From a virus (taxonomy: Duplodnaviria; Caudoviricetes): DNA of 64,000 nt. This document shows, piece after piece, positions 1 through 64,000 of the stretch (positions within the stretch are counted from its first letter, which is position 1; each line of letters begins with the position of its first letter). Both the position numbers and the translations under genes were made by a program. Location of the stretch: the IMG/VR virus record IMGVR_UViG_3300032312_001422, positions 160,001-224,000 of that record; one strand, 5' to 3'. The notes beneath the pieces were generated by a model. The model did not search any database, was not told the origin of the DNA, and saw nothing but the letters and a program-made list of their open reading frames with translations.

Positions 1-1
1 C

Positions 2-292
2 TTTGCGTGGAATAATCTAATGCTACAGCGTTGGACCGATCACAACGGTGCCGAACATCGTGTGCTAGACGACTACGAACGCAATCGTGTGTTGGTAGAT
101 TTAACTGCACAGCCCGATGATATCAAAGTCAAAATACGTGGCACCATAGATGGAAATAGTGTGCCACTTAACCGCCCCATGATTGGTGCTCATTTTTTAA
201 AGTTTTGCGGCAAATACGATCTAGTAAAAATGTCAGAATACGCTGAACAATACACTAGATTTTTAGAAGCCAGTTATCCAGAAAAGGAATAG
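2..292 (+). CDS. Phage 5'-3' exonuclease / T4 RNase H-like protein, C-terminal part (5' truncated)
   Basis: Frame is open from base 2 (FAWNNLMLQRW...HRVLDDYERNRVLVDLTAQP). The helical C-terminus resembles phage 5'-3' exonucleases. Recognised from memory only. Confidence 0.5.
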   Translation, partial: FAWNNLMLQRWTDHNGAEHRVLDDYERNRVLVDLTAQPDDIKVKIRGTIDGNSVPLNRPMIGAHFLKFCGKYDLVKMSEYAEQYTRFLEASYPEKE

Positions 293-293
293 T

Positions 294-464
294 ATGTTAG
301 ACAATTTTAGATCATGGTATTTGCGTAACCACAAAGAAATTACCTGGTTCCTTATTGGCTTTTTGGTCATGGCTGGCATGATTGACATTGGCCAGGGCGA
401 CTACGTAGGTGCTGTTATCAGTTTTGGTATTGCTTATATCAATTATCTTTTTAGCAAAAGATGA
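294..464 (+). CDS. Small membrane protein, 56 aa (not in ORF track)
   Basis: MLDNFRSWYLRNHKEITWFLIGFLVMAGMIDIGQGDYVGAVISFGIAYINYLFSKR*. Two hydrophobic segments. Starts 1 nt after the upstream stop; ATGA overlap with the next gene. Confidence 0.7.
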   Translation: MLDNFRSWYLRNHKEITWFLIGFLVMAGMIDIGQGDYVGAVISFGIAYINYLFSKR

Positions 465-820
465 TTTTTTTATTGTTGTTTGTGCTGGCTGTCAAGCATT
501 GGATTGCAGATTTCGTATTGCAATTTGAATACATGGTTGAACAAAAAGGCACCTATGGCCTTATGGGCGGAATCGAACATGCCATCATGCATGGCGTGTT
601 TACTGGCATCATAGTGACAGTATTTGTGAACAATGCACCGGTGGGTATAATGTTTGGTCTACTGGATAGTGTTGTACATTATCATGTAGATTACGTCAAG
701 GCCAAATGGGGCACACGAAATGCCAACACACAAAAGTTTTGGATTCAATTGGGAGCCGATCAGTTGGCCCACTACACGTTCTATATCTGGTTGGTATGGA
801 TCTTACAAGAAGCTATTTAA
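461..820 (+). CDS. DUF3307-family membrane protein
   Basis: KHWIADFVLQ, HAIMHG, HYHVDYVK and DQLAH His-rich membrane motifs typical of DUF3307. Confidence 0.75.
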   Translation: MIFLLLFVLAVKHWIADFVLQFEYMVEQKGTYGLMGGIEHAIMHGVFTGIIVTVFVNNAPVGIMFGLLDSVVHYHVDYVKAKWGTRNANTQKFWIQLGADQLAHYTFYIWLVWILQEAI

Positions 821-829
821 GGAGTCACC

Positions 830-1306
830 ATGAGTGATATTATTGCTAAACCCGTTGTAAAAAATAAATTTTGGATTGTAGAAGAAGGTGGAGAAAAGAT
901 TGCCACCATCCAGGCCATTGAAGAAGGCGGCTTTGCTTATGTACATGATGAGCAAAGAGAACTGTTTCCATCAATCAAGATGATCAGTAAAAAATATAAC
1001 ATCGAATTTGTCAAGGCTGAAAAACCCAAGAAGGAAAAACTGGATGTGTATGATGTGTATGGATTTCCTACCAATACTCAGCCCAACAATGAAGTGTTAG
1101 ATGTTCAACGCTACTTGCCTATCTATACCAAGGGTGCCAAATCAAAAAGTTTCTTTTGTGCCGGCTACTACATTATTAAATTCAGTTCAACCTGGGTTCG
1201 TGCCTACTGTCCAAAATTGATTACATTAAATCGTTACGAATATCAGGGTCCATTCAAAACTCAAGACCGCATGATAGAAGCCATGCGAGAAGCCAATGGA
1301 CAATAA
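830..1306 (+). CDS. Hypothetical phage protein
   Basis: 158 aa ORF with AAGGAG RBS, in operon. Confidence 0.8.
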   Translation: MSDIIAKPVVKNKFWIVEEGGEKIATIQAIEEGGFAYVHDEQRELFPSIKMISKKYNIEFVKAEKPKKEKLDVYDVYGFPTNTQPNNEVLDVQRYLPIYTKGAKSKSFFCAGYYIIKFSSTWVRAYCPKLITLNRYEYQGPFKTQDRMIEAMREANGQ

Positions 1307-1514
1307 CGTATCTGTTCATGTACGCATGTTCAATGATCGGGTGCGGGCCATGAATCAAAGCAATGGTAAAATACTAACACTAAATGCTCAAGAAGCTCGC
1401 AACTTACATGCCGAAATATACGAGTTGCTGGCCACCATCAGTGGATTGAGTAAAAATACTGAAAATTCCATTGTTAAAACCGGTATAAGTATGGATGGTG
1501 GCGGTTTTAAATAA
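1296..1514 (+). CDS. Hypothetical phage protein
   Basis: 72 aa ORF overlapping the upstream stop. Confidence 0.7.
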   Translation: MDNNVSVHVRMFNDRVRAMNQSNGKILTLNAQEARNLHAEIYELLATISGLSKNTENSIVKTGISMDGGGFK

Positions 1515-1530
1515 TATACGTATATTAAGA

Positions 1531-1538
1531 GATAAATA
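1531..1538 (+). promoter_or_regulatory. Candidate late promoter (GATAAATA, T4 late TATAAATA-like)
   Basis: Intergenic GATAAATA 25 nt before the ATG at 1564. The same octamer occurs on the minus strand at 48627-48634 and 52251-52258. Confidence 0.4.
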
Positions 1539-1563
1539 AACAGTATATCAAGGATAACTGAAA

Positions 1564-1851
1564 ATGTCTAGACCCAAGCCAACCGTACTGTTGGACCACG
1601 TTAATAAAACCACTTACAAGAGCGAGCAAGTGCTGGCCTCTGAAGGTATCTGGGCGGTGTTCTACGACAATCAACCTATCAATCTCAAAACACACAATAT
1701 TCTAGTGAGTTACCCCGGTCCCAAGTACAAAAAAGTAAGCTTCAGCAATAGCGGACATGCAATCAACCTCTGCAAGAAACTCAACACCTTGTTCAAGACT
1801 GACAAGTTCAGTGTGGTACTGTTACGTGCCGGCGACAAAATCTTCCCATAA
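1564..1851 (+). CDS. Hypothetical phage protein
   Basis: 95 aa ORF with AAGGA RBS (MSRPKPTVLL...YPGPKYKKVSFSNSGHA). Confidence 0.8.
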   Translation: MSRPKPTVLLDHVNKTTYKSEQVLASEGIWAVFYDNQPINLKTHNILVSYPGPKYKKVSFSNSGHAINLCKKLNTLFKTDKFSVVLLRAGDKIFP

Positions 1852-2212
1852 GCGTTACACTCAACGTCAACTGACAAAAATATTTGTTGAACAGGCTGAC
1901 TTTCCCATTGGCCAAACTACCGACCTGCAACTGCGTTGGTGGAAGAATCCCACAGACGACACCAGCCTAAGATTGAGTCTTGCCGGCCTACAATTTGTCA
2001 AGGCTGTGCTCAAACTACAAAGTTACGAATTTGCCTTGCCCAAAGAACTGACCAATCATCATTTGTTGAAATTGGAACGACAGTTCCGAAGCATGTATTA
2101 CCTGCTCAAACGTCAGAAAATTATAGTGTTTGAAGAAGAAGAAGCCATGATGCTGACCTTACACGGCAATGACCTGGCGTTGTATTTAGACAACATAGAA
2201 TCAACCAATTAA
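1757..2212 (+). CDS. Hypothetical phage protein (true start probably downstream, e.g. GTG near 1826)
   Basis: ORF fills the gap before the 2213 promoter. The N-terminus overlaps the previous gene, so the start is uncertain. Confidence 0.65.
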   Translation: MQSTSARNSTPCSRLTSSVWYCYVPATKSSHKRYTQRQLTKIFVEQADFPIGQTTDLQLRWWKNPTDDTSLRLSLAGLQFVKAVLKLQSYEFALPKELTNHHLLKLERQFRSMYYLLKRQKIIVFEEEEAMMLTLHGNDLALYLDNIESTN

Positions 2213-2241
2213 TTGACATAAAGTATTATTCCTATTATAAT
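2213..2241 (+). promoter_or_regulatory. Perfect sigma70 consensus promoter
   Basis: TTGACA (2213-2218), 17 nt spacer, TATAAT (2236-2241), intergenic, upstream of the HNH gene. Confidence 0.85.
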
Positions 2242-2272
2242 ATAATTATTATCAATTAAAAGGATGTTGATT

Positions 2273-2644
2273 ATGAGACCGTTATGCGTTAATCATGGAT
2301 GCAAACGACTAGCTATGGAAAGTCATAAAGACGCCGCCGGCAATGTTCGATATCGTGTACATTGCGGGCATTGCCAAAAAGCCAGCTACGGCGGCCATTC
2401 GCACAGTCCTGGGGTCACTCCGTTTAAGACCGGTCGGTGCAGCAATGATGACGGTCACTTAGGATTTAACTGTTGCATTGATTATAAAAAAGCACCCTGG
2501 GCAGTTGGCATGACAGAAATTGATCATATCAACACAGACCCGCACGATAATAGATTAGAAAATCTACAAGAGTTATGTCCAATGTGTCACAAAAGAAAAG
2601 GCCGAGTAAATGGCGACTATAAAAGAAAAACGTATCTTGCTTAA
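2273..2644 (+). CDS. HNH endonuclease-like protein with N-terminal Cys clusters
   Basis: EIDHINTDPHDNRLENLQELCPMCH HNH motif plus CxxxxC and CxxC motifs. AAGGA RBS spacing favours ATG 2273 over 2264. Confidence 0.75.
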   Translation: MRPLCVNHGCKRLAMESHKDAAGNVRYRVHCGHCQKASYGGHSHSPGVTPFKTGRCSNDDGHLGFNCCIDYKKAPWAVGMTEIDHINTDPHDNRLENLQELCPMCHKRKGRVNGDYKRKTYLA

Positions 2645-3182
2645 AGAATCATTGAACAAGTTTACCAAAGCAAACTATACCAAAGTTAAACGCAGTACAA
2701 ACACTCATTGTGAAAGTTTAGCCATTACCGTTTCGGAACTTGAGCGACTAATTGGTCTGTATAGAGGTAATCATACTCCGCAAACTGCTCGGTTGATTCG
2801 AGACAGTATAGATCATTGGATTCGTAGATACCACGGATATGTGATTGAGGGAGGCATTGGTGCTCATTACAGCCAAGTGGGCGTAGACTTAAAGAACTGT
2901 ATTTTTGAGCATGTTATTCCTGCTGCCAAAGTTCGTGACATGCTTATACAAGGCGTATTAACTGCACCGCAGGCATTGAATACTCCCACTTGCTTTATTA
3001 GTAAAACAAACGATCAGTTGTTGCGTGATCATAAACGAGTGAGTACCAGTCCCGATTATTGGAATTTCTTCAAGCGTTACGATATATTTGACAATGTAGA
3101 ATTTTGCACGTATAATGGTGTTAGTATAGATCAGACAACCTGGACATTGGAAGATCACTTTAATTTCTTTAAGAATATATGA
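2610..3182 (+). CDS. Putative His-Me finger (HNH-like) nuclease-domain protein
   Basis: FEHVIP...PTCFISKTNDQLL...FFKRY resembles EHxxP-type His-Me finger domains. Weak evidence. Confidence 0.4.
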   Translation: MATIKEKRILLKESLNKFTKANYTKVKRSTNTHCESLAITVSELERLIGLYRGNHTPQTARLIRDSIDHWIRRYHGYVIEGGIGAHYSQVGVDLKNCIFEHVIPAAKVRDMLIQGVLTAPQALNTPTCFISKTNDQLLRDHKRVSTSPDYWNFFKRYDIFDNVEFCTYNGVSIDQTTWTLEDHFNFFKNI

Positions 3183-3946
3183 TACCACTAATAACACAAA
3201 ATATAGCGACTAACATAGCCGGGCATACTCAGCAGGCATGGACCTATGGTGTGCCCAATGGCGATACTGGAGAAATTGTTGTTGCCTGTGGAATTAAACC
3301 ATTCTACGACGGTGCCGAGCAAAAAGGTGGTTCAACTACTATTGTAGATGTCAAAGTAGATCATGTAGCATACGATATTAAATGTAGAGATGTGCTGGGC
3401 ATTTTTACTCGAGAACCAAGTGCTAAACAAAAATCTGCCGATCAAAATTATTATAAGGTAGATGAAAATTTATTTGTACGAGTACCTAAGTCGGTTGAAA
3501 GCCCAGTTAGACGCCCTAGTGTAGACCTTGAAAACTTTCAAGGTAACTGCCAAACTATTATTACAGAACAAATACAAGAATATAAAGACTATGCTGATAG
3601 AACTACCGCAGATGCAGGATGCACTGAATTGCGTAGTTTGCTTTTTCTGTATGGACGTAATAAAGGATATAAAGCTATCTACATAGAAGAACAACCGTTT
3701 AATACCCCAACCCCTACTAGTTTTGATATCTATAAAAACACTAAAGGTAAACCGGCGGCATACTATGCACGTGATCACAAACTATTATACAAGTTATTAG
3801 ACTACAGCAAAGGTAGTACTAATTTTGTTAAACGATTTGATTGCACTAACGGATACCTATTTGTATGGCCTGATAAATTTTTATCTAATAAAATCACAGA
3901 TATCATTGAGTGGAAAGTTCACGGAAATCATTCATTAATAATATGA
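3179..3946 (+). CDS. Putative PD-(D/E)xK restriction-endonuclease-like protein
   Basis: GDTGEIVVA ... IVDVKVDHVAYDIKC fits the E...D...DxK catalytic spacing. Visibly AT-rich. ATGA overlaps at both ends. Confidence 0.4.
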   Translation: MIPLITQNIATNIAGHTQQAWTYGVPNGDTGEIVVACGIKPFYDGAEQKGGSTTIVDVKVDHVAYDIKCRDVLGIFTREPSAKQKSADQNYYKVDENLFVRVPKSVESPVRRPSVDLENFQGNCQTIITEQIQEYKDYADRTTADAGCTELRSLLFLYGRNKGYKAIYIEEQPFNTPTPTSFDIYKNTKGKPAAYYARDHKLLYKLLDYSKGSTNFVKRFDCTNGYLFVWPDKFLSNKITDIIEWKVHGNHSLII

Positions 3947-4995
3947 GTTACTTAGAAGAAATTAAAAAGAAATACGATATTACAGATTACAAAGAAGCTA
4001 GTGTAGCGATACCCGAGCTTCCTACTGATGGTATTGTATTAATTGTAGGCACATCAGGCTCAGGTAAAAGTACTATCCTACGCAGTTTAAATAATACTCA
4101 TGCTCCTACCATTAGCCCATGTGCTGATGTTATCAGTAACTTTTCTACTGCTGAGCGAGGAGAAGAATTGTTACTGGCTTGCGGATTGCGTAGTATTCCT
4201 GCTTGGTTCCGAGCACCTAATACATTAAGTAATGGCGAGTACCATAGATTTGAAATGGCCTTGTTCTTAGATCAGGGTATCAATATTGTTGACGAGTTTA
4301 CCAGTGTTGTTGATCGTGATACTGCCAAAAGTCTTGCCCTAAGCATTCGTAAGTTTTACGATCGTCAAGGTAGTACCAATCCGTTGTACATTGCCAGTTG
4401 CCATAGAGACATAGTAGAATGGTTAGATCCAGACTACGTATATGACACAGATCTCTGTGTCTTAGAAAATCGGAGGTCACCCTTTCGACTGGGGACAAGA
4501 CCAGAACTTGCACTCACCATCAAAAGCTCAAGTGTCGACTATTGGAGATATTTCAGTAAGTATCACTATCTAGACACAGAAATTAGTAAGAGTGCTCATT
4601 ACTATGTGTTACTGTTAGGCGACAAGCCCATTGGCTTCCATGCCGCAATACATTCAACTAACAGAGATATTCATTCGTACTGGCGTGGTCATCGTACAGT
4701 AATCCTACCCGAGTTTCAGGGCATGGGTATAGGCACAGCATTTAGCGACGCTATTGCTGAAATATATGTGAGCCGTGGTCTAAGATACTTTAGTAAGACT
4801 GCTCATCCCAGCTTTGGTGAACACAGAGAAAAGTCAGACTTATGGCGCCCTACATCAATGAATCGGAAGAGTCGTGTGGGCAGTTACTTGAACAAGGACG
4901 GTACGGCACGTGAGATGAAGGGCTATGGCGGTACAACCACTGTTCGCGATGCTTATAGGGTTTGTTACAGCCATGAATACATTGGTAAGAAATAA
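3943..4995 (+). CDS. ABC-type ATPase fused to C-terminal GNAT (Mom-like) acetyltransferase
   Basis: Walker A GTSGSGKST, signature LSNGE, Walker B IVDEF, H-loop SCH. GNAT motif A RTVILPEFQGMGIG. Start at the ATGA overlap (MSYLEE). Confidence 0.8.
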   Translation: MSYLEEIKKKYDITDYKEASVAIPELPTDGIVLIVGTSGSGKSTILRSLNNTHAPTISPCADVISNFSTAERGEELLLACGLRSIPAWFRAPNTLSNGEYHRFEMALFLDQGINIVDEFTSVVDRDTAKSLALSIRKFYDRQGSTNPLYIASCHRDIVEWLDPDYVYDTDLCVLENRRSPFRLGTRPELALTIKSSSVDYWRYFSKYHYLDTEISKSAHYYVLLLGDKPIGFHAAIHSTNRDIHSYWRGHRTVILPEFQGMGIGTAFSDAIAEIYVSRGLRYFSKTAHPSFGEHREKSDLWRPTSMNRKSRVGSYLNKDGTAREMKGYGGTTTVRDAYRVCYSHEYIGKK

Positions 4996-4996
4996 T

Positions 4997-5749
4997 ATGA
5001 AAAAATTTGACAGTTTGGTCGTACTTGGTGATAGTTGGTCTTGGGGATCAGAGTTGTCAGAGGATACTCGAGTGGCCAGTAGATTTGATACGCTATTAGG
5101 AAACCAACTTGGACTAGAATGTGTCAATTTATCTAGAGAAAGTGCATCAAATTTTTGTCTTAAATGGCACTGGCTTGATTGGATTTCAACCAACCCTGTG
5201 TATAAAAATCCTTTGGTGATTGTGGGCATCACTGGACCTAACCGTTGGTTAATTTATAATAATCAAGCAGAATTTTTTCAAGAAGGCGGTGGCGGCCGTT
5301 TAGTAAACGAAGACGTAGTAATGTCCAATTGGGGCAACTCTCAAAAAACTGGCGGCTTTATAAGAGCATTTCCCAATTACATCGATGCACCAACTCCAGA
5401 AAAAACACGCTGTCAAGAAAATTTCTATCGTTACAATTACAACGATACCATGGCAGAAATTTATGCCATATGGGAAATTAATCAAATAAACTCAATGGTA
5501 CAATCATTTGGTGGCCAAGCAATATTTTGGTCTAATTTTCACAAATATACACAGGTCAATATGCCTTGGTGTCAACCCTTGCTAAAAACAATTCATTTGG
5601 TTGACGATCTGCAACCAATTGCAACCTTATTAAGAGCTGAAAGAAACATGCTGTGCCGTGGCGGGCACCCAAATGCAGACGGCCACAAATATATACAGCA
5701 TAGATTAATAAAATATATAGCTTCTGTTGCTGAAAAACAACACCCGTAA
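4997..5749 (+). CDS. SGNH/GDSL-like hydrolase or acyltransferase (copy 1 of 9)
   Basis: Block I VVLGDSWSWG, block II SRESASN, C-terminal GGHPNADGH. Start ATG 4997. Confidence 0.65.
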   Translation: MKKFDSLVVLGDSWSWGSELSEDTRVASRFDTLLGNQLGLECVNLSRESASNFCLKWHWLDWISTNPVYKNPLVIVGITGPNRWLIYNNQAEFFQEGGGGRLVNEDVVMSNWGNSQKTGGFIRAFPNYIDAPTPEKTRCQENFYRYNYNDTMAEIYAIWEINQINSMVQSFGGQAIFWSNFHKYTQVNMPWCQPLLKTIHLVDDLQPIATLLRAERNMLCRGGHPNADGHKYIQHRLIKYIASVAEKQHP

Positions 5750-5773
5750 CCCCCTGTTTTTAGGGGGTTTTTT
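5748..5773 (+). terminator. Rho-independent terminator
   Basis: Perfect 8 bp stem AACCCCCT/AGGGGGTT with a 6 nt loop, followed by a T run, at the stop of the SGNH gene. Confidence 0.8.
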
Positions 5774-5789
5774 GTACTTAAAATTCCGG

Positions 5790-5818
5790 TTGATCCATAA
5801 ATCCATTAAATGTATAAT
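5790..5818 (+). promoter_or_regulatory. Sigma70-like (early) promoter
   Basis: TTGATC-N17-TATAAT. Shares ATTAAATGTATAAT with the promoter at 8456. Confidence 0.7.
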
Positions 5819-5848
5819 GTATGTATAGTGATTAATAAGGAGCTAAAA

Positions 5849-6130
5849 ATGGTTGGACTAACAATAGTAGATGGTGATATCATCCGTAGCTATGATTTCA
5901 AACCCATGGCAGGACGTGATGATTGTTTTATCGAAGGTCAAGTGATTGATGCTCACAGTACCGAGCAAGGTTATCAGGCCTACAAGATCCGTGTTACCCG
6001 TGATCATTTTGGTGCTGACACCGATACTAATCAATCCGGTCCTGACAGTCGTGTGGGTCATGAAATATTTGTGCCTTGGAGAGTCAGCTTCAACGAGTTC
6101 CAAGGTCGTGTAATGAATCTTTCCAGATAA
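5849..6130 (+). CDS. Hypothetical phage protein
   Basis: AAGGAG RBS before ATG 5849 (MVGLTIVDGD...). The track start at 5810 lies inside the promoter. Confidence 0.75.
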   Translation: MVGLTIVDGDIIRSYDFKPMAGRDDCFIEGQVIDAHSTEQGYQAYKIRVTRDHFGADTDTNQSGPDSRVGHEIFVPWRVSFNEFQGRVMNLSR

Positions 6131-6189
6131 GGCTGTGATGGGGCCGTGCGGTCCTTGGGGAGCCTTGATACCCCAGAAACAACGCAGTC
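6131..6189 (+). ncRNA. Candidate structured RNA (three-way junction)
   Basis: GC-rich intergenic segment. P1 GGCTGTG/CGCAGTC, P2 GGGCC/GGTCC, P3 TGGGG/CCCCA, GAAA junction. Folded by eye. Confidence 0.3.
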
Positions 6190-6195
6190 ACTTTT

Positions 6196-6227
6196 TACTG
6201 GTTTTTGACTCAAAATAAAAACCAGTA
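6196..6227. repeat. Perfect 11 bp inverted repeat (operator- or hairpin-like)
   Basis: TACTGGTTTTT-N10-AAAAACCAGTA, intergenic, just before the RBS of 6249. Confidence 0.6.
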
Positions 6228-6248
6228 CTTTTTAACCAGGAGATTGAA

Positions 6249-6437
6249 ATGTCAAAATATCGTACCCGAGAAGAATACCAAGCAATGGTCCGGACTATGC
6301 CGGCTCAAGAATTATCATCCCTGCTAGATACTTTTTGGAGCTCGACCACATTGACTGAAGGCGAACGGGCCATTCGTGATGTACTTGATGCTGAAATGGA
6401 ACGCCGTATCATGGCCTGGGAAATCGCCGAAGTATGA
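6249..6437 (+). CDS. Hypothetical phage protein
   Basis: 62 aa with AGGAG RBS. Confidence 0.7.
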   Translation: MSKYRTREEYQAMVRTMPAQELSSLLDTFWSSTTLTEGERAIRDVLDAEMERRIMAWEIAEV

Positions 6438-6769
6438 GCAACCTGTTTCTTGTGTCGTGGGACTGCACGGGGCTTGAGGCTGTGATCAATATCACAGACT
6501 ATGAAAAAGAAGCCACTTGGGCCACACTCAAGAATGAAGATCCACCGGTTCGGTTGGGCAGTATGGTCAATCATTTGATGCTTCGTGCTAGGGCCAACAG
6601 CCAAAGACATTATGAAATCTATACCATGAATGTGGCGGAAGGTATTTCAGACGAAGATATTCGTGGTATGTTTGACGCAGATCCGCAAGGTTCGGCTGAT
6701 TTAATTCGTGATCGTGGTAATAAAATTTACAGCGATCGTGAAAATTTAGTAGACCGTAAAATCATTTAA
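6434..6769 (+). CDS. Hypothetical phage protein
   Basis: 111 aa with ATGA overlap. Confidence 0.75.
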   Translation: MSNLFLVSWDCTGLEAVINITDYEKEATWATLKNEDPPVRLGSMVNHLMLRARANSQRHYEIYTMNVAEGISDEDIRGMFDADPQGSADLIRDRGNKIYSDRENLVDRKII

Positions 6770-6778
6770 TTGTATAAT
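6750..6778 (+). promoter_or_regulatory. Sigma70-like promoter
   Basis: TAGACC-N17-TATAAT (preceded by TG) upstream of the AAA ATPase. Confidence 0.55.
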
Positions 6779-6822
6779 AGTTCTATAGTAGTTAATTTTG
6801 TAGTAATTTTTAGGAGCCTGTG

Positions 6823-7929
6823 ATGAGTACAACTATTAGTGAAAGCCGTACAGTAACACCAAACGAATGCCGTAGCAGATTGCTTCGTGCATTCAAAGTA
6901 AAACGTCCTGTTTTTATCTGGGGTCCTCCCGGAGTAGGTAAGTCAGAGCTTGTGGCTGGTCTTACCCAAGAATTGGGCGGTCATATGATTGACTTGCGTT
7001 TGGGTCAAATGGACCCAACTGACTTGCGTGGTATTCCATTTTATAACAAAGACAATGGCAAAATGGACTGGGCTGAGCCAGTTGAATTGCCAACCAAGGA
7101 AATGGCCGAGAAGTATCCGGTTATTACACTATTCTTGGATGAGATGAACGTGGCGGCACCTGCGGTGCAAGCGGCGGCGTATCAGCTGATCTTGAATCGT
7201 CGCTTAGGCACTTACTTCTTGCCAGACAATGTGGTTATTGTGGCTGCAGGTAACCGTGAGTCGGACAAAGGTGTCTCATTCCGTATGCCCATGCCCCTGG
7301 CCAATCGTTTCGTACATTTAGAAGTACGTGCTGATTACGATAGCTGGAACGAGTGGGCTGTGCAGAATCGTGAGCACAAGGACGTGGTAGGTTACATTGG
7401 TTTTGCCAAGCAAGACTTGATGGATTTTAACCCACGCTCAGCCAGCCGTGCCTTTGCAACACCACGTTCATGGCACTTTGTAAGTGAATTCTTACATGAC
7501 GAGGATGCCACAGATGCAGAATTGTCAGACTTGATCGCTGGTACTATTGGTGATGGCTTGGCAGTTAAGTTTATGGCACACCGCAAGGTTGCCAGCAAGA
7601 TGCCTAACCCAAGCGAAATTTTAGCAGGTAAGGTCAAGACCCTGGATGTCAAAGAAGTCAGTGCCATGTACTCCTTGACTGTATCCATGTGCTATGAATT
7701 GCAAGATGCTTATGCCAAACTAGGCAAGGAAAAGATCAGCCAATGGCATGGTATGGCTGATAACTTCTTCCGCTTTATGATGGATAACTTTACCACTGAA
7801 TTGGTTGTTATGGGTGCTAGAGTTGCGTTGACCACTTATAACTTACCACTAGTACCGGGCAAGCTCAAGAACTTTGATGAGTTCCATAAGCGTTACGGTA
7901 AGTACATTATCGCGGCAGGCGGTAAGTAA
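6823..7929 (+). CDS. MoxR-like AAA+ ATPase (AAA_5 / dynein-related)
   Basis: Walker A GPPGVGKS, Walker B LFLDE, AAGNR sensor I, LANRF Arg finger, TPRSW sensor II. AGGAG RBS favours ATG 6823. Confidence 0.9.
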   Translation: MSTTISESRTVTPNECRSRLLRAFKVKRPVFIWGPPGVGKSELVAGLTQELGGHMIDLRLGQMDPTDLRGIPFYNKDNGKMDWAEPVELPTKEMAEKYPVITLFLDEMNVAAPAVQAAAYQLILNRRLGTYFLPDNVVIVAAGNRESDKGVSFRMPMPLANRFVHLEVRADYDSWNEWAVQNREHKDVVGYIGFAKQDLMDFNPRSASRAFATPRSWHFVSEFLHDEDATDAELSDLIAGTIGDGLAVKFMAHRKVASKMPNPSEILAGKVKTLDVKEVSAMYSLTVSMCYELQDAYAKLGKEKISQWHGMADNFFRFMMDNFTTELVVMGARVALTTYNLPLVPGKLKNFDEFHKRYGKYIIAAGGK

Positions 7930-7984
7930 AAGGTTGCTGTCACAGGCAGGGGGCAGGCACACGCTGTAAGTCCTCCTTATTCTT

Positions 7985-8182
7985 ATGAACTATGACTTTT
8001 GTCCAGAACTAGATACTCCAGAGATTTGTGTAGTCATGAATCGTAAATGGTGGTTAGATAACAAAGAATCCATTGGCACTTGGTTAGGCCACGATAAGAT
8101 AGCACTAGGACAAATGATGTTATATATCCCCGACCCAGCAGACCGTACTTATTTTATGTTGAGGTGGCCACAATGGTCATAG
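7985..8182 (+). CDS. Hypothetical phage protein
   Basis: 65 aa ending in the FMLRW motif common in small phage proteins. Confidence 0.6.
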   Translation: MNYDFCPELDTPEICVVMNRKWWLDNKESIGTWLGHDKIALGQMMLYIPDPADRTYFMLRWPQWS

Positions 8183-8475
8183 GTCCTTTACTTATAGTTG
8201 GTCTAGCTAGTGTGGCTTCGGTAGAAACCACCGGTAAAGGTCTAGCAGATCATGGTATCAGTGTTGTTCGCGATCAAGACTGCAAGATAAGTAGAAGCAT
8301 CAGCGGCAATGATATTTGCCGCCCCACAGCACCTGAACCACGTGCCACAGTCGCAGTTAGTCAACCCACAGCACCACAATTGATCAAGCCTAGTTCTAGC
8401 GTACAGAACATGGAAGATGTGTTTAATCAGCGACAAAACCGTGCTAACCAAAAGGTTGACCAAAAAATCAATTAA
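8173..8475 (+). CDS. Hypothetical, possibly membrane-anchored or secreted protein
   Basis: Hydrophobic N-terminus, TGKGLADH...DC...IC motif, GAGGT RBS. Confidence 0.55.
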   Translation: MVIGPLLIVGLASVASVETTGKGLADHGISVVRDQDCKISRSISGNDICRPTAPEPRATVAVSQPTAPQLIKPSSSVQNMEDVFNQRQNRANQKVDQKIN

Positions 8476-8484
8476 ATGTATAAT
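8456..8484 (+). promoter_or_regulatory. Sigma70-like (early) promoter
   Basis: TTGACC-N17-TATAAT, followed by an AGGAG RBS and ATG 8509. Confidence 0.75.
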
Positions 8485-8508
8485 ATATATAATACAGGAG
8501 CGAACAGA

Positions 8509-9759
8509 ATGACTACATTAGCAGAAAAAAGTAAAGTGGTAACAGTAACAGATCCCAAGACGGATGCTAGTGCCCGCGAAAAGCTGGTTACCGCACGTAT
8601 TGGTCTTTTACTCCGTGCTCCATTCTTTGGCAACCTTGCTACCCGCCTAACACTTATCAACGCAGACGACTGGTGTCCTACTGCCGCCACAGACGGCCGT
8701 AAGTTTTACTACAATAGCGAGTTCGTCAACAACCTTCCCCTAAAGCAATTAGAGTTCTTGGTCGGACACGAAGTGCTTCATGCGGTTTATGACCATATGG
8801 GACGTCGTGGCAACAGAGATCCAAAACTGTGGAACATTGCCGACGACTATTGTGTAAACTGGGACCTGGTAGAGCAACGAATTGGTGACAAGATTCCCGT
8901 TGCACTTTACGATAGCAAATACAAGGGCATGAGTGCAGAAGAAGTCTATGACGACTTGTATGAGAATGCTGACAAAATCAATATTGACGAACTAATGAAA
9001 CGTCTATTGGACGAACACTTGGATGGAGAAAGTGCTGATGGTGAGGGAGAAGATGGTGATAAACCCGGCAACGGTCGCCCACGCCTGAGCGAAGAAGAAA
9101 AGAAAGCCATTCGCGATGAAATCAAAGATGCAGTACTAAATGCCGCCAATGCGTCAGGTGCAGGTAATTTGCCGGGCGGTGTCAAACGCATGATCAAGGA
9201 TCTAACCGAACCTGTCATTAACTGGCGTGAGTTGGTCAACCAGCAGATTGAATCGACTATCAAGAGTGATTTTACTTGGCAACGTCCCAGCCGCAGAAGC
9301 TGGCATATGGATGCTGTAATGCCCGGAATGTTGCCCGGCAATCAAATTGACGTGGTTATTGGCATTGATACTTCAGGTAGTATTACTGACAACGATCTTA
9401 AAATATTCCTGAGTGAAATCAAAGGTATCATGGAAAGCTATGACGAATATCGTATCCATGTGTTGGGTTGGGATACCCAAGTACACAATCACGAAATATT
9501 CACATCAGACAATATTGCTGACATTGAGAGCTTTCAACCCGGTGGCGGTGGCGGCACAGATCCACATTGTGTTTGGTCATGGTTGGAAGAAAATCAGATC
9601 GAACCCAAGAAATTGATCATGTTTACTGACTACTGTTTCTTTGGCTGGAGCCCCGAGCAGGTAGAGCAGTATTGCGATACTGTATGGATTATTAAAGGCA
9701 ACAAAGAAGCCAAGCCCGAGTTTGGTGTGTATGCTCACTACGAGGATGCAGTAAAGTGA
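8509..9759 (+). CDS. DUF2201-type putative metallopeptidase with C-terminal VWA domain (MoxR partner)
   Basis: TAATDG, HEVLH (HEXXH), WNIADDY, acidic linker, VWA MIDAS-like IDTSGS, GGGGTD, IMFTD. Confidence 0.85.
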   Translation: MTTLAEKSKVVTVTDPKTDASAREKLVTARIGLLLRAPFFGNLATRLTLINADDWCPTAATDGRKFYYNSEFVNNLPLKQLEFLVGHEVLHAVYDHMGRRGNRDPKLWNIADDYCVNWDLVEQRIGDKIPVALYDSKYKGMSAEEVYDDLYENADKINIDELMKRLLDEHLDGESADGEGEDGDKPGNGRPRLSEEEKKAIRDEIKDAVLNAANASGAGNLPGGVKRMIKDLTEPVINWRELVNQQIESTIKSDFTWQRPSRRSWHMDAVMPGMLPGNQIDVVIGIDTSGSITDNDLKIFLSEIKGIMESYDEYRIHVLGWDTQVHNHEIFTSDNIADIESFQPGGGGGTDPHCVWSWLEENQIEPKKLIMFTDYCFFGWSPEQVEQYCDTVWIIKGNKEAKPEFGVYAHYEDAVK

Positions 9760-9947
9760 ACTTACAAGATCTTAAACAGCAGGCAGGGATAGGAGACAAT
9801 CCTGATCAAGAAGGTCTGGATCTATTTGCCAAGTTGATTGTGCAAGAATGTGCCAACGAACTAATTAAATGGAAAAATCAACCGTTTCCGTATGATGAAG
9901 AATTTGGAGCAAGATTAATTAAACAACATTTTGGAGTTGAAGAATGA
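9756..9947 (+). CDS. Hypothetical phage protein
   Basis: FAKLIVQEC...IKQHFGVEE, a small phage family motif. GTGA overlap. Confidence 0.7.
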   Translation: MNLQDLKQQAGIGDNPDQEGLDLFAKLIVQECANELIKWKNQPFPYDEEFGARLIKQHFGVEE

Positions 9948-10123
9948 CATACAGTTGGGTATTGATCATTGCTATGTTTAGCCCAGGTGGTGATTTTATA
10001 GGCAATCAAACTATCAACTTTGTCTCTAAAAAAGATTGTGAAGCAGTAAGAACACAGCTACCAAATTTAAATCAACCAATGCATGTTAAGTATAAAGGAC
10101 TGTGTGTAAATAATGGAATTTAA
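9944..10123 (+). CDS. Small hypothetical protein, 59 aa (not in ORF track)
   Basis: MTYSWVLIIAMFSPGG...KDCEAV...GLCVNNGI*. ATGA overlap, fills the gap. Confidence 0.65.
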   Translation: MTYSWVLIIAMFSPGGDFIGNQTINFVSKKDCEAVRTQLPNLNQPMHVKYKGLCVNNGI

Positions 10124-10412
10124 AAATCCCAAGGATCTAAAACCCAAGGCCGCACGTGAGCTGGCATTGGAGCTACAGTTGCGTATTCTCAAATTGGAAA
10201 ACTGTCTAGACGATCTTAGCCGTTCAGTAGAGATTGCTCAATTTACCAAACAGTATCAAGTAACCGAAACTTTTGTACGTGATGCCGAAACTTTGCTCAA
10301 GGATAGATTGGTACTGCCCGAAGCCAATCAAAGCAATGCCAAATTTACCTTGGTTGAAGGAGAATTGAGTCAGGAAACCATAGACTCTATCCGGTCCAAT
10401 GCTAAAGTATAA
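10113..10412 (+). CDS. Hypothetical phage protein (coiled coil)
   Basis: 99 aa in operon. Confidence 0.7.
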   Translation: MEFKNPKDLKPKAARELALELQLRILKLENCLDDLSRSVEIAQFTKQYQVTETFVRDAETLLKDRLVLPEANQSNAKFTLVEGELSQETIDSIRSNAKV

Positions 10413-10689
10413 CGAAGCAAATCCTCTAACAGTATTTGGCCTTAGAGAATTAGATCACTGCCCACCGCACTTTACCCCGGTCACGTTTGAGTTAAAATGT
10501 ACCGAAAAAACCATTTCAGATTGGATATGGACCAACCTAACTGGCAGGTTTTACTACGGTGAGCAGTATTACAAAGATGCTGATGCCAATGTACACAGCC
10601 ATCGCTGTGCCGCATTTGAAATAGCCGCAGAAGCCAGTATGTTTGCCTTGATACTGGATCAAATCAACACCTTCAATTTCGAGCTTTAA
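10399..10689 (+). CDS. Hypothetical phage protein
   Basis: 96 aa in operon. Confidence 0.7.
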   Translation: MLKYNEANPLTVFGLRELDHCPPHFTPVTFELKCTEKTISDWIWTNLTGRFYYGEQYYKDADANVHSHRCAAFEIAAEASMFALILDQINTFNFEL

Positions 10690-10747
10690 AAAATTTTTCC
10701 GGTGGCTGTATAGATCGTAAATATATGCATAGTTTACGGAGATATCT

Positions 10748-11005
10748 ATGCAAGAACAAACAACACAACAAGAACAAGTAGCACAGCCCGACGAAGCCGC
10801 AGTTCAGTTACAATTATCGGACTTGATGCTGTGTGCCCAAGCACTTCAGTTGGCCAGCACACGTGGTGCATTTCGTACCGAAGAATTCACACAGGTTGGC
10901 GGAGTATTTGATCGCATTACTGCTTTTCTTAAAGCCAGTGGTGCATTATCATCATCTTCTGCACCAACCAGTGATGAAACAGTAGCCACAACAGCTGCTG
11001 AATAA
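10748..11005 (+). CDS. Hypothetical phage protein
   Basis: 85 aa, preceded by GTAAATA (10717-10723) and a GGAG RBS. Confidence 0.7.
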   Translation: MQEQTTQQEQVAQPDEAAVQLQLSDLMLCAQALQLASTRGAFRTEEFTQVGGVFDRITAFLKASGALSSSSAPTSDETVATTAAE

Positions 11006-11019
11006 AAGGAAAATTTAAA

Positions 11020-11721
11020 ATGATTAAACATGTGGGTAAACACAACAACAAAAGAATAGTATTACTATGGCGCCGTGTACCAAACGAGGATCATATGGCC
11101 TTGCTTGCATACAGCGAAACACTTCCACGTATGATTCATGACGAAGTTATGAAAGCATTGGAAAGCCCAATTGGTCAAAACGCCAAAGAATTCAGTGATG
11201 TGTTGTTCCGTACAACCATGGCTGATGGTCGTAATGCTCTCGAAGTGTTACACAAAGAAGGTTTTATCAAGAAAGTACCAACCAGCCAAGTGTTGATAAC
11301 TCCCACAATGAAATCCAGTGTACGTTTAGATGAACTAAACAGCATTCTAGACGAAATGGAAAAAGGTGAAGAGGCTATTAAGAAGTTGGCCGACATTGAT
11401 GCCAATGCAGGATTGCAAACTAAAAAACGTCGTACCGAAGGTCGTGAAGTTGGTATGCCGCCTAACAACGCCAGTATTAGCAGAACCAATCTTGATATTG
11501 AAGCAACCGATAGTGCCGCTGCCTATCTCAAAGGTGTACTAAGCGACGATGATTTGGCCACACAAAGATTAAGCCAGGCTGCTCAGATGCAAAAGCAAGC
11601 TGAGCAACTATTAGCCGAAGCCAAGCGTTTAACTGAAGAAGCACAATCACTAACACCTGCGAAAAATGTCAAAACAACAAGAGCCAAAAAAGCCACGCCG
11701 ACCAAGAAGCAAGCGGCTTAA
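11020..11721 (+). CDS. Hypothetical phage protein
   Basis: 233 aa with AAGGA RBS and a coiled-coil C-terminus. Confidence 0.8.
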   Translation: MIKHVGKHNNKRIVLLWRRVPNEDHMALLAYSETLPRMIHDEVMKALESPIGQNAKEFSDVLFRTTMADGRNALEVLHKEGFIKKVPTSQVLITPTMKSSVRLDELNSILDEMEKGEEAIKKLADIDANAGLQTKKRRTEGREVGMPPNNASISRTNLDIEATDSAAAYLKGVLSDDDLATQRLSQAAQMQKQAEQLLAEAKRLTEEAQSLTPAKNVKTTRAKKATPTKKQAA

Positions 11722-12013
11722 CTTAAACCGTAAAGATCAATGGGAAAAGCTCTTAAAAGAAGTAACCAAAGAACAAGTACCCATTAATGTCTTACGTTAT
11801 ATTACTGTTAATTTAAAAGATGGCACCAGTGTAGATGTCAACGTTGCTGAGATGATTGACGAAGGTGCCGATCCTGCTGTAGTGGAAAAAATTATCAATG
11901 CCAAACTAGAAGCCTTAGATGACATCATAAAAGATGTCGATTTTCATATAAGCGTAGACAGCGTGGCCAAAGTAATTCAACCGTTCACAGACAACTTACT
12001 CAAAGACTTATGA
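11666..12013 (+). CDS. Hypothetical phage protein
   Basis: 115 aa with ATGA overlap into DHFR. Confidence 0.7.
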   Translation: MSKQQEPKKPRRPRSKRLNLNRKDQWEKLLKEVTKEQVPINVLRYITVNLKDGTSVDVNVAEMIDEGADPAVVEKIINAKLEALDDIIKDVDFHISVDSVAKVIQPFTDNLLKDL

Positions 12014-12510
12014 TAAATGCTATATTTGCCGTTGATTTCAACGGCGGTATGGGCCATAACGGAACGTTACCTTGGCCGCATAACGCTGAAGATTTACAAC
12101 ACTTTAAAAACTTGACTACCGGGCATGTAGTTGTCATGGGTCGCAAGACCTGGGACGATCCCAAGATGCCCAAGCCCTTACCCAATCGTACTGTGTATGT
12201 TGCCACCCATAGACCTGTGGCACATGCAAATCCGTTCAGCGGCGATGTGGAACAAAAACTGTTAGACCTAGAGCGTGAAAATCCCACTAAGAAAATATTT
12301 GTTATTGGTGGATCTGTTCTATTAGAAACTGCTCGTCCATTGTTTGATAGAATATACTTGACACACGTCAAAGGTACCTATCGTGCAGATACCAGAATAT
12401 ATGTAAAAGAGTTCTTGACTGGATTTCAACCTGTACGTGCTCAAGTAAGTCGAGATTTTCAATCAACATTTACGGTCTATGAGTCAATCTTCAAACGCAA
12501 AACAACCTAA
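12010..12510 (+). CDS. folA: Dihydrofolate reductase
   Basis: AVDFNGGMGHNGTLPW, DLQHFK, VVMGRKTW, PLPNR, FVIGG. Confidence 0.95.
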   Translation: MINAIFAVDFNGGMGHNGTLPWPHNAEDLQHFKNLTTGHVVVMGRKTWDDPKMPKPLPNRTVYVATHRPVAHANPFSGDVEQKLLDLERENPTKKIFVIGGSVLLETARPLFDRIYLTHVKGTYRADTRIYVKEFLTGFQPVRAQVSRDFQSTFTVYESIFKRKTT

Positions 12511-13264
12511 AATATTTGTTGCAGGATCTAGCTGGGCTCGTGGAGAATGGGCTGCTGGTAATCCTGTGGTACAACACGATGGTATAAAACAGTATTTTGC
12601 AGATGCAGGATACACAGTGGTAGATGCCAGTCAAGCTCGCAGTTACCACAGTCGTGTAATTGCATATCTAGATAAAAAACTAAAAGAACACTATAACAAC
12701 AACGATGTTGTTTTTTTTATTATGGCTGATCCCTTGTTGGATCTTATTATGCCAGAACTTGCTGGACTAAATCTCAAACGTGACAGTGATGCCAGTAACT
12801 TGCCCGGGTTTACCAAAACCATTAAAACAGCCGGTGGGTTAATTAATTTGGTACGTCAACAGCAAGATAGCATTTACAATCAACTTGACGCTGTGGCTAA
12901 ACAATACAATGTCAATGTACATTGCATAGGCGGAACTTACAATGTAAATACCAACATATCTAGCAAGTATTCTAACCTGTTGCCCACTGTGCCAAGTTGG
13001 ATTTATTTGTTAGCAGGGCAGTATCGAGAACACCCAGGAACGGATAATCCAGAGTTTGGTATAACGTATACCTGGGGCATTGACTATATTGACTTATCCA
13101 CATACACCGTAGAATTTGCCAATCAAGTTCGGCAAGAATTTGGTGTAATATCTGACAGCACTAGAATAATGGATGAACTTATTTTTCACCCAGATGGCTT
13201 GCATCCTAACAGAGAAGGTCATACAATACTATATAAACACCTAACAGACTTATTACACTTATGA
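12479..13264 (+). CDS. SGNH-like protein (copy 2), between folA and thyA
   Basis: IFVAGSSWARG ... DGLHPNREGH. Confidence 0.6.
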   Translation: MSQSSNAKQPKIFVAGSSWARGEWAAGNPVVQHDGIKQYFADAGYTVVDASQARSYHSRVIAYLDKKLKEHYNNNDVVFFIMADPLLDLIMPELAGLNLKRDSDASNLPGFTKTIKTAGGLINLVRQQQDSIYNQLDAVAKQYNVNVHCIGGTYNVNTNISSKYSNLLPTVPSWIYLLAGQYREHPGTDNPEFGITYTWGIDYIDLSTYTVEFANQVRQEFGVISDSTRIMDELIFHPDGLHPNREGHTILYKHLTDLLHL

Positions 13265-14172
13265 AACAATACCTAGACGCACTTCAACAAGTTCTTGAGC
13301 AGGGCGAGGTTCGAGACGACCGCACCGGTGTAGGCACTATCAGCCTGTTTGGTTTGCAACACCGTTATGATTTAAGTAAATCGTTTCCGGCAGTAACTAC
13401 TAAACGACTAGCATGGCGAGCTTGTGTGGGTGAACTGTTATGGATGATTGAAGGCTCAGGTAGTGAACGTAGACTGGCAGAAATTACACACGGTACCGCA
13501 GATGGTACAGCAACTATCTGGACTCCAAATGCACTTGCTCCGTACTGGAAACCCCGGGCCCAGTTTGAAGGTGACCTAGGTCGCGTGTACGGAGTACAAT
13601 GGCGTCGCTGGCGCACTCCTGTAGAACACAAAGCTGAAACATTTAAAGATGATTTTGGAAATATATATAATAGACAAGGGCTATTGCATATCAAAGAAGT
13701 TGATCAGCTACAAGAATTAATTGAAGGATTAAAGCAAGACCCGCATGGACGAAGACATATCATATCTGCATGGAACCCTGGTGAATTAGATCAGATGGCC
13801 CTGCCACCATGTCATGTGTTTGCACAATTTTATGTAAGTCAAGACGGCAAATTAAGTTGTCAAATGTATCAAAGAAGTTGCGACATGTTTCTAGGAGTAC
13901 CATTTAATATCGCAAGCTACAGCCTCTTAACGGCCATGATAGCTCAAGTGTGCGGCCTTCAGGTTGGTGAGTTCGTTCACGTTCTCGGCGATGCACACAT
14001 CTACTTGAATCATGTTGAACAGGTAAAAGAACAATTAACACGTGAACCATTACCTGCGCCAACTCTCTGGCTTAACCCAGACATTAAAGATATTACAAAA
14101 TTTACAATGACAGATATTCGTTTAGACGGATACCAATCACACAGTAGCATTAAAGCAGAAATGGCTGTGTAA
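13261..14172 (+). CDS. thyA: Thymidylate synthase
   Basis: DDRTGVGT, LPPCH, YQRSCDMFLGVPFNIASY, GDAHIYLNH. Confidence 0.97.
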   Translation: MKQYLDALQQVLEQGEVRDDRTGVGTISLFGLQHRYDLSKSFPAVTTKRLAWRACVGELLWMIEGSGSERRLAEITHGTADGTATIWTPNALAPYWKPRAQFEGDLGRVYGVQWRRWRTPVEHKAETFKDDFGNIYNRQGLLHIKEVDQLQELIEGLKQDPHGRRHIISAWNPGELDQMALPPCHVFAQFYVSQDGKLSCQMYQRSCDMFLGVPFNIASYSLLTAMIAQVCGLQVGEFVHVLGDAHIYLNHVEQVKEQLTREPLPAPTLWLNPDIKDITKFTMTDIRLDGYQSHSSIKAEMAV

Positions 14173-14897
14173 TGACTTACAGTTATGTTCTTGCCTTTGG
14201 CGATAGTACTACTGCTGGAGCCGAACTAATTGAAAATGCTTTAGACTTGGATTCTATTAAAAAATTAAGTTTCTCAAATCAGTTAGCTGATAAATTAAAC
14301 ATACCTTGTATTAATTTTGCATGGCCTGGCGGTAGTAATGATCGAAGCTTACGTTTGTTACCAGAGGCATTGTTAACTTATCCCAACAGTCTTGTATTAT
14401 TCACCTATACTAGCTTTGATAGAACTGAATTTTTTACTCTAGATTTGGAAATGCAACAAAATGATAGACACGCTGGATTTGGCAAATGTTGGACTCATGT
14501 TAAATCTAGTAAAAGACATCAAGAATTAAACACACAATATCTTAAAAATTTTTATTATGATCCAATTGATTATAATCGATACAGAACATACAATATGATG
14601 TTAAATGTACAACTACTGTGTCAACAATATGCTAAAAACTATTTGCAAATTTTTTTGTATAAGCAATTAATATCATCACCCGACTATCAACAAGTAATCT
14701 ACGATAATATAGATAAAGATCACATTTACAAATTTGATTATGCAACTGAAAAAATTTACTGGAAGCACAATAATCACGGGTTTGGCAGTTTAGACCATTG
14801 GGCAAAAAGCAAAGGATATAGTTTTTGTAAACACGGTCATATTGGGCAAATTGCACATGACTCTTTTGCAAATGAATTGTATAATAAGGTAACATGA
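14172..14897 (+). CDS. SGNH-like protein (copy 3)
   Basis: LAFGDSTTAG, AWPGGSN, GHIGQIAH. AT-rich. Confidence 0.6.
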   Translation: MTYSYVLAFGDSTTAGAELIENALDLDSIKKLSFSNQLADKLNIPCINFAWPGGSNDRSLRLLPEALLTYPNSLVLFTYTSFDRTEFFTLDLEMQQNDRHAGFGKCWTHVKSSKRHQELNTQYLKNFYYDPIDYNRYRTYNMMLNVQLLCQQYAKNYLQIFLYKQLISSPDYQQVIYDNIDKDHIYKFDYATEKIYWKHNNHGFGSLDHWAKSKGYSFCKHGHIGQIAHDSFANELYNKVT

Positions 14898-15841
14898 AAA
14901 TATTAGTTACTGGCGGAGCAGGTTTTATCGGACACGGTGTAGTTGCTAAACTAGAAAAACAAGGGCACGAAGTTTGTGTGCTTGATAACTTTACTAACTA
15001 TGGTGTCATCCCTGAAAGAGAAATTAAATCGCTACACGCAGAACGTTTGGCTCGACTTAAAACTACCAGCATACATCGTGTGGATATAAAAAACTATCAT
15101 GACGTAAGTCAGGTATTTGAAGAGTGCTTGCCCGATGTTGTGATACATTGTGCTGCTTTTCCTAGAGCCAAAGTGGTAGATCAAAATCCCGAAGAAGGAT
15201 GTGCTGTGCTTACCAGTGGGCTTGTTAACTTGTTACGTGCCAGCGAACGATGGAAGGTGCGTAGATTTGTTTATATCAGTAGTAGCATGGTCTACGGCGA
15301 CTTTGACATGATTGGCTACGAGGATATGCGATGTAGTCCAAAAGGCATCTACGGCATACTCAAACTTGCAGGCGAAGCATTAACACGAGATCATTGTGAA
15401 CGTGCCGGTATGGATCATGTTATACTACGTCCTTCAGCTGTGTATGGTCCACTTGATGTTGAGGATCGTGTGGTAAGTAAATTTTTAATTGCTGCAATAC
15501 AAAATAAAGAAATTGTGGTACACGGACCGGACGAGTTATTGGACTTTACTTTTGTTGATGATTGTGTGCGTGGTATTGTTAGAGCCGCTAATAGTTTTAA
15601 CAGTAGTGGACGTACTTATAATATTACTAGGGGCCAGAGTCGTACTTTATTAGAAGCTGCTGAACTGGCTATTGAAATTGCCGGTGGTGGTAGGATTAAA
15701 ATAGCTGATGCCAATCCCACATTTCCCAGTAGGGGAACACTGAGCAATATGCGAGCTGGGCAAGACTTTGGCTATCATGGGCGAGTTGATATAGAACAAG
15801 GTTTTCAAACATACTATGAGTGGCTACAGCGTACCGTTTAA
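14894..15841 (+). CDS. NAD-dependent NDP-sugar epimerase/dehydratase (extended SDR)
   Basis: TGGAGFIG, SSSMVYG, YGILK (YxxxK), RPSAVYGP, DFTFVDD. Confidence 0.92.
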   Translation: MKILVTGGAGFIGHGVVAKLEKQGHEVCVLDNFTNYGVIPEREIKSLHAERLARLKTTSIHRVDIKNYHDVSQVFEECLPDVVIHCAAFPRAKVVDQNPEEGCAVLTSGLVNLLRASERWKVRRFVYISSSMVYGDFDMIGYEDMRCSPKGIYGILKLAGEALTRDHCERAGMDHVILRPSAVYGPLDVEDRVVSKFLIAAIQNKEIVVHGPDELLDFTFVDDCVRGIVRAANSFNSSGRTYNITRGQSRTLLEAAELAIEIAGGGRIKIADANPTFPSRGTLSNMRAGQDFGYHGRVDIEQGFQTYYEWLQRTV

Positions 15842-16925
15842 CGGCATAGCCCGTCAATACCAAAATATCCGGGACGAGATCCTAGATGCCAGTGATCGTG
15901 CGTATCGTGGCGGGCAAGTATTAGATGGCCCGTATACGCAGATGTTTGAACGACATATGGCTCAACGATGCATGCGGCAATATAGTGTGGCAGTTAACTC
16001 TGGAACACAAGCATTGTTGTTTGCTCAGTTAGCTACTGCTCGAAGCAAAGGCATAGAAAAGATCATGATTCCCGGCATTAGTTTTGTTGCCACACTTAAC
16101 TCTGTGTTAATGGCCGGCAACGAACCTGTGTACTGTGATGTGGATCACAATGCCTTGCTAGATATAGAAACAATTGATTATGCCTTAGATGGACACATAG
16201 ATACTGTTATGTATGTTAACATGTTTGGCAATGTGTTAGACTACAATAAACTATTAAATGTTACCAAGTTTTTCAACGAAGATGTCAAGATAATTGAAGA
16301 TGCTGCACAAAGTTTTGGTGCCAGCTACAACGGTGTTCCATCAGGCAAACTAGGAGACGTAAGCGTACTGAGTTTTGATCCCACAAAAAATCTAAACAAT
16401 TACGGGTCAGGTGGAATGATACTCACAGACGACTATGATATCTATCAATTTGCTTTGGCTCTGAGGGACAATGGCAAAGTATTAAACCACGACTTTGCCG
16501 GCACCAACAGTAAGATGAGTGATTCAGACTGTGCTCAAATGTTAGTCAAGCTAAAATATTTTGATGGGTGGCAACGACGTCGTGCAGAAATTGCAGACTT
16601 TTATATAGAGCACTTGACTGACTGGGTAGATGTGCTGTTGCCCAATCAGGATGTAGAACATGCATGGCACAAGTTTGTTATTCGTACTGGATCACGTAGT
16701 GCCATGCAAGGCATGTTGGCCAGCAAAGGCATTGAAACTAAAATACACTATGAGCAACCGTTGTTTGAACATGCGGTAGGGTGGGACTATGTGGATTATG
16801 CTAGAGATATCATGCGTGGTAGCACAGCACACAGCAAAGAAGCATTGAGTCTGCCTATCTATCCTGAAATGACGGACACCGAAGTAGAACTTGTGGTTGA
16901 GTCTATCGAGGCTTACTTAAATTAA
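15816..16925 (+). CDS. DegT/DnrJ/EryC1/StrS family PLP sugar aminotransferase
   Basis: VNSGTQAL, SFVAT, IEDAAQSFG, SFDPTKNL (PLP lysine), LSLPIYP. Confidence 0.92.
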   Translation: MSGYSVPFNGIARQYQNIRDEILDASDRAYRGGQVLDGPYTQMFERHMAQRCMRQYSVAVNSGTQALLFAQLATARSKGIEKIMIPGISFVATLNSVLMAGNEPVYCDVDHNALLDIETIDYALDGHIDTVMYVNMFGNVLDYNKLLNVTKFFNEDVKIIEDAAQSFGASYNGVPSGKLGDVSVLSFDPTKNLNNYGSGGMILTDDYDIYQFALALRDNGKVLNHDFAGTNSKMSDSDCAQMLVKLKYFDGWQRRRAEIADFYIEHLTDWVDVLLPNQDVEHAWHKFVIRTGSRSAMQGMLASKGIETKIHYEQPLFEHAVGWDYVDYARDIMRGSTAHSKEALSLPIYPEMTDTEVELVVESIEAYLN

Positions 16926-18738
16926 AACGTTCTCTTAACCACTGCCAGTCAAAACTGAATTTTAATCGTTCGTAGTCGCCGCCAACTTCTGTGTAATACA
17001 CCACAGCATCTTTTGCTCCACAAATACTCCAATTGGCAAAATCTCCATTGGCAATGGTTAGCCAAACATTAAGTCTATGCTCAGTTTCTACAGTAGGCGC
17101 CGTGGCCATAAAATGTTGTAGTTTGATCACTTCACGAAAAGCAGTTCGCCAAGTCATCCACGGTGACTGATTGTAATGTGCTACACCACTTAGTATAGGA
17201 ACACTCTCGTGTGGTTGACTCAGGGTAAAGTCTATGCCTGGTGTGTTATTCTCCAGTACCAATCGTTTATTATAAGCAATAACACCTTGGTGTCCATACT
17301 CTAATCCGTTTACAGGATTACGAGCATTAAAAATATAATGTTTGGGTTCTTGGAAGTAATCGGGTAACCAGGTATGCCAAGGAAAAGTATTGCCCAAAAC
17401 TTCTAGTTTAGCAAACACAGCAAAGAACCAAGGTGTTGAGCTTTGTCTAGCAGCTTCTTGATAGGCAGCTGTTCGTCCGTTTATGCCACGTACCCATTTT
17501 GCATGATAGTTACTTTGGTAACACAAGTGATCGTACCATTTTTCTTCGTCAGGTTCGCCATTGCTGATATACACTATGTCAAGGCAATCACGGCCTCCTA
17601 GGTAGTCGTTTAACCTCGGTTTCGCGTCCTCAATGTAGGGATAATCGTAGATTTGTGTACGCAAATCCTCCTTGATATCTCGAGGTACTATCGCAGTAGC
17701 ACCTGCGGTACTAATTCGCACTACAGCACGGTCTTTCTTGGTCCATAAGCAAGGGTTATCGTGTAACACCAGATCTTTTTGGTTGGTGAACACAGCGTAC
17801 GGAGTTTCAAACTTGTAGTTTTTGATTTCGGTTACCAAGTCATCGGTTGCGTATTGATGCACTGGCATACCAAAACGTTCTACCTGCTGATCGTCACAAT
17901 AGTTGATAACATTGAACCAATCCAGTAACTCTAACTCAAACATCTGTTGGGTAAAACTGGGAACATGTATATAAAATGTATCTCCACGACGTTGATTGCC
18001 TGTGGGAAAGCAATGTATCATTTCTCGCTGTGCTTCGCTAGGATGCCAGGTAAAGTCAAACTGTGTATAATCACATACGCTACTAATGATCCATACATAT
18101 TCTGTAGTGGCCATGTTCATAATACGCTTGAACACGTTGAGATGGTTGTCCACATATCTTGTTCGCTTGATATCAGGATGATCTAATTTTAACAAATCAA
18201 ATTGATGACGTGCTATGCCGCCATTTAAGAAGTCCATGTAGAATATTTGTGTGGCACCGGCACGTATGCGTTGATCAGTCATGTACTTGACGCCGGCTGT
18301 GCCTGGATATACAGGGCCACCTTCACGTTGCCATTGTGTGGGGAAACGATATTCATAGTCAGGTTCAGTACGATCTGGATGCCAGCTATAATCAAACTTG
18401 CTATCGTCTATGTTGTCTGGCACTTGCCACAGGGCTCGCTCAGGACGACGTCGAACACTTTGTTCTGTGTGAAAGTGCCATTGTTGATTTTGATGAGTGC
18501 GTCGATTGGCCAGATATACTTCGCCGTTACGTTGATGCTGGCTAGGCCACACATGCAAGTGATCAGTTTCCCAAGGTACTGGCACGTATTCAAAGTCGAA
18601 GCCTGTGTAATCATTGCCCCCATAAATATACCAGTAGTGTGTAGTCTTACATTTATTAGCGGCATCTTCCAAAGAAGTCGCAGGTTGTTCAAAAGCAAAC
18701 AAGCCCGGTTTATCGCCAAAGTAAAAAACATCAAACAT
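16903..18738 (-). CDS. 611 aa protein of tandem degenerate GT-A-like domains, homologous to 40332..41231
   Basis: C-terminal domain (DIVYISNGE, ARNPVNGLEYGHQG, TWRTAFRE) aligns by eye with 40332..41231. The FDF/Y-x-W-H/V-P motif recurs in the N-terminal part. Confidence 0.55.
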   Translation of the reverse strand: MFDVFYFGDKPGLFAFEQPATSLEDAANKCKTTHYWYIYGGNDYTGFDFEYVPVPWETDHLHVWPSQHQRNGEVYLANRRTHQNQQWHFHTEQSVRRRPERALWQVPDNIDDSKFDYSWHPDRTEPDYEYRFPTQWQREGGPVYPGTAGVKYMTDQRIRAGATQIFYMDFLNGGIARHQFDLLKLDHPDIKRTRYVDNHLNVFKRIMNMATTEYVWIISSVCDYTQFDFTWHPSEAQREMIHCFPTGNQRRGDTFYIHVPSFTQQMFELELLDWFNVINYCDDQQVERFGMPVHQYATDDLVTEIKNYKFETPYAVFTNQKDLVLHDNPCLWTKKDRAVVRISTAGATAIVPRDIKEDLRTQIYDYPYIEDAKPRLNDYLGGRDCLDIVYISNGEPDEEKWYDHLCYQSNYHAKWVRGINGRTAAYQEAARQSSTPWFFAVFAKLEVLGNTFPWHTWLPDYFQEPKHYIFNARNPVNGLEYGHQGVIAYNKRLVLENNTPGIDFTLSQPHESVPILSGVAHYNQSPWMTWRTAFREVIKLQHFMATAPTVETEHRLNVWLTIANGDFANWSICGAKDAVVYYTEVGGDYERLKFSFDWQWLRERFNLSKPR

Positions 18739-19903
18739 GTATAACTTATCCAGTCATTACGAAAATATATTCCAACACCTACAAACTATTATAACAGATC
18801 CTAGGGTGGTTTACCTACACCCTTTTGGATCAACTCTACCAGAAAATCTAGAATTTCGAAGAAATGACATTGGTGCAGGACAGTTCCGTGGACCAATGTT
18901 TATCTTTTACGATCAAGAGCCCCTGGACCTTGAATACAACCGACCTGTGTTTGAAGCCATTACTGCTCTCGAACAAAAACCGTTTATTCTAGTATCCACT
19001 GAACGTGACAGTGATGAAGCCACTCGTATCTGTGAAGAGTTTCCATTTTTGCACATCAATTATTTCTTTCATATATTTGCTGCACACGATTGGTTCCGTG
19101 GACATCAGATGCTTCCAGGAATACAACTACCGCATGAACGTACATTAGAAAAAACATATATATCGTTTAATCGACTGACCAGTAATCGTCGTATCTATCG
19201 TAGTTTGCTAGTCAACGAGTTGTACAAAAACAATTTACTAGAACACGGCTATGTGAGTTACAGTCACCATTGTCCAGATGATGGAGCATTTGATGACAAC
19301 CTACGCCGAGGAGTTCCTGAATATGAGTTTGACTCTGCATATATCGAAGAAGCTATTGCTAACATAAAACAAATACCAGAGTTGCGTATAGACTTTGCTG
19401 GACAAGACATTCCCAATCAAAGTATGCTGCTGAGTCCTATGACAGAGCTAATGAAGAGCTTTGTATTTTTAGTAACAGAGACTTGCTTCTTTCAAACAAA
19501 AACACACTTGACAGAAAAGATATTTAAACCCATTGTGTTACGTATGCCGTTTGTACTTGCCGGCTGTGCTCATAACTTGGCATATTTGCGTAGCTATGGA
19601 TTTCGTACATTCGGTGATTACTGGGACGAAAGTTACGACACCATAGAAGATCCTGTACTACGCATCAAAGCTATCACACAGGTAATAAAAACCGTTAGCG
19701 AATTAAGTACAGAACAACAAATGACCATGTTGCTAGACATGCAACCTATATTGGAACATAACTATAATTTGTTCAATGATCCTGCGTTTATCAAACGTGA
19801 ATGGGATCATTTAATAAATTCTATCACAGCAATAGATCGTGCGTTTCAGCGTATACCCCCATACCGACTAGACGTTAGGACTGGTTTACCCGTCCCCATT
19901 TAA
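18737..19903 (+). CDS. GT10/GT-B-like putative glycosyltransferase (copy 1 of 5), inverted relative to the cluster
   Basis: FLVTETCFF...LTEKIFKPI...PFVLAG...GFRTFGDYWDESYD resembles the ENS...TEK donor motif of GT10 fucosyltransferases. Confidence 0.55.
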   Translation: MYNLSSHYENIFQHLQTIITDPRVVYLHPFGSTLPENLEFRRNDIGAGQFRGPMFIFYDQEPLDLEYNRPVFEAITALEQKPFILVSTERDSDEATRICEEFPFLHINYFFHIFAAHDWFRGHQMLPGIQLPHERTLEKTYISFNRLTSNRRIYRSLLVNELYKNNLLEHGYVSYSHHCPDDGAFDDNLRRGVPEYEFDSAYIEEAIANIKQIPELRIDFAGQDIPNQSMLLSPMTELMKSFVFLVTETCFFQTKTHLTEKIFKPIVLRMPFVLAGCAHNLAYLRSYGFRTFGDYWDESYDTIEDPVLRIKAITQVIKTVSELSTEQQMTMLLDMQPILEHNYNLFNDPAFIKREWDHLINSITAIDRAFQRIPPYRLDVRTGLPVPI

Positions 19904-20087
19904 TTTGATCCCATACACGCTCATGTATAAAGTATAGAACAGTATTTGTTACCAATTGAATAGTTGCTATACTGCCCGCAATAACAAAATTTCCAGATAT
20001 CAAATAACTGATCCCAAACGTAGCACTACTACCGGTTATGCGCCAGGTAATAGTTTTTATTAAACTCCGTTTGGGTTTATCAATCAC
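19875..20087 (-). CDS. DUF2061-family small membrane protein
   Basis: RSLIKTITWR...LYFIHERVW pattern, adjacent to the CysC-like gene. Confidence 0.8.
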   Translation of the reverse strand: MIDKPKRSLIKTITWRITGSSATFGISYLISGNFVIAGSIATIQLVTNTVLYFIHERVWDQIKWGRVNQS

Positions 20088-20941
20088 TTTAATCCCAGCT
20101 CTTTACGAATCTTTGTGGCACTGATGTCAGTGATTGTTTCATCAAACGTTTCTTCCCCGCTGGTGTATCCTACTCCGCGGCCCCAACCAATGTGTACAAT
20201 GTTAGGAACTACCTGTATTTCATATTGCCCTTGATAGATAGGATCTAAGTCACGTCTAATAAATGCCTTGACTTTTGCCACCTCAAAAGGATTTGATCCT
20301 TGCCAGCCCTGTACATCACGTATCTGAATAACCACTTGCCCTGTACGCTGTATTAGTCGATCAAACAAGGCACGGTGCCCGTCATGCCAAGGTTGCCAAC
20401 GTCCCAACATTTGTACAGTTTCCTTCTTCCAATCAAACGTAGGACGGCGGCGATTGTCAATTATGTGTTGACCAATAAACTCAGCCCATTTGTCTGCATC
20501 TTGTTCTGTAACACGGAAGTCATACACGTCAGGCTCAACAAAGGCCGCATTGGTGTCGGCATAACGACCTTCGCGGATAGTGTCTACCCAGATGGTCCAG
20601 TCAGCTTTGAAGTTGTTACGCATCTCCACCAAGGGTGCAACAAAGTCACAGATCACATAGTCGCCGCCAGCTTCTATGCTGAACTGAAACATGCGTAGGC
20701 TTTGGCGGATACGTCCTTCATTGCTAAAATCCCAGTCGTTGTACTTGCGGCGAATGTCGTCGGCATTAAACCAAGTTACCTTAGCATCAAACCCGGTTAC
20801 TGGAAGTTGTTCGGCAGAATACATACTCATTGTTCCGTGCTGTTCCAAATACTTTTTAAGAGCACCGGCCAAGGTTGTTTTACCCGCACCCGGCAGGCCC
20901 ATGATTAAAATACGTTGTGTCATTTTATTTTCCTTTACCAA
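20084..20941 (-). CDS. Adenylyl-sulfate kinase-like domain fused to a HIGH-superfamily nucleotidyltransferase domain
   Basis: N-terminal GLPGAGKTT, NADDIR, VICDFVAP, AFVEP. C-terminal GRWQPWHDGH and ISATKIR. Confidence 0.8.
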   Translation of the reverse strand: MVKENKMTQRILIMGLPGAGKTTLAGALKKYLEQHGTMSMYSAEQLPVTGFDAKVTWFNADDIRRKYNDWDFSNEGRIRQSLRMFQFSIEAGGDYVICDFVAPLVEMRNNFKADWTIWVDTIREGRYADTNAAFVEPDVYDFRVTEQDADKWAEFIGQHIIDNRRRPTFDWKKETVQMLGRWQPWHDGHRALFDRLIQRTGQVVIQIRDVQGWQGSNPFEVAKVKAFIRRDLDPIYQGQYEIQVVPNIVHIGWGRGVGYTSGEETFDETITDISATKIRKELGLK

Positions 20942-21477
20942 ATATCTGATGGTACTTCGGTGTTTCTAAATCCTTGATACAAACTCATTCTGTAGTTAGT
21001 GACTGGATGTTGCATGCCGTGTGGTATGCGTGTAGGACCTATCAGCATATATCCTGTGTTTGCTCGATAGGGTACGGTGTGCCATGCACCTTCGTCATAG
21101 CAACAGGTTCCCATATTTTCTGCACCGTCGCTGAGATAAACTTGTATATTAACACAATGATTGGGGCTGACATCTCCATCGTGTATGGTATTGATATAGC
21201 CGTTGTCGTCGTACCATAGTTGTGGACCATTTTGATATAACGGTCCAACACGTGGCTCGGCTGTTCTAACATATTTTTTTAATTCTGCATGTATCTGTTG
21301 TGCAAGATATTCATTAACTGATAAACTCAACTGTTGACGTTTTACATCTGTGTTATCATCTGAAATTTGATCCCATGTGGATCTGTCTTGATCAAAACTA
21401 GATGTCAGTCTTTGATAAAGAGCTGGACTAAACACATCAGTAAGTTGATAAAAATTTTCTGTAATTTTTACGAGCAT
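20935..21477 (-). CDS. 2OG-Fe(II) oxygenase-like protein
   Basis: WYDDNGYINTIHDGD, IQVYL, distal PHG, RMSLY. Confidence 0.65.
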   Translation of the reverse strand: MLVKITENFYQLTDVFSPALYQRLTSSFDQDRSTWDQISDDNTDVKRQQLSLSVNEYLAQQIHAELKKYVRTAEPRVGPLYQNGPQLWYDDNGYINTIHDGDVSPNHCVNIQVYLSDGAENMGTCCYDEGAWHTVPYRANTGYMLIGPTRIPHGMQHPVTNYRMSLYQGFRNTEVPSDIW

Positions 21478-22949
21478 ACACGTACTCCGTACAGTTGCTC
21501 AAAGCGATCTGCATCCGCACGATCATTAACCATGGGCTCGCCGCGAATATTTAGACTGGTGTTTAACAACATGGGACAACCGGTCATTACATACCACTTT
21601 TCTAGGAGTTCTCTAATGCCTGAGCCATCAGCTGCAACCGTCTGTACTCGGCTAGTGCCGTCGTGATGCACAATAGCAGGAAAAGCGTCAGGCATGCGGC
21701 AATGTGCGACTGACTGCATATAAGGACTATCACTGAAGCCGCGGGGCATATCAAAAAATAACTCAGCTTGCTCAGCCAGGATAACTGGCGCAAATGGCCT
21801 AAACTTTTGTCTACGTTTGATTTCATTGACACGGTCTTTTATATCTGGTCCACGCGGGTCGGCGAGGAGACTTCGGTTCCCAAGGGCACGAGGTCCAAAT
21901 TCGGCTCGTCCACTAGCAACTCCAACGATTTTATCGCGGAGTAAACAATCCAGGACGGCATTGACGGGATAGTTGCCGCCAATTGTGTGACCAAGGTATG
22001 CGTTGTTGAAGTCAATTCTTTTGCCATAGGCGAGTGCAGCGGCACCAAGACTACTACCAGCATCGCCAGGATTAGGCATGATCCAAATTTTTTCAAAATA
22101 ATCACCAAGATTACGATTAGCTAAACAGTTTAGGGCAACCCCGCCCATGTAAACCAAATTTCTGCTCCAGCCAAAGTCTTTGGCTCGACGCATAACATTA
22201 TATATCAAATTTTCACAAAAAGCCTGGCTAGATGTGGCTATATCGTATTCTAGATGTTTGGCTAAAAATTCCTCATCTACACCCAGGTGCAAATTTTGTA
22301 CAAATTCAATATCCCACTCATTGGACATTAATGCATTTTTAATTTGTGCAGCAACTTTAGGTTCGCCATAGGCTGCCATGCCCATTAATATGTATTCTTC
22401 TTCATTGGGTTTTAATCCCACACGCTGAGTCATTGCTGAGTAAAACAGGCCTATACTGTGTGGATATCTCTGTCCCCATAGTCTATGATATTTTGCTCGA
22501 CCATTATCGTAGTGAGCACCCCATATACTAATTGTGTCCCATTCACCAATAGCATCAATAACAACCACTGTGGCTCGATCAAATGTGCTAGTCTGGAATC
22601 CTGCTGCGGCGTGACTTAAATGATGACTGTGTGTGCTAACAGGAGTGCCAGAAAAGAATCCGCCTAGTTGTTGTTTAAGTACCTGGCGTGTGGTTAACTT
22701 ATCCCACTCTAGACCTTGCCCACTATATAACTGACGTAACTGTTTCTTCCACGGGGTTTCGTAGTAGGCAATGTGATCAATATGACGCCACCCGTTACAG
22801 GACAAGTCAAGAAGCATTTCCTTGTGTAGGTTGGGGTCATTCTTAATCTTGCTGTAGCGTTCTGAGTGCCCGGCATATAAGATTTCACCGTTGTTGATTA
22901 CTGTTGCGGCGGCATCATGGAAGCCAGCCGATATTCCTAATATGTTCAT
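21468..22949 (-). CDS. NodU/CmcH/TobZ-family carbamoyltransferase
   Basis: GFHDAAA, HHLSHAA, VIDAIGE, GGVALNC, GRAEFGPRALGNRSLLADP, RPFAP, NTSLN. Confidence 0.95.
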   Translation of the reverse strand: MNILGISAGFHDAAATVINNGEILYAGHSERYSKIKNDPNLHKEMLLDLSCNGWRHIDHIAYYETPWKKQLRQLYSGQGLEWDKLTTRQVLKQQLGGFFSGTPVSTHSHHLSHAAAGFQTSTFDRATVVVIDAIGEWDTISIWGAHYDNGRAKYHRLWGQRYPHSIGLFYSAMTQRVGLKPNEEEYILMGMAAYGEPKVAAQIKNALMSNEWDIEFVQNLHLGVDEEFLAKHLEYDIATSSQAFCENLIYNVMRRAKDFGWSRNLVYMGGVALNCLANRNLGDYFEKIWIMPNPGDAGSSLGAAALAYGKRIDFNNAYLGHTIGGNYPVNAVLDCLLRDKIVGVASGRAEFGPRALGNRSLLADPRGPDIKDRVNEIKRRQKFRPFAPVILAEQAELFFDMPRGFSDSPYMQSVAHCRMPDAFPAIVHHDGTSRVQTVAADGSGIRELLEKWYVMTGCPMLLNTSLNIRGEPMVNDRADADRFEQLYGVRVCS

Positions 22950-23565
22950 TGATTTTTTCTGCTATTCTTTTGTGTCCCAACTCCAATGGATGTCCTAATG
23001 GTCCTCTTGGGCAATCTCCTTGCCACATATAAATTCCCTCAAACGGCCATCCTGGGTAATGGTTAGTATCGACCCCATCACATAGGTATTGTACACTATT
23101 CCATGCACCGTTGTAAAGCTGTTGATCAATTCCATTTAGGCTAACCATGATGTAAGGTTGATTGATGGATTTTAAATATCCCTGTAATGCCAATATCTGT
23201 GAAACCCATTTTTTATGAGCATGTAAATCATTGTAGTGATATTGGTAGTATGTTTCTAGCCAAGTTAGCCCAAACATCTGAGAGTGTAACTTTCCCACAT
23301 TTACATCCATTGTGCTACGTCGTCGGTCATTCCATATTTCCATTCGACTAGGCTCAGTCCACTGTACAATAACTAGATCAAATTTGTGTTGAACAGTTTC
23401 TTCTACAACCAATCTAAACGTACGATCATTGGATGCACCACCCATGCCTAAATTTTTTACTGAGCGATTGTTTAGTTTTCCAATCAAGTTAGGCCAAGCA
23501 GATTCTGCAGGATTTGGTAATTCTGCACCCTCTGTGAAACTACACCCAACTGCTAATATGTTCAT
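22915..23565 (-). CDS. SGNH-like protein (copy 4)
   Basis: AVGCSFTEG, GMGGASN, GHPLELGH. Confidence 0.65.
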   Translation of the reverse strand: MNILAVGCSFTEGAELPNPAESAWPNLIGKLNNRSVKNLGMGGASNDRTFRLVVEETVQHKFDLVIVQWTEPSRMEIWNDRRRSTMDVNVGKLHSQMFGLTWLETYYQYHYNDLHAHKKWVSQILALQGYLKSINQPYIMVSLNGIDQQLYNGAWNSVQYLCDGVDTNHYPGWPFEGIYMWQGDCPRGPLGHPLELGHKRIAEKINEHIRNIGWLP

Positions 23566-24184
23566 AAATTTTTTCTGCTATGATCGTGTGTCCTTGTTCC
23601 AGTGGATGTCCGCCAGGTCCGTGCGGTGTACCAAATGTCCATTCAGTTGATCCTGAATATGGCCAACCAATGTATGAGTTTATATCTATGCGTTGAACTA
23701 AGTGTTCATGTTGATTTTGTTTTTTTATAAAATCAATATTCCAACTCTCAGCATTACACGCACTAAACATCACGCAAGGAACGGCATTTGCACGACAAAA
23801 CGTTTGTGTTAAAACAATTTGTCTTATCCATTTGGCATAATAATATCCAGGCACATCGTATGCTGTCATGTACTTGATTAGATCACGTCGATGATCTGAG
23901 CAAGTTTGCATTCTGCGATAATCCCTACCTGCCCACAAATCAGTAATACTGATATCATCGGCAAACTCTTGTCTAGCTGGATCTGACCACCCAACAACAA
24001 TCAATGAAGCGCCATCAAATACAGCATCCATTGTACGCTTAACTATGCGGTAGTTTCCAGTTGCTGGTTTACCCCAATTGGTTACAGGTTGTTTTAATTT
24101 TTTACCTAGTAATGTGGGCCAGGCCGTGTCACGGTCAGTTAATTCTTCGCCGTAAGTAAAGCTATCTCCGATACAGTAAATCAT
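23540..24184 (-). CDS. SGNH-like protein (copy 5)
   Basis: CIGDSFTYG, GKPATGN, GHPLEQGH. Confidence 0.65.
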   Translation of the reverse strand: MIYCIGDSFTYGEELTDRDTAWPTLLGKKLKQPVTNWGKPATGNYRIVKRTMDAVFDGASLIVVGWSDPARQEFADDISITDLWAGRDYRRMQTCSDHRRDLIKYMTAYDVPGYYYAKWIRQIVLTQTFCRANAVPCVMFSACNAESWNIDFIKKQNQHEHLVQRIDINSYIGWPYSGSTEWTFGTPHGPGGHPLEQGHTIIAEKIYEHISSWV

Positions 24185-24282
24185 TTATAGATAAATGGAT
24201 CTCTTTTACGCAGTTCTTTTAACTTCTTGCGATAGCGTAACTCTAGCTTAATGCGATTGTAAATGTTTCGTAACCAGTTCAT
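24181..24282 (-). CDS. 33 aa basic small protein (not in ORF track)
   Basis: MNWLRNIYNRIKLELRYRKKLKELRKRDPFIYK*. Its TGA overlaps the ATG of the next gene. Confidence 0.7.
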   Translation of the reverse strand: MNWLRNIYNRIKLELRYRKKLKELRKRDPFIYK

Positions 24283-25030
24283 TGAATTTTCCTTGCATCA
24301 AAACGGATGCGTCTTTGTGTGCTTGTTCCAGTGGATGTGTAGTTCCTATAGGGTATTTATTCTCTACTGCCCACTGATAAAAACCTCTTGGTGTTTTGGT
24401 TTGGTTACTTCCTGTTCCGGCCGGGAACCAAAACCAACGGCTATGATCTATCTGTTTTAACAAACTTGCAATTACTGTGTCTGCCGTATTGATTGTATGG
24501 TTATTGAATATACTGTTGTCTGCACAGGTAAACAAGAATGGTATTTGTTTTAACGTCAAATAGTTTTGTAAGTACGTTATTTCTTTAAGACTGCTGTATA
24601 TTTCCCAGTACTCTGATCCGCCCACATGACGATAAAATGACTCAGCAAAGTCTGCCACACCTGTTTGTTGAGCACGTTTAATGGTCTGCTTTTGTGCTTC
24701 TAATATATCCGCATCTTCTGTAACAAACTCTTCTCGAATGCTATCCAAGTTGGTTTGAATAGTCCATGCATTAATGGCATACCAAGGCGATTTCTTTTGC
24801 CGGGTATCATATGCAAACCTAAATTCATATCTGCCAGGAAATGTCCATGACACTAGGACTCCGGTAACTCCGCCTTGTTCACAACGTTCTATAGTGGTAC
24901 GTGCAATAGCATCGTTGCCAAAGCCAGGCCAGGCCACACACTCGTTGGCACCTAGTAGTGCTGTAAATGTGTTGGCAGGACTTTGTAGTTCACTGCCGTA
25001 AACAAAACTATCTCCGGCTGCTATAATCAT
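24248..25030 (-). CDS. SGNH-like protein (copy 6)
   Basis: AAGDSFVYG, AWPGFGN, THPLEQAH. Confidence 0.65.
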   Translation of the reverse strand: MIIAAGDSFVYGSELQSPANTFTALLGANECVAWPGFGNDAIARTTIERCEQGGVTGVLVSWTFPGRYEFRFAYDTRQKKSPWYAINAWTIQTNLDSIREEFVTEDADILEAQKQTIKRAQQTGVADFAESFYRHVGGSEYWEIYSSLKEITYLQNYLTLKQIPFLFTCADNSIFNNHTINTADTVIASLLKQIDHSRWFWFPAGTGSNQTKTPRGFYQWAVENKYPIGTTHPLEQAHKDASVLMQGKFNELVTKHLQSH

Positions 25031-26093
25031 ATCCAGGCTTCATCATATCTATTTGCTGTTGTTTATAAGTGGCATCAGACCAGCAGTAATCAAATGTTGC
25101 TCGTACTCCATCTACTTCTATTTGGTATATGTCCAAATGACTACTAAGTATATCCCATATGTGTTGATAGTCAGCTGTTCCAAAACTCTTTGTTAACTCC
25201 ACTTGTCCAATGGGCAAGTATCCTAGACTCAATTGAGGGTCTGCAGGGTCACGGTTGTTGGCTATTAACCATTTACGAAACTCTATTTGTTCCTTGGTAT
25301 GCCATGGATTACTATCGCCTAGCAAAGTTACATCGTTGCCCCACTCTACGTCGAACTCACCCGAATAGTATTTTAATTCTGTAATAGATTCGCATACTGT
25401 TTCCGTAAGCTCTGGTGCATGTTCATCACGGAATACTTCAAACAATGTTTTGCCTATCTGTGTCCAATGCATATACACTCCGCCTAGCACACGATCATAT
25501 CCGTTGATGGCAAACCCTGTGCGATGTTCTCCTTTGAGATCATACCGCTGTGCCTGTAGGAATGTGGTAATCTGGCTTGGGCGTACCCAATAAGGTGCTG
25601 TTGATTCTTTGCGTTGACTTAGAATTAAGTTTTCCATCTCGTGACAGATATTGTTTAATTGTCGTATAGCATACTTTGTTTCGTAGTTGGCACGTCGATA
25701 ATAATCACTTAGTCCCCAGACAGTTCCTTGCAAGCGTTCAAAGTGATTGTGTAATTGATTCATTACTGCATGATTAACACCATTATCTGCGTAATCAAAT
25801 CCACGTACAGAGTCTGGCGTAAATGTTTCGGGTATAATATATTCGCAACTACTACTGTTGATTATATCAACTGCTTGATTAAGTTCGTCGCAAAGATATT
25901 CCAATGTGCGGGCTGTGCGAGGGAAGCCCATAAAACAAAAATTCTTTTCTAGCAAGCGACCACTTTGTAATTCTAGCTTTAATGCAGATATCCAATCCTT
26001 TGCCAATTGATTATCTGCAGCCGTGATTGTGTAATCAACTTGATTGTTGTAGTTTAAGGGATTACGTAGGATTACTTTAATTGATTGAGTCAT
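25008..26093 (-). CDS. Hypothetical protein embedded in the modification cluster
   Basis: 361 aa, overlaps both neighbours, NQLHNHFE and NICHEME His motifs. No family recognised. Confidence 0.8.
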   Translation of the reverse strand: MTQSIKVILRNPLNYNNQVDYTITAADNQLAKDWISALKLELQSGRLLEKNFCFMGFPRTARTLEYLCDELNQAVDIINSSSCEYIIPETFTPDSVRGFDYADNGVNHAVMNQLHNHFERLQGTVWGLSDYYRRANYETKYAIRQLNNICHEMENLILSQRKESTAPYWVRPSQITTFLQAQRYDLKGEHRTGFAINGYDRVLGGVYMHWTQIGKTLFEVFRDEHAPELTETVCESITELKYYSGEFDVEWGNDVTLLGDSNPWHTKEQIEFRKWLIANNRDPADPQLSLGYLPIGQVELTKSFGTADYQHIWDILSSHLDIYQIEVDGVRATFDYCWSDATYKQQQIDMMKPGYDYSSRR

Positions 26094-27387
26094 ACCATTC
26101 CAGTGCCGCAGGTCTCAAGGACATTATGTCTCTAAAAGTATACTGGTCTTTTCGAATTCTTTCAATCTCTAATGTTCTGGCCTTGCCTTTACGCAGGCCT
26201 GCTTGGTAAGTGTCAGGCCATTGTTCAGCAAAAGTGGGTCTTGTTTTGAGTTGAATCAGTATATCCCGTAACGGGCCGGTAAGAGGGCGTTCCCCAGGAG
26301 TGCCATTCACAATTTCGTCTATCCAAGGATGCAGTACATCTTTGGGTAGTGCCAACGGGCTCATAATGATGTCTGGGCTAAACGAGAACACCACTTTTGC
26401 TAAAACATCTACTCCGAGTTCTTGGGCAAGCGTTTGTATCGCTTGTACTTCAAAGAGTCCTGGTGTAGTAAGAGTGAAGTCCAAACGGATCTGGCGGCGG
26501 CTACGGTTGTATGCAAGTCCTTCGCGGATGTTCTCAAGCCACTGATCAAAATCAAGACCTGATCGAATATACTCTCCAATTCTGCCCGTGCCGTCGATGC
26601 TTGCACAGATTTGCCAGTCACGTAGCCCAGATAAAATATCCCTAAACAGATTAATACCTCTATAATTGATCCTACTAAGATTTGTGTTGTATCTAGCGTA
26701 AACATTTTTTCCATCTCCAAGTTCGATAATACGCTTCATGTAACGCCAGTGTTGCTCGTACATAAGCGGCTCTCCTCCCACCCAATACACCTCTTCCACT
26801 CGGTGCTCCTCAACAGCAGTGGCAAACTCTTGCTCTACCTGGGTGTCTTGAAACTTTTCTATTTGTATCTTGACTTCGGGACGCATCCAGTTGTTTTTAG
26901 GATTTGTCAAGTCGATCATTGCGTGTTGTCGTTGCTCACTCTCCCAAGCACTACTCAACATGTCACCGCACATGCGGCACTTAAAATTACAAAGGTTACT
27001 AAATCTGTAATCCCACGAAACTGGCTTCATTGTCGTGTAGCCTGTTGCATCAGTATGCTCTATGGCTTGTAAATACTTATGCCCAAACAGCTGGTTAAAA
27101 TAACTACGGTAAACGTCTGTGTTTAATAGTTTGTCGTTGCACACTTCGCACTCGGGTAGTGTTTCCCCAGCCATCATACGACGACGCACACTACGCATAT
27201 GATCGCTGTTCCAATGTTGATCTAATGTAACGGGAATATACTGGCCTGTGCCACTTTTGGTATCAATATACTGCTCAAAGTTTTGTGCTGGCTCGCGGCT
27301 GGCGCAACACATGCGTCTTTCTGTTTGTGGACTCAAATATGTGTGTGTCCAAGGTGCCATGCACAAGGTTGCTGGTTTAAATTGCAT
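26077..27387 (-). CDS. Radical SAM enzyme with N-terminal Twitch/SPASM-like domain
   Basis: CMAPW...MCC...CEVC, then CNFKCRMC and VGGEP. Confidence 0.9.
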   Translation of the reverse strand: MQFKPATLCMAPWTHTYLSPQTERRMCCASREPAQNFEQYIDTKSGTGQYIPVTLDQHWNSDHMRSVRRRMMAGETLPECEVCNDKLLNTDVYRSYFNQLFGHKYLQAIEHTDATGYTTMKPVSWDYRFSNLCNFKCRMCGDMLSSAWESEQRQHAMIDLTNPKNNWMRPEVKIQIEKFQDTQVEQEFATAVEEHRVEEVYWVGGEPLMYEQHWRYMKRIIELGDGKNVYARYNTNLSRINYRGINLFRDILSGLRDWQICASIDGTGRIGEYIRSGLDFDQWLENIREGLAYNRSRRQIRLDFTLTTPGLFEVQAIQTLAQELGVDVLAKVVFSFSPDIIMSPLALPKDVLHPWIDEIVNGTPGERPLTGPLRDILIQLKTRPTFAEQWPDTYQAGLRKGKARTLEIERIRKDQYTFRDIMSLRPAALEWYDSIN

Positions 27388-28447
27388 TTATATACTCAAT
27401 TGCTTGTTGTATTTTATCAACATTGGTTTTTGTAACATGATTGTAAAATGTATGATAGAAATGATTATGATTATAGTCAACTAATTCTTGTATTGCAGGC
27501 GAGTCTAACAAATCGTCTTGATCAAAGTTATCAATAAATTCAAATATTTTTTTATATCTAATACTGTCAACGTCTTTATCATAATCCAATTTAAATTCAG
27601 ATTCAAAAGATTCAAAGCCTAATAATTTTAATCTTTCTATACTGCGTTCTTGTGATACAAGCACAAAGCAACAACCAGTTACAATTGATTTCATTATTTT
27701 TTCTGTCAAATAGGCAACAGGTTGATCATGGCAAGAAACAAACATTGATTCACATGTCCACAATAACTTAGAATCTTTAAGTACACGATTATCGAGCGTC
27801 CACGTATGTCCGGGGGCTTTGATAGGATTTAAATGTATGTGATTTAATAATTCAATTTCTTTGTCTGTGATGTTTAATCCAAATTCAGATATCAACTGTT
27901 GGCAATACAATGTAAATGTTGTTTGATTATATTCAGCCGACGGAGTATTGCAAAATGTATATTGTAATTTATTGTCAAATTTATGTAGTAACTTTGCAGT
28001 CGCCAATGCTTTATGCATAGCGTTTCTATTAGACAGAGAACCATGTGTAAATTTTCTTGTGTGAAGTTTTGTATACTCTGGTTTTTGTAAAAAAGGAATA
28101 ATTGTGTGTAGATGTTCTATATAAAATATTTTTGTACGCTTAAACTCAGGGCCTTGATAAAATTGTGAAGTTAATAAAACTATCTGCTTGTCTGCAAATG
28201 CCGGATCGTTTTCCAATCTCTGTAGCATGTCAGTATTGAAACTTTCCCCAAATGCACACAGAATATAGATATCATAGTCTATCGGTGGATACTTAGGATT
28301 CCACCCAAGGCGGTCTATTAGATAGATACGTTTATCAGTTGATATTTGTTTTAAAAAAACAAGCAATTCTCCAAACTCTTTATCCAGTGGATAAGGGTAA
28401 TTATTTAAATTTCCGTTGTATGTAGTATGGTTGGCCTTAACCCACAT
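27377..28447 (-). CDS. GT10-like putative glycosyltransferase (copy 2, divergent, AT-rich)
   Basis: WTCES...YLTEKIMKSI...LKLLGFESF...DYD. Confidence 0.5.
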   Translation of the reverse strand: MWVKANHTTYNGNLNNYPYPLDKEFGELLVFLKQISTDKRIYLIDRLGWNPKYPPIDYDIYILCAFGESFNTDMLQRLENDPAFADKQIVLLTSQFYQGPEFKRTKIFYIEHLHTIIPFLQKPEYTKLHTRKFTHGSLSNRNAMHKALATAKLLHKFDNKLQYTFCNTPSAEYNQTTFTLYCQQLISEFGLNITDKEIELLNHIHLNPIKAPGHTWTLDNRVLKDSKLLWTCESMFVSCHDQPVAYLTEKIMKSIVTGCCFVLVSQERSIERLKLLGFESFESEFKLDYDKDVDSIRYKKIFEFIDNFDQDDLLDSPAIQELVDYNHNHFYHTFYNHVTKTNVDKIQQAIEYINAI

Positions 28448-29654
28448 ATCCCATTGCCCGTGCTATTTCTTCATGTGTATCCATAAAGTTTTGTTTGCGA
28501 TGTTCGTCTGTGCGTTGCATTTTAAACAAGAACTCCTTACCGTCACTGCCGGTGCCATTTTTAATAAATTTAATTACACTATCAATTTCTTGTTGATATT
28601 TGTTATTTTTCCAAAATGTTGTTTTTAGTTTGTTTAGTACCAATTCCTGTGCTGCCGGAGTCATCATTTGTATGCTCATGTGATCCGGGCTATGCATCAT
28701 ATTAAAATAGATGTCACCAAATCTTTTTGTATCTGCCCAATCCAGTAGTTCATCTAAGTAGTAAACGTTTTGTATGTTTATGGTAAAGCATAACTGTGTG
28801 GTAATATTAGGAGTGTCAACAGCCTGCGTAAAATGCACATCATCAATAATTTTATTTGCTAATTCCCAATTGGCTCCGTAACGTTCATATTCAAAACGTG
28901 AGCCTACGTTGTCAATACTAAAGGCAATGTCAACTCGGCCAAACTCTTTCCACATTAAAATTTGTGGGGTACCAGGTTGTTGTGTAGCATTGGTGTTGTA
29001 GTGTATATCAATATTTTTACTGTATCCTTGATCTACTGCGTACTGTAATAAATCAAAGTGTTCTTGTATCATCCAGGGCTCGCCACCAGTGAATTCAAAG
29101 TACCGAATGTTGGGCAACAACTCACGCATGTTATCCCAGAATGTTTCAGTCTTGCGTGGCCATGCACCTTGCCGTAACCAAGTGTAGGCAATGTGTTCTT
29201 TTTTATTAATGCCTGGCATATAAGCAAGTTCTTCTTCGGCCCACTTGCTCGAACTCCACGATCCGCATATACGACATTTAAGATTACAAATGTTTCCTAG
29301 CTTTAGATCAACAAACCATAGCTGATCTGGATCATCGTTATCCCAATCCACTTGCTGATATAACTCTTTCAAACGAACTTGACTGTGTATACGTTTGCTG
29401 TCACGTCCCGCCGACTCTTCTTCCCAACAGCGACTACAGGTTGCAGGCTTTTCACCGCGTCTAAATTGTCTGCGTAAGTTTTGCATGTATTCACTGTGAT
29501 ATGCCACTTCCAAATTGGTTTCATTTAAGTCATACTTGTTGCCCAACTCATCTGTAATTTCTTCGTGTGCCATACAACAAGGTCGTGTAGTTCCCATCGG
29601 GCTGGCTTCGATACTAATCCAGGGCAACATACAAATTGTCTTAGGTAGGTTCAT
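28437..29654 (-). CDS. Radical SAM enzyme with N-terminal Twitch/SPASM-like domain
   Basis: CMLPW...PCC...CSRC, CNLKCRIC, TGGEP, HYNTN. Confidence 0.9.
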   Translation of the reverse strand: MNLPKTICMLPWISIEASPMGTTRPCCMAHEEITDELGNKYDLNETNLEVAYHSEYMQNLRRQFRRGEKPATCSRCWEEESAGRDSKRIHSQVRLKELYQQVDWDNDDPDQLWFVDLKLGNICNLKCRICGSWSSSKWAEEELAYMPGINKKEHIAYTWLRQGAWPRKTETFWDNMRELLPNIRYFEFTGGEPWMIQEHFDLLQYAVDQGYSKNIDIHYNTNATQQPGTPQILMWKEFGRVDIAFSIDNVGSRFEYERYGANWELANKIIDDVHFTQAVDTPNITTQLCFTINIQNVYYLDELLDWADTKRFGDIYFNMMHSPDHMSIQMMTPAAQELVLNKLKTTFWKNNKYQQEIDSVIKFIKNGTGSDGKEFLFKMQRTDEHRKQNFMDTHEEIARAMGYVG

Positions 29655-30984
29655 AATCTTTTAAATTGGCTAGTTCCGGGAATGTTTCCCAAAAATCTTC
29701 ATTGCGTACTGTATCTAGTTTAGCACACTCCTCAACAAAGCGTGGCCACAGGTGACTTTGATCTGCACCTTTTAATAAATTCAATGTGCTACGGAATCCA
29801 TTGGTTGCACGTTTAAGATTGTCTTGTGACTGCAACCACTCGATATGTTGTTCGTATGCAGGCACAATAACATCACGTTTAAACTGTTCTGGAAAGATAT
29901 CTATGCGATACCATTCCGGGCTTTGGCAAATATTTACATTAAAGTCTTTGGCTTTAATCAGCCCCAACTCAGTCCACTCTCGATGGAAATCCAAAACGTG
30001 CAACACATTCATTGAACTGATAGTGGCACTGATATAAAAGTCCACATGCGGCACTTCTGCCTGCATGCGTTGACGGTTATCCACGGCTTGTGCCCAATCT
30101 GTTCCTTTACGCATCAGCTCGGCTCTGACTCCCGATGCATCTAGGCTGGCGCCAACACTAACATTCTTAAAGTGTTTCCAATAATCAAACACATGTTTAT
30201 CTTTGTAAGCCAACTCGCTGAAATTGGTGTTGTACTGAATACGCACATCTGTTTTACCGGCTTCAATCAACTTCTCCAGCAAGTAATAATGTTCTTTCAT
30301 AATTAGGGGTTCGCCACCAGCAAAGTACACCTGTTCAAGATGAGGTATGTGTGGCTCCATCTGTGCTAGCATACCGTCTTCGTCTCCGGTGGTGTACTCT
30401 ACACGAGCCATATCACGGCCAAGCACATCAGGAACACGATTATACAACTTGACATGATCGTTAAACCAGTTACTGCTGAAAATAGGCCCACAGCTGCGAC
30501 AACGGAAGTTACAAAGGTTGCTAAAACGAACGTCCCAATAACGTATTTTGAATTCAGGATTTGTGCCATCATCTTGTGTCCTTTCGATTTCATCTATATG
30601 ATGTCCATAGTTACGATTGGCATCGTTACGCATACTAAAAAATCCGTTGCGTTCTTGTTCGTAACATTTATTACACTCTTTACTCTTGATTTCTGTAACC
30701 ATGTTCTTACGCAGGTTACGATATGGTTCTTGATTCCACACTTGTTCCATGGTGTTTTTACGCAGGTCTCCAACTGGATGCCAATAGTCTGCTACACAAC
30801 AAGGATAAGCACGGCCATCCGGAAAAGCATGTAAGTGCATCCAAGGCAACATACAAAATGTTTCGCTTTTCATTAATAAATCTTGTTGTGTTTCACTGAG
30901 TTTGTCAGGTTCAATAAAATAAGGTTTACGTGCCATGTAGTCGTAACCCTTGTTGTAAAAGTCTTTTGTTGTATTTTCACTCAT
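29641..30984 (-). CDS. Radical SAM enzyme with N-terminal Twitch/SPASM-like domain
   Basis: CMLPW...PCC...CNKC, CNFRCRSC, AGGEP, QYNTN. Confidence 0.9.
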   Translation of the reverse strand: MSENTTKDFYNKGYDYMARKPYFIEPDKLSETQQDLLMKSETFCMLPWMHLHAFPDGRAYPCCVADYWHPVGDLRKNTMEQVWNQEPYRNLRKNMVTEIKSKECNKCYEQERNGFFSMRNDANRNYGHHIDEIERTQDDGTNPEFKIRYWDVRFSNLCNFRCRSCGPIFSSNWFNDHVKLYNRVPDVLGRDMARVEYTTGDEDGMLAQMEPHIPHLEQVYFAGGEPLIMKEHYYLLEKLIEAGKTDVRIQYNTNFSELAYKDKHVFDYWKHFKNVSVGASLDASGVRAELMRKGTDWAQAVDNRQRMQAEVPHVDFYISATISSMNVLHVLDFHREWTELGLIKAKDFNVNICQSPEWYRIDIFPEQFKRDVIVPAYEQHIEWLQSQDNLKRATNGFRSTLNLLKGADQSHLWPRFVEECAKLDTVRNEDFWETFPELANLKDYEPT

Positions 30985-31735
30985 ATAGTATATCTTTGTT
31001 TGTTAGTTGTGGTATTAGTATTTCTCGTAACCATCCTTCTGTTGCTTCTGGAAACTTAGGATGGAAATGATCATCTTCTAAATATTTGCGTTTTCTAGCC
31101 CAGTCGCCGTAGTAGTCGTCGTCATGTAACGGCAACCACGGTTCTTTGTCTAAGGACAAATTTAATTTAGCAAGTTCGGCACCGAAGTCAGCAAAATGCG
31201 GCGATGGAAAACTGTGTTTTTTATAATTCAAAAATGATGTATAACAATATGTGTATTGGTTAATCTTTAGATAGTTAGATAAATTTTGCATTGCCAACCA
31301 ACTGTGCAATGTTAAACTGTGGATAGACTGATATTTTGAATAGTCCACCAATGTTTTTATCAACGGTGTTGGGTTTTTTGCATTCCACCAGGCCCCGCCT
31401 ACTACAAGTTCATTGTAATCATCGTATTGGTAATTGAATGAATACTCTGTTGAAAAATTTGAATTTTTAGCATCAGTGATCCAGTCAATTCTGTTGATAC
31501 CGGACCACATTGCAATTACCAAGGTATCTTCTGTTGGTAATTTGTTCTTTTCTAGGTAAAGCATGATGCTTTTGCTAATGTGATCGTTACCTACTCCGGA
31601 TATGGCAAGATTATGTATCTGCATGCCGGTCCAGTCAGCTAACAAATTTGCCCAGCTCGAATGTCCGGGTATACGTCCTGTGTGATGCGTAAAACTACAC
31701 CCCGAAACTACTAAATGTTTAAATTTAGATTTCAT
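30977..31735 (-). CDS. SGNH-like protein (copy 7)
   Basis: VSGCSFT, AISGVGN, DDHFHP. Confidence 0.6.
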   Translation of the reverse strand: MKSKFKHLVVSGCSFTHHTGRIPGHSSWANLLADWTGMQIHNLAISGVGNDHISKSIMLYLEKNKLPTEDTLVIAMWSGINRIDWITDAKNSNFSTEYSFNYQYDDYNELVVGGAWWNAKNPTPLIKTLVDYSKYQSIHSLTLHSWLAMQNLSNYLKINQYTYCYTSFLNYKKHSFPSPHFADFGAELAKLNLSLDKEPWLPLHDDDYYGDWARKRKYLEDDHFHPKFPEATEGWLREILIPQLTNKDILYE

Positions 31736-33074
31736 TGTACCACTCTGCCAAATTGGAGAACGTCTCTACAAAGTTCTTACTGCGACGTTGATCGTATTGT
31801 GTAAAAAATTGTTTGAAGTCCTGTTGTAGTATACTTTGTTCTGCAGCACCCACATGCGGAGTTATAACCACATCAAGATAATCAATCAGGCGTTTTAATT
31901 GGTCAATTTCAAACGCATGGAACACACCAAAGTCTTTGTGCGTTTTATAAAATTCACTTAATTTTGTTCTGTATTGTGTTCGAATTGTGTCTGGTAGTAC
32001 CAACGGACTTTGAAAACTTGGAAAGCGTAATATGTTTAGTGAAAAATTAATTGAATCTTTACCGTGCTTGAGTTTCCAGTTATATACCATCTCAAGGAAG
32101 CTGTCTAACGTATCCAAGCACAATGCATTAATGGTACACATGACATGCAGGCCGCGGAACTTGCCCGAGTCTAGTAGACGTTCAACATTATTAGTCCAGT
32201 CATCAAACACAAGGCCATCTCGAATGTATTCAGCTTGCAATCCTATTGATTCGTTGCTGGTATATAAATCAATTTCTACTCCATCAATTGCAACAAGCAA
32301 TCGATCAATATCCACGTCAGTGCCTAGGTTACTGTTGATGGCAAGACGTGTAGAGCTTTTACCTTTATTGGTTTTAAACCAATCAATTAACTTCCAGGTT
32401 TCCGCACTCATCAACGGCTCACCGCCAGTGATGCGTAATTCTTTTAGTGTCCTGTGTAGATCTGATTCCCACCATGCATGAAAAGCTTCAACGTACGGAT
32501 TTGTTTCTCCAAACTTGTAAAGCTGACTAGCATCATGGGCATGAGTAAAGTGATTGCGGCCATCGCTGACAAGACCGTTATAAGCACCATTGGTCTTGAT
32601 GTCTCGGACCCAAGTACTACTGAACGCTGGGTTACAGTAGCTACAGGCAAATTGGCAGGTTCTGTCAAACGCAATTTCCAGGGTTTGGAGATCAATATCT
32701 TCGCTGGCGGGTGTTCTAAAGGCATGTGATAAATCCTTGTCATCGTATATAACTGTTTTGTAAACACGATCACTGATGTTGTCTCGGCCAATGTCTTCTA
32801 TTTTCCAGCAGTATTCACAACCAGTGGGACGTTCACCTTTTTGCATTTGTTCGCGTTCCATTTTTTTCTTTTGCGTATTATGCAACGCTTTTGGATTACG
32901 TGCAACATCCTCTACACTTACTTGGTGTGGCAATGGATGATGACAACTGGTAGTTTGCCCCGATCCTAGCCAAATAGTAGCATTGTACCATTTGGCTCCG
33001 CAGAAGCTTTCTGACTTGATGTCAATTACTCTGCGTTTATACTCTAAATCAGTTTCGTTATTAATTCTGGGCAT
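31725..33074 (-). CDS. Radical SAM enzyme with N-terminal Twitch-like domain (Cys/His subtype)
   Basis: CGAKW...SCHHP...CEYC, CQFACSYC, TGGEP. Confidence 0.9.
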   Translation of the reverse strand: MPRINNETDLEYKRRVIDIKSESFCGAKWYNATIWLGSGQTTSCHHPLPHQVSVEDVARNPKALHNTQKKKMEREQMQKGERPTGCEYCWKIEDIGRDNISDRVYKTVIYDDKDLSHAFRTPASEDIDLQTLEIAFDRTCQFACSYCNPAFSSTWVRDIKTNGAYNGLVSDGRNHFTHAHDASQLYKFGETNPYVEAFHAWWESDLHRTLKELRITGGEPLMSAETWKLIDWFKTNKGKSSTRLAINSNLGTDVDIDRLLVAIDGVEIDLYTSNESIGLQAEYIRDGLVFDDWTNNVERLLDSGKFRGLHVMCTINALCLDTLDSFLEMVYNWKLKHGKDSINFSLNILRFPSFQSPLVLPDTIRTQYRTKLSEFYKTHKDFGVFHAFEIDQLKRLIDYLDVVITPHVGAAEQSILQQDFKQFFTQYDQRRSKNFVETFSNLAEWYNEI

Positions 33075-34444
33075 GGTATTTACATTCGTTCCAAAATTCT
33101 GTCATTTCTGGAAAAGTTTTTAAAAAGTCAGTTTTGCGTCGTTTGTCGTGTTCGTTAAAAAAAACGATAAAAGTCTGCACGTTGCAGTTTAACATATTCT
33201 GGGTCTAGATTGCGACCTGCTTTCATCCAATCTATATCTCTACGCATACGCTGTACTTCGTAGTCTTTGAATCCATGGAATGGGTCATCTGCGGTTTCCA
33301 AATTGAGTTCCATCCAATCTGCCACACGTTCTAGCACACCAATGTAGACTTCGGGTAATATTTGTAAACTTTGCCAGGTAGGTGTACGCAACAGCGGAGT
33401 ATCAAACCAAACACGCTGGTAGGTTTTACTATGCACTCGACGTAGGTCGAGTATCCACTCTAGTTGTCGTTGTAAGCCCAACACACTTAGATTGTTCATG
33501 GTAATAATAAATGTCAAACTGTTACGATACGGAATGTCTGTTAAGAAACGACTTACATTATCAGCCATGCGAGAAAAATTTAAACCATGTCTAATGTACT
33601 CTGCATGTCTGGGTTTACCCGAATCTAAACTCACATACTGCATAAAGTGTTCAATCTGGGTTGAACATAATTGCTTGACATAGCCCAAGTACTTGTGAAA
33701 CAATCGGTCTTCTACACTGAAGTTGCTGGTCACATCCAAGTGTAGTTCTGGATTGGGTAGTGCCAACACATAATCAAATACTTTGTAGGTATTCTTATCC
33801 ATTAGGGGCTCACCACCGGTCATGCGGAAATGTTTCAAATGAGGATACAGCTCAGGCCACCATTCCCAGAACGCATCCACGTAAGGATTGTCGTAACTGG
33901 CTGGGATAGGCCTGCGGCGACCAGTGAAGTGCTTGGGATCGTTATGCGGTGTGCTGGTAGGGTATGCACCGTAGTAGTCAGTTTCTTGCATCCAGGTGCT
34001 AGAGAACTGCGGACTGCAATAGCTACACTTGAGATTACATACATGATTGAAATTTACTTCAACATAACTGGGTATCCAATCTTCTGTACCTGTGCTGGAC
34101 TTGATTGCGTTATAGTCGTTGGCGGCCCAGGGTTCTCCTGAGCGGTAATGACGGTCACTGAGATTGCCCATGTCCTCTTGTGTCCAGCAATAACCGCACT
34201 CCTGTGGGCGTTCATTTTTAAGCATGATCACACGTTGATCTTTTTTGTGTGCTGTGTTGTGTAGTGCACCAGGATTGTCTTTTAATGCTGTAGGGTCAAT
34301 TTCATGCAGGGGCGGATGATAACAACTGTTGGTCATACCTGTAGCCAAATGCAAGCTGACTTGTTTCCATTTGGCTAGGCACAGCCCAGGACCCAATAGT
34401 TCCTTCATCTTTTCTGCAGAGGACATAAAATTGCTTTTTGACAT
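33061..34444 (-). CDS. Radical SAM enzyme with N-terminal Twitch-like domain (Cys/His subtype), interrupted by a +1 frameshift at 33155-33164
   Basis: CLAKW...SCYHP...CGYC, CNLKCSYC, TGGEP. Frame 0 stops at RFF* (33155). The +1 frame continues NEHDKRRKTDFLKTFPEMTEFWNECKYHAQN*, matching paralogue C-termini. Confidence 0.85.
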
Positions 34445-34447
34445 TAA

Positions 34448-35404
34448 TTAATCCTCAACTAGAGTAATTTTTTTAGAATAATTGCGATGTATTAACAAGT
34501 TATAGTTGTGATCTAGTATGCTTTGCATTGTGTGGTACATAGTGTTGAGCTCGTTTTTAGATTTGGTTGCCAACGTATCTGTCAACTTGATAATGTGGTG
34601 AAAACGAGTAACTGGATCGTATCCATCGTAATCTTCATCCCAGAAATCGTGGAATGTACGAAATCCCAGCTGACGTAAATAAATTAAATGATTTTTTGGG
34701 CCCATAATTATAAATGGCTTTTTCATCAACATGGGCCTAAATGTTTTTTCTGTGGGGCAAAAAGTATTGCCAGAGGTGTAACTTTCTGCTACCACGTCGA
34801 TCAGTATGTCTGGGTAAAATTCCAACAACTGATCTGTAAATCCCGAAGTATCTTGTTGTCCTGGAGTATATCCATCTTGCGTTTCTAGCATCAATGGCAA
34901 ACTATCAGCAATCGTTGCGAACGTTTTAATTTGTTCTGGCGCATTGGTAAACAGTTCTGTTAATTCAAATAGTTTGCGTGAATCTTCGTTGCGGTAATCG
35001 CCACGTAAATTCACGTACGATTCTGCGGGATACTGTGCCAACAAATGCCCAGCAATGCCAAGGCGGTGCCAAATTGGTCTTCCGTAATATGCTAAAAATA
35101 TCTTATTACCGTTCCATACATGATATTTGCTGTCTACTGGTTTTTTAACCTGTGCCCACTGTAGCAATGATTGGACTCTAATAAAATACTTGTCATGTTG
35201 TTCAATACAATTTCCGCTGTGTATTTCAACATATTTAAAATTGAATTTGTCTAATAGATCATACAAACCCGTTGCTGAACAGCTGGCACCTTCGGTTCTT
35301 GTGTCTATGCTTATTGTGCCACCTTGATTTTTAACTAAGAAATCAACTAGCTCAACTTGGTTCCAAATAAACGTGTCAGCAGTTATTACAGTAAATTTAT
35401 TCAA
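34448..35404 (-). CDS. GT10-like putative glycosyltransferase (copy 3)
   Basis: DVVAES...PTEKTFRPM...PFIIMG...GFRTFHDFWDEDYD. Confidence 0.55.
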   Translation of the reverse strand: MNKFTVITADTFIWNQVELVDFLVKNQGGTISIDTRTEGASCSATGLYDLLDKFNFKYVEIHSGNCIEQHDKYFIRVQSLLQWAQVKKPVDSKYHVWNGNKIFLAYYGRPIWHRLGIAGHLLAQYPAESYVNLRGDYRNEDSRKLFELTELFTNAPEQIKTFATIADSLPLMLETQDGYTPGQQDTSGFTDQLLEFYPDILIDVVAESYTSGNTFCPTEKTFRPMLMKKPFIIMGPKNHLIYLRQLGFRTFHDFWDEDYDGYDPVTRFHHIIKLTDTLATKSKNELNTMYHTMQSILDHNYNLLIHRNYSKKITLVED

Positions 35405-35921
35405 TCAAAAATCCAGAAATCTGTAATGTAAATTTATTTTGTAATCCAGCATTGGCACTAAGATGTTCTACAGAACTGTCCCATTGCAATCCTTCACCGG
35501 CACGCCAGTGTGTACTGACTTCATTGTCGTACTGTATAAAATGTCCCAGTTTCCAATCTTCCAAATAGATATTGGATCGAACTTTGATTTCTTTTCTGTC
35601 AGGATAATTTTTATTAATTTGAAAAAATGTATCTCTATGTAACGGAATCATGCAACCAGGTTCTTGTAAAATACTACTGACCATAATGACTTCCATGTTC
35701 AGCTGGCGGCCAAATTCTTCGTAGTCTACTTGTGTACGATCCCACCAAAGCTGATGTATTTTGGTATTGTCATAATTGAATGTGTTTGGGTAGCCGCCGT
35801 ACTTTTGATAGATATCATCAAGTTCTTTTTTCTGATGAGTCATGCAACTACCTTCGTGCTGGTTGTAGTCAGCTGCCAGTATAGTGGAAAAATCGTAATC
35901 TAAATTTATTTTATTAATCAT
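35397..35921 (-). CDS. 2OG-Fe(II) oxygenase / Asp-Asn beta-hydroxylase-like cupin
   Basis: PGCMIPLHRD (HxD), WRAGEG, EHLSANAG, TLQISG. Confidence 0.7.
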   Translation of the reverse strand: MINKINLDYDFSTILAADYNQHEGSCMTHQKKELDDIYQKYGGYPNTFNYDNTKIHQLWWDRTQVDYEEFGRQLNMEVIMVSSILQEPGCMIPLHRDTFFQINKNYPDRKEIKVRSNIYLEDWKLGHFIQYDNEVSTHWRAGEGLQWDSSVEHLSANAGLQNKFTLQISGFLIE

Positions 35922-35922
35922 A

Positions 35923-36804
35923 TTAAAACCTTGTGGGTATTTTACTAGGGTGCCAAAACTTTGTTAAATCTTGTCCTTGTAATATCAATGCTGTGGCTTG
36001 CTCAGTCCACTCTTGTGTTGCTGGATCTATTTGAATGTCTAGTGCAACTTTGTTTAGATATTCTAAATATTCGGTTGGTATTGGATGCGTGTCGTAACGA
36101 TGTAAAAATCTATTGCTAAACAGATGTGTTTCGTTTATTTCACGGTGAATTTCTGCATCCAAATTGGTAAAATCTTGATTGGTGAATTGTTTCCACGTGG
36201 GCCAACTATCCCCACGTTTTATTTCATATTCTTCTTTTAATTTTGCGTTGTCCAAATAGCCTTTTCGGCTGTACCAGTCGCAATTAAAAATTACTTCATA
36301 AACACTAGGAGCAACTGTGGCCAGTTCTTCTCTGTATAAATTACTTATCTTATTGTCTATGCTAAAAATTTTAAACACATTATCGTCAGGCACATTAAAT
36401 GGCACAATACTAAAGAAATAGTACTGGCAACCTATTGCATCTAATACAGCTTTGGCGCCAGCCAGGTGTGCTGTGTCACGCAACAAGTATCCGGTTGGAT
36501 CGGTAAATTTCTTAACAAAATTCTCATCGTAGTCGGTTTGATTGTATATGCTTCCGGGAGTTAGCCACTCGCCCCCAACATAACGATCCTCACGGCCAAT
36601 ACTGCTCCACATGATCATTACTACATCATCTTGGGTTATCTTGTTACGCTTGTGACATTCCATTAGGCTGTAAAAGATAAAACTATTGCCGGCGCCGGGT
36701 TGCCCCCAATTTTGATAATGAGTGTACTGTCGTGCCACTATGTCAGCCCAGGTAGGATGTTTTGATCTGGTGAACGAGCAACCGAAAGCAAAGAATCTTG
36801 TCAT
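35923..36804 (-). CDS. SGNH-like protein (copy 8)
   Basis: AFGCSFT, GQPGAGN, DTHPIP. Confidence 0.6.
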   Translation of the reverse strand: MTRFFAFGCSFTRSKHPTWADIVARQYTHYQNWGQPGAGNSFIFYSLMECHKRNKITQDDVVMIMWSSIGREDRYVGGEWLTPGSIYNQTDYDENFVKKFTDPTGYLLRDTAHLAGAKAVLDAIGCQYYFFSIVPFNVPDDNVFKIFSIDNKISNLYREELATVAPSVYEVIFNCDWYSRKGYLDNAKLKEEYEIKRGDSWPTWKQFTNQDFTNLDAEIHREINETHLFSNRFLHRYDTHPIPTEYLEYLNKVALDIQIDPATQEWTEQATALILQGQDLTKFWHPSKIPTRF

Positions 36805-37637
36805 TTTGTTAGTACGTTATTATAATGTAAAATCACACTTTCGTCATCCTGGGCAGTTGGACACATGGTACATACCTGATGTGGTCGACCATAATTGTTT
36901 AGGAATGCCGCTATATCAGAATCTGGGCTGTCCGGAGTAATGTACTTGCCTTTGTATGGATCCCATGCAGGATCTACGTTGCCAAAACGATCCAGTGTTT
37001 GTTCTAGGCCGCCCAAGGTACTGCACTTGTACATGCGACCATTGAACATCAACGGACATTTCTGTTGCATACAGATATTGAAACTGTCTGCCGGGTTTGA
37101 GTCAAACGGCATCATGTTAGGATAGTCGTTCCGGTAGTACTTGATAAATGTCAGTGGACGATTGACTTGAAAACGCAAACCATTTGTAGTCTTGTATCGG
37201 TATATACCAAACTCGTACACAGGTTCCCACTTGTACATTGAGAATATTTTAGCTATTACGTTTTCAACACGTTCGCTGTGTTGATGCACAGTAATTTTAA
37301 AAACAAAGTTGCCCACTTCGTGTGCTGTTTCTACAACATCCAAGTGCCGGTCCAATAGCTCTCCATTGGTACTAAAGCGTATAGGGCTTGTGGGTAATAA
37401 CTCACGTAGGCCACGTATCCACAGTTTGAGTTCAGGGTTGATCAAGGGCTCACCTCCCATGATACCGAAGTCTTCAATTGCCATTCTGGGCAACCACGAT
37501 TCTATTTCTTGACGGCCGTCTGCCCAAGGAACATAACCTGTGTGTTTTAAGTCAGCATAATTACTGCACCCAACACAACTCAGGTTACAAAATTGTGTAA
37601 CCATCATTTCTACAAAAGGTAAGTGATGTTTAGTCAT
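36801..37637 (-). CDS. Radical SAM enzyme (short, C-terminal Cys cluster)
   Basis: CNLSCVGC, MGGEP, FSTNG. C-terminal CMQQKC...KCS...CTMC. Confidence 0.88.
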   Translation of the reverse strand: MTKHHLPFVEMMVTQFCNLSCVGCSNYADLKHTGYVPWADGRQEIESWLPRMAIEDFGIMGGEPLINPELKLWIRGLRELLPTSPIRFSTNGELLDRHLDVVETAHEVGNFVFKITVHQHSERVENVIAKIFSMYKWEPVYEFGIYRYKTTNGLRFQVNRPLTFIKYYRNDYPNMMPFDSNPADSFNICMQQKCPLMFNGRMYKCSTLGGLEQTLDRFGNVDPAWDPYKGKYITPDSPDSDIAAFLNNYGRPHQVCTMCPTAQDDESVILHYNNVLTK

Positions 37638-38676
37638 TGAATGTGTTCTGTATTTGTTGATGTGTTAGTGCCATGAATACATTATAGTTATGATCAAGTA
37701 CGGATTGCATATTGTTTAGTGTTGTAATTAGTTTTTCTGGACTCCATAGACCAATGGTGTTGATTAATTTTAATATTTCTCGTACACGCCACTGCATACC
37801 ATATTCATCATAACCTTCGTCCCAAAATTCATTGAATGTTTGAAATCCTAAGCGACGCAGGTTAGCCAAATGATTTCTACCACCCATGGTAATAAATGGC
37901 CGACGTGCCAGGATAGGACGCCAAGTTTTTTCTGTGGCAAAACAAACCTCATCACGCACAAATGTTTCATGCACAATGTCAACAAATATATTATTATAGT
38001 ATTGTAATATATTAAGATTTGCTGGCAATTGTATAGGATAACAATCATCCTGTTTGATATATGTAGACATGTTTTTGATTGCTTCTATTTCTTCAGGAAT
38101 AAATTGAGGACAGGTTTTTAAAAATTCCACAGCCACGTCAATTTGATCACATTCCATTTTAACTAAATCTTCTAATCCTACAAAATCACAAAGGCCATCA
38201 TTTTTTACCAAATAGTGTGTGCCAATGCCAGTATTATATGTTTGGAATGTTTTGTCTCTAAAGTTTTTATGCAATGCTGATGCTATCCACAATCTATTCC
38301 AGTTGCTTTTTCCAATAAAATGTCCAAAATGTAAATTGGGGTGTTGTCCAGTATCTACTGAGTTATTTGTCAGCCACTTTTGTATAACTGGAAGTTCGAA
38401 CCAGGCACCAGCATCTTTTACGATTGTGTACTCAGGGTGTTGCTCGATCATGTTGCCTGTACGTATACTAATGTTCTGTTTATTGTATCCGGTGTGTTTG
38501 CAAAACGCATCTAGATATCTGTACAATCCGCATCCTTCCAAACTTGATCCTTCTGGGACAACTGTTAATTTTGCAGAGTGTTTGTTGTTTAAGCAATCGT
38601 ACAGGTGCATAACCAACAAGTCTTTACGCCAAAACTTATTGTCATTGATGCCAACGTGATATTCTTTATTCAACAT
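37630..38676 (-). CDS. GT10-like putative glycosyltransferase (copy 4)
   Basis: DIVHET...ATEKTWRPI...PFITMG...GFQTFNEFWDEGYD. Confidence 0.55.
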   Translation of the reverse strand: MLNKEYHVGINDNKFWRKDLLVMHLYDCLNNKHSAKLTVVPEGSSLEGCGLYRYLDAFCKHTGYNKQNISIRTGNMIEQHPEYTIVKDAGAWFELPVIQKWLTNNSVDTGQHPNLHFGHFIGKSNWNRLWIASALHKNFRDKTFQTYNTGIGTHYLVKNDGLCDFVGLEDLVKMECDQIDVAVEFLKTCPQFIPEEIEAIKNMSTYIKQDDCYPIQLPANLNILQYYNNIFVDIVHETFVRDEVCFATEKTWRPILARRPFITMGGRNHLANLRRLGFQTFNEFWDEGYDEYGMQWRVREILKLINTIGLWSPEKLITTLNNMQSVLDHNYNVFMALTHQQIQNTFND

Positions 38677-39628
38677 AGGTTATTTGAGTAGTAAATTTTT
38701 TACTTAATAGCAACTCGTAGTTGTGATCAAGTACGGATTGCATGTGATTGTACATATCTTGTAATTCTGCGTGTGACTTGTTGGCCAATGAATCGATCAA
38801 TGTCAGTATTTTTTTGTATCGATGTTCTGTGTTGTGTCCATCATAGCTTTCGTCCCAAAATTCATTAAATGTACGAAATCCCATTTGCCGCAAGTGTATT
38901 AAAAAACATTTTGGACCCATTACAATAAACGGTTTTTTCATCAGCATAGGTCTTACAGTTTTTTCTGTAGGATAAAATGAACGTCCCGCAACAAAAGTTT
39001 CTACTACCACATCAATTAAAAAATCAGTATAAAATTCACAGAGCTGATCAGTGTGATTAACTACAGTATCGCCAATTGTACACCCATCCACAGTTTCCAA
39101 CTGTACAGGAAAATCTTTATAACAATTCATAAAAAATTGTAACGATTCTGGATCTACTTCAAATAGTTTTTCTAATTCAAACATTGGTCGCTGATCTTTA
39201 TTGTGCGGATCGAATCTAAAATTTAACAATGTTTTGTTGTAATATTTGGTATGCAAATAACTGGCCAATCCCACTCGGGGCCAAGTTGGACGATTGTAAA
39301 AAACACCAAATTGTTTTGCACCTGACCATGCGTGATACTGACTATAGTCTATTGTTTCTGGCACTACAAAATACTGAAACGCATCTCTATGTACAACTAT
39401 TTTATAGTTATTATTTGACTCTACTATATTGTTTGTACATATTTCAACTGATTTAAAAGAAAAAAAATCCAATAATCGATACACTCCCAAATTTTCTAAA
39501 CATGCACCTTCAGGTATGGCAACATGAATTGATTTTCCTTGCCAATCTATCAGGAATTGTACCAATTCATCATAGTTCCAGATTGTGGTATCATTTATGT
39601 TGAGAATAACTTCGTTTTCAAGTTTCAT
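38666..39628 (-). CDS. GT10-like putative glycosyltransferase (copy 5)
   Basis: DVVVET...PTEKTVRPM...GFRTFNEFWDESYD. Clearly paralogous to 34448..35404 along its length. Confidence 0.55.
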   Translation of the reverse strand: MKLENEVILNINDTTIWNYDELVQFLIDWQGKSIHVAIPEGACLENLGVYRLLDFFSFKSVEICTNNIVESNNNYKIVVHRDAFQYFVVPETIDYSQYHAWSGAKQFGVFYNRPTWPRVGLASYLHTKYYNKTLLNFRFDPHNKDQRPMFELEKLFEVDPESLQFFMNCYKDFPVQLETVDGCTIGDTVVNHTDQLCEFYTDFLIDVVVETFVAGRSFYPTEKTVRPMLMKKPFIVMGPKCFLIHLRQMGFRTFNEFWDESYDGHNTEHRYKKILTLIDSLANKSHAELQDMYNHMQSVLDHNYELLLSKKFTTQITYVE

Positions 39629-40335
39629 ATATAGTTATTTTTTATCAAATGATCGTGCAACTGGTCTGCATATTGTTGGTGTGCAATTGGCATTGGATGT
39701 AACGTATCATCAAATGCATTGAGTTTTTTAGCAACACCATGCAAACATACATCAGTAAAAAAGTTTTTATCATCAATCATATTATATAAACTGTCACATT
39801 CTTTTATGCGTGATAAAGGCCGGTACGGTATAAAAACATAAGGAATATTTGTTGCTTTTAATGTGTTTTGTAAAGATATTATTTTTACAATAGTAGAAAA
39901 AATATGGTCTTTAAGGCCAGTTACTTTATAGTACTCATGTACCACGCGACCTAGGCTATCATCTTTTTTGCGATTTAAATGACCTCCCCCAAACACCCAA
40001 TTTTTTTGTACGTAGTCTTGATCATTGATTGGAAATATTTTTTTACTGGGCCAGTCATTTTGCTGACTTTCATAGTATGATGTAGTTTTAATGTCGCTAA
40101 ATTGGTGAATATTTCTAACTCTGAAGTCAAATCTTTCTGCATAAGACCACATAATCAATACAAGGTTGTATGGTCGCTGACTGATTTCAGCCACAGTAGC
40201 TTCATGTATATATGTGTTGCCAGCACACGCCATTGATAAATTTACAATGTTACAATTTGGTATTTTTTCCTGTAACAGGTAAGGCCAGGACCCTTCTCCG
40301 CGGGAGACTGAACTTCCATTAATTAGTATATTCAT
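39625..40335 (-). CDS. SGNH-like protein (copy 9)
   Basis: INGSSVSRG, SMACAGN, DTLHPMPIAH. Confidence 0.6.
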   Translation of the reverse strand: MNILINGSSVSRGEGSWPYLLQEKIPNCNIVNLSMACAGNTYIHEATVAEISQRPYNLVLIMWSYAERFDFRVRNIHQFSDIKTTSYYESQQNDWPSKKIFPINDQDYVQKNWVFGGGHLNRKKDDSLGRVVHEYYKVTGLKDHIFSTIVKIISLQNTLKATNIPYVFIPYRPLSRIKECDSLYNMIDDKNFFTDVCLHGVAKKLNAFDDTLHPMPIAHQQYADQLHDHLIKNNYI

Positions 40336-41231
40336 TCTCTAACCATTGGTCCTTGATTTTTAAATTGGCTCTTATAGTGATGCTTAAAAAATTTACTTTC
40401 CTCAGGATCCATGTCCACAATAGGTAAACCAAGACGTGTGCGTAGGGCTTCTCCTACACCCCGGCATTGGTCCGGACCATCTTGTTCAAAACTTTTCCAC
40501 AACATTGCTAGGATATCAAAATCCTGTACTTGTCGATGATCCCATCCTTCCAACATCATCATGTATGTGCCAAGTCGTGCTCCGTAAATGGCCCAAAAAC
40601 CATTTTCAACATCTGCTCCTACGCTTTGCCAAATGCACAAATTATCATAGTTGCGAGTATTGACACGACTTTCAAATTCCTGCAAGGAAATCTTTGCTCC
40701 ACGGTCCAGTGCCATCTTCACACCCTCGCGGAATCCGGCTCGCCATGCCTGATAAGGTGTTGCATTGGGATAGGTAGTTGAGTAGCAATCATTCATTGAC
40801 CAATAGTCAGGATAAAAACAAAACTCTACATCATTTTCTGCAGACCCATCTGAGGCTTCGTGTGTACGCATTGAATAGATAAAGTCCTTGGTCCAACAAC
40901 TCATTCCCCCGTTGCCGTATAAAAGACCATTGATAATGTTACGAGCTTTCCAACGAAACACACAGTCATTACTACCACTATCCAGTTGAAGTTGGAGGTT
41001 GAAAAAAGCGGGATCAGGAACATTGTCCCCATCAATGATAATAAACCGATCGGTATCGCTGTTATCAGCAGCCGCTTTATGTGCGGCATCCGATCCTTTA
41101 ACCCCGTCCACTCGCTTGGCCCAGGGCACCATGTTTTGTATTTTAATCCAATTAGTTTCTTTATTAGGTTCATCATAAGTTAGGTATATGCAGTCTAGAT
41201 CTGCAACGTCAATTAATTGTTTTTCTGTCAT
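40332..41231 (-). CDS. GT-A-fold putative glycosyltransferase
   Basis: DCIYLTYDEP, FIIIDGDN (DxD), ARNIINGLLYGNGG. Confidence 0.55.
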   Translation of the reverse strand: MTEKQLIDVADLDCIYLTYDEPNKETNWIKIQNMVPWAKRVDGVKGSDAAHKAAADNSDTDRFIIIDGDNVPDPAFFNLQLQLDSGSNDCVFRWKARNIINGLLYGNGGMSCWTKDFIYSMRTHEASDGSAENDVEFCFYPDYWSMNDCYSTTYPNATPYQAWRAGFREGVKMALDRGAKISLQEFESRVNTRNYDNLCIWQSVGADVENGFWAIYGARLGTYMMMLEGWDHRQVQDFDILAMLWKSFEQDGPDQCRGVGEALRTRLGLPIVDMDPEESKFFKHHYKSQFKNQGPMVRE

Positions 41232-41577
41232 AATATTCTATATCTTGATATTGTTCATTGGGCGCCAATGCCAGTGCAGCCAGACCTCGAACCACTGGTT
41301 GACCGGTGTTGCTTTTTGCAAGATGCGTTCGTGTTATCTTTGTGTCGATGATTTTTAGTTCGCCGTTGATTACACGTAATCTGCTGGTGTTGGTTTTAAA
41401 AAATACATCGGGATTGTCTATCACAATGTAATTGGTGTCAGGCGGATGAGCAGTTTCACAGTACATGGTAACGTTGCCTTCTTCGTCATAGTATATCCTG
41501 GGCTCTGTGATCAGTACGGGACGTTGACGATTGTATTCTTCAACCAATTGTAGTGCTTCAAGCAATTCTGGATTCAT
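41209..41577 (-). CDS. Hypothetical protein
   Basis: 122 aa, overlaps both neighbours. Confidence 0.7.
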   Translation of the reverse strand: MNPELLEALQLVEEYNRQRPVLITEPRIYYDEEGNVTMYCETAHPPDTNYIVIDNPDVFFKTNTSRLRVINGELKIIDTKITRTHLAKSNTGQPVVRGLAALALAPNEQYQDIEYYDRKTIN

Positions 41578-42409
41578 ACCATTCTTTCATTTCGGCTGTG
41601 ACAAAATCTTTTTCAAAATAGTGTAACGGTTGTAGTTGGTTTACGTTGTTGATACGAATCATACCCGAATCGAACTCTGTAACCAATTGGTCAGTTACTG
41701 GTGTAGTTTCTTCTATACCATTGATTGCTGGCTTTAGATGTACAAAGTTTAAGAAATCCATGCTGGGCATTGTACAAGTTTCTTGACCAACCATAACAGC
41801 AGCCAGGGCGTACATCACATCTGTGCTGGGTTCAGTCTCAACACAATGTTTAAGACCTGCACGTACATACTCCCAATTCTGTTGTATATACTGTGCAGCA
41901 TCAAAGAACTGTTTGGCTTCTTGACTAAATCTAAAATACATCAAGCCGTTATACACGTCTGGCAAACGGTTTGCATCAAACAGTTCTCTATACCAGCGTA
42001 CAGTACTGTTGATACCTAAATAATTTTTGCATCCGTGGCTTAGACAAACGTTCTTTAATCTAAATGCTGTCCACCAATGATCAATTGATCGTGTAAACAG
42101 TAAGTCAGACTCTAGTTTAATAGTTTCTTTAAATGGTGTAAGTCGAAACACTTGCCATTCGTTCGCAAACTTTCTAGTACTGGCAGAGTCATTATGATCC
42201 ACGGGAAGATCAATAACATAATCAAAAACACGACGATGACGTTCATTTACTTTCTCCTGAGTAGCAGTATCAACAATGACTGCATATTTGTTTTGTGTTT
42301 GAGTTGCTTTGATATTCAATGCTTGTATATAGGCCAATTCAAGATAATCTATATCCTGTGTGTTTTGTGCAAAAGTTACAAAACCTTGTTGTTCTTTATG
42401 CTGTGACAT
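41558..42409 (-). CDS. GT8-like putative glycosyltransferase
   Basis: GFVTFA...DYLELA, TPFKETIKLESD, YNGLMYF. Confidence 0.6.
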   Translation of the reverse strand: MSQHKEQQGFVTFAQNTQDIDYLELAYIQALNIKATQTQNKYAVIVDTATQEKVNERHRRVFDYVIDLPVDHNDSASTRKFANEWQVFRLTPFKETIKLESDLLFTRSIDHWWTAFRLKNVCLSHGCKNYLGINSTVRWYRELFDANRLPDVYNGLMYFRFSQEAKQFFDAAQYIQQNWEYVRAGLKHCVETEPSTDVMYALAAVMVGQETCTMPSMDFLNFVHLKPAINGIEETTPVTDQLVTEFDSGMIRINNVNQLQPLHYFEKDFVTAEMKEWYESRIA

Positions 42410-43184
42410 TGTTAATAAACTCTTTAAAATTATTGCTTTGTAAATATTGTTTGCTCATTACGTGCATGTTCATTCGTGGAACCACATAAGCAGTTTTCTG
42501 ATCTTTGATAATTACTCGATTGCCTTGCAATACAATTGATTCAATTGGTTGTAGTATGTTCAGCATGGGTCCTGGTATACTGACATCAGAAACAGCAAAC
42601 CCATTTAGTATTATGTCGGCCATGGCAAATGCATAATCGTTTCTGTAACTTCTACTTTCCGCATTAAACAATTCTCTGTAGTAGTGATAGTTGGCTTCAA
42701 TTCGTTGCACCAAGTCAAAAAATACCTTGGCACGACTGGTTTTTCTAAATGCAAAAACCGTGGCCCACACATAAGGTAAACTGTGAGCACCCATAACACC
42801 AGGTACATATTCATCATTTAAACTTCTGGCCGATCGTTGCAACAGGTAATCCCAGGGCAAATCAAATATTTTTAACAAGCCGGCATCTTGTACCACATAG
42901 TCCACATCAATAACCAAGGTTTCGTCATATGGGCTTAACTCATAACAGAGATTGCGACCAAAATTTTTCCATTCAACTGGTTGACCAAGATCCACATCAT
43001 GTCTGTAGTTATGCCAGTTTTTATCAGCCCTGTGATCTTCAGTGATGATGGTATAAGGTAAATCTAATACCCGAGCAGCCAATGCAACAGTTTGCTCAGC
43101 AATAGCCGTATAGTCTGTGGTTGCTGTGTTGATAGCAAACGCAACAATACCTCTAGATTTTTCTGATCTGTTTGAGTTCTGCAT
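42396..43184 (-). CDS. GT8-like putative glycosyltransferase
   Basis: GIVAFA...DY, SPYDETLVIDVD (DxD), WATVFAF, RNDYAF. Paralogue of the adjacent gene. Confidence 0.65.
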   Translation of the reverse strand: MQNSNRSEKSRGIVAFAINTATTDYTAIAEQTVALAARVLDLPYTIITEDHRADKNWHNYRHDVDLGQPVEWKNFGRNLCYELSPYDETLVIDVDYVVQDAGLLKIFDLPWDYLLQRSARSLNDEYVPGVMGAHSLPYVWATVFAFRKTSRAKVFFDLVQRIEANYHYYRELFNAESRSYRNDYAFAMADIILNGFAVSDVSIPGPMLNILQPIESIVLQGNRVIIKDQKTAYVVPRMNMHVMSKQYLQSNNFKEFINNVTA

Positions 43185-43467
43185 GTTCTTGATGCCAGCG
43201 GTTCATTACTTTTTGATAGTGTTCTCTACACAAAGTCAACAATTCAATTCGATCAACTTCAATGGGATTGTGATATGTATCTTCAAGATAAACTGTGTTG
43301 TTGGGCCATGTGGTTAAAAAGCCAATCAACTCTGTGGTAACAAAAAACAAGCCACCGTTATAGGCAACGTGTAGGTCTGTTAGAATCTTTTCACGTAGGA
43401 TTTGTTTGTTGATTTGATAATCGGTGGCAAGACGCACTTGCTCAACAAGTTGATTGATATCTGACAT
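43153..43467 (-). CDS. Hypothetical protein, first gene of the modification operon
   Basis: 104 aa directly downstream of the 43499-43527 promoter. Confidence 0.75.
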   Translation of the reverse strand: MSDINQLVEQVRLATDYQINKQILREKILTDLHVAYNGGLFFVTTELIGFLTTWPNNTVYLEDTYHNPIEVDRIELLTLCREHYQKVMNRWHQEHAELKQIRKI

Positions 43468-43498
43468 AGTTAAAATAGATAGAATAAAGGCATAGTAT

Positions 43499-43527
43499 AG
43501 TTTACACTAACTATGCCTGGTTGTCAA
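43499..43527 (-). promoter_or_regulatory. Sigma70-like promoter overlapped by a 9 bp inverted repeat
   Basis: Minus-strand TTGACA-N17-TAAACT. AGGCATAGT (43488-43496) and ACTATGCCT (43510-43518) flank the -10 box. Confidence 0.65.
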
Positions 43528-43544
43528 CTGGGTTAACTAGAAAA

Positions 43545-44540
43545 TTAAATCGAACTAATAGTTACCGCACCCCAGGTATTGCTTAGATTTGTGGTTGACG
43601 GGAAGCTGACATCAACTGTTCTGATCACGTTGACACCAAATGAGTCGTCAAAACTAAAAGTGCCATTGTCGCCACCGGAAAATGTTTGTATAACAGTCCA
43701 AAAATCCACGTTGATACCGTTACCGTTGTTGCTGCCTTGGCTGCCATTGGGGTTTACATAAACATAAATCTTATTTGATGTATAGTTGGCTGTGGTACCG
43801 GTAATATCAATAATGGTATTATTGGAATCGAATGTACTGGTCCAATATCCAGGAGCGGTACTGTTGGTGACCACTGTACCAGACGATCCGGTCCGACCAC
43901 CGTTGGTATTGGCACCAAATGTGGCTACGCCGCCTGCAAATCCTAATAAACTAATAATTGAATTGGTACGACTAGTGGTACTGGAATTTTGTGTTCCACT
44001 TAGATTTAATTTTAGACGTCCGCCAGCATTGAAGAAATAACGAGCTTGGTCAGCACTGGCAAAGGTGCATCTGGTACCAAATGCTCTGGTCACACTGGTC
44101 ACACTGGATCCACCAGCGGGTGGATTTGAGCCGGGTGGAGATACGGTCACGTTCCAGGCCGTGCTTAAACTGCCGCCCACTGCTGTGGCCACTGCCAAAT
44201 TTGAGGCAAATGATAATCTTGAGGTGTATGCAGCAGCAATTATTGTGGTTAGATTGCTCAAAAAATCAACTTTATTACCGGATACCACTGGGAGAATTTC
44301 TGATACAGATCCGGTTTGATGTGCTCTGGCGCTGTTTAGATTGTTGATCAAAGTGGCCCATTGTGTGGCTGTGATTGTGTTGGTAGCAGCAACTTGACTT
44401 ATAGCAGTCTGCCCATATCCAGCACTTCCAGAACCGACAGCCCATACAGTATTGATACGGTTGGTGGTGCTACCGGGACTGGTACCTATTAGATTATTAT
44501 AATCTGAAGCATCAATTTTATCGCCTTGTGCATAACTCAT
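43545..44540 (-). CDS. Virion structural protein (Thr/Ser/Gly/Asn-rich)
   Basis: GYGQT...ATQWATL...AHQTG and FFNAGG motifs typical of large-myovirus virion proteins. Located in the structural block. Confidence 0.6.
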   Translation of the reverse strand: MSYAQGDKIDASDYNNLIGTSPGSTTNRINTVWAVGSGSAGYGQTAISQVAATNTITATQWATLINNLNSARAHQTGSVSEILPVVSGNKVDFLSNLTTIIAAAYTSRLSFASNLAVATAVGGSLSTAWNVTVSPPGSNPPAGGSSVTSVTRAFGTRCTFASADQARYFFNAGGRLKLNLSGTQNSSTTSRTNSIISLLGFAGGVATFGANTNGGRTGSSGTVVTNSTAPGYWTSTFDSNNTIIDITGTTANYTSNKIYVYVNPNGSQGSNNGNGINVDFWTVIQTFSGGDNGTFSFDDSFGVNVIRTVDVSFPSTTNLSNTWGAVTISSI

Positions 44541-44592
44541 AATTTATTTCCTGTTTATATTACTTATCTTTTTGTAATGTTTTAGTTAAAAT

Positions 44593-46596
44593 TTAACCAA
44601 TTCTGGGAAGACCTGCATTTACTCTTAAAACATTAATTTCATCACGTAACTGTTTGATAGCTTCAATGAACAACGGAGCAAAACGCTCGTACTGTACAGT
44701 CAAGTACTGGTCGTCGATTGGAGCTCGCTTGACAATTTCGGGGGCTACTCGTTGTGTGCTTTGGGCACTGACACCCATTTCACGTTGAACTGTGTATCCT
44801 AGTGCTTGTGCAGTTTCATTGGGGTTATAGTAAAAACCCTCTAAACTGCATACCTTGGACAGAGCGTCTTCAATTCGACTCAGACGTGTTTTTAATCTGT
44901 CGTCTGAGAAGTAAGCGATAACGTTGTTGGTAGCACGAATTTCACCGGCAGTTCCTGATGCTGCTGTACCAACTCCTAAACTGTTAACTTGGAAGTTAGA
45001 GCCAGTGTGTAAGTTTTGTGGAGCACTCAAGGTAATATTTCCTGATGCTGCACTGGTAGTAATTTGGTTGGCTGTTCCTGTAACACTTGATACCAAAGTT
45101 TGACTATAAGTACCACCTAGAGCTACACTAATTCCGTTGATAACAATACCGCTGTTGATCAAAGCACCATTTGGAATGCTATTGAAGTTTGTGCCACGTA
45201 GTGTTGGACTAGAATTAATTTCAACGTTTTGATTCAGTGTCCAGGCCGCTGTGGTTGTTAGGCTACCACCTAAAGTAATTGTTCTTACACCATTGTTAAC
45301 ACCTGTACCACCGTATTGTGGTTGTACTGTGGTGGCACTCCAGGTACCAGTAGTAATATTAGCCACGCTGACCAAAGCAGATGCTGTGGTAACGTTGGGT
45401 TGGCTAGCTGTAGTCAATGTGCCTGTTAAAAGTGCTCCAGTATTGCCAATAGTACCTGCTTGTACAGTACTGGCAATAATGGTGCCATTGGACGTCAGTG
45501 CCGCTGTTGTGGTCAGAGCCGATGCTGTTAATGTGGTAAATGCTCCTGTGCTAGGTACAGCATTACCAATTGGTGTGCTGTTAATAGAACTGAAGTTGGC
45601 AGGATCGCCAATTCTGGCAATAGGACTGCCATTGAGTATGGCACTTGCAGCAGTTATGGCCACGTTGCCATTGACATTGAGTGCAGTAAGTGTACCAAGT
45701 CCAGTTACGTTAGGCTGACTGGCAGTTAATAGTGTGCCTGTGTATCCACTTGACGCACTGATACCGGCAGCACGAATAGTGGTTGCTTCTACTAGATCAG
45801 CTGTGACGTTACCGGCAATATTTCCATTGAATGAAGTTGTTGCAATAACAGTTGGCGAAGTGATAAAGTTGGTACCAGTCAATATTGTACCTGTAATTCC
45901 ACTACCGGTGATACCTGCAGATGAGTCGCGTTGAACCAAGGTACTGGCCGTAGCATTGATATCTTGGGTACTTAATACCATGGTTGGACTGGCAATGGTA
46001 CTAAAATTAATACCGGCTTTGACTGTGCTAAATCCAGCTAACGCACTAGGGAAAGTGTCTTTGCTGACGATCATATAAGGAACACCAGCAATTCTAATCT
46101 GTGTGACAATGTGACTACCGCCCAGGGTATCTGTCATCACACTTGGGAAAGCACCAGTGTCGCCTGTAATTGGTGTTGCTGCTGGACCCACTGTGACCCA
46201 GTTAGATCCAGAGTATATTTTTAACTGTTGATTGGTGCTGTCAAACCATAGGTCCCCACCTAGAGCACTTAGATCTCCGGGCGGGCTACTAAATGGAGCA
46301 CTGGTGGCACCTGTTGAAATTTTCCAGCTTGTACCAGAATACACACGTAAAATATTGTTGGTTGTGTCCCACCAAAGCTGTCCGGCTAAGGGATTGGGTG
46401 GGCCTGATGTAGCACCCGAATTTGGGCTGGCAAAATTTTCTAGTAGGTGTACTAGATTTTCGTTTAGTATTTCGCCGTAACCAGCATAGTTTTTACCAAT
46501 CAGAGTTAAACTGGTAGCACTGGTATCTACAGCGCCGTCAGAAAGACCGCCTGCGATTATTTCTGTGCCATTGGTTAAATTAATTGTGTATGCCAT
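44593..46596 (-). CDS. Tail fibre/spike protein with C-terminal intramolecular chaperone (peptidase S74)
   Basis: Shared N-terminal LIGKNYAGYGEILNENLVHLLENFA module. C-terminal FSDDRLK...GVSAQ...APEIV...IEAIKQL. Confidence 0.8.
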   Translation of the reverse strand: MAYTINLTNGTEIIAGGLSDGAVDTSATSLTLIGKNYAGYGEILNENLVHLLENFASPNSGATSGPPNPLAGQLWWDTTNNILRVYSGTSWKISTGATSAPFSSPPGDLSALGGDLWFDSTNQQLKIYSGSNWVTVGPAATPITGDTGAFPSVMTDTLGGSHIVTQIRIAGVPYMIVSKDTFPSALAGFSTVKAGINFSTIASPTMVLSTQDINATASTLVQRDSSAGITGSGITGTILTGTNFITSPTVIATTSFNGNIAGNVTADLVEATTIRAAGISASSGYTGTLLTASQPNVTGLGTLTALNVNGNVAITAASAILNGSPIARIGDPANFSSINSTPIGNAVPSTGAFTTLTASALTTTAALTSNGTIIASTVQAGTIGNTGALLTGTLTTASQPNVTTASALVSVANITTGTWSATTVQPQYGGTGVNNGVRTITLGGSLTTTAAWTLNQNVEINSSPTLRGTNFNSIPNGALINSGIVINGISVALGGTYSQTLVSSVTGTANQITTSAASGNITLSAPQNLHTGSNFQVNSLGVGTAASGTAGEIRATNNVIAYFSDDRLKTRLSRIEDALSKVCSLEGFYYNPNETAQALGYTVQREMGVSAQSTQRVAPEIVKRAPIDDQYLTVQYERFAPLFIEAIKQLRDEINVLRVNAGLPRIG

Positions 46597-46623
46597 GTTT
46601 TTTCGCTTTGATTATCTTAATAT

Positions 46624-48600
46624 TTAGTACATTTTTTGTATGTAACATAGAGCGTAATAAGGCGGACGATTTTCGTGCGGTTGTGTACTTCCGCTTGCGC
46701 CGCCTGCACTTTGAGTATTTCCACTCAAAGTCAATGAATGTGTGTGATCTATAACTGATGCAATAGTAACGCTAATTCCAGTAAATACTGTAGTCGTAGC
46801 TTCAGTACCACCAATTTTATTAACGCCAGTTCCTCCTTGTGATGCAGATAAACCTGCAACGTAAGGAAGGGTGTGAAAATGCCCGGGGTCAGTTACAGAA
46901 GTGGTATGTGTGTGCGATCCAGCTGAGCCTGTGGTTAATGAGCCAGTCAATTCATGTGTATGTATTGGCATGGTATTGGCGCTGAGTGTTACTGAAGAGG
47001 CGCCACCTGTGTCGCCTGGCGTGTATGATCCGCCGGCGCCAACAACAAACTGTCCACGTAGGTCTGGAGTTCCATTTGAACCGTTACACAGTTGCCAACC
47101 TGCAGGTATACTGGCTGCTGTGCTGTTCCACATTACAATTATACCTGTGGGCAAAACAGCATGTACAAATGCTGTAGTTGCTACGGCTGTAGTATTATCA
47201 TTGGCAGTTTTTGTTGTGGCTACTGAGGTAATCAAGTTGGCCGATGTAAATGTGTTATTAATACCTGTTACGCCCGACACATTGCCGCCAGAAACCAAAA
47301 TATTTGCACTACTAAAATTAGTTGCTTGGCCAATATTGCCACTGTATGCAGTCAGTCCCGTGGCACTTCCGCCCGTAACTAGGATATTATCTGAACTAAA
47401 GTTGGTTGCTTGTGCTGTTGTGGCTGAAAAATTAGTTAATCCAGTTGCACTACCGCCAGAGACCAAAATATTGCTTGAGCTAAAGTTTGTGCTTTGACCA
47501 TATGCAGTTGAAAAATTAGTTAATCCAGTTGCACTACCACCAGTGACACGTATATTACCACTACTAAAGTTTGTGCTTTGACCCACCAAGGTTGAAAAGT
47601 TAAGCAGTCCTGTGACTGTACCGCCAACGACTAAAACATTGCTTGAGCTAAAGTTGGTTGCTTGACCTGTTGTACTGGACAATGTTGCTATGGTGCCAAC
47701 TGCGGCTGATACGTTGGCTAAATTTTGTATGTATCCACCATATATGGCAACGTTACTACTACTAAAGTTTGTAGAGTGTGTAACTGTTGCAGAAAGATTA
47801 CCAGTCAGGTTGCCTGTCAATGTTGTAGCCACTACGTTACCAGTCAGGTTGCCGACTACGTTGCCGGTTAATGTGCCACTCAATGTTGTGGCCACTACGT
47901 TTCCGTGTACTGTGCCTTGCAGTTGTCGATTGACAATATCTACCATAACCAAACCGCCTGCACCAGAACTGGTTATAACATTGGCATTGACGGTGGGATT
48001 ATTTACATTACTACTAAATGTGATACCAGGATTAACAAAACTAAAACCCGGAATAGCCGGAGTTGGCAAGAATGCAGCATCTGTACTCATAGTGGCATAG
48101 GTCACGTTGCCATACTGTAGTTTTAAAATATTATGATATGTGCCACTGATACTGCCGTCTTCTACAGTGATTGGGACTGCACCGCTGACGCCTTGTTGTT
48201 TGGTATAGGCCGGGCCTACAATTTTAAAACCAGCAGTTCCGCTAGTATCGTACACATACATTTGCTCAGTAGATTGATTAAACCAGATGTCACCATTTTT
48301 ACCTAATGATGGTTGACTTCCTGAGTTAGTGACACCCGAAACTGCCACATAACCTTGTGGTGTGAAAACTTTTAGAATCTGTGCATTCTTATCGTACCAT
48401 AACTGTCCCTGCAAATTGACCGAACTTGGGGCTGTGTTGCTGGCAAAATTTTCTAGTAAACCCACTAGATTTTCATTCAAGTATTCTCCATATCCAACAA
48501 AATTTGGGCCAGCTAGACTTAAACTAGTAGTGGTATCCCTAGTTCCGTCGGCAATTGTGGTTAATACCGTTCCGTCTGTTTTGTTAATTTGATATGGCAT
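46624..48600 (-). CDS. Tail fibre protein with C-terminal collar (MdpB-like) domain
   Basis: Same N-terminal module. LPTGIIVMW...PAGWQLCNG...TPDLRGQFVVG...HENRPPYYALCYI. Confidence 0.8.
   Translation of the reverse strand: MPYQINKTDGTVLTTIADGTRDTTTSLSLAGPNFVGYGEYLNENLVGLLENFASNTAPSSVNLQGQLWYDKNAQILKVFTPQGYVAVSGVTNSGSQPSLGKNGDIWFNQSTEQMYVYDTSGTAGFKIVGPAYTKQQGVSGAVPITVEDGSISGTYHNILKLQYGNVTYATMSTDAAFLPTPAIPGFSFVNPGITFSSNVNNPTVNANVITSSGAGGLVMVDIVNRQLQGTVHGNVVATTLSGTLTGNVVGNLTGNVVATTLTGNLTGNLSATVTHSTNFSSSNVAIYGGYIQNLANVSAAVGTIATLSSTTGQATNFSSSNVLVVGGTVTGLLNFSTLVGQSTNFSSGNIRVTGGSATGLTNFSTAYGQSTNFSSSNILVSGGSATGLTNFSATTAQATNFSSDNILVTGGSATGLTAYSGNIGQATNFSSANILVSGGNVSGVTGINNTFTSANLITSVATTKTANDNTTAVATTAFVHAVLPTGIIVMWNSTAASIPAGWQLCNGSNGTPDLRGQFVVGAGGSYTPGDTGGASSVTLSANTMPIHTHELTGSLTTGSAGSHTHTTSVTDPGHFHTLPYVAGLSASQGGTGVNKIGGTEATTTVFTGISVTIASVIDHTHSLTLSGNTQSAGGASGSTQPHENRPPYYALCYIQKMY
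47284..47667 (-). repeat. 84 bp (28 aa) coding tandem repeat, about 4.5 units
   Basis: Units of the type GQSTNFSSxNIxVxGGSATGLTNFSxxx. Near-identical DNA 84 bp apart around 47426 and 47510. Confidence 0.85.
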
Positions 48601-48641
48601 ATTGTAATTTCTTCATTATATTAACTTATTTATCGCTAATA

Positions 48642-49988
48642 TCATCCTAATGCTGTTAGCGATCCGCTAGAAGTAAAAACATGTGTGGTTATTCCGCTGT
48701 TATAAGTAATTGCACCGCCAGTAAATGCCGCAGCGCCAAGGTATTGTACTACTACAATGCCATCACCACCACGTCCGCCTGATGTTTGACCCCCGTGCAA
48801 ACCGCCGCCCCCACCACCTCCAGTATTGGCCTGTGCGGCACCGCCATTTCCGTTGCCCCCACCACCCGGTCCGCCTGGGCCGCCTGGGCCACTGCCGTCA
48901 GGTCCTTGATTTCCGTAACCGCCACCACCTCCGCCACCTACACTAAATCCTAATAAAGTAATGCCGGGTCCACCTGCACCGCCTGCATTTCCGTTACTTT
49001 GTTGTCCTGCTCCAGCAAATCCGCCACCACCACCGCCGCCAGCTTGGCCTTCACCTTGCCATATGCCTGTGCCGCCTTCGTATCCCTGTCCTGGATATCC
49101 TGCGCCACCACCTTTGGTATAAACGTATCCACAGCCGCCGCCGCCACTGCCGCCTGATCCGGCTGTTTGTTCAGGAGTACCCCAACCACCATTACCACCA
49201 CCTAGTGCAGTGATACCGCCTTCTACAATGACAGTAGGGTAATTGATTGGTGCTCTAGTGTCCCAAACCACTGTGCCTTGTGGATTGTAAAGTGCAGCTG
49301 CAAACATGGCTGGACCACCGTAGTTTGTTGATGTGCAAACTATGGTATGTGTACCTGCCGACAAGGTCACTCGATAATCATTGTAGGATCCCCAGTCGCC
49401 ATTTGACCCAACTGCGTTGCCATCAATGCTGACATCTATAGCATTGTCGGCACTGACTCGTAAAGTATAGTCTTGACCTATCTGTAGTTGTGTGGTGTAG
49501 GTGGCTGAGACTGTACTAGGGGCAGCTCCGCTCATTCCCGGATGAGTCCATACACCATAGGTATTTAAAAATCCATTGTAAACTGGATATGTACCTGCAT
49601 ACACCGCTGGAGATACTGTATTGGTTAAAGTAATTCCACCGGTGCCAAACAGCGAAAATGTACCCGATTCATTTGCACCACCACCGGTGCCAACTTTGAT
49701 TGTGTAGTTGTTGCCAGATAATACAGATAAAGTTTGATTTTCTTTGAGTACCACGCCGCCAGCGCCACCACCACCACCACCTTCGTATCCATAACCAACT
49801 CCACCACCACCTCCGCCACCTACTACCAAAATAGTAGCAACAACGTCGCTGGGATAGAACTGTTGCCAGACTCCGTCTCGTTTAACAAAACCCTTTTGTA
49901 CGGATTTCCAAGCGCCACCATCTTTATACGACGGGGCAATTACTCGTTTCCATATACCATTGATTTTTTGAAAGATTCCTCTTGCCAT
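48642..49988 (-). CDS. Glycine-rich virion protein with an inserted beta-sandwich (lectin/PA14-like) domain
   Basis: VVGGGGGGG and GGSGGGG repeats interrupted by YTLRVSADNAIDVSIDG...GTHTIVCTSTNYGGPAMFAA. Confidence 0.55.
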   Translation of the reverse strand: MARGIFQKINGIWKRVIAPSYKDGGAWKSVQKGFVKRDGVWQQFYPSDVVATILVVGGGGGGGVGYGYEGGGGGGAGGVVLKENQTLSVLSGNNYTIKVGTGGGANESGTFSLFGTGGITLTNTVSPAVYAGTYPVYNGFLNTYGVWTHPGMSGAAPSTVSATYTTQLQIGQDYTLRVSADNAIDVSIDGNAVGSNGDWGSYNDYRVTLSAGTHTIVCTSTNYGGPAMFAAALYNPQGTVVWDTRAPINYPTVIVEGGITALGGGNGGWGTPEQTAGSGGSGGGGCGYVYTKGGGAGYPGQGYEGGTGIWQGEGQAGGGGGGGFAGAGQQSNGNAGGAGGPGITLLGFSVGGGGGGGYGNQGPDGSGPGGPGGPGGGGNGNGGAAQANTGGGGGGGLHGGQTSGGRGGDGIVVVQYLGAAAFTGGAITYNSGITTHVFTSSGSLTALG

Positions 49989-49991
49989 AGT

Positions 49992-51569
49992 TTAGCCAAT
50001 CTGGAACCAAAAATCTCCATCGTCTCCGCCGGTGGGACCACTAGTGCTCACAGTATAACGACTACCTTGCCAACGAGTTAAATTACCAGTGATTGCACCA
50101 CGAACAAATGCTGTAGTTGCAATTTTTGTACTGTTATCTGTTGATAAGGGAGTGTCTGATGTTGCGTTTCCAGAAAATGCCGGGCTAACACTATTTGCTT
50201 TACCAGATAATCCAACGGCCAAGTTTGACGCTGTTGTTGTAGCCAATGCTGTAACTACTGTATTGGTATAGTTAGTGCCAATCAAATCGGCTGCATCAAC
50301 ATAGGCCGTGGTTGCAATACGTGTACTATTGTCATTGGCTGCGGGTGTAGGAGCAGTTGCATTTCCTGTAAATGCAGGACTGTCAATGGTAGACTTAAGA
50401 ACTATGTCGCCCTCAAGACTTGCAATACGTGTGGTCTTGTTGGCCAGGTTAGAATCTATTGTTGCCACGTTGGCTTTAAATGCTGTGTCTAGAGCCGCAA
50501 CATTGGCATTGGTATCTGTGCGTAATTGATTGGTGGCAGATGTTAATACACTGACATTGGTAGTCAATGCCGTAAATGTATCACTGCGTAATTGAGCAAC
50601 ATTGGCATTGACGTTGGCTATGTTGGCCACTAAACTGGTGTTTAGTGCCAATTGAATATCATCAGTGTATGTTTTGGTTGCAATACCCAAGTTATTGGTT
50701 GGGTTAGCGGCCACTGTAATCATGCCGGTGGTGCCGTTGATTCTGAATGCACGAGTATTACCTAGAGTGGTATTGACATAAATGTCAACGTTGCCGCCAA
50801 GTACGGAATTGGTTACTACAAATGCATTGCTACTGTAGAAAACATTGGCATTGGCAATTACTAAATTGCCCACAACACCAAGGTCTGATAAAAAGTCTGT
50901 TCTTGCAGTGGTGCGTGGAAAAGCGTTGGCCCAACTGCCACCCAGTTGTAAACTGTTCATCACATTACCATGCAACATCACATTGGAGGCTAGGGTAATA
51001 CCAGGACGAATAAAACTAAACTGACTGTATGCACCAGTCTGGAATGCGGGATCGTAACTGGCTACCGCAATCAAATTGTTATTGGTGTAAGTGTTAACCA
51101 CAGTATGAGAACTCAAACTGGTATCTGTTACTGTTTCAACCAAAGATCCAGTTTTACCTTGTGTAGCAGAATATGGAGGATTTATTACAGTCCAGGCAGA
51201 TCCGTTATAAAGTTTTAACTGTTGGTCTGCGGTGTCCCACCATTGGTCACCTGTTTTAAATACTGAAGGCGCTGTTGCTCCAACAGTTCTTTCGCTAACA
51301 TTAACAAACTCCGATCCATTGTAAACACGAAGTCGTTGGTTTGTGGTATCCCACCAGAGCTGTCCAGCAATTGGGGCAAATCCTACACTTTGTCCTGGAG
51401 GCAAAGTGCTGGCAAAATTTTCCAACAATCTGATAAAATTTTCATTTTGAATTTCGCCGTAGCTGGTATAGTTGCGACCAATTAAAGTTAATCCAGTTTC
51501 AGTATTGGTGGTACCATCCAATAGTGTGGTCAGGACCGACCCATCTGTTTTGTTAACAATATAACTCAT
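49992..51569 (-). CDS. Virion fibre-like structural protein
   Basis: Same N-terminal module (LIGRNYTSYGEIQNENFIRLLENFA), coiled coil, two DNSTxIATTAxV motifs, C-terminal GGDDGDFWFQ. Confidence 0.7.
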   Translation of the reverse strand: MSYIVNKTDGSVLTTLLDGTTNTETGLTLIGRNYTSYGEIQNENFIRLLENFASTLPPGQSVGFAPIAGQLWWDTTNQRLRVYNGSEFVNVSERTVGATAPSVFKTGDQWWDTADQQLKLYNGSAWTVINPPYSATQGKTGSLVETVTDTSLSSHTVVNTYTNNNLIAVASYDPAFQTGAYSQFSFIRPGITLASNVMLHGNVMNSLQLGGSWANAFPRTTARTDFLSDLGVVGNLVIANANVFYSSNAFVVTNSVLGGNVDIYVNTTLGNTRAFRINGTTGMITVAANPTNNLGIATKTYTDDIQLALNTSLVANIANVNANVAQLRSDTFTALTTNVSVLTSATNQLRTDTNANVAALDTAFKANVATIDSNLANKTTRIASLEGDIVLKSTIDSPAFTGNATAPTPAANDNSTRIATTAYVDAADLIGTNYTNTVVTALATTTASNLAVGLSGKANSVSPAFSGNATSDTPLSTDNSTKIATTAFVRGAITGNLTRWQGSRYTVSTSGPTGGDDGDFWFQIG

Positions 51570-51573
51570 GGCA

Positions 51574-52260
51574 TTATCCTATCGAGCTAAGGTTAGTTAG
51601 AGTTTGAATACGCACAGTATAGTCTATTTGAATTAATCGATTTAGTGATTTTTGCACAGGGTGGAATACCACGTGTGTTAGCAACAGACCAGTTGAGGTT
51701 AAACCTGTAGTACCGTCTGTGCTACGACCACGCAAGCCCAATTCATCAAACACATATTCACTGTTTAAGTTTTGACTGTTGTCAAACAGGGCTTGTCCAC
51801 TAGGCTCGCCGTAGTCCAACAAACAAGTAACTAGAATATCTGTGTAAATTGTGCCGGGAATATGTGCCACAGTCATTTTGTTATTGACTGGATCTAGATT
51901 GGCAACCGCGGTATTGTCTACAATTTTACTAAATGTGGGATTGTACAGATTTGAGCTTTGTCCTAGAGTGTTTGTGGGAAGATATGTGATAATACCAGTG
52001 GTGTCAACACTTGTTCCGCCGTTGCCCAAGACCATTTCATAGATAAAATTCTGTCCTTTGTTGGCAACACTACTGGCCAATGCACGGCTAAAGTTTTCGT
52101 AGTGAATAGCGTTGGACTTGTCGATGTAAACTTCACCAGATTCTGGATCATGTATTTTGATATGCCCACGGACATAAATGCCGGATGTATCGTCTGGCTG
52201 TTTTTGTGTATTTTCCACTGCTGTTTCCTCTAAATTTTGTTTGTTATCAGTATTTATCAT
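51574..52260 (-). CDS. Conserved virion/baseplate-associated protein
   Basis: Start at ATG 52260 (ATGA overlap with the giant gene). GHIKIHDP...NAIH...FDELGL...THVVFHPVQKS. Confidence 0.6.
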   Translation of the reverse strand: MINTDNKQNLEETAVENTQKQPDDTSGIYVRGHIKIHDPESGEVYIDKSNAIHYENFSRALASSVANKGQNFIYEMVLGNGGTSVDTTGIITYLPTNTLGQSSNLYNPTFSKIVDNTAVANLDPVNNKMTVAHIPGTIYTDILVTCLLDYGEPSGQALFDNSQNLNSEYVFDELGLRGRSTDGTTGLTSTGLLLTHVVFHPVQKSLNRLIQIDYTVRIQTLTNLSSIG

Positions 52261-55200
52261 GGTGTGTATCCTGGTGATGCCATCAAGAACGAAGCTTGTG
52301 CTGTAGTACTGTTGGCAAGGGTATTTCCGTAGAACGCATTTGTAACATTTCCGTACCAAATACTACTTTGTGTTACATACGTATTGGCCAATATGGTCAC
52401 ATTACCAACACTACTTACTTGTCCTAGTACATTGGCATACATTACTGTGGTTGCAGTTGTTGTTGCATTTCCTGTAATTCTGCTGACAATAGAAATTGTG
52501 TTGGCATTGCCCGTAAAAATGTTTCCTGTGTGTGGCAATACTGCTATGTTTGATGCAGTTGTTACTGTTTCTAACAAGCGTAAATTAGCAATATTTGTCA
52601 AAATATAATCGCCAATGTTTGCAGTAATATTGCCGTTTAATCGCAGTCTCAGTGCAACGTTAGATGTTGTATTAATTGCTGTGTTTGCAACTACGCTGGT
52701 ATTGCTAATCACAATATCTGGTATAGTTTGTTGTTCGCTTGAGTCTACCACTCTGGTATTGGCAAGATGTCGTACATTATTTGTGCCTGTGTACAACAAC
52801 CGAACATTGGATTCTATACTTGCATATCCTGAGTCTATGCGTCCGGTGTATTTTACATTTGCATTTGCACTAACGTTGGCAAAACTGCTACCATACACGT
52901 TGGCACCAACATTACTAGAAACCTGATACACATTGGATCCATAAAAGAAATAGGTGTTTGGTGCCAACACAACATTAGATCTCCACGATATATCAAATCC
53001 GTAAACATTACCAGTGGTCACATAAGTGTTGCCATTGTATGTGATATATGTTCCGGTAGATAGTGTTACATTAGTGGACCAAGGTGTAGTATTTAGACTG
53101 TTAGGTGCTGTTCCATCTGTAGCACGACGTATCTGTCCCAATACATTGGCTGTATTGGCAATCAGTGCAACATTAGAATTTATTGTGGCAAATCCTGAAT
53201 TTTCATTGTTGTATATCAATGCTGTGTTGGCTGAAATATTAGCAAAATATGGTGCATTAACATTGCCAGTGACTCGATAACTGTTACCGCTGAAGTACAC
53301 ATAACTATTGGCACCAAAGGTTGTGTTTGCAGTCCAAGGAGTATTTGGTGCGTACACGTTGCCCAGGGTTAGGTAGATATTTCCATTGAATGATGTTACA
53401 GTATCTGTTGGAATAACAGCGTTGGCTGTCCATGCTGTTATTGTTTCTTGAGCGTAGTTTCTGTAGTAGCTGATTTTTTCGCCATTGACGAAAATAACGC
53501 CTGGAATACCTGCATCTCTATTTGGGTTTGGTAATCGTGTACCATCAGTTACAAATATCTTATCGTCGGTAATTAACAAATCTCTAGCCAGTGTAGTTGT
53601 GTATTCATCACTGATTCGATAGAAAGTATGCTCTTCACTCATGTTATCAAACAATCTAAATGCATAATCATTGGTTGCTGGTGCTGTATTTGAGAATACT
53701 TTTAGATTTAAACTGTCAAACATGTGTCCGGGCACCAGCTCTTCTGGAGCATGGCTGCTGAATCTATCAACATACTCGCCGCCATCTACATAAATGTTGC
53801 CAGAGTCTACACCTAAATTGTCAGCAAATCTACTTTGGATTATAGCGTCAATTTTTTCTCCACTGACTTGTGTGACATTGGCAACAATGTTGGCAAAATA
53901 GGTTGCATACACATTTCCTGTAACAATGTAAATATTTCCGCTGTGTGAAATTTGTGTGTCTGTAGCAATATTGGTATTTGCTGTCCACGCAGGAACAGTA
54001 TCATATGCAAAGTATGTGTTGCCATCGACTATGACACCAGGATAATCAATTCCCTCAGCACTGGCACTGAGATCAACGTTTCCGTTGTAGGCCACAATAC
54101 GATCATTGGCGGTTGGGAGTGCTCCAGCATCAATTGACAATACATTAGCAAGTGGGAAATCAACATTGGCACTGACAGTATGCGGAAATATTGACAGCTG
54201 ATATATCTCATTGTCAAGATTTATAACAGTATTTGCAGCTATTACCTGACCGGCAACAACTTCGTTCCACATAACTGCTGCATTGGCATTGGTTAATCCT
54301 GTGGTGGTTGAGTAAGAATTACTCCAATCTTCTATTGCAGGACTAAATTTTTTCCAATCGTAAGTGACACGATCAAATTTAATATTGGTTTTGATACTAC
54401 GAACCACGTTGTGTCCAGTGTCATTGCCGTCAAACACATTGCGTAATACGGCAGTGGCCACAGCACCTGTACCAGTGCCGTTGATAATAACTGCAGGGCT
54501 ACTGGTATATCCTGTTCCGGCACTGATAACAGTGACATTGGCAACTTGACCAAAACCATTTATTTGTGCCACAGCGTTGGCACCAGTGCCTCCACCGCCT
54601 GATATAATAATTTGTGGCGCTGTTACATACCCGGAGCCACCTGCTCCAACCACAACATCAACCACACCATAGGAGTAATTATTTTTCCAATCGTAATAAA
54701 CACGATTGTTTAATAACCCTGTGTCGTAACCTAGTTCTCCACTGGGACTACGATAAACATTGATGTTACTATCCCAATATGGTGCTAGATCAAAGTCGGT
54801 TATGTCGCCACCAAATTCGTCATCTCGCTGATAGTTAATGTTGAACTCACGCAAAATTGTGCGGTATGGTTTAACTTCGTTGATGTAACTTTGATAGAAG
54901 TCTTGATTATCGGTGATATAACTAGCAAACTGTTCAAGTTTACGAATGTATTGTGTGGCACTAATAAAGCTGGTCTTAAATACCCAATCAAGATTTTTTT
55001 GTTCCACCAAGGCATACTTAATCAAATTAAAAAATAATTCATTAAACTCTATAGCCAAGTCGTCAATGAAAATTTCATTTTTAAGACTTAATAAAATTTG
55101 TCGAAATTCTTTTCCAGGTATATGTGTTTCAATTGTGGGTATCTGAACAGTACCGGATCCTAGGCCCACGGTAACGCGATTTAAATTATTATCAATGTAA

Positions 55201-58200
55201 TAGATAGCAAATTCATCATTGCCAGCATTGAGAACTTTGATATAAGTATCTGCTTGTAGTGTTAATTTTCCAAATTCTAAATTATCTGTAACAGTAACAT
55301 CAACAGTTGTAGTTGGGTCAAAATCAACCGAATACCAATCAATGTAATTCCAGTAGAGACTGGTTTTATATGATTGTACCCAGTTGCCAAAGACTCCATT
55401 GCCCAATGGGCGTGTTCCATCTGATGGTACTGCCCAAGCTGTGCCTGTCCAATTGTATATTGCCCACTTGGTAAGATAAGTTGGATCACTGAGTACTAAA
55501 ACTTTATATCCAACAGCCAGATTATCGGTGGTAATGTAAGATAATTCAGATTTGGTATCAATTGCTAAATCGTATTGTCCGGTGCGTGAGCTTGGTACAG
55601 CTTGTTCGCTATTAAGTAAGGTTAATACTTTGCGTTGAGTAACTGGATAGTAGTATAACTTTTGATTTACCTGTGTAATTAAGTTTTTTAATGCGGTATT
55701 GATGTCAATGAACATGGTCTGTCTAGGACGTATGTTAATACCATAACGTTGACTTGCTGGCAGGCCTGGATCAGGGACAGGATTTCCTTCTATGTCTTCT
55801 TCACAAAGACTGTCAATTAATTTATTTACAATGTTGGCAGGCAATTGACTACTGGCACTATTTTCTTGTACTAGTGCATATTCGCTGTGTATTAGTCCGG
55901 CATTGGTGCTTTGGCCGCCTAGATGTAAAACGCTATTTTTTCCCACCAATAGATTTTTAACATTGTATAAAGCTATTGTATCGTTGCGTAGAACTGTGGC
56001 ATATGGTATATTTTGATTTTGTGGATTTTCAATTGCCGAAGTAATGGCAACAATGCTGTTTTGTTTACCAGCACGAGTGTTGGCTTGGTCTCTAAAAGCT
56101 ACCCAAAAATAGTATTTGACCCGCACAGCACCAGACTGATCTACATATCCGTATGTACTGTAAGCTGAGTTGTCTGAGTATAAAGGTATGCCGGATTCTC
56201 CGCTGGCAACAAATTCGCTAGGCAATACAGAACTTTCTACCCACTCGTAAATTTCTATTTTACTTTCAGGAAAACGATTGCCCCAGTGGTTTAATCTATA
56301 AATCAATGAATCTTGTTCATAATTTGTATATCGTAGGTTATCAAGATTCCACCATATGTGGCCAACTTGTGCTGGACCCCAATGGTAATCTTTGTATATG
56401 TTTTGTGTTCCAGCATTGTACGTGGCAGGGTCGTGGTCTAATCGATAATTGATGTCACCAGCAACGCTACTTAAAATTTTACCTTTGGCAGGATCAACTA
56501 TATCCAATGGTGTAATTAAATTATTATTTAACTTGTTGTATATAAAAGATCTGTTGATACTGTCAATGTCAACTTGAGGTTGTTGGCTTCGTGTCAATGC
56601 CCAAGAAGGAGTATTTGTTAAGTTATTAAATGTATATACTATGCCCGATGCAGAATCAGATTCCGGTGCACTGGCCAATAATAGTCCCGGGGCAGCAACA
56701 ATAGCAGAGCCAAAATTATCGCCAGTTTCTAATTGTGCATATCTACCAGTTTCTAATTCTTGAGTAAACGAATATACAACATCAGCGGAATTAGACAAAT
56801 TCATCAAGGGCTCAAATACGTAAACACTACCACTGGCCACAATAGAATCAATAAATTTAGTAGAATTGTTGTCAATCACTGTGACAGAATCGTCAAAAAC
56901 AGTTGTTTCTTCGCTGGCACTACCACGGCTTCCTACTGCAACAAATTTTGCATCTGGACTAACGCTGACTGTGGTACCAAATGAACCCGATTGGTCTCTT
57001 GGGCGAGATATATTCCCAGCACGAACATAATTGTTTCCGGTGTATGTCCAATGTTCAACTATGCCATAAAAATTATCTGTGCCCAATGAAGCAGGAGCAC
57101 CAATGAACACGTTGGCGGCTGTGCTGTCTACACCAATTTGATATCCAAATTGGGCGCCTTGATTTTTATATTCGCTGGTTAATGTTTGTGTCAACGACAA
57201 GGCATTGGTTGTCAAATTGGCTGTGTAATAATAAACATTGCCGTTGTAAGTATAAGTGTTTGTAGCATCAGGTGCTGCAATTAATACGAGAGTTCCGTTA
57301 CCAACAGTTTTGATAACATTACCAAAAGCACCAGTTCCTGTTACAGCGGTGGCCCAGGTATATTTGACATTGGCCCAATTACCATTGGTTGTAGTGTAGG
57401 CTTCAACACGATTGTTGCCACCAATGTATATTTGTTTCATGTCCGCACTCATTGACACGCTAGAGATATTACCTGACATGTTGCCAGTAGTAATAGTTTG
57501 TAACAATGTAATGTTGCCTGCGGTCACGTCAATTTGACGAACATTAGACGTTATTGCAGCAAATTTTTCTGCTGTGGTTTCTAAAAATACGTTGGCCGGA
57601 CACACGTTACCGGTTGTGATGTAGACATTACTCAGATAAGAAATTATAGAATTAACAGGAATAAAATTAACGGCACGAGTGTTGGCTATAATGTTAGCAA
57701 ACGTAGGACCATACACATTACCTGTTGTTACATAGGTATTTGAACCATTGCTAATCTGTGTGTTGATAGCAATTATAGTATTGGCAGTCCAGGCTGTGCC
57801 CAGAGTTGGAAAAGCGTTTGATACCCAAGGAATAGCTATTGTGTTGGCAGTAGTGTTGTCATTGTGTCGGTATACACGAACATTACCTGCGGCAGCAACA
57901 GCCAACAAGTTGCCTTGAGATTCTAGTACGCTTCCAAATTTTGCTTCAGCATTTGAGACTGTGACATTGGCACTATACGTGCCGCCTATGTTGGCAAACA
58001 CCTGTACTTGTTTTTGTCCTGGATTACTGGAATAAAAATATTTGCCTGTGGTACTAATGGTCAATTGACTACCAAATTGATCATTGGCCGTTACTGTATT
58101 GGCAACAAGGTTGCCTGAGGTTGTGTTAGGCCAGGCTTGGTTGAAAGTGTAAACTCCCCAGCCTGCATCTGCGGTAGCTGTGTCAACCCAAATTCTGTCG

Positions 58201-61200
58201 TTGTTAATCCATCCATGCATTGGCAAAAGACCGTCAATCGCTGTCACAGTTGATACTTTAGATGATATCAATTTATATACTGCCGCTTCACTAACAACCG
58301 GGCTGGTTGCAATCAAGTTAGACAATGCTGCTGTGTCTTTTAGTTGTACTGTAACTGTTAAGTCGTTGACAACATCAACTACTTTATAGATGTTGTCATA
58401 ATTGGTACTGAAATTTTCTAAGATAGAATTATCAAAGTATGCAACTTGAAATCCTTTTAGTATCAAAAGATCTCCAACTTGAAATGGATGTCGATCTGTA
58501 AACAATAACTGTGCATAATCATCCAACACATAAGTCAGTGTTGTGGCAGAAATGTCAGTTTCTGTAACACGATACACATTCCATTGATTACCTGTGTCTT
58601 TGGCTGTCCAAATTTTGCTACCAACGCCCACGTCAGGATTTTGATTGTAGTCGTTGATATTAAAGATTGTTAAATCTGCATCATCAACGTGTACATATCC
58701 TGCGGTAGGCAAATCATTGACGTAAAAATCTTTATCTCTGTTGCTGTATATTGCAGTACTGGTGTTAGACAAATTGCTAGAATTGTAAACATTTGATATG
58801 GTCAAATTGGCATTGGCCTGTAAATTAACAATTATGTTGCCAGCAGAGTACGTGTTACCCAGCGTGAATGCCACAGGATTGGTGTTGAAAACAGATTGGT
58901 CTAATACAAATTCTTTAAACTGATTACCATCTAGGTCTCCATACTCACCAACCTTGAATCCCCACTCTTCAAAAATTGCTATATTACCTGTTACGTTGTC
59001 AAAGTTGCCTTTGGTCAAGGCAGTGATAGAATTTAGTGTGCCTTTTTCTTTGATAAGACCCTGATAGAATTTTGTTTGTGTTGCAGTAGTAAGTCCCAGG
59101 TCGGTTAGATAATCTCTTGGTCGGAATCCAATTAGGCCTGCACTGAACAGTTGTAATGTTTCATTGGCCGGCGGCTGGTCAACGTTGTAAATGTTTTCAG
59201 ATTGTTGTGCTAATAGCCCCAGACTTGGCAGTAGTCCAGTTTTTAAATCAGATTCTTGAATTTGTGCCCAATCTGCTACATTGAATTTTGTAGTTGCTGG
59301 TATAGAATCAAGTGCGGTATAATAGTTATTGTTAAAAGTAACAATATCTCCCACTTGATAATCTGTGTCAGCAGTCCAATTAACAACATTTGTGGTGTTG
59401 TACATGTATCCGCTGGCACTGAGTGCGCCAGTCCAGCGTCCAGTTTTGGCCCCCGATAAATTTAATCGATACTGTCTTATTCCTTGTGATGGCACATAGA
59501 TAATGTCGCCAAAGTCACTTTCATTGTCAAATACTAACACATGCTCAAACTGAACTAAATTTAAACTGGCAAAACATATACCTGTTCCGTTGAGTGTGGT
59601 TATACCAAATTGATTGCCAGATGCAAAATTTTCAGTTCTTACAATATTAAAATTTCCACTCTTGATAGGCAAGAAATTTTGATCCAATATGCGGCCTGAA
59701 TTTAGTGTATTGGTTATTTCATCTACCACGGTACCAGATGTTTTCAATATCAATCGATTTGTTGCTGGATTTAATACCAGTACGGTGCCTACTTCCCAAC
59801 CTTGTTGACTCCAGTATAAAAATTCTTTAACGCTGGTTCTAAAGTTTTTTACTTCTTGCAAATCTCGGTCAAATTGATCAAATACAAATCCAATGCTTTC
59901 AAGATATCGTTCATAACTGATCAAGAAATCACTCAATTGTTGTATGTTACGATAGGTGGTGCCATATGGTACCAAAATTGTGCGACTTGTGGTGTCTTGA
60001 TACAGTTTAGCACTAACATCTCCCACTGTGACAGTTTCTGCATTGCCATTGGCAACGCTGGGCAAAATTGTAAAGAATGGATCACTGGTGTTGTATCCAA
60101 CCACACTATATCCAGTGTTGGTACGTTGTACTATTACTGCACTATAGGCAACTACGGCCACAGGTATTGATTTATTTAAATATACATCATAGTTGCTGTC
60201 AGGAATAATAACTCCAGAACGTTTGGCTCCCGGAGTAGTTTGTTCAGCTGTAACTGTTAAAATATTTTTGTCAGTGAATCCGCCAACTTTGTAATTTAGC
60301 TTAACACTTAAATTTTCTAAATAACTAGAAATTTTTTCAACTGGATCTATACCAACGTTTTTAATCACATCAGCAATCCAATTAATGTATCCGCTGGTGC
60401 GGTGTACTACGCCAGTGCGTGTGTCACCATTGATTTTTAAATCAGCCGGGTTAATTTTTTCATTGGTAGCACTACTAAATTGTCCAGTAATGTCGCTAAC
60501 ATAGAATCTTGATGTATCGTATTGTGTTCCAAAGTAACTAGCAGGTTTGGCCATAGCAATAGCCATTTGTACAGCAAATGGGTAGTCACTGCTACGTATC
60601 CATGCTGTTTCTACAGGTCCTTCTTGACCAATCACGTAGTTGTTGCCGGCGGCGGTTAAATTATACTGTTTAACTATGTTGATATCAGTTGGTGGCAACA
60701 AATTTCCGGCGCTGTCTACCGGAATAACCTGAGTTAGTCCAGGGCGAACAAAACGAGCATCAGTATAGGCATTGCCATTGTTCCAGACATAGCCGGCTTC
60801 TAAATCTTCCCAAAGTGTGAAATTACCTCGAGTGTACGGTGCTGAACCGTAACGAGTTTTCCACCAGGCAGGTTCAAATCCAAAGCCCAACATTTCCCAT
60901 GGCGCTCTATTGGGTTGATCGGTATCATACCAATAATTATAAATTGCTCTCCAGTTGCCTTGTAACGGCTTGTCATCTACTGTATCTGTAAATTTTTCAT
61001 AGTTCCAGGTCCAACTGTTGTTGGCATCATACCAACTATTGGTAGTGTAGTCTACATTGTTTGTGCCCGACCATTGTAAAAAATTTCGTGATAGAATTTG
61101 TATAAACTCATCCCGCGAGTATTCGGTTGTTCTAAAGCGTCCGGGAACAATATCATATAAATTGATAATATTTTTAGTATAATCTGCTTTGATATTGTTG

Positions 61201-63998
61201 TAGATACGCTTTTCAAGTTCTAATATATAATCATCGCGGAAGTCACCAAATGCTGGCATCACTGATCCGTCGTGTCCTCTAATAACATCTACAGGAGTCT
61301 GATATGTTGTATCTTGATAAATCAAAGGTTCTGATTTGGGATACAAACCTAGTTTGCTTGGAGTTTCGGGAATAAAGTTTCCGTCGGTGTCAAAGTAATC
61401 TCTAATGACAATCGTATCGTCAATCTCAAACGGGATTGAAAAAGTTACTGCTGGTACTGTGGGACTAAATTCATAGTCCTTGCCCAAGGTCAGTTGCACA
61501 CCATTATGCCAGATTAACACAGCACGATTACTTAATTCAGCAGGATTAAAAATGGTACCAATTTCATAATTGGTTTGTCTAACATTCAATACGGTGTAAG
61601 TTATTGTTGTGTAGTTTCCGCCCTGTGGAACCATGTCTGAATAGTACCAAGGAAAACTGGAATTTTTAACTGAGTTGATATTTCGTAAAATTGTGTCTAC
61701 ACCCGTGATAGGGTCGTTGTAGTTTAGGTCTGACAGGGTTGAGCACAAACTTATAAATTTATTTTTAAATCTACTGTATTCTTTTTTGGCCAAATCAATG
61801 CCATTGACAAAATTAAGCATTGGGTCGTTTAAAAATGTCATTGCATAGACCAATGGGGCAGAGTGTTGATTTAATGTTCCGTTTTGCTGTTTTAGGTACG
61901 TGTCCTGCAGAGGTCTACCACTAACAGCCGTGTTTTCTAAAAGTTTATTGTAGTGAGTTCTAATTTGTCCCAAGGCAATGGTTGAAAAATTTTCATTGAG
62001 AGGATTTTGAATTAGATTTTTTGGAACTTCGTAATGTGCTATTTTACTTGCTGTGTCGCTAAAAATTGCAACGTCAAGTTTGTCGCCTACTGCTGGGTCA
62101 GATAAAAAGACTACAATATTATACATGCCATATGTGGTCAATTCATAATCAACATTTTCTGCCAGCAATATATTGTTTTTATAAACTTTAAGATGTGGTA
62201 TAGTATCGGTTGTTGCGGGCAAAACGTCAACTTGAACAAATGCTCTGTTAACTCCGTTGATGTCAATGACTCGTCCATCAAAGAATTTGGTAAACAGCTG
62301 ATATTGACTACTGTCTTCAGCGCCAGTTACCCAAGAATTTATTTTTGTCTGTGTAGATAGATCATTGTTTTTGATCAAATAGCCTGTGCTACAACTGATA
62401 CTTTGTGTTGCTCCAGTGTTGATATCTGATGTGTAAGTAAAGGAATCTGTATGATAGTAATTTTTAAATACGATGTCGCCAATATTGTTAAAGTTTTGAT
62501 AACTTAGAGGAAATCCTAAAATTGTATCATTGTTACCGGTGCCAACGTTGTAGTTGAAAATCTTGTTGCCAGCAAAGGTTGACCCTGGATAAACAGTTGT
62601 ATCGCTAAAACTATATCCAGCTGCATCAACAAGATCAAACAAGGGAGTTTGATTGATACCAGACTTGGCCTGACTTTCAAACCAATCTGTACCATCAAAG
62701 TAGTAAGTTTTTCCTGCGTTGCTGCCTTCGGTGACCAAAACGTTTTCCCCAGCAAGTACTGGATTGTCGTCTGTGGAAATCAAGTTGATATAATTTTGTC
62801 CGGCTAGGCCTTCAATTACAGTTACTTCCCATATTTTATTTTTAACATTAAGATCATAGTCATTGGCAAATACAACTCTGTGGCCGGGGGCCAAAGTAAT
62901 ACCAGATACCACAGCAGTCGTTTGCCCTTGAACTCGAGTTGCGGGTATAGTTATACCAAATGCATCTGTTTCTGCAAAGGTCACTAGATCCACACTATTC
63001 TTTGCTTGTTGACCAAAGTTAAACAGTTGTAAATCTGGGTCAAACTCAATGATAGGTCTGCGACCAGGCAAATTGAGTCCATAATTTTCAGTGGCATTAT
63101 TGTACTCAGCAGTGGCCGCAATCACATCTTTATGAAACCAACGATTGCTACGTGCCCAAGGATTTCTGTCTCGACTGCCGCGATTGATTGTGATGTAGTC
63201 CGGGCTAGTATCTAATAGGTATCCGTAGGCCTCGGGTACTGTTGTTTGCCCAACCGGTACCAAGTTGATTGCTGTGCCAACACCTTCCACATACCATTCT
63301 CTAACTCTGTAACCCGTGGTTCCGTTCCATTCGCCAACTAGTTCTTCGTTTCGATAAGCCACAGCACCGCCACTGTTACCAGTCACAGTGGCACCCATCT
63401 CATTGAGTGCTGTTAGCCAAGTAGAATAATTGACATATTCAAATTTGTAATATGATGCCGGAGAGACCAAACTGTCAAATTGAATTTTTAATCCATTGGT
63501 AAACACCACACCATTGGGACTGGTATATCCAATTTGACCAATGATTTCTGTGTCAACTTCGATGGTATCTGTTGTGTTGTTTATTATACGTATTTCGCCA
63601 ACAAACCCCGGGTTGCTACTGTCTTGATAATATAAACGATCTGTGTTTGCGGTAATTGCCGGCTCTACGTTATATGCTAAATTATCATTGAGCCAAAACT
63701 TTTGTGAAGCATAGGTTTTACCTGAGCTTATAAAAACTTTTTCTCTTGGTGAAATTGCATTTTCCGGAGACAGTTGTATAATAAAATCTGTAGCAACGCT
63801 ATCAACAGCAACTAAATTAATTTTCCAAGTTTTAACGCGAGTGACATCGTTAATTATATCCCCGGGACGAATACTGGCCACATCCAAACTGGTGTATGCT
63901 GGGTCAACTGCGGGCGTGGTCCAGTATACATTGTCCTCATCGTTGCCAATGAATATTAAAGTTTTATTTTGTAACTGGTTGTTAATTCCATCAATACC
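52257..63998 (-). CDS. Giant (>3,900 aa, 5' truncated) virion protein, baseplate-wedge-like
   Basis: Frame is open to the window edge (37 further codons beyond the TTG at 63887). Contains FG-GAP-like repeats, CBM5/12-like W...Y repeats and GGSGY...P...ISGGGG motifs. Confidence 0.7.
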   Translation of the reverse strand, partial: GIDGINNQLQNKTLIFIGNDEDNVYWTTPAVDPAYTSLDVASIRPGDIINDVTRVKTWKINLVAVDSVATDFIIQLSPENAISPREKVFISSGKTYASQKFWLNDNLAYNVEPAITANTDRLYYQDSSNPGFVGEIRIINNTTDTIEVDTEIIGQIGYTSPNGVVFTNGLKIQFDSLVSPASYYKFEYVNYSTWLTALNEMGATVTGNSGGAVAYRNEELVGEWNGTTGYRVREWYVEGVGTAINLVPVGQTTVPEAYGYLLDTSPDYITINRGSRDRNPWARSNRWFHKDVIAATAEYNNATENYGLNLPGRRPIIEFDPDLQLFNFGQQAKNSVDLVTFAETDAFGITIPATRVQGQTTAVVSGITLAPGHRVVFANDYDLNVKNKIWEVTVIEGLAGQNYINLISTDDNPVLAGENVLVTEGSNAGKTYYFDGTDWFESQAKSGINQTPLFDLVDAAGYSFSDTTVYPGSTFAGNKIFNYNVGTGNNDTILGFPLSYQNFNNIGDIVFKNYYHTDSFTYTSDINTGATQSISCSTGYLIKNNDLSTQTKINSWVTGAEDSSQYQLFTKFFDGRVIDINGVNRAFVQVDVLPATTDTIPHLKVYKNNILLAENVDYELTTYGMYNIVVFLSDPAVGDKLDVAIFSDTASKIAHYEVPKNLIQNPLNENFSTIALGQIRTHYNKLLENTAVSGRPLQDTYLKQQNGTLNQHSAPLVYAMTFLNDPMLNFVNGIDLAKKEYSRFKNKFISLCSTLSDLNYNDPITGVDTILRNINSVKNSSFPWYYSDMVPQGGNYTTITYTVLNVRQTNYEIGTIFNPAELSNRAVLIWHNGVQLTLGKDYEFSPTVPAVTFSIPFEIDDTIVIRDYFDTDGNFIPETPSKLGLYPKSEPLIYQDTTYQTPVDVIRGHDGSVMPAFGDFRDDYILELEKRIYNNIKADYTKNIINLYDIVPGRFRTTEYSRDEFIQILSRNFLQWSGTNNVDYTTNSWYDANNSWTWNYEKFTDTVDDKPLQGNWRAIYNYWYDTDQPNRAPWEMLGFGFEPAWWKTRYGSAPYTRGNFTLWEDLEAGYVWNNGNAYTDARFVRPGLTQVIPVDSAGNLLPPTDINIVKQYNLTAAGNNYVIGQEGPVETAWIRSSDYPFAVQMAIAMAKPASYFGTQYDTSRFYVSDITGQFSSATNEKINPADLKINGDTRTGVVHRTSGYINWIADVIKNVGIDPVEKISSYLENLSVKLNYKVGGFTDKNILTVTAEQTTPGAKRSGVIIPDSNYDVYLNKSIPVAVVAYSAVIVQRTNTGYSVVGYNTSDPFFTILPSVANGNAETVTVGDVSAKLYQDTTSRTILVPYGTTYRNIQQLSDFLISYERYLESIGFVFDQFDRDLQEVKNFRTSVKEFLYWSQQGWEVGTVLVLNPATNRLILKTSGTVVDEITNTLNSGRILDQNFLPIKSGNFNIVRTENFASGNQFGITTLNGTGICFASLNLVQFEHVLVFDNESDFGDIIYVPSQGIRQYRLNLSGAKTGRWTGALSASGYMYNTTNVVNWTADTDYQVGDIVTFNNNYYTALDSIPATTKFNVADWAQIQESDLKTGLLPSLGLLAQQSENIYNVDQPPANETLQLFSAGLIGFRPRDYLTDLGLTTATQTKFYQGLIKEKGTLNSITALTKGNFDNVTGNIAIFEEWGFKVGEYGDLDGNQFKEFVLDQSVFNTNPVAFTLGNTYSAGNIIVNLQANANLTISNVYNSSNLSNTSTAIYSNRDKDFYVNDLPTAGYVHVDDADLTIFNINDYNQNPDVGVGSKIWTAKDTGNQWNVYRVTETDISATTLTYVLDDYAQLLFTDRHPFQVGDLLILKGFQVAYFDNSILENFSTNYDNIYKVVDVVNDLTVTVQLKDTAALSNLIATSPVVSEAAVYKLISSKVSTVTAIDGLLPMHGWINNDRIWVDTATADAGWGVYTFNQAWPNTTSGNLVANTVTANDQFGSQLTISTTGKYFYSSNPGQKQVQVFANIGGTYSANVTVSNAEAKFGSVLESQGNLLAVAAAGNVRVYRHNDNTTANTIAIPWVSNAFPTLGTAWTANTIIAINTQISNGSNTYVTTGNVYGPTFANIIANTRAVNFIPVNSIISYLSNVYITTGNVCPANVFLETTAEKFAAITSNVRQIDVTAGNITLLQTITTGNMSGNISSVSMSADMKQIYIGGNNRVEAYTTTNGNWANVKYTWATAVTGTGAFGNVIKTVGNGTLVLIAAPDATNTYTYNGNVYYYTANLTTNALSLTQTLTSEYKNQGAQFGYQIGVDSTAANVFIGAPASLGTDNFYGIVEHWTYTGNNYVRAGNISRPRDQSGSFGTTVSVSPDAKFVAVGSRGSASEETTVFDDSVTVIDNNSTKFIDSIVASGSVYVFEPLMNLSNSADVVYSFTQELETGRYAQLETGDNFGSAIVAAPGLLLASAPESDSASGIVYTFNNLTNTPSWALTRSQQPQVDIDSINRSFIYNKLNNNLITPLDIVDPAKGKILSSVAGDINYRLDHDPATYNAGTQNIYKDYHWGPAQVGHIWWNLDNLRYTNYEQDSLIYRLNHWGNRFPESKIEIYEWVESSVLPSEFVASGESGIPLYSDNSAYSTYGYVDQSGAVRVKYYFWVAFRDQANTRAGKQNSIVAITSAIENPQNQNIPYATVLRNDTIALYNVKNLLVGKNSVLHLGGQSTNAGLIHSEYALVQENSASSQLPANIVNKLIDSLCEEDIEGNPVPDPGLPASQRYGINIRPRQTMFIDINTALKNLITQVNQKLYYYPVTQRKVLTLLNSEQAVPSSRTGQYDLAIDTKSELSYITTDNLAVGYKVLVLSDPTYLTKWAIYNWTGTAWAVPSDGTRPLGNGVFGNWVQSYKTSLYWNYIDWYSVDFDPTTTVDVTVTDNLEFGKLTLQADTYIKVLNAGNDEFAIYYIDNNLNRVTVGLGSGTVQIPTIETHIPGKEFRQILLSLKNEIFIDDLAIEFNELFFNLIKYALVEQKNLDWVFKTSFISATQYIRKLEQFASYITDNQDFYQSYINEVKPYRTILREFNINYQRDDEFGGDITDFDLAPYWDSNINVYRSPSGELGYDTGLLNNRVYYDWKNNYSYGVVDVVVGAGGSGYVTAPQIIISGGGGTGANAVAQINGFGQVANVTVISAGTGYTSSPAVIINGTGTGAVATAVLRNVFDGNDTGHNVVRSIKTNIKFDRVTYDWKKFSPAIEDWSNSYSTTTGLTNANAAVMWNEVVAGQVIAANTVINLDNEIYQLSIFPHTVSANVDFPLANVLSIDAGALPTANDRIVAYNGNVDLSASAEGIDYPGVIVDGNTYFAYDTVPAWTANTNIATDTQISHSGNIYIVTGNVYATYFANIVANVTQVSGEKIDAIIQSRFADNLGVDSGNIYVDGGEYVDRFSSHAPEELVPGHMFDSLNLKVFSNTAPATNDYAFRLFDNMSEEHTFYRISDEYTTTLARDLLITDDKIFVTDGTRLPNPNRDAGIPGVIFVNGEKISYYRNYAQETITAWTANAVIPTDTVTSFNGNIYLTLGNVYAPNTPWTANTTFGANSYVYFSGNSYRVTGNVNAPYFANISANTALIYNNENSGFATINSNVALIANTANVLGQIRRATDGTAPNSLNTTPWSTNVTLSTGTYITYNGNTYVTTGNVYGFDISWRSNVVLAPNTYFFYGSNVYQVSSNVGANVYGSSFANVSANANVKYTGRIDSGYASIESNVRLLYTGTNNVRHLANTRVVDSSEQQTIPDIVISNTSVVANTAINTTSNVALRLRLNGNITANIGDYILTNIANLRLLETVTTASNIAVLPHTGNIFTGNANTISIVSRITGNATTTATTVMYANVLGQVSSVGNVTILANTYVTQSSIWYGNVTNAFYGNTLANSTTAQASFLMASPGYTP

Positions 63999-64000
63999 AT

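Follow-up and report, generated by a model that had tools for sequence, protein, structure and literature searches.

Organization of the transcription unit

We analyzed a gene cluster at positions 2213 to 5773 of a 64-kb window (i.e., the whole stretch of DNA under study), which derives from an uncultured freshwater jumbo phage (record IMGVR_UViG_3300032312_001422, hereafter G000; 288.8 kb, approximately 80% complete). As the original prediction had proposed, a promoter, five overlapping or abutting genes on the plus strand (g1 to g5), and a terminator were all found (Table 1), and we conclude that they constitute a real early transcription unit. The unit is probably transcribed by the host RNA polymerase and appears to lie inside a hypervariable island between conserved flanks. 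Perfect matches to TTGACA-17-TATAAT occurred twice in the window, against 0.14 expected from shuffled sequences, the second being located shortly before g3. Besides, near-perfect promoters (11 to 12 of 12 positions) were present in the final 130 nt of g2 at 6 of 11 g2-g3 junctions versus 10 of 103 other junctions.

Table 1. Features of the transcription unit and of the cassette that closes it
Feature	Position	Strand	Remarks
Promoter, perfect sigma-70-type TTGACA-17-TATAAT	2213..2241	+	In front of g1
g1, small HNH endonuclease	2273..2644	+	123 aa from ATG 2273; upstream ATG at 2264 also open
g2, conserved phage protein	2610..3182	+	Overlaps g1; homologues suggest TTG start at 2637
Second perfect sigma-70-type promoter	3088..3116	+	Within 3' part of g2, 63 nt before g3 start
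g3, PD-(D/E)XK restriction-endonuclease-fold protein	3179..3946	+	ATGA overlap with g2
g4, ABC ATPase-GNAT fusion	3943..4995	+	ATGA overlap with g3
g5, candidate SGNH/GDSL-like (DUF6071-like) hydrolase	4997..5749	+	Starts 1 nt past g4 stop
Repeated terminator-plus-promoter cassette, ~130 nt	5700..5830	+	Terminator 5748-5769 and promoter 5790-5818
Intrinsic terminator	5748..5775	+	9-bp GC-rich stem 5748-5769, loop of 4, T run; overlaps g5 stop codon

The cassette at the end of the unit also starts the next one with its promoter. Only three full copies exist in G000 (60363, 83533, and 165703), besides partial promoter copies, and an indel comprising g5 ends exactly at the 5' edge of the cassette (5722/5723). 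It thus combines a strong sigma-70-like promoter with a stem-loop terminator, is repeated, and stands at an indel boundary, as do PeSL-type cassettes. In T4-type phages, such promoter/stem-loop repeats are the drivers of modular shuffling (PMC2839356); they are mobile regulatory cassettes, described together with hyperplastic regions, and border insertions, deletions, and replacements of nonessential open reading frames, as here (PMC2839356, PMC4122927). Unlike PeSL of T4-type phages, the present cassette has only three full copies. From the single indel boundary, we infer that recombination may take place at the cassette.

Domain content of the encoded proteins

Four of the five domain assignments in the original prediction stood up, the one for g5 only weakly. 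The prediction contained three consecutive nuclease-like genes, of which two, g1 and g3, stood up to our analysis, while the second in order, g2, found no support. For g1, Pfam HNH_3 was matched at 1.7e-5 (24.8 bits, exactly at the cut-off), and PHROG HNH families were matched with a best value of 6.6e-8. The motif EIDH...N...NLQELCPMCH could be aligned over 17 family members and supplies the catalytic His, the conserved Asn, the C-terminal His, and the Cys pairs characteristic of HNH domains (PF13392/PF01844). In relatives, g1 is variably present beside g2 or g4. Its product is a small, canonical HNH nuclease, probably of the mobile type that comes and goes between genomes.

Judging from its homologues (at least 277; 141 representatives at 50% clustering), g2 is a widespread phage protein. 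The AF2 model (pLDDT 93.9) consists of a long N-terminal helical hairpin and a C-terminal alpha/beta domain, and Y87, H101, P104, R156, Y157, and H183 are invariant in a diverse alignment (A3). Searches of Pfam, PHROG, and PDB returned zero matches for g2, the structure searches being dominated by the N-terminal hairpin so that the C-terminal domain was barely probed, and hhalign gave a probability of 0.2% against the g1 HNH family. Furthermore, the diverse alignment shows conservation of E/D100-H101-x-x-P104 but not of N124 and D135. The assignment of g2 as a His-Me-like nuclease is therefore unsupported. In our reading, g2 would be a fast-diverging, enzyme-like protein.

For g3, the predicted PD-(D/E)XK-like character was corroborated by fold comparison of the AF2 model (pLDDT 92). 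Among the top 20 VIA-align matches, 19 were restriction-endonuclease-fold nucleases, mostly type II, led by ThaI (3ndh; Z 10.1 over 177 aa) and HinP1I (1ynm; Z 8.1) and followed by NaeI, SfiI, SwaI, NhoI, EcoRV, MspI, Hjc, HhaI (6uke; Z 6.0), and DpnI. HhaI was the best Foldseek match. In 23 aligned homologues, which are 53 to 80% identical to g3, residues E32, D57, D66, and K68 are invariant, and D57 and D66-x-K68 map to a hairpin in the model (E58-60/E63-71), which suggests that the core fold carries a D...(D/E)-x-K catalytic motif on adjacent strands. With the type IIP enzymes ThaI (CGCG), HinP1I and HhaI (both GCGC), and MspI (CCGG), g3 shares the PD-(D/E)XK fold over nearly its whole length, a similar size (approximately 250 aa), and the D...D-x-K motif. 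However, sequence searches detected no similarity between g3 and these enzymes, and g3 is located in an early operon of a lytic-type giant phage.

The fusion of an ABC ATPase to a GNAT in g4 was borne out by Pfam (ABC_tran, 2.5e-5; Acetyltransf_1, 1e-5) and by a full-length match to phrog_11143 (4.3e-77; residues 3 to 349), the phage ABC ATPase-GNAT family. The translation contains a Walker A motif, a signature-like LSNGE, a Walker B motif, and a QGMGIG acyl-CoA motif. Homologues were found in 91 phage records and in 77 IMG/VR loci (33 to 98% identity), and on these sequence grounds g4 is a soluble ABC ATPase-GNAT and the conserved anchor of the island. The same two-domain architecture occurs in Tenacibaculum phage pT24, Aeromonas phage PX29, phiE255 (gp29), and Leptospira phage LE3 (gp17). 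The ABC-GNAT gene of LE3 and that of Arthrobacter phage EastWest follow a ParB-like gene (approximately 180 aa), whereas here it is preceded by g3 and g2, neither of which was similar to ParB by hmmsearch. The phiE255 gene is located after the tail-fiber genes, the place at which Mu carries mom. Like Mu Mom, a GNAT-fold adenine-modifying enzyme, g4 has a phage GNAT-superfamily domain for which action on DNA has been proposed; unlike Mom, it contains an ABC ATPase domain, and it matches general GNAT families and no Mom-specific one. The idea of a Mom-like DNA modifier, also put forward in the original prediction, is already in print: according to the passage of PMC7824862 that cites Iyer, Zhang, Burroughs and Aravind (2013), the ABC ATPase-GNAT is a predicted DNA base acylation system. 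As the conserved resident of the island, g4 probably uses ATP and an acyl-CoA to modify a nucleic acid, in line with that published prediction.

An SGNH domain had been proposed for g5, and we found g5 to be weakly SGNH/GDSL-like. G11-D12-S13 and H224-P225 are invariant; g5 itself had no Pfam match at an E value of ≤1, and 5 of 19 relatives matched Lipase_GDSL_2 weakly (best E value, 0.002). Atlas features pointed to DUF6071/Lipase_GDSL clusters (0.97), with DUF6071 on 39 to 40% of the members among the feature neighbors. Positions 4996 to 5722, containing g5, are precisely missing in the two nearest relatives, L013 and L118, and a g4-g5 pair was seen only in L107/L140 and L108. In our reading, g5 is an insertion confined to this lineage and encodes a putative SGNH-like esterase.

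Distribution of the genes among related loci

Co-occurrence was surveyed by tblastn and clustering over approximately 180 related loci, 77 of them anchored on g4. Every pairing of unit genes was facultative, and the genes assorted independently within the hypervariable island. All five were found together only in the present genome, and the run g2-g3-g4 occurred in three contigs, namely the present genome, L013, and the complete genome G006/L118. Only 2 of the 77 anchored loci combined g4 with g3, and many different genes neighbored g4; genomes G009 to G013 carry g4 and no g3, and G010 to G012 among them are 93 to 100% complete. Conversely, most lineages with g3 lack g4, among them contigs G001 to G005, and the 113-kb contig G001 has a syntenic island (g2-g3-D106-MoxR) from which g4 is absent. 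Because the genes largely fail to co-occur elsewhere, the unit is better described as a mosaic of cassettes than as a dedicated nuclease-plus-GNAT system.

This result mostly contradicts the proposal of a single restriction-modification-like or interphage defense module, in which g4 would acylate the phage's own DNA and thereby protect it against the nucleases encoded by g1 to g3. In favor of the module are the ATGA overlap of g3 and g4, the recurrence of g2-g3-g4 in three contigs, the published candidacy of the ABC-GNAT as a DNA-acylating enzyme, and the mom-like gene position in phiE255. Nuclease-type genes also repeatedly occupy the slot directly upstream of g4 (g1 in 6 loci, the HNH-motif gene c242 in 3, and g3 in 2). 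However, g4 remains 75 to 90% identical across loci while its neighbors change, and both the absence of g3 from three nearly complete or complete genomes with g4 and the g4-free island of G001 speak against the module, which we regard as quite improbable. There may be a looser link of g4 with whichever nuclease gene lies upstream.

As another alternative, g1 and g3 might be selfish, free-standing homing endonuclease genes, like T4 mob and seg, that inserted beside the conserved genes g2 and g4. They would propagate by cutting relatives devoid of the nuclease and would serve neither defense nor host takeover. Consistent with this, their distribution is sporadic, and g3 is preceded by g2, c101, c184, or g1, depending on the locus. 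In relatives, g2 and g4 abut with a gap of 9 to 12 bp, exactly the place of g3 here. Comparison with L013 showed 95% nucleotide identity on both sides of an unalignable tract at 2467 to 3137 (the 3' end of g1 plus g2); an allelic replacement tract thus adjoins g1. In addition, the fold matches of g3 include a PD-(D/E)XK homing endonuclease, I-Ssp6803I (Z 5.0). Against it, the best fold matches of g3 are short-site type IIP enzymes, and long recognition sites should not cause the genome-wide loss of a 4-bp palindrome that tracks g3 (see below). Homing is quite likely for g1 and less so for g3, and as an account of both genes it seems to us rather unlikely.

GCGC depletion in g3 carriers

What is new in our analysis is that GCGC depletion tracks the presence of g3. 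The whole-genome observed/expected (O/E) ratio of GCGC, the site of HinP1I and HhaI, was 0.52, 0.45, and 0.38 in g3-positive genomes versus 0.80 to 0.87 in three g3-negative genomes. Per-locus medians were 0.40 with g3 (n = 20) versus 0.77 without (n = 145; Mann-Whitney p = 1.2e-6, uncorrected for phylogeny and with several loci being same-lineage duplicates), and the control palindrome GGCC gave 0.82 versus 0.88. GCGC was the most differential of 136 tetramers, depleted in g3 carriers relative to noncarriers, and each of the top three differential pentamers contains it.

Alternatively, the depletion might stem from HhaI/HinP1I-type restriction by the host or be an ancestral trait of a subclade, g3 being an incidental passenger, perhaps captured or inactive. 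G009, the closest g3-negative relative (51% complete, with no g3 in its 220 kb), has a GCGC O/E of 0.49, and 16 g3-negative loci fall below 0.5, so the depletion could be a clade or host effect. Moreover, G010 has nearly lost ACGT (O/E 0.03) and has no g3, implying that strong host-driven avoidance of 4-mers occurs in the group. On the other hand, no other gene cluster tested correlated with GCGC depletion as well as g3 did, its p value being two orders of magnitude better than those of clade markers such as MoxR. The depletion is also present in g3 lineages with differing GC contents and other palindrome profiles (e.g., G001), and the invariance of the catalytic residues across the homologues argues against an idle passenger. 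We consider the host or clade explanation unlikely.

Proposed self-protection and possible role of g3

A restriction-modification system would include a cognate methyltransferase. The neighbors of g3 are g2 and g4, and a search of the 288.8-kb, approximately 80% complete record with three classical DNA methyltransferase families (PF00145, PF01555, and PF02086) gave no match, neither beside the nuclease gene nor elsewhere. G000 retains 191 GCGC sites, so modification-based protection must be assumed. Genes for FolE, QueD, and a phosphoribosyltransferase lie 5 to 9 kb upstream of the unit, and a Pfam TGT search of the genome yielded no transglycosylase. FolE was found in g3-positive and g3-negative relatives alike, which makes the deazaguanine link nondiscriminating. 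It has been reported that 7-deazaguanine shields phage DNA against restriction (PMC6884629) and that HhaI, HinP1I, and BstUI achieve no more than partial digestion of the dG+ DNA of phage 9g (PMC5567051).

Taken together, the GCGC depletion, the lack of a methyltransferase match, and the deazaguanine genes suggest that g3 is probably a GCGC-type orphan endonuclease directed against unmodified DNA. For the putative GCGC specificity, the indications are indirect, namely the avoidance of the site by carriers and the GCGC or CGCG sites of the fold neighbors. Endonucleases II and IV of T4 (denA and denB) degrade cytosine-containing host DNA and spare the hydroxymethylcytosine DNA of the phage. The logic proposed for g3 would be similar, i.e., an early phage nuclease acting on unmodified DNA, with its own DNA protected through base replacement; folds and targets differ, and protection here might consist of a 7-deazaguanine derivative together with partial site avoidance.

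Our preferred reading, to which we give somewhat better than an even chance, is that independent cassettes were assembled by recombination around the resident g4, and that g3 is an orphan GCGC-type endonuclease against unmodified DNA. The five genes would have been joined through recombination and not co-inherited, the island being bounded by the repeated terminator-promoter cassette. Based on the modeled fold, g3 would be an orphan type II endonuclease-fold enzyme that, early in infection, most likely cleaves GCGC or a GCGC-containing site in host or competitor-phage DNA that is unmodified. Self DNA might be spared by the approximately twofold loss of GCGC sites and by the 7-deazaguanine pathway. 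Going further, although we hold it doubtful, g3 might be the founding member of a family of GCGC-specific restriction endonucleases that are carried by phages, lack a methylase, and have as their modification arm base replacement (7-deazaguanine and possibly ABC-GNAT acylation) plus site avoidance. If this is true, it would be the logic of restriction-modification with the phage instead of the host as the restrictor, destroying host DNA or that of competing phages.

Organization of the transcription unit

The window spans positions 160001 to 224000 of an IMG/VR virus record (G000; 288,815 bp, with an estimated completeness of 80%). Near-identical DNA was not found among 50,697 GenBank phage records. 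The relatives are metagenomic contigs of uncultured phages and reach ~357 kb. The promoter, five genes, overlaps, and terminator of the original prediction were all present. ATGA overlaps join g2 to g3 and g3 to g4, g1 overlaps g2 as well, and g4 and g5 are spaced by 1 base. Besides the promoter ahead of g1, we found a second perfect one that the original prediction had missed; since it lies inside g2, the unit is readable from two starts. The 64 kb hold just these 2 perfect TTGACA-17-TATAAT promoters, versus 0.14 expected. In the relatives, near-consensus promoters occupied the last 130 nt of g2 at 6 of 11 g2-g3 junctions, compared with 10 of 103 other junctions. Embedded sigma-70 promoters of consensus or near-consensus type were seen at two recurrent positions of the g2 3' end in loci L013, L015, L016, L118, L112, L132, L028, L029, and others. 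Such promoters would drive whichever cassette comes next.

Features of the transcription unit and full copies of the 130-nt cassette (window positions unless G000 is stated)
Feature	Position	Strand	Remark
Promoter	2213-2241		TTGACA-17-TATAAT, perfect
g1	2273-2644	+	
g2	2610-3182	+	
Second promoter	3088-3116		Perfect; within g2, 63 nt ahead of g3
g3	3179-3946	+	255 aa
g4	3943-4995	+	
g5	4997-5749	+	
Terminator	5748-5769		9-bp GC-rich hairpin and T run; overlaps g5 stop
Cassette, copy 1	5700-5830		
Cassette, copy 2	G000 60363-60492		
Cassette, copy 3	G000 83533-83662		

The promoter of the 130-nt cassette is TTGATC-17-TATAAT, and its other elements are a stop codon, a terminator hairpin, a conserved box, and a conserved TATGTATAGTG. 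In addition to its three full copies, partial promoter copies occur at about five more sites. It is similar to the PeSL cassettes, which are mobile regulatory elements of T4-type phages.

Gene content of related loci

We surveyed IMG/VR loci anchored on g3 (13 loci), g2 (80 loci), g4 (77 loci), and g5 (2 loci), together with metagenome contigs, by calling and clustering ORFs and reading gene orders. The unit lies within a hypervariable island between conserved flanking gene clusters (U72-c5-U151 upstream and D106-D62-D111-MoxR ATPase downstream), and rubrerythrin, a TylF-like methyltransferase, and a cell wall hydrolase are among the further occupants of this island. Of the 80 g2-anchored loci, 13 had g4 directly after g2 with a gap of 9 to 12 bp, and g3 was located exactly within the g2-g4 gap only in G000, L013, and L118. 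The gene just before g3 was g2 in 7 of 13 viral loci and otherwise an unrelated gene or an HNH gene. A minority of loci had g1 ahead of g2 or g4, and g4 was followed by g5 in only two contigs besides G000. Furthermore, the g3-positive G001 to G005 (up to 113 kb) were without g4, the island order of G001 being g2-g3-D106-MoxR, and five large genomes, three of them 93 to 100% complete, carried g4 without g3. The genes assort freely inside the island, contrary to the idea of one integrated nuclease and modifier module.

Comparison with locus L013 showed the same mosaicism at the DNA level. G000 and L013 were 94 to 95% identical over positions 1 to 2466 and 3138 to 4995; positions 2467 to 3137, covering the g1 3' end and g2, were unalignable with L013 (7198 to 7953), and the proteins were 56% (g1) and 39% (g2) identical. 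The g5 stretch (4996 to 5722) was cleanly missing in L013 and L118, and the right edge of this indel coincides with the start of the 130-nt cassette. A search of the unit for antiphage defense families gave only generic HNH and P-loop matches. The original prediction is partly supported: its parts were largely right, and the integrated module was not.

Predicted fold of g3

The g3 sequence had no match in Pfam, PHROG, PADLOC, NCBIfam, or PDB, nor by tblastn against 50,697 phage records, and its 33 close homologues are metagenomic. The model folded with these homologues (pLDDT, 92) was compared exhaustively with known structures, and 19 of the 20 top rows were restriction-endonuclease-fold nucleases, mostly of type II. 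The best match was ThaI (Z score of 10.1 over 177 residues), and HinP1I scored 8.1; NaeI, SfiI, SwaI, NhoI, EcoRV, MspI, HhaI, and DpnI also matched. HhaI was the top Foldseek row, and the language-model neighbors of g3 carried the ThaI, SmaI, DpnI, and HinP1I families. Together with the invariant residues D57 and D66-x-K68, which sit on a beta hairpin of the model, these matches bear out the PD-(D/E)xK-like assignment of g3. Among the three consecutive ORFs said to carry nuclease-like motifs, g1 (HNH) and g3 (restriction fold) held up, and the His-Me reading of g2 found no support.

Avoidance of GCGC sites

GCGC, the HinP1I/HhaI site, and CGCG, the ThaI site, are the most underrepresented tetranucleotide palindromes in the whole G000 record, with an observed/expected ratio (O/E) of 0.52 each. 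When loci were pooled with G000 excluded, GCGC O/E was 0.41 in g3 loci versus 0.80 in g3-less loci, and other palindromes barely differed. The per-locus medians were 0.40 with g3 (n = 20) and 0.77 without it (n = 145; Mann-Whitney P = 1.2e-6, uncorrected for phylogeny), compared with 0.51 and 0.79 for CGCG and with 0.82 and 0.88 for the control GGCC. GCGC gave the largest difference among 136 tetramers, and the top three differential pentamers all contain it. When all gene clusters found in 6 or more loci were compared, GCGC depletion correlated best with g3 (P = 2.5e-6); a clade-marker ATPase came next (P = 2.5e-4). Among the complete or long genomes, the g3 carriers G000, G006, and G001 had GCGC O/E values of 0.52, 0.45, and 0.38, versus 0.81, 0.80, and 0.87 for the g3-less G012, G010, and G008. 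However, the closest g3-negative relative, G009, which is only 51% complete, was equally low (0.49), and sixteen g3-negative loci also had low values.

Besides, ACGT had an O/E of 0.03 in G010 (a complete relative of 344 kb; IMG/VR record behind L144; loci L240 to L257), with other palindromes ordinary. So few sites suggest that an ACGT-specific nuclease exerts very strong selection.

Properties of g2

The g2 family is large in phages (at least 277 homologues, and 141 clusters at 50% identity), and the g2 model (pLDDT, 94) combines a long helical hairpin with an alpha/beta domain C-terminal to it. Only Y87, H101, P104, R156, Y157, and H183 are invariant when members with as little as 19% identity are included, a pattern suggesting that g2 is an enzyme. 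No significant match was obtained in Pfam (with 32 family members scanned at E ≤ 5 and 10 distant ones scanned as well), in PHROGs (34 diverse members included), or in PADLOC, NCBIfam, and PDB profile searches, nor with the full-length model by Foldseek against PDB, a VIA wide search, and an Atlas shape search. Foldseek against BFVD returned two subthreshold rows only (E values of 0.03 and 0.15; probability, 0.92 to 0.93), both uncharacterized phage proteins, one from Synechococcus phage S-T4, and neither informs function. The proposed His-Me/HNH nuclease was not supported by sequence, profile, or structure searches or by hhalign against the g1 HNH family, none of which linked g2 to any known family.

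Across the clade, g2 is 39 to 80% identical versus 75 to 90% for g4. Together with the complete replacement of the g1 3' end and g2 between two phages that are 95% identical on both sides, this low identity implies that g2 diverges unusually fast or is often swapped, as one would expect for a protein involved in conflict. A protein of ~350 to 430 aa (cluster c1/c2) is encoded directly 5' of g2 in 58 loci, that is, most relatives (e.g., L060:6737-7939); it had no Pfam or PHROG match, was absent from G000 by tblastn, and may be the usual partner of g2. In the survey, g2 stands out as an enzyme-like protein with no recognized fold, common in these phages and swapping rapidly.

Properties of g1, g4, and g5

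The prediction from sequence held for g1, a small HNH nuclease of canonical type, and the ABC-GNAT fusion proposed for g4 was confirmed by an end-to-end match to phrog_11143 (4.3e-77) with both ABC_tran and GNAT domains. A published account of ABC ATPase-GNAT proteins, e.g., that of Tenacibaculum phage pT24, includes a predicted, uncharacterized DNA-base acyl modification (PMC7824862). The idea of an ABC-GNAT DNA modifier is not new, this prediction already being in the literature. In g5, GDS and an HP motif late in the sequence are invariant, but GDSL/DUF6071 support for the proposed SGNH assignment was weak; further weak g5 paralogues exist elsewhere in G000.

In the unrelated small phages LE3 (L186), EastWest (L187), and phiE255 (L185), a ParB-like gene of ~180 aa lies upstream of the ABC-GNAT gene and overlaps it; phiE255 gp28 (54 aa) matches the C terminus of EastWest gp74. 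g2 was rejected as a counterpart of the ParB-like partner of LE3 and EastWest by hmmsearch and hhalign. phiE255 gp29 is followed by a formyltransferase-family gene and lies after the tail fiber genes, the position of mom on the Mu map. The slot upstream of g4 often holds other nuclease-looking genes, as read from motifs: c242 (L121 to L124) has an LDHIVPRSKGG HNH motif, and c110 (L120/L123/L125) and c135 (L111/L137) have E-x-K strands. Also found there is c88 (L107/L113), a small protein whose DPxxGDG motif is SAM-binding-like. The survey shows this position to be a nuclease gene hot spot.

Possible protection of phage DNA and proposed mechanism

No C5, N4/N6, or Dam-type methyltransferase match and no Pfam TGT (deazaguanine-pathway transglycosylase) match was found in G000. 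FolE, QueD, and a phosphoribosyltransferase are encoded 5 to 9 kb upstream. Just 5' of the window, G000 151460-159273 (L106 8460-16270) holds FolE, a class II aldolase-like protein, the phosphoribosyltransferase, QueD/PTPS, a TauE-like membrane protein, and two tandem DUF6071-like genes that are distant g5 relatives. Deazaguanine genes failed as a marker of g3 carriers, FolE being present in carriers and noncarriers alike, and a candidate 306-aa neighbor gene was found in G007 only. It has been reported that 7-deazaguanines shield phage DNA against restriction (PMC6884629) and that HhaI, HinP1I, and BstUI achieve only partial cutting of DNA from phage 9g, in which a quarter of G is replaced (PMC5567051). 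If deazaguanine protection is partial, selection against the remaining sites would persist.

Beyond the observed anatomy, fold, mosaicism, and site statistics, we infer a mechanism in which g3 would be made early from host-type promoters and would cut unmodified DNA that contains GCGC, whether from the host or from competing phages. Loss of about half of the GCGC sites, together with modified guanines, would let the phage's own DNA survive. Independently, g4 would modify a nucleic acid, g1 would behave like a mobile HNH gene, and g2 and g5 would have roles separate from the rest.

A giant phage's neat promoter-to-terminator nuclease and modifier block may look like a system and yet be a mosaic made by recombination, a useful caution for mining phage genomes for "defense islands." The novelty, of moderate interest, lies in g3: by its model, it represents a new restriction-fold family that is orphan in sequence, lacks a methylase, and has GCGC as its target by statistical prediction. 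It is a concrete candidate that is cheaply testable; if active, g3 would add a new restriction enzyme family and show a phage that combines deazaguanine DNA with an offensive nuclease.

Follow-up and report, generated by a model that had tools for sequence, protein, structure and literature searches.

A probable glycan synthesis and tailoring cluster linked to the tail-fibre genes of an uncultured 289-kb phage

An island of about 31 kb lies directly behind the tail-fibre genes of an uncultured phage known from a 289-kb record, and its identification as a phage-borne cluster for glycan synthesis and tailoring is well supported. The product is most likely a heavily modified glycan. The cluster is real: with paralogy among its genes and conserved synteny in 83 loci, it lies well outside what chance would give. 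As the best explanation, held tentatively, we propose a glycan assembly and tailoring line that consists of soluble proteins only, is linked to the tail-fibre (host-recognition) module and most likely has its acceptor there. The phage's own fibre-module proteins, i.e., the Ser/Thr-rich protein C331 and the fibres, are the likeliest acceptors, a choice to which we give slightly less than an even chance. The record of this genome is only about 80 % complete, which weighs against the proposal.

In the window, the 64,000-nucleotide stretch of DNA analysed, the enzyme-coding part of the island covers 12.5-43.5 kb, with a base composition like that of the remainder. Twenty-seven genes with overlaps nearly throughout form a minus-strand run from 43467 to 20084, behind the fibre genes and in their orientation as the preliminary description had stated. 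The reading of 12010-43467 as a glycan supercluster held overall, except for two genes of ordinary nucleotide metabolism inside it, DHFR (12010-12510) and ThyA (13261-14172), the latter scoring as a true thymidylate synthase with 359 bits. On the plus strand, the expected sugar-nucleotide enzymes were both matched by Pfam models. An SDR-type NDP-sugar epimerase/dehydratase (14894..15841; PF01370, E 4e-44) had UDP-GlcA 4-epimerases (6zl6, MoeE5) and dTDP-glucose 4,6-dehydratase as closest solved structures (E 1e-28 to 1e-23). For a DegT-family PLP-dependent sugar aminotransferase (15816..16925; PF01041, E 1.7e-75), these were glutamine:scyllo-inositol transaminase as the best match (E 1.8e-55) and the 3-aminotransferases QdtB, WbpE and NtdA.

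Nine proteins have glycosyltransferase folds, five of them GT10-like with a GT-B fold, two GT8-like and two GT-A/GT2-like. The earlier count of nine thus stands at the level of folds, profiles and motifs, not of family membership: Pfam and PHROGs recognised none of the nine, and the Pfam models for GT10 and GT8 gave no match. Homologs of these novel families were located almost exclusively on viral contigs. One GT10-like paralog is encoded on the plus strand (18737..19903; BLASTP E 1e-15 to 2e-21 against three paralogs and 2e-5 against 27377-28447), four on the minus strand (27377..28447, 34448..35404, 37630-38676 and 38666-39628). The most divergent is 27377..28447 (E 2e-5 to 2e-4 against three paralogs); in this protein and in the plus-strand copy the TEK motif is invariant. 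The proteins of 34448..35404 and 38666-39628 share 48 % identity. Structure prediction bore out the claimed folds for two proteins. The AF2 model of 38666-39628 (pLDDT 94.8) matched GT-B glycosyltransferases with GT10 fucosyltransferases ranked top, while none of its 497 metagenomic homologs carried a Pfam domain. The model of C299 (40332..41231, minus strand; pLDDT 90.6) matched GT-A/GT2 folds. This GT2-like core protein has a DGDN motif, and its gene, present in 83 of 83 related loci at a median identity of 75 %, is more conserved than any other in the island; D67 and D69 are nearly invariant. Residues 386-593 of a 611-aa protein (16903..18738, minus strand), which combines N-terminal FD(F/Y)xWxP repeats with a C-terminal GT-A domain, are paralogous to C299 (BLASTP E 5e-10); Pfam and PHROG searches with the 611-aa protein gave no match. 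The gene for the 611-aa protein and the oppositely oriented GT10-like gene at 18737..19903 have overlapping start codons. The GT8-like GT-A protein C283 (41558..42409, minus strand) was present in 80 of 83 loci, and a profile of 25 orthologs matched glycogenin-1 (GT8) with E 1.8e-6, a match that spans the nucleotide-binding half as far as the DxD position. Its GT8-like paralog C262 (42396..43184, minus strand; BLASTP E 9e-7) has an invariant DSD (D93, D95), and its own profile found no match in the PDB.

All six radical SAM enzymes of the preliminary description were recovered on the minus strand. Five exceeded the cut-off of 170 bits of the N_Twi_rSAM family (NCBIfam NF033640) with E 1e-82 to 4.5e-119: TwA (26077..27387; 292 bits), TwB (28437-29654; 337 bits), TwC (29641-30984; 398 bits), TwD (31725-33074; 283 bits) and TwE (33155-34444; 277 bits). 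Each of these N-terminal-twitch enzymes has an auxiliary cluster site; TwA has four N-terminal Cys, CxxxCxxC and GGEP. The sixth, of 278 aa, lacks the twitch domain (36801..37637; PF04055, E 4.5e-13). Bacterial genomes tie this family to glycans. In one, four tandem N_Twi radical SAM genes lie beside WbsX, a TylF-type sugar O-methyltransferase, RmlC and RmlD, and one of the four proteins is fused to a Wzt ABC ATPase (ABC_tran and Wzt_C). Others are encoded beside a GT2 and a GDP-mannose-dehydratase-like SDR or near Wzm/Wzt/ManC. Two relatives stand outside a polysaccharide setting, one in a nif cluster and one with no neighbouring glycan genes; the only neighbours of a third are SGNH and 2OG genes.

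The eight SGNH proteins noted earlier are paralogs with a full catalytic motif set, as G, S, N and H are invariant in their alignment. The plus-strand copy between DHFR and ThyA (12479..13264; Lipase_GDSL E 9e-4, below cut-off) is the most divergent and retains all four residues; a second plus-strand copy lies at 14172..14897 (DUF6071 E 3e-4). On the minus strand, three are in tandem (22915-23565, 23540-24184 and 24248-25030; mutual BLASTP E 3e-30 to 7e-7, weak GDSL and DUF6071 matches), and those at 30977..31735, 35923..36804 and 39625..40335 were assigned by BLASTP paralogy and the invariant residues. Also on this strand, two Pfam domains confirmed the NodU/CmcH/TobZ-type carbamoyltransferase (21468..22949; Carbam_trans_N E 5e-38, Carbam_trans_C E 3e-48). 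The last gene of the operon (20084..20941) encodes the APS-kinase fusion: an APS-kinase-like P-loop kinase (PF01583, 30.3 bits at a cut-off of 21.1) joined to an HxGH/ISxTxIR nucleotidyltransferase, with NMNAT-type matches at residues 175-246 and the motifs HDGH and ISATKIR. Two 2OG oxygenases had been proposed. One barely stood, a cupin-like 174-aa protein possibly of the 2OG/Asp-Arg hydroxylase type (35397..35921; Asp_Arg_Hydrox E 0.0075, below cut-off), and a second was not found. A 361-aa protein (25008..26093) has no match in PDB, Atlas, Pfam or PHROGs; in the 27 related loci whose flanks extended far enough it always follows TwA and has 64 invariant columns. The 180-aa protein at 20935..21477 is of unknown function, with no match in Pfam, PHROGs or NCBIfam.

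Synteny was compared in 83 loci of related uncultured jumbo phages and in RsoM2USA, a cultured phage of Ralstonia. A fixed core recurred: behind the fibres follow C331, C104, the two GT8-like proteins, C122 and the GT-A protein as a contiguous block across the 83 loci, with counts for single members from 61 (C122) to 83 (GT-A). C104 (104 aa; 43153..43467, minus strand), the first gene of the operon, occurred in 68 loci, and C122 (122 aa; 41209..41577, minus strand; no family match) in 61. The order was kept also in distant loci lacking the radical SAM genes. In about 67 loci the five twitch radical SAM orthologs were present as well, always in the same order, and the GT10-like and SGNH genes were variable accessories. 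In RsoM2USA the same core lies behind the fibres; ORF199 is homologous to the carbamoyltransferase (46 % identity), ORF354 to C104, and ORF202 and ORF349 to TwD/TwE. There, an SDR gene is located in the midst of genes that mass spectrometry confirmed as virion genes. The host recognition clusters of pelagimyophages are a published precedent for such fibre-linked islands of glycosyltransferases and radical SAM enzymes, and were read as serving host O-chain modification (PMC7029224).

The fibre module itself holds three minus-strand tail-fibre genes (44593-46596, 46624-48600 and 49992-51569) with a common N-terminus of 200-290 aa, matches to PHROG tail-fibre families (E 3.8e-25, 3.4e-29 and 8.7e-14) and a Peptidase_S74 match within 44593..51569. 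Among them lies a gene for a Gly-rich protein (48642-49988, minus strand). The candidate acceptor C331 (331 aa; 43545..44540, minus strand) is rich in Ser, Thr, Asn and Gly, with S+T of 27.5 % versus 14.2 % genome-wide; it occurred in 74 of 83 loci at a median identity of only 36 % and has conserved blocks (GYGQ, ARYFFNAGG, NTWGTPTI). In the proposed line, the SDR and the DegT enzyme (3-aminotransferase type) would convert host NDP-sugars into amino and uronic-type donors, and the kinase-nucleotidyltransferase would activate a further group. The two GT8-like proteins and one GT-A protein of the fixed core may start an oligosaccharide on a conserved acceptor that the variable GT-B enzymes would extend. 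Residues could then be oxidised, epimerised or otherwise reworked via H-atom abstraction by the five twitch radical SAM enzymes, O-acylated or deacylated by the SGNH proteins, and O-carbamoylated by the carbamoyltransferase. The fibre-module proteins would thus be glycosylated in the cytoplasm ahead of assembly. Chloroviruses and mycobacteriophages glycosylate virion proteins in the cytoplasm before assembly, and the route proposed here is likened to theirs.

No transmembrane segment was predicted in any cluster protein. In the whole record the polytopic proteins were limited to an MFS (sugar) transporter, TauE, Bax1-I, a CHASE2 cyclase and a desaturase. A flippase, polymerase, lipid-carrier or initiating transferase, ligase or exporter was not found in the record; the absence noted before for the window thus extends to Wzx and Wzy as well as WecA- or WbaP-like proteins in the record. 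Lack of transmembrane proteins, glycosyltransferase families that are almost purely viral and a base composition like that of the rest of the window agree with the earlier view that no LPS or capsule locus was captured here. The missing membrane proteins and the synteny of core and fibres support a virion target. The conservation of the core GT-A protein (75 %) versus that of fibres and C331 (36 % median identity) is more in keeping with an acceptor site or donor that is itself conserved than with surface glycans specific to each host.

Counting against a virion target, however, the operon has its own predicted sigma70-like promoter (43468..43544, minus strand; TTGACA-17-TAAACT with a hairpin across the -10 element) between the final fibre-module gene and its first gene. 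Two tail-fibre genes are preceded by the TAAATA late box of this genome, at distances of 30 and 32 nt; the operon lacks this box. Promoter and hairpin were kept in most related loci inspected, with compensating stem changes, and this promoter class precedes mainly non-structural genes. The operon therefore does not just prolong the late transcript of the fibre genes. It is possible, though rather unlikely, that the soluble enzymes modify lipid-linked intermediates of LPS core or O-polysaccharide at the cytoplasmic face of the inner membrane, with export by the host's MsbA, Wzm-Wzt or Wzx. The altered surface would block superinfection or the adsorption of progeny to debris. Enzymes of the GT8 and GT10 types are classical examples of LPS and O-antigen transferases that are peripheral and have no transmembrane helices. 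Together with the radical SAM relatives from ABC-transporter-type O-polysaccharide loci, including the Wzt fusion, they could speak against a virion target, as host export would be usable. Accessory glycosyltransferase and SGNH content varies together with the fibres, and a latent period of 270 min in RsoM2USA would leave time (PMC8504454). Promoter, bacterial relatives and the published reading of the pelagimyophage clusters thus keep a host-surface target alive. Against it stand the dedicated membrane steps absent from the record, a core still attached to fibre genes in distant relatives, and core enzymes that are highly conserved between phages whose habitats, and probably also hosts, differ, in contrast to the variable O-antigens of hosts.

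A small glycoside as the product, soluble or secreted, e.g., aminoglycoside- or aminocyclitol-like and used against host or competitors, is improbable. It would suit the scyllo-inositol transaminase as best solved DegT relative, the NodU/TobZ family of the carbamoyltransferase, the MFS sugar transporter and the bacterial relative with SGNH and 2OG genes only. BtrN-type twitch radical SAM enzymes act on aminocyclitols; those of the island have an N-terminal twitch and are not close to BtrN. The record contains no DHQ-synthase-like cyclitol synthase, nine glycosyltransferases are far above the usual number of such pathways, and the fixed link to fibre genes would be left unexplained.

DNA hypermodification, with GT-B enzymes glycosylating a modified base and the others tailoring the glycan, could draw on the early-type promoter and the nearby DHFR and ThyA, but is very improbable: the sole ThyA-family gene of the record is the true thymidylate synthase beside DHFR, the absence of a second ThyA-like gene, a hydroxymethyl-pyrimidine synthase and Tet/JBP from the record counts against a DNA acceptor base, TEK is a donor-binding motif of GT10 and not a feature of BGT, and the island sits in the fibre module. 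Equally remote is RiPP-like crosslinking, in which the radical SAM enzymes would act on fibre-module proteins and the glycosyltransferases independently; SPASM and twitch enzymes are frequently peptide maturases and C331 co-occurs with the radical SAM set, but the island contains neither a small ORF resembling a precursor nor an RRE domain, C331 has no Cys, and bacterial NF033640 members reside within polysaccharide loci, one as a Wzt fusion.

The viral record, taken from IMG/VR with a completeness of about 80 % (CheckV), is a single contig of 288,815 bp, of which the window covers bases 160001-224000. The jumbo-phage group of PA5oct, Atu_ph07, Phosso and 121Q is its kin, as a conserved left-flank protein with 33-44 % identity indicates, and 24 kb of the glycan gene island (12.5-43.5 kb of the window) had no DNA match in cultured phages (megablast). 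The island has a GC content of 0.34-0.45 and a composition no different from its flanks. It starts with a plus-strand block (12010-16925) in the order DHFR, SGNH-like, ThyA, SGNH-like, SDR and DegT. The ORF list continues with a divergent gene pair, 16903-18738 on the minus and 18737-19903 on the plus strand, and 27 minus-strand genes run from 43467 down to 20084, nearly all neighbours overlapping. The start codons of the divergent pair share two nucleotides (CATG, 18736-18739), thus there is no intergenic room for promoters. All-against-all BLASTP sorted the unannotated genes into families of five GT10-like proteins, eight SGNH-like proteins and the pair 41558/42396, and grouped the protein of 40332-41231 with the C-terminal third of the 611-aa protein (16903-18738). 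Ahead of the run lie three fibre genes (44593-51569) which have the first 200-290 residues in common (35-41 % identity) and differ downstream, as if exchangeable receptor-binding modules sat on a common attachment domain. Beyond them a giant minus-strand ORF (52257-63998, at least 3913 aa) continues past the window end, with a weak CBM_5_12 match as the sole Pfam hint; its counterpart in Ralstonia phage RsoM2USA, ORF361, was confirmed in the virion by mass spectrometry.

Synteny in related metagenomic jumbo phages, named as a check in the preliminary description, was determined by mapping the island genes onto each of 83 loci, obtained from contigs with orthologs and an IMG/VR scan, and revealed a fixed core linked to the fibres. 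The invariant order is a 261-aa protein, one to three fibre genes, the Ser/Thr-rich fibre-module protein C331 (43545-44540), C104 (43153-43467), the two GT8-like genes C262 (42396-43184) and C283 (41558-42409), C122 (41209-41577) and the GT-A gene C299 (40332-41231), all core genes on the minus strand. About 67 loci go on with the N-terminal-twitch radical SAM genes TwE (33155-34444), TwD (31725-33074), TwC (29641-30984), TwB (28437-29654) and TwA (26077-27387), followed by U361 (25008-26093, minus strand). This order never changes, thus the five enzymes are old orthologs and no recent duplicates. Twenty-one loci carry GT10-like genes, and the complement of SGNH, small radical SAM and carbamoyltransferase genes varies. 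In distant loci (C299 identity of 46-48 %) the core still lies beside the fibres, without radical SAM genes. The median identity was 75 % for C299 versus 36 % for C331.

Nine putative glycosyltransferases had been counted from the sequence; this number stands, and GT-B and GT-A folds were found among them. None of the glycosyltransferase-like proteins had a match in Pfam (E 10), PHROGs or NCBIfam, with the exception of a weak match of C283 to phrog_1903 (unknown function; E 0.0012). These families appear virus-specific and are invisible to current libraries. The five GT10-like paralogs (18737-19903, 27377-28447, 34448-35404, 37630-38676, 38666-39628) have a GT-B fold with the closest structural neighbours in GT10. 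Their joint profile matched no PDB sequence, all five were without a Pfam match at E 10, tblastn with one of them detected no homolog in cultured phages, and PF00852, the model of the alpha1,3/4-fucosyltransferases of CAZy family GT10, had no match anywhere in the genome. An hhalign comparison of a 36-sequence profile with nine bacterial GT10 proteins paired the phage ..ETFV..PTEK.. with the GT10 motif ..FEN..YxTEK, over only 40 columns and at a non-significant E of 0.15. As there was no significant match to the family sequence model, the proteins have to be seen as GT-B enzymes resembling GT10 rather than as demonstrated members. For C283, a profile of 25 orthologs matched glycogenin-1 (GT8) with an E of 1.8e-6 over query residues 4-112, with the phage LESD aligned on MDAD; the similarity spans the nucleotide-binding half up to the DxD position, and the Pfam GT8 model gave no match. 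C262 is tied to C283 by BLASTP (E 9e-7) and the invariant DSD only, its own profile being empty against PDB. The model of C299 (pLDDT 90.6) has a GT-A fold in residues 6-160, a Rossmann-like nucleotide-sugar domain with DxD after strand 4, and a nearly invariant DGDN. Structural comparison matched it to GT2-type enzymes including PBCV-1 A64R and mimivirus R699, while its profile found no PDB sequence.

Curated models bore out the count of six radical SAM enzymes, assigning five to NF033640 (N_Twi_rSAM) and identifying one small enzyme. TwA to TwE scored 277-398 bits over the full-length model, versus a curated cut-off of 170 bits. They share invariant cysteines C44, C63, C104 and C107 in the N-terminal part, then C158, C162 and C165 (CxxxCxxC), and a GGEP motif; in three of the five, Pfam places a SPASM-like domain ahead of the radical SAM domain. 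A PDB search with the radical SAM profile gave generic matches only (viperin, MoaA, SkfB, BlsE). The published papers searched contained no NF033640 member with a known reaction, and the literature search yielded no paper on N-terminal-twitch radical SAM enzymes or on jumbo phages with radical SAM and glycosyltransferase genes. The whole phage genome encodes seven NF033640 proteins above cut-off and at least five further radical SAM matches, e.g., at G000:C1:5319-6365 and 133131-134264 in record coordinates, an unusually high load. Among Pseudomonadota the N_Twi family is rare (3 of 401 genomes, one being a bin that seemingly holds phage contigs), and a scan of genome contigs with a single protein returned only MAG contigs resembling binned phage. 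Seven bacterial contexts were read, and five of them show or hint at a link to polysaccharides. In the bacterial genome G105, four tandem N_Twi copies lie by WbsX, two methyltransferases (one of the TylF type), RmlC and RmlD. Other copies were found in a prophage-like stretch, next to a GT2 and a GDP-mannose-dehydratase-like SDR; between a GT2, a split GDP-mannose-dehydratase-like gene, an FkbM-type methyltransferase and a large GT1/GT2 protein; and about 6 kb from Wzm/Wzt/ManC with an adjoining methyltransferase. Two contexts, a nif cluster and a sulfatase neighbourhood, were uninformative. In the fifth context, on a bacterial metagenome contig (L120, 8339-18508), N_Twi has three GDSL/SGNH genes and a 2OG-Fe(II) oxygenase as neighbours, and the 20 kb read contain no glycosyltransferase; thus the partnership of radical SAM and SGNH proteins exists outside phages, too. 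A tblastn search of island proteins against the bacterial context loci found no further shared partners. Of all the evidence, these contexts speak most strongly for a glycan role of the island's most conserved enzymes. A single 854-aa ORF of G105 (L098, 8579-11143, contig C19) fuses ABC_tran and Wzt_C domains, i.e., Wzt, to one of the four N-terminal-twitch radical SAM copies. Wzt is the O-polysaccharide export ATPase that reads chain-end modifications.

For the remaining enzymes the first reading was largely sustained. All eight SGNH proteins keep the residues Ser of block I, Gly of block II, Asn of block III and His of block V; besides Met1, only G7, S9, N46 and H192 are invariant in all eight, and the Pfam matches to GDSL and DUF6071 were all under the gathering scores. 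SDR and DegT were confirmed by curated models. The carbamoyltransferase matched Carbam_trans_N and Carbam_trans_C above cut-off (131.7 and 164 bits) and reached 136 bits versus a cut-off of 1000 for the NodU equivalog, thus it is a member of the NodU/CmcH/TobZ family, not NodU proper. In the APS-kinase fusion the P-loop was recognized by a curated model, and the C-terminal half carries the nucleotidyltransferase motifs HDGH and ISATKIR. A TauE-like anion exporter is encoded 2.5 kb ahead of the window (156515-157477 of the record); together with this APS-kinase-like fusion and the MFS sugar-type transporter of the phage, it makes a link to sulfur or sugar uptake conceivable. The announced two 2OG oxygenases shrank to one sub-threshold cupin match, of 35397-35921 to Asp_Arg_Hydrox (E 0.0075, under cut-off); the family-model searches of island proteins gave no match for a second 2OG/cupin candidate. 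C104, C122, C331, U180 (20935-21477, minus strand) and U361 had nothing in Pfam (E 10), PHROGs and NCBIfam, the U361 profile was empty against PDB, and U361 and C331 had no named family in Atlas.

Credible transmembrane segments are missing from all island proteins. In the whole record, polytopic proteins are limited to an MFS sugar-type transporter (80845-82110), the TauE protein, Bax1-I, a CHASE2 adenylate cyclase and a desaturase; thus the record, at about 80 % completeness, has no initiating transferase, flippase, polymerase, ligase or exporter. The earlier argument against a captured locus, drawn from the lack of polymerase, flippase and exporter in the window, can be extended to this whole record. 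A captured LPS, O-antigen or capsule locus was rejected as leading reading, since it would need an initiating polyprenyl-phosphate transferase, a flippase or an ABC exporter, and a polymerase or a ligase, none of which was found in the record. RmlA/GalU-type nucleotidyltransferases were not found, thus the sugar donors must start from NDP-sugars of the host.

The T4-type late promoter TATAAATA was absent from the window. The genome presents two other signals: TTGACA-17-TATAAT, often perfect, mainly ahead of plus-strand genes in the non-structural half, and a TAAATA box 23-32 nt before start codons, dense in the structural region (224-288 kb) and present 30 and 32 nt upstream of two of the three fibre genes. 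The real late signal is the short TAAATA box, not the T4-type motif, and the island contains none. The 77-nt gap between C331 and C104 (43468-43544, minus strand) harbors TTGACA-17-TAAACT, the -10 lying inside a hairpin, GGCATAGT...ACTATGCC. Promoter and hairpin recur in most related loci examined, where the -10 is often better and the stem differs by compensating changes; some loci have a terminator after C331, some a T-run after the hairpin. The arrangement could be a regulated leader of the glycan operon. With its own promoter and without a late box, the island is its own transcription unit, probably not expressed late in this lineage. A simple co-transcription with the virion genes thus drops out as an argument, while virion glycosylation is still compatible. 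Chlorovirus glycan genes are expressed early.

Among cultured phages the core was found in RsoM2USA only, where the homologs of C104, C262, C283 and C299 have 29-39 % identity. Behind ORF354-350 come one twitch radical SAM gene and a second GT-A gene, and the SDR epimerase gene ORF358 (L109, 5585-6286) lies among virion and structural genes. A second module near DHFR (123.4-129 kb; L124, 15483-20966) has the order carbamoyltransferase, SGNH, SGNH, twitch radical SAM, SGNH. ORF348-358 and ORF199-203 are all annotated as hypothetical. RsoM2USA carries a reduced version with two radical SAM enzymes, in modules 90 kb apart and with no GT10-like gene found by tblastn. Before its C104 homolog lie TAAATA boxes and a hairpin, whereas the island has a sigma70-like promoter there. 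Virion proteomics of RsoM2USA, restricted to the ten most abundant bands, included ORF356, ORF359 and the giant ORF361 beside the module (PMC8504454).

Very probably the product of the island is some kind of glycan, which its enzymes assemble and tailor. As the acceptor of this glycan we tentatively favour virion proteins, those of the fibre module, because the link between core and fibre module is unbroken over a large evolutionary distance, the SDR gene sits among virion genes in RsoM2USA, the machinery is wholly soluble, and strongly conserved core enzymes stand beside fast-evolving, Ser/Thr-rich fibre-module proteins (24-28 % Ser plus Thr versus 14 % genome-wide). The GT8-like and GT-A enzymes of the core would attach an oligosaccharide to these proteins in the cytoplasm; the five twitch enzymes with their SGNH and carbamoyltransferase partners would tailor it by radical chemistry after assembly. 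That TwA to TwE and partners modify an oligosaccharide placed by the core glycosyltransferases on the phage's own fibre-module proteins is possible but, as a full scheme, rather unlikely. A remodelling of the host envelope is a somewhat less probable, though serious candidate: bacterial relatives of the radical SAM enzymes lie in O-polysaccharide contexts, the glycosyltransferase families are of LPS type, the promoter is non-late, accessory enzymes co-vary with the fibres, and host recognition clusters of pelagimyophages have been interpreted in this way (PMC7029224). The soluble machinery and the fibre linkage speak for the virion acceptor instead. A small glycoside as product is improbable; its aminocyclitol version lacks a cyclitol synthase of the DHQ-synthase fold (PF01761; 2-deoxy-scyllo-inosose synthase type), none being found in the record, and an aminoglycoside or aminocyclitol pathway was dropped as leading reading for want of a cyclitol-forming enzyme. 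DNA modification is very unlikely: the only ThyA gene, beside DHFR, scores as a true thymidylate synthase and Tet_JBP had no match, which weakens DNA glycosylation as the missing cyclitol synthase weakens the aminocyclitol; glycosylation of the T4 AGT/BGT or TET-linked type was rejected as leading reading, as no enzyme making hydroxymethyl-pyrimidines is present. Protein crosslinking is very unlikely as well.

Fibre-linked regions with GT8 and radical SAM genes are not new as a kind. Host recognition clusters (HRC), variable regions in the structural part of large aquatic myophages (pelagimyophages and cyanomyophages), combine tail-fibre genes, glycosyltransferases with GT8 as the commonest, LPS-type sugar genes and radical SAM cassettes, described without experiments (Zaragoza-Solas et al. 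2020, PMC7029224). Island and HRC join fibre genes with GT8, sugar and radical SAM genes, both being known from genes alone. However, HRC were defined in T4-like phages between VrlC and gp14, whereas this phage is one of the PA5oct/Atu_ph07/RsoM2USA-like jumbo group, and the fixed six-gene core, the five ordered NF033640 enzymes, the eight SGNH proteins and the novel GT-B enzymes set the island apart. Cultured pelagiphages had no island homolog (tblastn). ABC-transporter-dependent O-polysaccharide loci (Wzm/Wzt, terminal modification) resemble the island in holding radical SAM relatives, sugar methyltransferases, SDR and GT-A/GT-B enzymes; the phage, in contrast, has no Wzm/Wzt, initiating transferase or ligase, and its glycosyltransferases are virus-specific. 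Virion glycosylation is established for chloroviruses (PBCV-1 A64R), mimivirus fibrils and mycobacteriophage capsids and tails (Freeman et al. 2023, as cited in PMC12619734). Like the island, these systems employ soluble virus-encoded glycosyltransferases and sugar modifiers without membrane export machinery; their glycans are established, whereas the island is known from genes alone and has its own non-late promoter. In mycobacteriophages the glycosyltransferase genes adjoin structural genes, in sets of one to few genes that the island far exceeds. Radical SAM tailoring is not known in chlorovirus, mimivirus or mycobacteriophage glycosylation. The island cluster is not a subject of the moraphage paper (PMC12619734) or of the huge-phage envelope preprint.

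New at this locus are the fixed core, the NF033640 set in fixed order and the glycosyltransferase families invisible to libraries; new as well is that radical SAM, SGNH and carbamoyltransferase genes repeatedly go together, which they also do in bacteria and RsoM2USA. The investment is large and widespread, about one tenth of the genome and recurring in more than 80 viral contigs, and it comprises enzyme families unrecognised by annotation libraries and a radical SAM family without a known reaction. If the fibres carry a glycan coat, virion glycosylation would no longer be confined to giant viruses and mycobacteriophages but include Gram-negative jumbo phages, with new radical sugar chemistry, and tailoring on fibre proteins would give bacteriophages their first radical-SAM-tailored virion glycan and NF033640 its first assigned function. 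Host remodelling would make the island the counterpart, in a lytic phage, to serotype conversion. With either target, the island bears on how aquatic phages set their host range and avoid competition, and as a reduced version exists in the cultured RsoM2USA, the question can be taken to the bench.

Several contigs with these phage radical SAM genes were found in each of the MAGs labelled Polynucleobacter, Flavobacterium, Chitinophagaceae and Halobacteriovoraceae (G001-G004; L084-L087), either a contamination of the bins by jumbo phages or a hint at hosts. The Polynucleobacter MAG bins contigs 74 % identical in a radical SAM gene, with ten such matches. Polynucleobacter and Ralstonia, the host of the sole cultured core relative, both belong to the Burkholderiaceae, a weak hint at a host of the phage in this family that binning artefacts may also explain.

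Follow-up and report, generated by a model that had tools for sequence, protein, structure and literature searches.

A Short Phage Fusion of an APS-Kinase-Like Domain and a Minimal HIGH-Type Nucleotidyltransferase as a Proposed Compact PAPS Synthase

Introduction

To our knowledge, only two types of ATP sulfurylase are recognized, Sat and CysDN. The sulfate-binding motif of Sat is QxRN, and the Gly, Arg, His, and Ala residues of its GRDHAG sequence contact the ribose and the sulfate of APS; in Allochromatium vinosum (A. vinosum), sat occupies the slot before aprMBA (PMC3779200). SAR11 keeps AprBA, CysC, and CysQ but no sat, and cysC and aprA were reported from the same five of seven strains (Smith 2016, PMC5069961). 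Viral cysC genes have been interpreted as kinase-only genes that assist sulfate assimilation and are listed as not validated in the accessible part of one source (PMC12713726), and neither this part nor the accessible part of Kieft et al. (10.1101/2021.01.05.425418) mentions a fused HIGH domain for these genes. In the literature covered (most subscription papers excepted), no description was found of the domain family analyzed here, of its fusion to a kinase, or of a minimal ATP sulfurylase.

The Fusion Gene and Its Neighborhood

The window analyzed here is a stretch of 64,000 nucleotides (positions 160,001 to 224,000 of IMG/VR record IMGVR_UViG_3300032312_001422, Caudoviricetes). The virus record that holds it has a length of 288.8 kb, is estimated to be 80% complete, and has the gene content of a jumbo phage. 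The features of the window on which the analysis is centered are:

20084..20923, minus strand: fusion gene (279 aa), a short-lid APS-kinase domain followed by a mini-HIGH nucleotidyltransferase; proposed compact PAPS synthase
20444..20923, minus strand: APS-kinase-like domain, aa 1-160 (Pfam APS_kinase, conserved residues)
20087..20437, minus strand: mini-HIGH domain, aa 163-279, proposed non-canonical ATP sulfurylase (motifs, gene contexts)
19875..20087, minus strand: DUF2061 small membrane protein (PF09834, E = 4.5e-22)
21468..22949, minus strand: NodU/CmcH-type carbamoyltransferase, in a common transcription unit with the fusion gene

The preliminary description had placed an open reading frame at 20084-20941. 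The frame is real and lies on the minus strand, and its coding sequence likely starts at ATG 20923, because an AAGGA Shine-Dalgarno sequence lies directly 5' of this codon and because the lengths of almost all close homologs fall at 278-281 aa; the start at TTG 20941 was dropped. The fusion of an APS-kinase-like domain to a HIGH-type domain was confirmed (Pfam APS_kinase at aa 1-160, NadM-like at aa 163-279), and so was the adjoining DUF2061 gene, which overlaps the stop codon of the fusion gene by 4 nt. The AlphaFold model of the fusion protein has a mean pLDDT of 91, and PHROG 10255 ("kinase") spans both domains (E = 7.5e-43).

The carbamoyltransferase gene is located two genes upstream of the fusion gene. 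Between the two lies a gene for a 180-aa protein (20935-21477) with an HxD...H pattern that resembles 2OG-Fe(II) oxygenases; a family search with this protein returned no match. Other genes of the window, mostly assigned by eye, encode an NAD-dependent epimerase, a DegT-like aminotransferase, the carbamoyltransferase, SGNH-like proteins, and radical SAM proteins, and adjoin virion genes. A dense run of genes for radical SAM, SGNH-like, and glycosyltransferase-like proteins extends beside virion genes from 22915 to 41231, and IscA/IscU-like genes are found elsewhere in the phage genome, apart from the radical SAM array.

The Kinase Domain

Residues 1-160 match Pfam APS_kinase (PF01583) with 30.4 bits against a cut-off of 21.1 (E = 4.8e-7). 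The top five matches of the kinase model in a VIA fold search are APS kinases (Z = 17.1-14.8; the best with an rmsd of 1.9 Å over 129 residues), followed by gluconate kinase (13.8), and nicotinamide riboside kinase reaches 9.7 compared with 17.1 for APS kinase. Residues K15 (P-loop), D55, R58, F66, R71, Q74, and P97 show no or almost no variation in the family and align with the DGD Asp and the Arg, Phe, Arg, Asn, and Pro of canonical CysC, the Asn position being occupied by Gln74. We take D55 to be the catalytic Asp of DGD and the positions of R58, F66, R71, Q74, and P97 to be those that bind APS in CysC structures. The lid is shortened by about 20 aa relative to CysC and reads GR[YF]xDTN where CysC has RDPKGLY...FTG, and the score against the TIGR00455 equivalog is 22.7 bits where 138.7 are required, the full CysC lid being absent. 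The FTG lid residue that stacks on adenine in CysC is missing from the short-lid kinase, which counts against reading the fusion as a PAPS synthase.

Gene context suggests that APS is still the substrate of the short-lid type. Three proteins (P0178, P0179, and P0232) fuse it to domains with sulfotransferase motifs, and in the Microvirga nod cluster described below the short-lid kinase stands between nodH and a cysD-cysN pair whose CysN has lost its kinase domain and ends in DUF2061. Kinase-only versions occur alongside sulfotransferases in phage RSL1, where the kinase clusters with a Sulfotransfer_2 gene, in Rhodoferax, and in Rhizobium. Taken together with fold and residues, APS kinase activity of the N-terminal domain is predicted with high confidence. 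In three further proteins (P0173, P0250, and P0251) the short-lid kinase is fused to SGNH-like domains, a type that is abundant in the window. The Ralstonia phage RSL1 region (L091:8001-16378) combines the kinase-only homolog with glycosyltransferases, a sulfotransferase, a protein with the helical domain of 5-hmdU DNA kinases, and thymidylate synthase, which hints at a sulfated hypermodified DNA.

The Mini-HIGH Domain

The 117-aa C-terminal domain contains GRWQPWHDGH (174-183), R202, NP, GRGVGY, and ISATKIR (267-273). Ten residues (G174, R175, Q177, H180, G182, H183, G248, R249, G252, and R273) are invariant in 57 diverse members of the family, and the HxxH motif of the Sat class is thereby present as an invariant H180-D-G-H183. 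The G-R-x-x-G loop is invariant as well; of 319 sequences, 175 have D and 133 have G at x. This GR[D/G]VG sequence occupies the place of a helix region that is deleted relative to NMNATs and is similar to the GRDHAG of Sat; the correspondence is drawn from motif and position, because the profile aligns with canonical Sat solely at the C-terminal motif (hhalign, not significant, probability 40% over 17 columns) and a MAFFT alignment with Sat mis-paired the GRD region. The QxRN (RNP) loop of Sat is absent and GRWQ stands in its place, which counts against a sulfurylase reading, and the mini-HIGH domain therefore falls outside the Sat family. A PF01747 search returned no match to the fusion protein, and the 117 aa of the domain compare with about 350-400 aa for the three-domain Sat.

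The nearest family is NadM (E = 3e-12 to PDB 1f9a). Residues 163-279 match NadM-type NMNATs weakly (E = 2e-5) and share their GRFQPFHxGH motif and HIGH fold, with a score of 26 bits against a curated cut-off of 181. Compared with the Methanocaldococcus jannaschii (M. jannaschii) NMNAT, 8 profile positions cover 33 residues, and a deletion of about 25-28 aa takes out the helix with the conserved Trp that is seen in two NadM sequences. In NMNATs this helix binds nicotinamide. The fusion also differs from NadR, as its kinase is APS-kinase-like and the order of the domains is reversed. A fold search with the HIGH domain ranked PPAT and NMNAT (Z = 10.4-10.5) above Thermus Sat (8.7); this too counts against a sulfurylase, but the search separates NMNAT, PPAT, and Sat poorly and does not settle the function. 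A second, divergent HIGH domain (GRFQPFHRGH) is found at the N-terminus of a 465-aa phage protein (G000:C1:124608-126005) and falls outside the mini-HIGH family, on a long branch of the tree.

Distribution of the Family

Clustering at 90% identity gives at least 7741 groups of homologs of the fusion, and the top 120 are 86-94% identical to it. Full-length fusions occur in cultured Sanovirus, in Salvo-like phages, and in DLP6, with Xylella phage Sano and Stenotrophomonas phage DLP6 as cultured carriers, and also in alphaproteobacteria. Matches were also found in Bacteroidota and Caulobacter MAGs, which may represent binned phage contigs; 0 of 250 other genomes from the phylum of genome G002 contained a mini-HIGH domain. 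The 56-kb siphovirus Sano encodes a sulfotransferase-like gp33, the NADAR protein gp34, and the fusion gp35 in a row (L088:5969-7738) and offers a tractable cultured system; the match of gp33 (PF17784, E = 4e-4) is below the cut-off. The mini-HIGH domain of the phage is 49-54% identical to the proteins from the sat slot and from SAR11-type genomes described below. In a small tree its clade joins the SAR11-type proteins (support 92/89); the tree does not give the family a root, owing to its long NMNAT branches.

Gene Contexts in Cellular Genomes

In cellular genomes, the mini-HIGH domain is found in APS-forming or APS-consuming slots of sulfur operons. Four small-genome alphaproteobacteria (G586, G605, G597, and G572) carry a stand-alone 126-aa mini-HIGH gene, with no kinase, directly before aprM-aprB-aprA; one of the four loci has an insertion upstream of the mini-HIGH gene, and xsc and suyAB-like genes lie nearby. 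A HIT-like protein encoded beside the suyAB-like genes (L294:2142-2540, L297:1744-2142) could be another APS-consuming enzyme. The operon chelatase-cysG-cysI-cysH-DUF2061-kinase-mini-HIGH, with the pair split at its end, is conserved in three genomes (G192, G306, and G307). No Sat and no CysD were found in G306 and G307; G192 contains a canonical Sat in a separate polysaccharide island, which counts against the sulfurylase reading. The three loci (L282, L290, and L289 for G192, G306, and G307) come from small alphaproteobacteria of low GC content, and their operon for assimilatory sulfate reduction contains no cysDN. G156, assembled almost wholly as one 2.06-Mb contig, encodes the fusion with a sulfotransferase-like gene after it; searches for Sat and CysD found neither in this genome.

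Ten haloarchaeal plasmids carry a mini-HIGH domain attached to CysC. Here an intact mini-HIGH domain is fused to a full-lid CysC, a sulfotransferase gene lies just upstream in 5/5 plasmids inspected, and Sat was not found on the two plasmids tested. The cassette of sulfotransferase, cysC-mini-HIGH, and YqcI/YcgG is conserved (L173-L176, L273), which suggests a sulfated product and a role for YqcI/YcgG. The protein P0263 combines mini-HIGH and canonical CysC in the reverse order.

The nod cluster of Microvirga has the order nodH, kinase with a decayed HIGH domain (HESH, GLDLG, SPTAVQ), cysD, and cysN without a kinase domain, and the kinase domain is intact while the HIGH motifs are decayed. Judged from these sequences, the kinase would fill in for the missing domain of NodQ, and the HIGH domain would decay where CysDN is present. 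On the Microvirga lotononidis plasmid (L177:8229-13767), the nod sulfation set includes a cysN-DUF2061 fusion instead of NodQ.

DUF2061 recurs with sulfate-activation genes: next to the fusion gene of the window, fused to CysN in Microvirga (L177:12178-13767), and, in G192, G306, and G307, after cysH and before the kinase gene (L282:9854-10126); it neighbors 17 of the 163 phage loci of the fusion family and is possibly a membrane anchor or a sulfate-handling partner. In G582 the mini-HIGH gene has a canonical-type cysC on one side and a pyruvate-kinase-like gene on the other, and the canonical sat of G192 is followed by a gene of similar appearance, so that a pyruvate-kinase-like gene recurs beside mini-HIGH or canonical Sat (L304:6191-8075, L303:5530-7259, L291:355-2857).

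In marine metagenomes, a stand-alone mini-HIGH gene lies with a 135-aa short-lid kinase on low-GC contigs of SAR11-type gene content. One genome that shares 76% DNA identity with such a contig led to a set of 201 genomes, which, judged by sequence, would belong to SAR11. Of the 201 genomes, 162 contain mini-HIGH, 167 contain aprA, and 8 contain a canonical Sat. Both mini-HIGH and aprA occur in 152 genomes, mini-HIGH alone in 10, aprA alone in 15, and neither in 24 (odds ratio 24, p = 2e-13, among genomes that are kin and not phylogenetically independent). Two observations count against a sulfurylase: seven genomes contain both mini-HIGH and canonical Sat, and in most genomes the kinase/mini-HIGH pair is located far from aprBA, in a C1/organosulfur region.

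Sulfotransferases Near the Phage Loci

The most common neighbor of the phage loci is the Sulfotransfer_3 family (52 of 163 loci in a redundant set). After dereplication, 5 of 16 phage fusion loci have a sulfotransferase compared with 0 of 26 TagD-like controls (p = 0.005) and 0 of 53 thymidylate synthase controls (p = 0.0004), in what is a small sample. The preliminary description had recognized no sulfotransferase in the window, and re-inspection recognized none either; the genome-wide search that it had proposed was run and produced one weak candidate outside the window. In the phage's own genome, estimated to be 80% complete, searches with PF13469, PF03567, PF00685, and home-built HMMs gave no match. 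The candidate, a 216-aa protein encoded about 40 kb upstream (G000:C1:139907-140557; L182:9907-10557), contains the Sulfotransfer_2-like motifs IPKNAST, KDPVDRWVS, and HTTPQ and is the only candidate PAPS consumer found in the genome. Its Atlas score is 0.95, with PF03567 in 19% of the members, and searches returned no Pfam match and no significant hhalign match. These motifs make it a weak candidate for a sulfotransferase.

Proposed Function and Alternative Explanations

The idea of a miniature PAPS synthase, already raised in the preliminary description, gains support from the gene contexts: the sat slot of aprMBA, the cysG-cysI-cysH operon, the CysC fusion near sulfotransferases, and the decay beside cysDN. 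Judged from sequence and context, the fusion is likely a PAPS synthase of compact size whose ATP sulfurylase part is small and non-orthologous, and ATP sulfurylase activity of the mini-HIGH domain is predicted with the same good confidence. The 117-aa domain would use a NadM-like scaffold to convert ATP and sulfate to APS and PPi. HxGH and SAT..R would grip the phosphates of ATP and PPi, the GR[D/G]VG loop would grip ribose and sulfate as the GRD loop of Sat does, the invariant R175 and the near-invariant R202 may stand in for the QxRN arginine, and loss of the NMN-binding helix would leave space for a small anion only. The N-terminal domain would phosphorylate the 3'-OH of APS, and the formation of PAPS would pull the unfavorable APS-forming step. 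In cells, the mini-HIGH domain would act alone or split from the kinase, and beside aprMBA the reaction is probably reversed (APS + PPi to ATP + sulfate).

In the phage, PAPS may feed a phage or host sulfotransferase whose acceptor would be a glycan or protein of the virion or of a surface. Among these acceptors a glycan is put forward, with low confidence, as the likeliest because the glycan-type genes of the window adjoin virion genes; boosting host sulfate assimilation is another possible use of PAPS.

The alternative that survives best, although unlikely, is a true APS kinase whose HIGH domain, instead of synthesizing APS from ATP and sulfate, acts on it by some other route, be it binding or regulation, hydrolysis, or an exchange with phosphate. 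The missing QxRN, the occasional coexistence of mini-HIGH with canonical Sat, and the kinase-only versions that serve sulfotransferases agree with it, but the invariance of HxGH, the terminal arginine, and GRxxG in the 57 diverse members is what ATP/PPi chemistry predicts, and the cysGIH operon and G156 need an APS maker where none other was found. Activation of another small anion or of a phosphoramidate for glycan decoration is improbable. In the Campylobacter MeOPN route, the CysC-annotated kinase Cj1415 phosphorylates cytidine diphosphoramidate, and a weak match to PRK05541, the shortened lid, and the glycan-type neighbors in the window and in O-antigen clusters point in this direction; it leaves the aprMBA, cysGIH, nodH, and sulfotransferase contexts and the canonical CysC fusion unexplained. 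Least probable of all is a NadR-like enzyme of NAD salvage or anti-NADase defense (kinase plus NMN adenylyltransferase, possibly forming 3'-NADP), for which the proximity to NadM, the NADAR gene adjoining the fusion in Sanovirus, and the presence of NadM and NadR in phages (PMC9503650) can be cited, as some 25 residues including the conserved-Trp helix are deleted, the kinase fold is that of APS kinases, and no NadV was recognized by eye among the 45 most common neighbor clusters. The plain NMN adenylyltransferase that the preliminary description had named as its refutation is thus disfavored, by the deleted helix and because NAD-salvage genes are not among the recurring neighbors. The NAD-salvage reading of the Sanovirus NADAR neighbor was set aside, the sulfotransferase-like gp33 lying one gene further.

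Read as a whole, the proposed compact PAPS synthase and its cellular relatives make it reasonably likely, with somewhat less assurance than for the fusion itself, that the mini-HIGH family constitutes a minimal ATP sulfurylase class, the third besides Sat and CysDN and independent of both. It would stand in for the absent Sat in the sulfite oxidation of SAR11 (with ATP as a possible yield), run assimilation in some marine alphaproteobacteria, and give thousands of aquatic phages a PAPS synthase for an undescribed sulfation chemistry. If true, a third type of about 120 residues that is annotated as "cytidyltransferase" or missed would shift genome-based calls on sulfur activation and oxidation, and mini-HIGH would be a testable answer to how SAR11 keeps AprBA, CysC, and CysQ without sat. 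Many viral "cysC" genes would then be complete PAPS synthases tied to sulfotransferases, implying phage sulfation chemistry, and a PAPS synthase of 279 aa could help PAPS regeneration.

Comparison with Known Systems

Like the fusion, the known bifunctional PAPS synthases (human PAPSS1/2, PDB 1x6v; Aquifex Sat-APS kinase, PDB 2gks) combine an APS kinase with a HIGH-superfamily domain, and the predicted product is the same. The domain order of the fusion is that of PAPSS. The fusion differs in its length (279 aa compared with about 530-630), in a HIGH domain of 117 aa that lacks the PUA-like domain and QxRN and is nearer to NadM, and in the shortened kinase lid. With Sat-type enzymes (PF01747; A. 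vinosum sat-aprMBA, PMC3779200) the mini-HIGH domain has in common HxxH and a C-terminal IS[GA]TxIR, its GR[D/G]VG loop resembles GRD by motif and position, and homologs sit in the sat operon slot, whereas the QxRN and GxxKxxD loops and any match to PF01747 are lacking and the length is about one third. NadM and archaeal NMNATs (PDB 1f9a, 2qjo) share GRFQPFHxGH, NPF, and SxTxIR and give the best sequence matches and some of the best fold matches, but the NMN-binding helix is deleted in mini-HIGH, GR[D/G]VG replaces SNNP, and the contexts are sulfur genes and not NAD genes. The viral cysC auxiliary metabolic genes, in the accessible part of Kieft et al. (10.1101/2021.01.05.425418), and PHROG 10255 "kinase" are APS-kinase-like genes of aquatic phages, and many homologs of the fusion are annotated as such. 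On these sequence comparisons, the fusion probably works like a PAPS synthase while belonging to none of the Sat, PAPSS, and NMNAT families.

Follow-up and report, generated by a model that had tools for sequence, protein, structure and literature searches.

We analysed a 64,000-nucleotide window from the 289-kb genome of an uncultured, T4-like phage that carries five radical SAM genes of the N_Twi type. All five are encoded on the minus strand between positions 26077 and 34444 of the window, in an operon that begins just behind the tail-fibre genes and abuts them. Neighbouring operon genes overlap by 4–32 nt throughout, and the cluster encodes no membrane protein. Scores below are for NCBIfam family NF033640 (N_Twi_rSAM, twitch domain-containing radical SAM protein), which has a cut-off of 170 bits.

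26077–27387, minus strand: NTwi1, CC subtype, 436 aa, 292 bits; orthologues in 80 contigs, forming one supported tree split
28437–29654, minus strand: NTwi2, CC subtype, 405 aa, 337 bits; Pfam SPASM 25.6 bits, residues 8–77
29641–30984, minus strand: NTwi3, CC subtype, 447 aa, 398 bits; Pfam SPASM 48.4 bits, residues 44–108
31725–33074, minus strand: NTwi4, S-C-H-H-P subtype, 449 aa, 283 bits; subtype residues 100% conserved
33061–34444, minus strand: NTwi5, S-C-Y-H-P subtype, 277 bits; open frame 33155–34444, 429 aa

The initial annotation had read the fifth gene as intact down to 33061; it is indeed an N_Twi radical SAM gene, but a one-base insertion creates a run of eight T where relatives have CGTTTCTTT, so that the shifted frame stops at 33155 and the last 31 codons continue to 33061 in another frame. 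The stop lies inside the match, a separate C-terminal match follows, and alignment with intact relatives bears this out.

All five proteins match NF033640 over their full length (277–398 bits) and are, judged by sequence, bona fide members of this catalogued family, which groups into 7,435 or more clusters at 50% identity; a search for a characterised member or a known reaction in NF033640 found none. They share its four-Cys module ahead of CxxxCxxC and its GGEP motif, and differ in that the catalogue entry is defined by sequence whereas the phage case is a five-paralogue operon set with two subtypes. The N-terminal twitch module, initially taken for an unusual architecture, had thus already been curated.

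Alignments of the five proteins, and of 85 paralogues and orthologues, bear out an N-terminal Cys module preceding CxxxCxxC in every paralogue. The module reads C-x3-W...G-x4-C...C-x2-C with four invariant Cys, and seven Cys are invariant across the 85 sequences; in NTwi3 numbering the invariant residues are C44, W48, C63, C104, C107, C158/C162/C165, the GGEP motif and several Arg. The pattern C-x12-G-x4-C ... C-x2-C corresponds to the first half of the SPASM signature, and NTwi2 and NTwi3 exceed the gathering threshold of Pfam SPASM (PF13186, 21.5 bits), with NTwi1 just below it and no PF13186 match for NTwi4 or NTwi5. The two proposed ligand subtypes also held: NTwi1–3 carry C-x2-P-W...C-C, NTwi4 and NTwi5 carry C-x-A-K-W...S-C-[H/Y]-H-P, and the residues of each subtype are 100% conserved in its 16–18 orthologues. 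A single auxiliary [4Fe-4S] cluster, ligated entirely by Cys, probably sits in the twitch-type module, and four invariant Arg would suit a negatively charged handle, for example a nucleotide diphosphate.

The AF2 model of NTwi3 has a pLDDT of 92.3. The best structural neighbours of the high-confidence model were the SPASM/twitch enzymes and other proteins sharing the generic radical SAM core (Z 11–12.6), with SkfB and BlsE at Z 12.6 tied with MoaA, anSME, viperin and DesII. Like the SPASM/twitch enzymes of SFLD subgroup 17 (BtrN, anSME, SkfB, MoaA, BlsE), the phage proteins combine this core with the auxiliary signature C-x9-15-G-x4-C ... C-x2-C; however, their auxiliary module is N-terminal rather than C-terminal as in the canonical enzymes, it has four Cys and hence one cluster in place of the seven-Cys set of SPASM enzymes, and no specific relative stands out among those enzymes. 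An Azospirillum relative has a homologous module at its C-terminus, which fits a permutation. BtrN, an aminocyclitol dehydrogenase to which the initial annotation had likened the phage enzymes, was absent among the fold matches listed, and the analogy found no specific support: fold and sequence searches gave matches to the generic core only. No specific sugar enzyme stood out in the fold searches, and a reaction cannot be assigned because these return generic radical SAM matches alone.

The following features surround the radical SAM genes and are conserved among relatives, apart from the last, which adjoins the cassette in a distant clade.

43499–43527, minus strand: sigma-70-like promoter TTGACA-17-TAAACT before u104, within the one sizeable gap between genes
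41209–43467, minus strand: u122, u283, u262 and u104, conserved upstream genes, syntenic in 80 loci
40332–41231, minus strand: u299, conserved protein with a DxD motif, immediately upstream of the radical SAM block, kept in 80 loci
25008–26093, minus strand: u361, conserved protein directly downstream of NTwi1, present in most relatives that reach that far
20084–25030, minus strand: conserved downstream block, syntenic across relatives
24248–25030, 23540–24184 and 22915–23565, minus strand: three SGNH-like genes of this block
21468–22949, minus strand: NodU-like carbamoyltransferase (Pfam Carbam_trans_N/C, 132/164 bits)
Within 20084–25030, minus strand: 180-aa protein
20084–20941, minus strand: P-loop kinase plus nucleotidyltransferase (APS-kinase-like N-terminus, NMNAT-like C-terminus)
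14894–16925, plus strand: nucleotide-sugar genes, an SDR 4,6-dehydratase/epimerase-like protein and a DegT/PseC-like aminotransferase (Pfam 151 and 255 bits; also NCBIfam)

The SDR resembles dTDP-glucose dehydratase and the aminotransferase resembles PseC. An Atlas neighbour cluster of u299 is automatically named GT2-like, and we treat the GT2 assignment as a lead. The paralogues u283 and u262, one of which has a DVD motif, gave no match in family searches (Pfam/NCBIfam), nor did u122 and u104. For u361 (mean column identity 59%, AF2 pLDDT 85), the only fold matches were middling ones to cyclophilin-like barrels (Z 7–8.5). Under a strict pattern, 17 of 41 distinct relatives have a similar sigma-70-like site before their u104 orthologue, and this conserved promoter hints at early expression of the operon; with such an early-type promoter, virion decoration fits less well than it would under late expression.

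A further group of genes lies within the block; those between 27377 and 39628 are variable inserts.

27377–28447, minus strand: distant TEK-motif transferase-like member, 356 aa; weak BLASTP links to GTl348, GTl320 and u388
30977–31735, minus strand: SGNH-like protein, 252 aa; weak DUF6071 match (E 0.0014), below cut-off
34448–35404, minus strand: TEK-motif transferase-like protein, 318 aa; 48% identical to 38666–39628, no Pfam match
35397–35921, minus strand: small cupin/2OG-oxygenase-like protein, 174 aa; only a weak Asp_Arg_Hydrox match (E 0.0075)
35923–36804, minus strand: SGNH-like protein, 293 aa; shares 36% identity over 98 residues with the 252-aa SGNH-like protein, no match in family searches
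36801–37637, minus strand: sixth, short radical SAM protein, 278 aa; Pfam Radical_SAM 50.2 bits
37630–38676 and 38666–39628, minus strand: two TEK-motif transferase-like genes of an all-viral family
39625–40335, minus strand: SGNH-like protein, 236 aa; BLASTP link to a 260-aa SGNH-like protein

The sixth radical SAM protein has, as first described, a C-terminal Cys cluster (C-x4-C, a further C and C-x2-C) in addition to CNLSCVGC at its N-terminus; its NCBIfam matches are generic (MoaA/HxsC N-terminus), and its occurrence is limited to L009, L013 and L031, the closest relatives. Quite a few relatives have a low-identity GT-like gene (TEK/u388-type) at the position of 27377–28447 and many others lack one, and an SGNH-like gene occupies the position of 30977–31735 in only a few. 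The initial description of these neighbours as GT10-like could not be verified: the GT-like families have no sequence match in Pfam, NCBIfam or PDB, a genome-wide search with the GT10 profile PF00852 gave no match at E ≤ 10, and the Pfam-bearing Atlas clusters nearest to the TEK-motif family, GT10 at 0.78–0.79, are a lead only. The SGNH label has behind it an N-terminal G-[DC]-S motif together with weak, sub-threshold GDSL/DUF6071 matches.

The core of the cassette is far more constant. Gene order 5-4-3-2-1 is fixed in 80 viral contigs, with u299, u361 and the SGNH-like and carbamoyltransferase genes conserved alongside, and the cassette is anchored at tail-fibre genes in 80/80 loci. Each paralogue forms one tree split (SH-aLRT 97–100), with orthologue identities of 46–94% within groups. 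On these trees NTwi1–5 are five ancient orthologous groups and not a recent expansion; they persist as a translationally coupled, fixed set throughout a large clade of T4-like and jumbo phages, all uncultured. Tandem fusions preserve cassette order (NTwi3–NTwi2, NTwi5–NTwi4, NTwi2–NTwi1), and natural fusions between cassette neighbours hint at enzymes that act together in one physical assembly.

Several observations support a carbohydrate link for the cassette. The operon encodes sugar-type enzymes (DxD/GT2-like proteins, the NodU-like O-carbamoyltransferase, SGNH-like genes and the kinase/nucleotidyltransferase), and N_Twi radical SAM domains are fused elsewhere to GT2 (P0155; PF00535, 5.6e-17), to GT-A (P0249) and, for an NTwi5-type domain, to the u299/u611 family (P0181); the radical SAM parts of all such fusions tested exceed the NF033640 cut-off. 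One contig (L092) has at least nine radical SAM genes with five GT2 genes, and another (L093) has GT-A genes with a UDP-Glc/GDP-Man dehydrogenase. Methylomagnum relatives neighbour GT39/GT2/GT4/polyprenyl genes, and Azospirillum relatives neighbour carbamoyltransferases, an SGNH protein, methyltransferases and an SDR. The sugar chemistry envisaged by the initial annotation thus finds support at the level of cluster and family, but not as one-to-one pairing with glycosyltransferases.

Such pairing, in which each paralogue would edit the sugar installed by an adjacent GT, has little to recommend it. GT-like genes do lie between some radical SAM genes in this window and radical SAM–GT fusions exist in other genomes, yet the GT-like and SGNH-like genes found among them come and go: of 31 distinct arrangements, 17 lack these inserts between u299 and u361 and keep all five radical SAM genes. 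Inserts do not rise in number with radical SAM genes, GT-like and radical SAM gene counts are negatively correlated (Spearman −0.43), and here a single GT-like gene lies between two of the five. Somewhat better placed, but still unlikely, is modification of protein or peptide residues (epimerisation, cross-links, C-methylation) in tail-fibre or other virion proteins. The characterised SPASM/twitch enzymes mostly act in this way; the peptide maturases SkfB, CteB, anSME and SuiB are among the nearest structural neighbours, the operon adjoins tail-fibre genes, and some N_Twi proteins elsewhere carry fused TPR/Sel1 repeats or a subtilase fragment, for which protein recognition fits at least as well. 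However, the structural matches reflect a generic core tied with non-peptide enzymes, no RRE-type domain and no Cys-rich or repeat precursor was found nearby (the small u104 and u122 look ordinary), and the GT-domain fusions and sugar-enzyme contexts point to carbohydrate.

Hypermodification of phage DNA or nucleotide precursors (glycosylated or carbamoylated bases), with the radical SAM enzymes acting on a base-linked sugar or side chain, is quite improbable, ranking between these two readings. Every enzyme is soluble and the promoter is of an early type, and known phage DNA-modification systems include carbamoyltransferases, kinases and GTs. Against this, ThyA, encoded nearby, scores as an ordinary thymidylate synthase (353.9 bits vs 327) rather than a hydroxymethylase, searches of the cluster gave no DNA-binding or base-flipping domain, anchoring at tail-fibre genes is universal, and bacterial relatives lie in polysaccharide-type clusters. 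Least probable is a diffusible small molecule (pseudo-oligosaccharide, aminoglycoside-like or nucleoside-like) in place of macromolecule decoration. The enzymes encoded here, a DegT aminotransferase, SDR, carbamoyltransferase, kinase/nucleotidyltransferase, several radical SAM enzymes and soluble GTs, form a mix like that of aminoglycoside and nucleoside antibiotic pathways, but no gene for a cyclitol synthase, an exporter or resistance turned up, and the linkage to tail-fibre genes is tight and universal. In antibiotic pathways, the sugar-tailoring enzymes BtrN (a dehydrogenase), DesII, AprD4 and BlsE use radical SAM chemistry on sugars or aminocyclitols and likewise stand beside DegT-type aminotransferases and SDR dehydratases. 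DesII, BlsE and AprD4 match the phage fold no better than peptide or cofactor enzymes do, and none of the four offers a reaction that could be transferred.

On balance, we consider it most likely, with reasonable but far from full confidence, that the five-enzyme set within this sugar-enzyme operon edits a sugar structure. Each enzyme would abstract a hydrogen atom at a different sugar position, with the auxiliary cluster serving electron transfer, and the outcome could be oxidation, epimerisation, deoxygenation or C–C chemistry. The substrate may be a nucleotide-activated sugar precursor or a glycan already on a cytoplasmic acceptor, for instance a virion protein; later steps would be carbamoylation and acyl editing, and the variable TEK-motif transferases may add lineage-specific sugars. 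The pelagimyophage host-recognition cluster is likewise a large variable region beside tail fibres and VrlC; its description mentions radical SAM cassettes in passing and proposes host O-antigen modification without a test, and the family, the five-gene core and its conservation were not identified there (Zaragoza-Solas et al. 2020, PMC7029224). The phage operon has a fixed set of five paralogues with two conserved ligand-region subtypes, built on an N-terminal twitch architecture already in the catalogues.

The five minus-strand genes NTwi1–NTwi5 each encode a CxxxCxxC radical SAM (rSAM) motif preceded by a Cys module:

26077–27387, minus strand: NTwi1, CxxxCxxC preceded by the Cys module
28437–29654, minus strand: NTwi2, CxxxCxxC preceded by the Cys module
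29641–30984, minus strand: NTwi3, CxxxCxxC preceded by the Cys module
31725–33074, minus strand: NTwi4, CxxxCxxC preceded by the Cys module
33155–34444, minus strand: NTwi5 (open frame), CxxxCxxC preceded by the Cys module

We aligned the five proteins among themselves and then together with 80 orthologues from related viral contigs (85 sequences). The initial annotation had described the N-terminal module and two ligand subtypes. The module was seen in all five open reading frames and in the alignments, and the subtypes were consistent throughout: NTwi1–3 always carry C-x2-P-W and C-C, and NTwi4–5 always carry C-x-A-K-W and S-C-[H/Y]-H-P. By NTwi3 numbering, C44, C63, C104 and C107 lie N-terminal to the radical SAM motif (C158, C162 and C165), and all seven Cys are invariant in the 85 sequences, as are W48, S170, W173 and GGEP. 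Further invariant residues are R92, N254, S280, R292 and T321, with R119 and R427 nearly so. The alignments contained no conserved C-terminal Cys. The module spacing, C-x12-G-x4-C…C-x2-C, corresponds to the opening half of the SPASM signature, and the Pfam SPASM model PF13186 (gathering threshold 21.5) scored 48.4 on the N-terminal stretch of NTwi3, 25.6 on NTwi2 and 20.2, just under threshold, on NTwi1; it had no match in NTwi4 or NTwi5.

In the SPASM/twitch subgroup (SFLD subgroup 17) the auxiliary domain is C-terminal and SPASM proper has seven Cys and two clusters, whereas the NTwi proteins have an N-terminal module with four invariant Cys. The RadicalSAM.org paper (PMC9477430) likewise notes, within the SPASM/twitch megacluster, groups of conserved Cys that precede the barrel on its N-terminal side. 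An Azospirillum radical SAM protein carries a segment homologous to the NTwi module at its C-terminus, after the core, which fits the N-terminal module being a permuted twitch domain. All five proteins match, over its full length, the curated model NF033640 (‘twitch domain-containing radical SAM protein’, N_Twi_rSAM), with 292, 337, 398, 283 and 277 bits for NTwi1–5 against a cut-off of 170. The architecture, initially presented as a surprise, is therefore not a new arrangement. The sixth, shorter enzyme (36801–37637) is a generic radical SAM protein with, as first described, a C-terminal Cys set, and scores just 27.7 bits on NF033640. PHROGs placed NTwi3 in a generic ‘radical SAM’ family and returned no family for nine neighbours.

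The NTwi5 frame stops at 33155, where a one-base insertion creates a T8 run; relatives have CGTTTCTTT. The 31 missing codons, including the invariant Arg and the TFPE tail, are present in another frame and run on to 33061. The initial assignment of this gene to 33061 gave the coordinate that these codons reach, but the open frame ends at 33155. Either the gene is genuinely truncated or the insertion (window 33061–33175) is a sequencing error in the homopolymer.

Searching 1.84 billion proteins with a profile built from the 85 sequences recovered 7,435 representative clusters (50% identity) at E ≤ 1e-30; when the limit was E ≤ 1e-10 the number rose to 14,032. Our literature search found no paper giving any N_Twi_rSAM member a function or reaction, and no N-terminal SPASM/twitch enzyme of known function; the rSAM ‘maturase’ mentioned in a cyanophage paper (PMC12801897) is unrelated. 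The same genome has two further N_Twi_rSAM genes outside the window, as well as other generic rSAM genes. One N_Twi_rSAM gene (G000:C1:133131-134264, locus L006) encodes an N-terminal extension of ~125 aa and lies near a 2OG-Fe(II) oxygenase gene, with a 101-aa ORF between them; another (G000:C1:5319-6365, L007) is beside a DnaB-like helicase gene and, by pattern check, lacks the initial portion of the Cys module. N-twitch-type rSAM genes also occur in the cultured Vibrio phages K566, K567 and QD01 and in Ralstonia phage RsoM2USA, which are possible experimental models. Vibrio phage K566 (L089, OZ196521.1, 161548–165950 and nearby) has four rSAM genes with the full Cys pattern.

The virus record in IMG/VR is 288,815 bp long and an estimated ~80% complete, and the window comprises its bases 160001–224000. 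A search of a phage collection for near-identical DNA returned no match. The window contains T4-type nucleotide genes (DHFR and thymidylate synthase) and tail-fibre-type genes, with an S74 chaperone domain, a weak sub-threshold tail-collar match and an ORF of >3,900 aa. This last is a single open frame at 52257–63998, at least 3,913 aa long and continuing past the window end, and probably encodes a giant VrlC-like structural protein of the pelagimyophage type. From 43467 down to ~20084 all genes are on the minus strand, and adjacent genes overlap by 4–32 nt or lie a few bases apart; a single larger gap measures 63 nt (24185–24247).

To either side of the five rSAM genes we found a conserved frame. 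On the tail-fibre side it consists of u331, u104, u262, u283, u122 and u299 (40332–41231, directly upstream of the rSAM block), and on the other side of u361, SGNH-like genes, a NodU-like carbamoyltransferase and a P-loop kinase–nucleotidyltransferase fusion. u361 (window 25008–26093), right after NTwi1, has 59% mean column identity and many invariant His, Glu and Asp residues. It had no family match, its profile search against PDB sequences was empty and a Foldseek search with its model found no PDB match; the model gave middling matches to cyclophilin-like barrels with a helical insert (Z 7–8.5; Atlas cluster resource TM 0.33) and had uncharacterised cellular relatives in AFDB (TM 0.78). Within the block, from u299 to u361, the variable inserts of this window are four TEK-motif transferase-like (‘GT-like’) genes, two SGNH-like genes, a cupin-like gene and the short rSAM gene. 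A larger insert block (the short rSAM gene, a 293-aa SGNH-like gene and two TEK genes) recurs in the nearest relatives only; other relatives have single low-identity GT-like genes between rSAM genes.

The five paralogues share 19–31% pairwise identity, and each has orthologues (46–94% identity) in the 80 viral contigs, some of which exceed 350 kb; shortened contigs are without some of them. Gene order is NTwi5-4-3-2-1 across relatives and 5-4-3-1-2 in a distant clade. Maximum-likelihood analysis recovered every one of the five NTwi groups as one supported split (SH-aLRT 97–100). We rejected a recent tandem expansion, given the low identity of the paralogues and the presence of orthologues of each across the clade. 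The ‘expansion’ of the initial annotation accordingly stands as five paralogues but not as a recent event. Judged by these comparisons, the five-enzyme set is ancient, fixed and common to many uncultured phages.

The interleaved GT-like genes, initially called GT10-like, had no Pfam match at E ≤ 0.01, and the GT10 model PF00852 was empty across the whole genome at E ≤ 10. The TEK family profile had no match among PDB sequences, its similarity to GT10 clusters in Atlas (0.78–0.79) is under the trust level, and no CAZy family could be assigned to the GT-like families by sequence. GT10 enzymes have a GT-B fold and a conserved T-E-K nucleotide-sugar motif; across 24 members of the TEK family the E-K pair never varies and the T hardly does. 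The Atlas model of this family has as its structural neighbours viral proteins that carry a fused methyltransferase or SDR dehydratase domain. The SGNH-like genes (252 and 293 aa) gave only sub-threshold DUF6071/GDSL matches, with an N-terminal G-C-S-F motif, a candidate for the catalytic block I Ser motif, visible by eye. The proposal that each rSAM paralogue serves an adjacent GT does not hold, because the GT-like genes are variable, are absent between u299 and u361 in 17 of 31 distinct arrangements, and correlate negatively in number with the rSAM genes.

The AlphaFold model of NTwi3 (pLDDT 92.3) matches the common radical SAM core only: SkfB and BlsE (Z 12.6) are level with CteB, MoaA, anSME, viperin and DesII. 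Foldseek and VIA gave many rSAM enzymes tied at Z ~11–12.6, with BtrN not among the matches listed, and profile searches of the NTwi rSAMs against PDB sequences gave weak core matches only. The reaction is thus not readable from the fold.

Gene context and fusions provide evidence for a sugar substrate. Neighbouring genes include types typical of glycan decoration or nucleotide-sugar synthesis, namely the carbamoyltransferase (Pfam 132/164 bits), the kinase/nucleotidyltransferase, a dTDP-glucose-dehydratase-like SDR and a PseC-like aminotransferase. The contexts of bacterial relatives point the same way: an annotated N-twitch rSAM on a Methylomagnum plasmid lies among GT39, GT2, GT4, polyprenyl and ABC-transporter genes, and an Azospirillum plasmid carries several rSAMs with two carbamoyltransferases, an SGNH hydrolase, methyltransferases and an SDR. 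The strongest evidence for a sugar substrate is natural fusions. In the protein representative P0155 an N_Twi rSAM (302 bits) is fused to a GT2 domain, on a contig with at least nine rSAM genes and five GT2 genes, and in P0249 a GT-A domain is fused to an N_Twi rSAM (308 bits), on a contig with GT-A genes and a sugar-nucleotide dehydrogenase. P0181 joins the u299/u611 family to an NTwi5-type rSAM, and u299 is encoded just upstream of NTwi5 in the cassette. Many other family members are predicted to consist of two or three fused rSAM modules that follow the cassette order (3-2, 5-4 and 2-1), suggesting that neighbours act together. Among the representatives P0121–P0149 are dozens of predicted proteins of 790–1,466 aa with two or three N_Twi rSAM modules, which are either true fusions or merged gene calls.

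Against a sugar substrate, some N_Twi rSAMs are fused to TPR/Sel1 repeats or to a subtilase fragment, peptide maturases are among the closest structural neighbours of the NTwi3 model, and the GT-like families lack a CAZy assignment by sequence. For RiPP maturases of the anSME, PqqE or SkfB type one would expect a cognate precursor nearby and a peptide-recognition (RRE) domain. Pfam and NCBIfam found no such domain, and the small proteins encoded near the NTwi genes are neither Cys-rich nor repetitive, though a miss in these searches does not prove absence. We consider carbohydrate tailoring the best-supported reading, and a reasonably probable one. None of the cluster proteins looks membrane-bound, which suggests that the acceptor is cytoplasmic.

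The sole clear promoter-like site is of the sigma-70 type (TTGACA-17-TAAACT) and lies ahead of u104, within the gap 43468–43544; the same kind of site is kept ahead of u104 in many relatives. By contrast, late-promoter-like motifs, CTAAATA and GATAAATA, precede the two upstream tail-fibre genes (46596 and 48600). This difference hints that the operon is transcribed early. The T4 late-promoter word TATAAATA does not occur in the whole window (0 occurrences versus 5.2 expected from shuffles). Within the operon, promoter-like and terminator-like sites are about as frequent as chance predicts. Many relatives have a perfect palindrome across or after the -10 box upstream of the u104 orthologue (upstream regions noted for L010, L012, L016, L019, L023, L028, L034, L049, L050 and L056), which may act as an operator or form a 5’ RNA hairpin. 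Early transcription is weak evidence as to the target and would suit modification of DNA or of the host roughly as well as decoration of the virion. For DNA, the ThyA encoded nearby is a normal thymidylate synthase and lends no support to a hydroxymethyl-pyrimidine pathway.

Phages that devote 7–20 kb to at least five different radical SAM enzymes within a sugar operon point to unexplored carbohydrate chemistry, the product of which is probably important in recognising the host or shielding the virion. This chemistry is open to experiment through the fixed five-gene set, the natural GT-domain fusions and the cultured Vibrio phages with homologues. Within the carbohydrate-tailoring reading, a more specific and rather doubtful possibility is that the five N-twitch rSAMs form a physical assembly line with the GT2-like proteins to which they are fused in other genomes. 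It would make several different radical edits to a single glycan carried by a virion or host-contact protein; such edits would be epimerisation, oxidation, deoxygenation or C–C bond formation. If true, this would be radical glycan editing of a form undescribed for any virus and widespread in aquatic phages.
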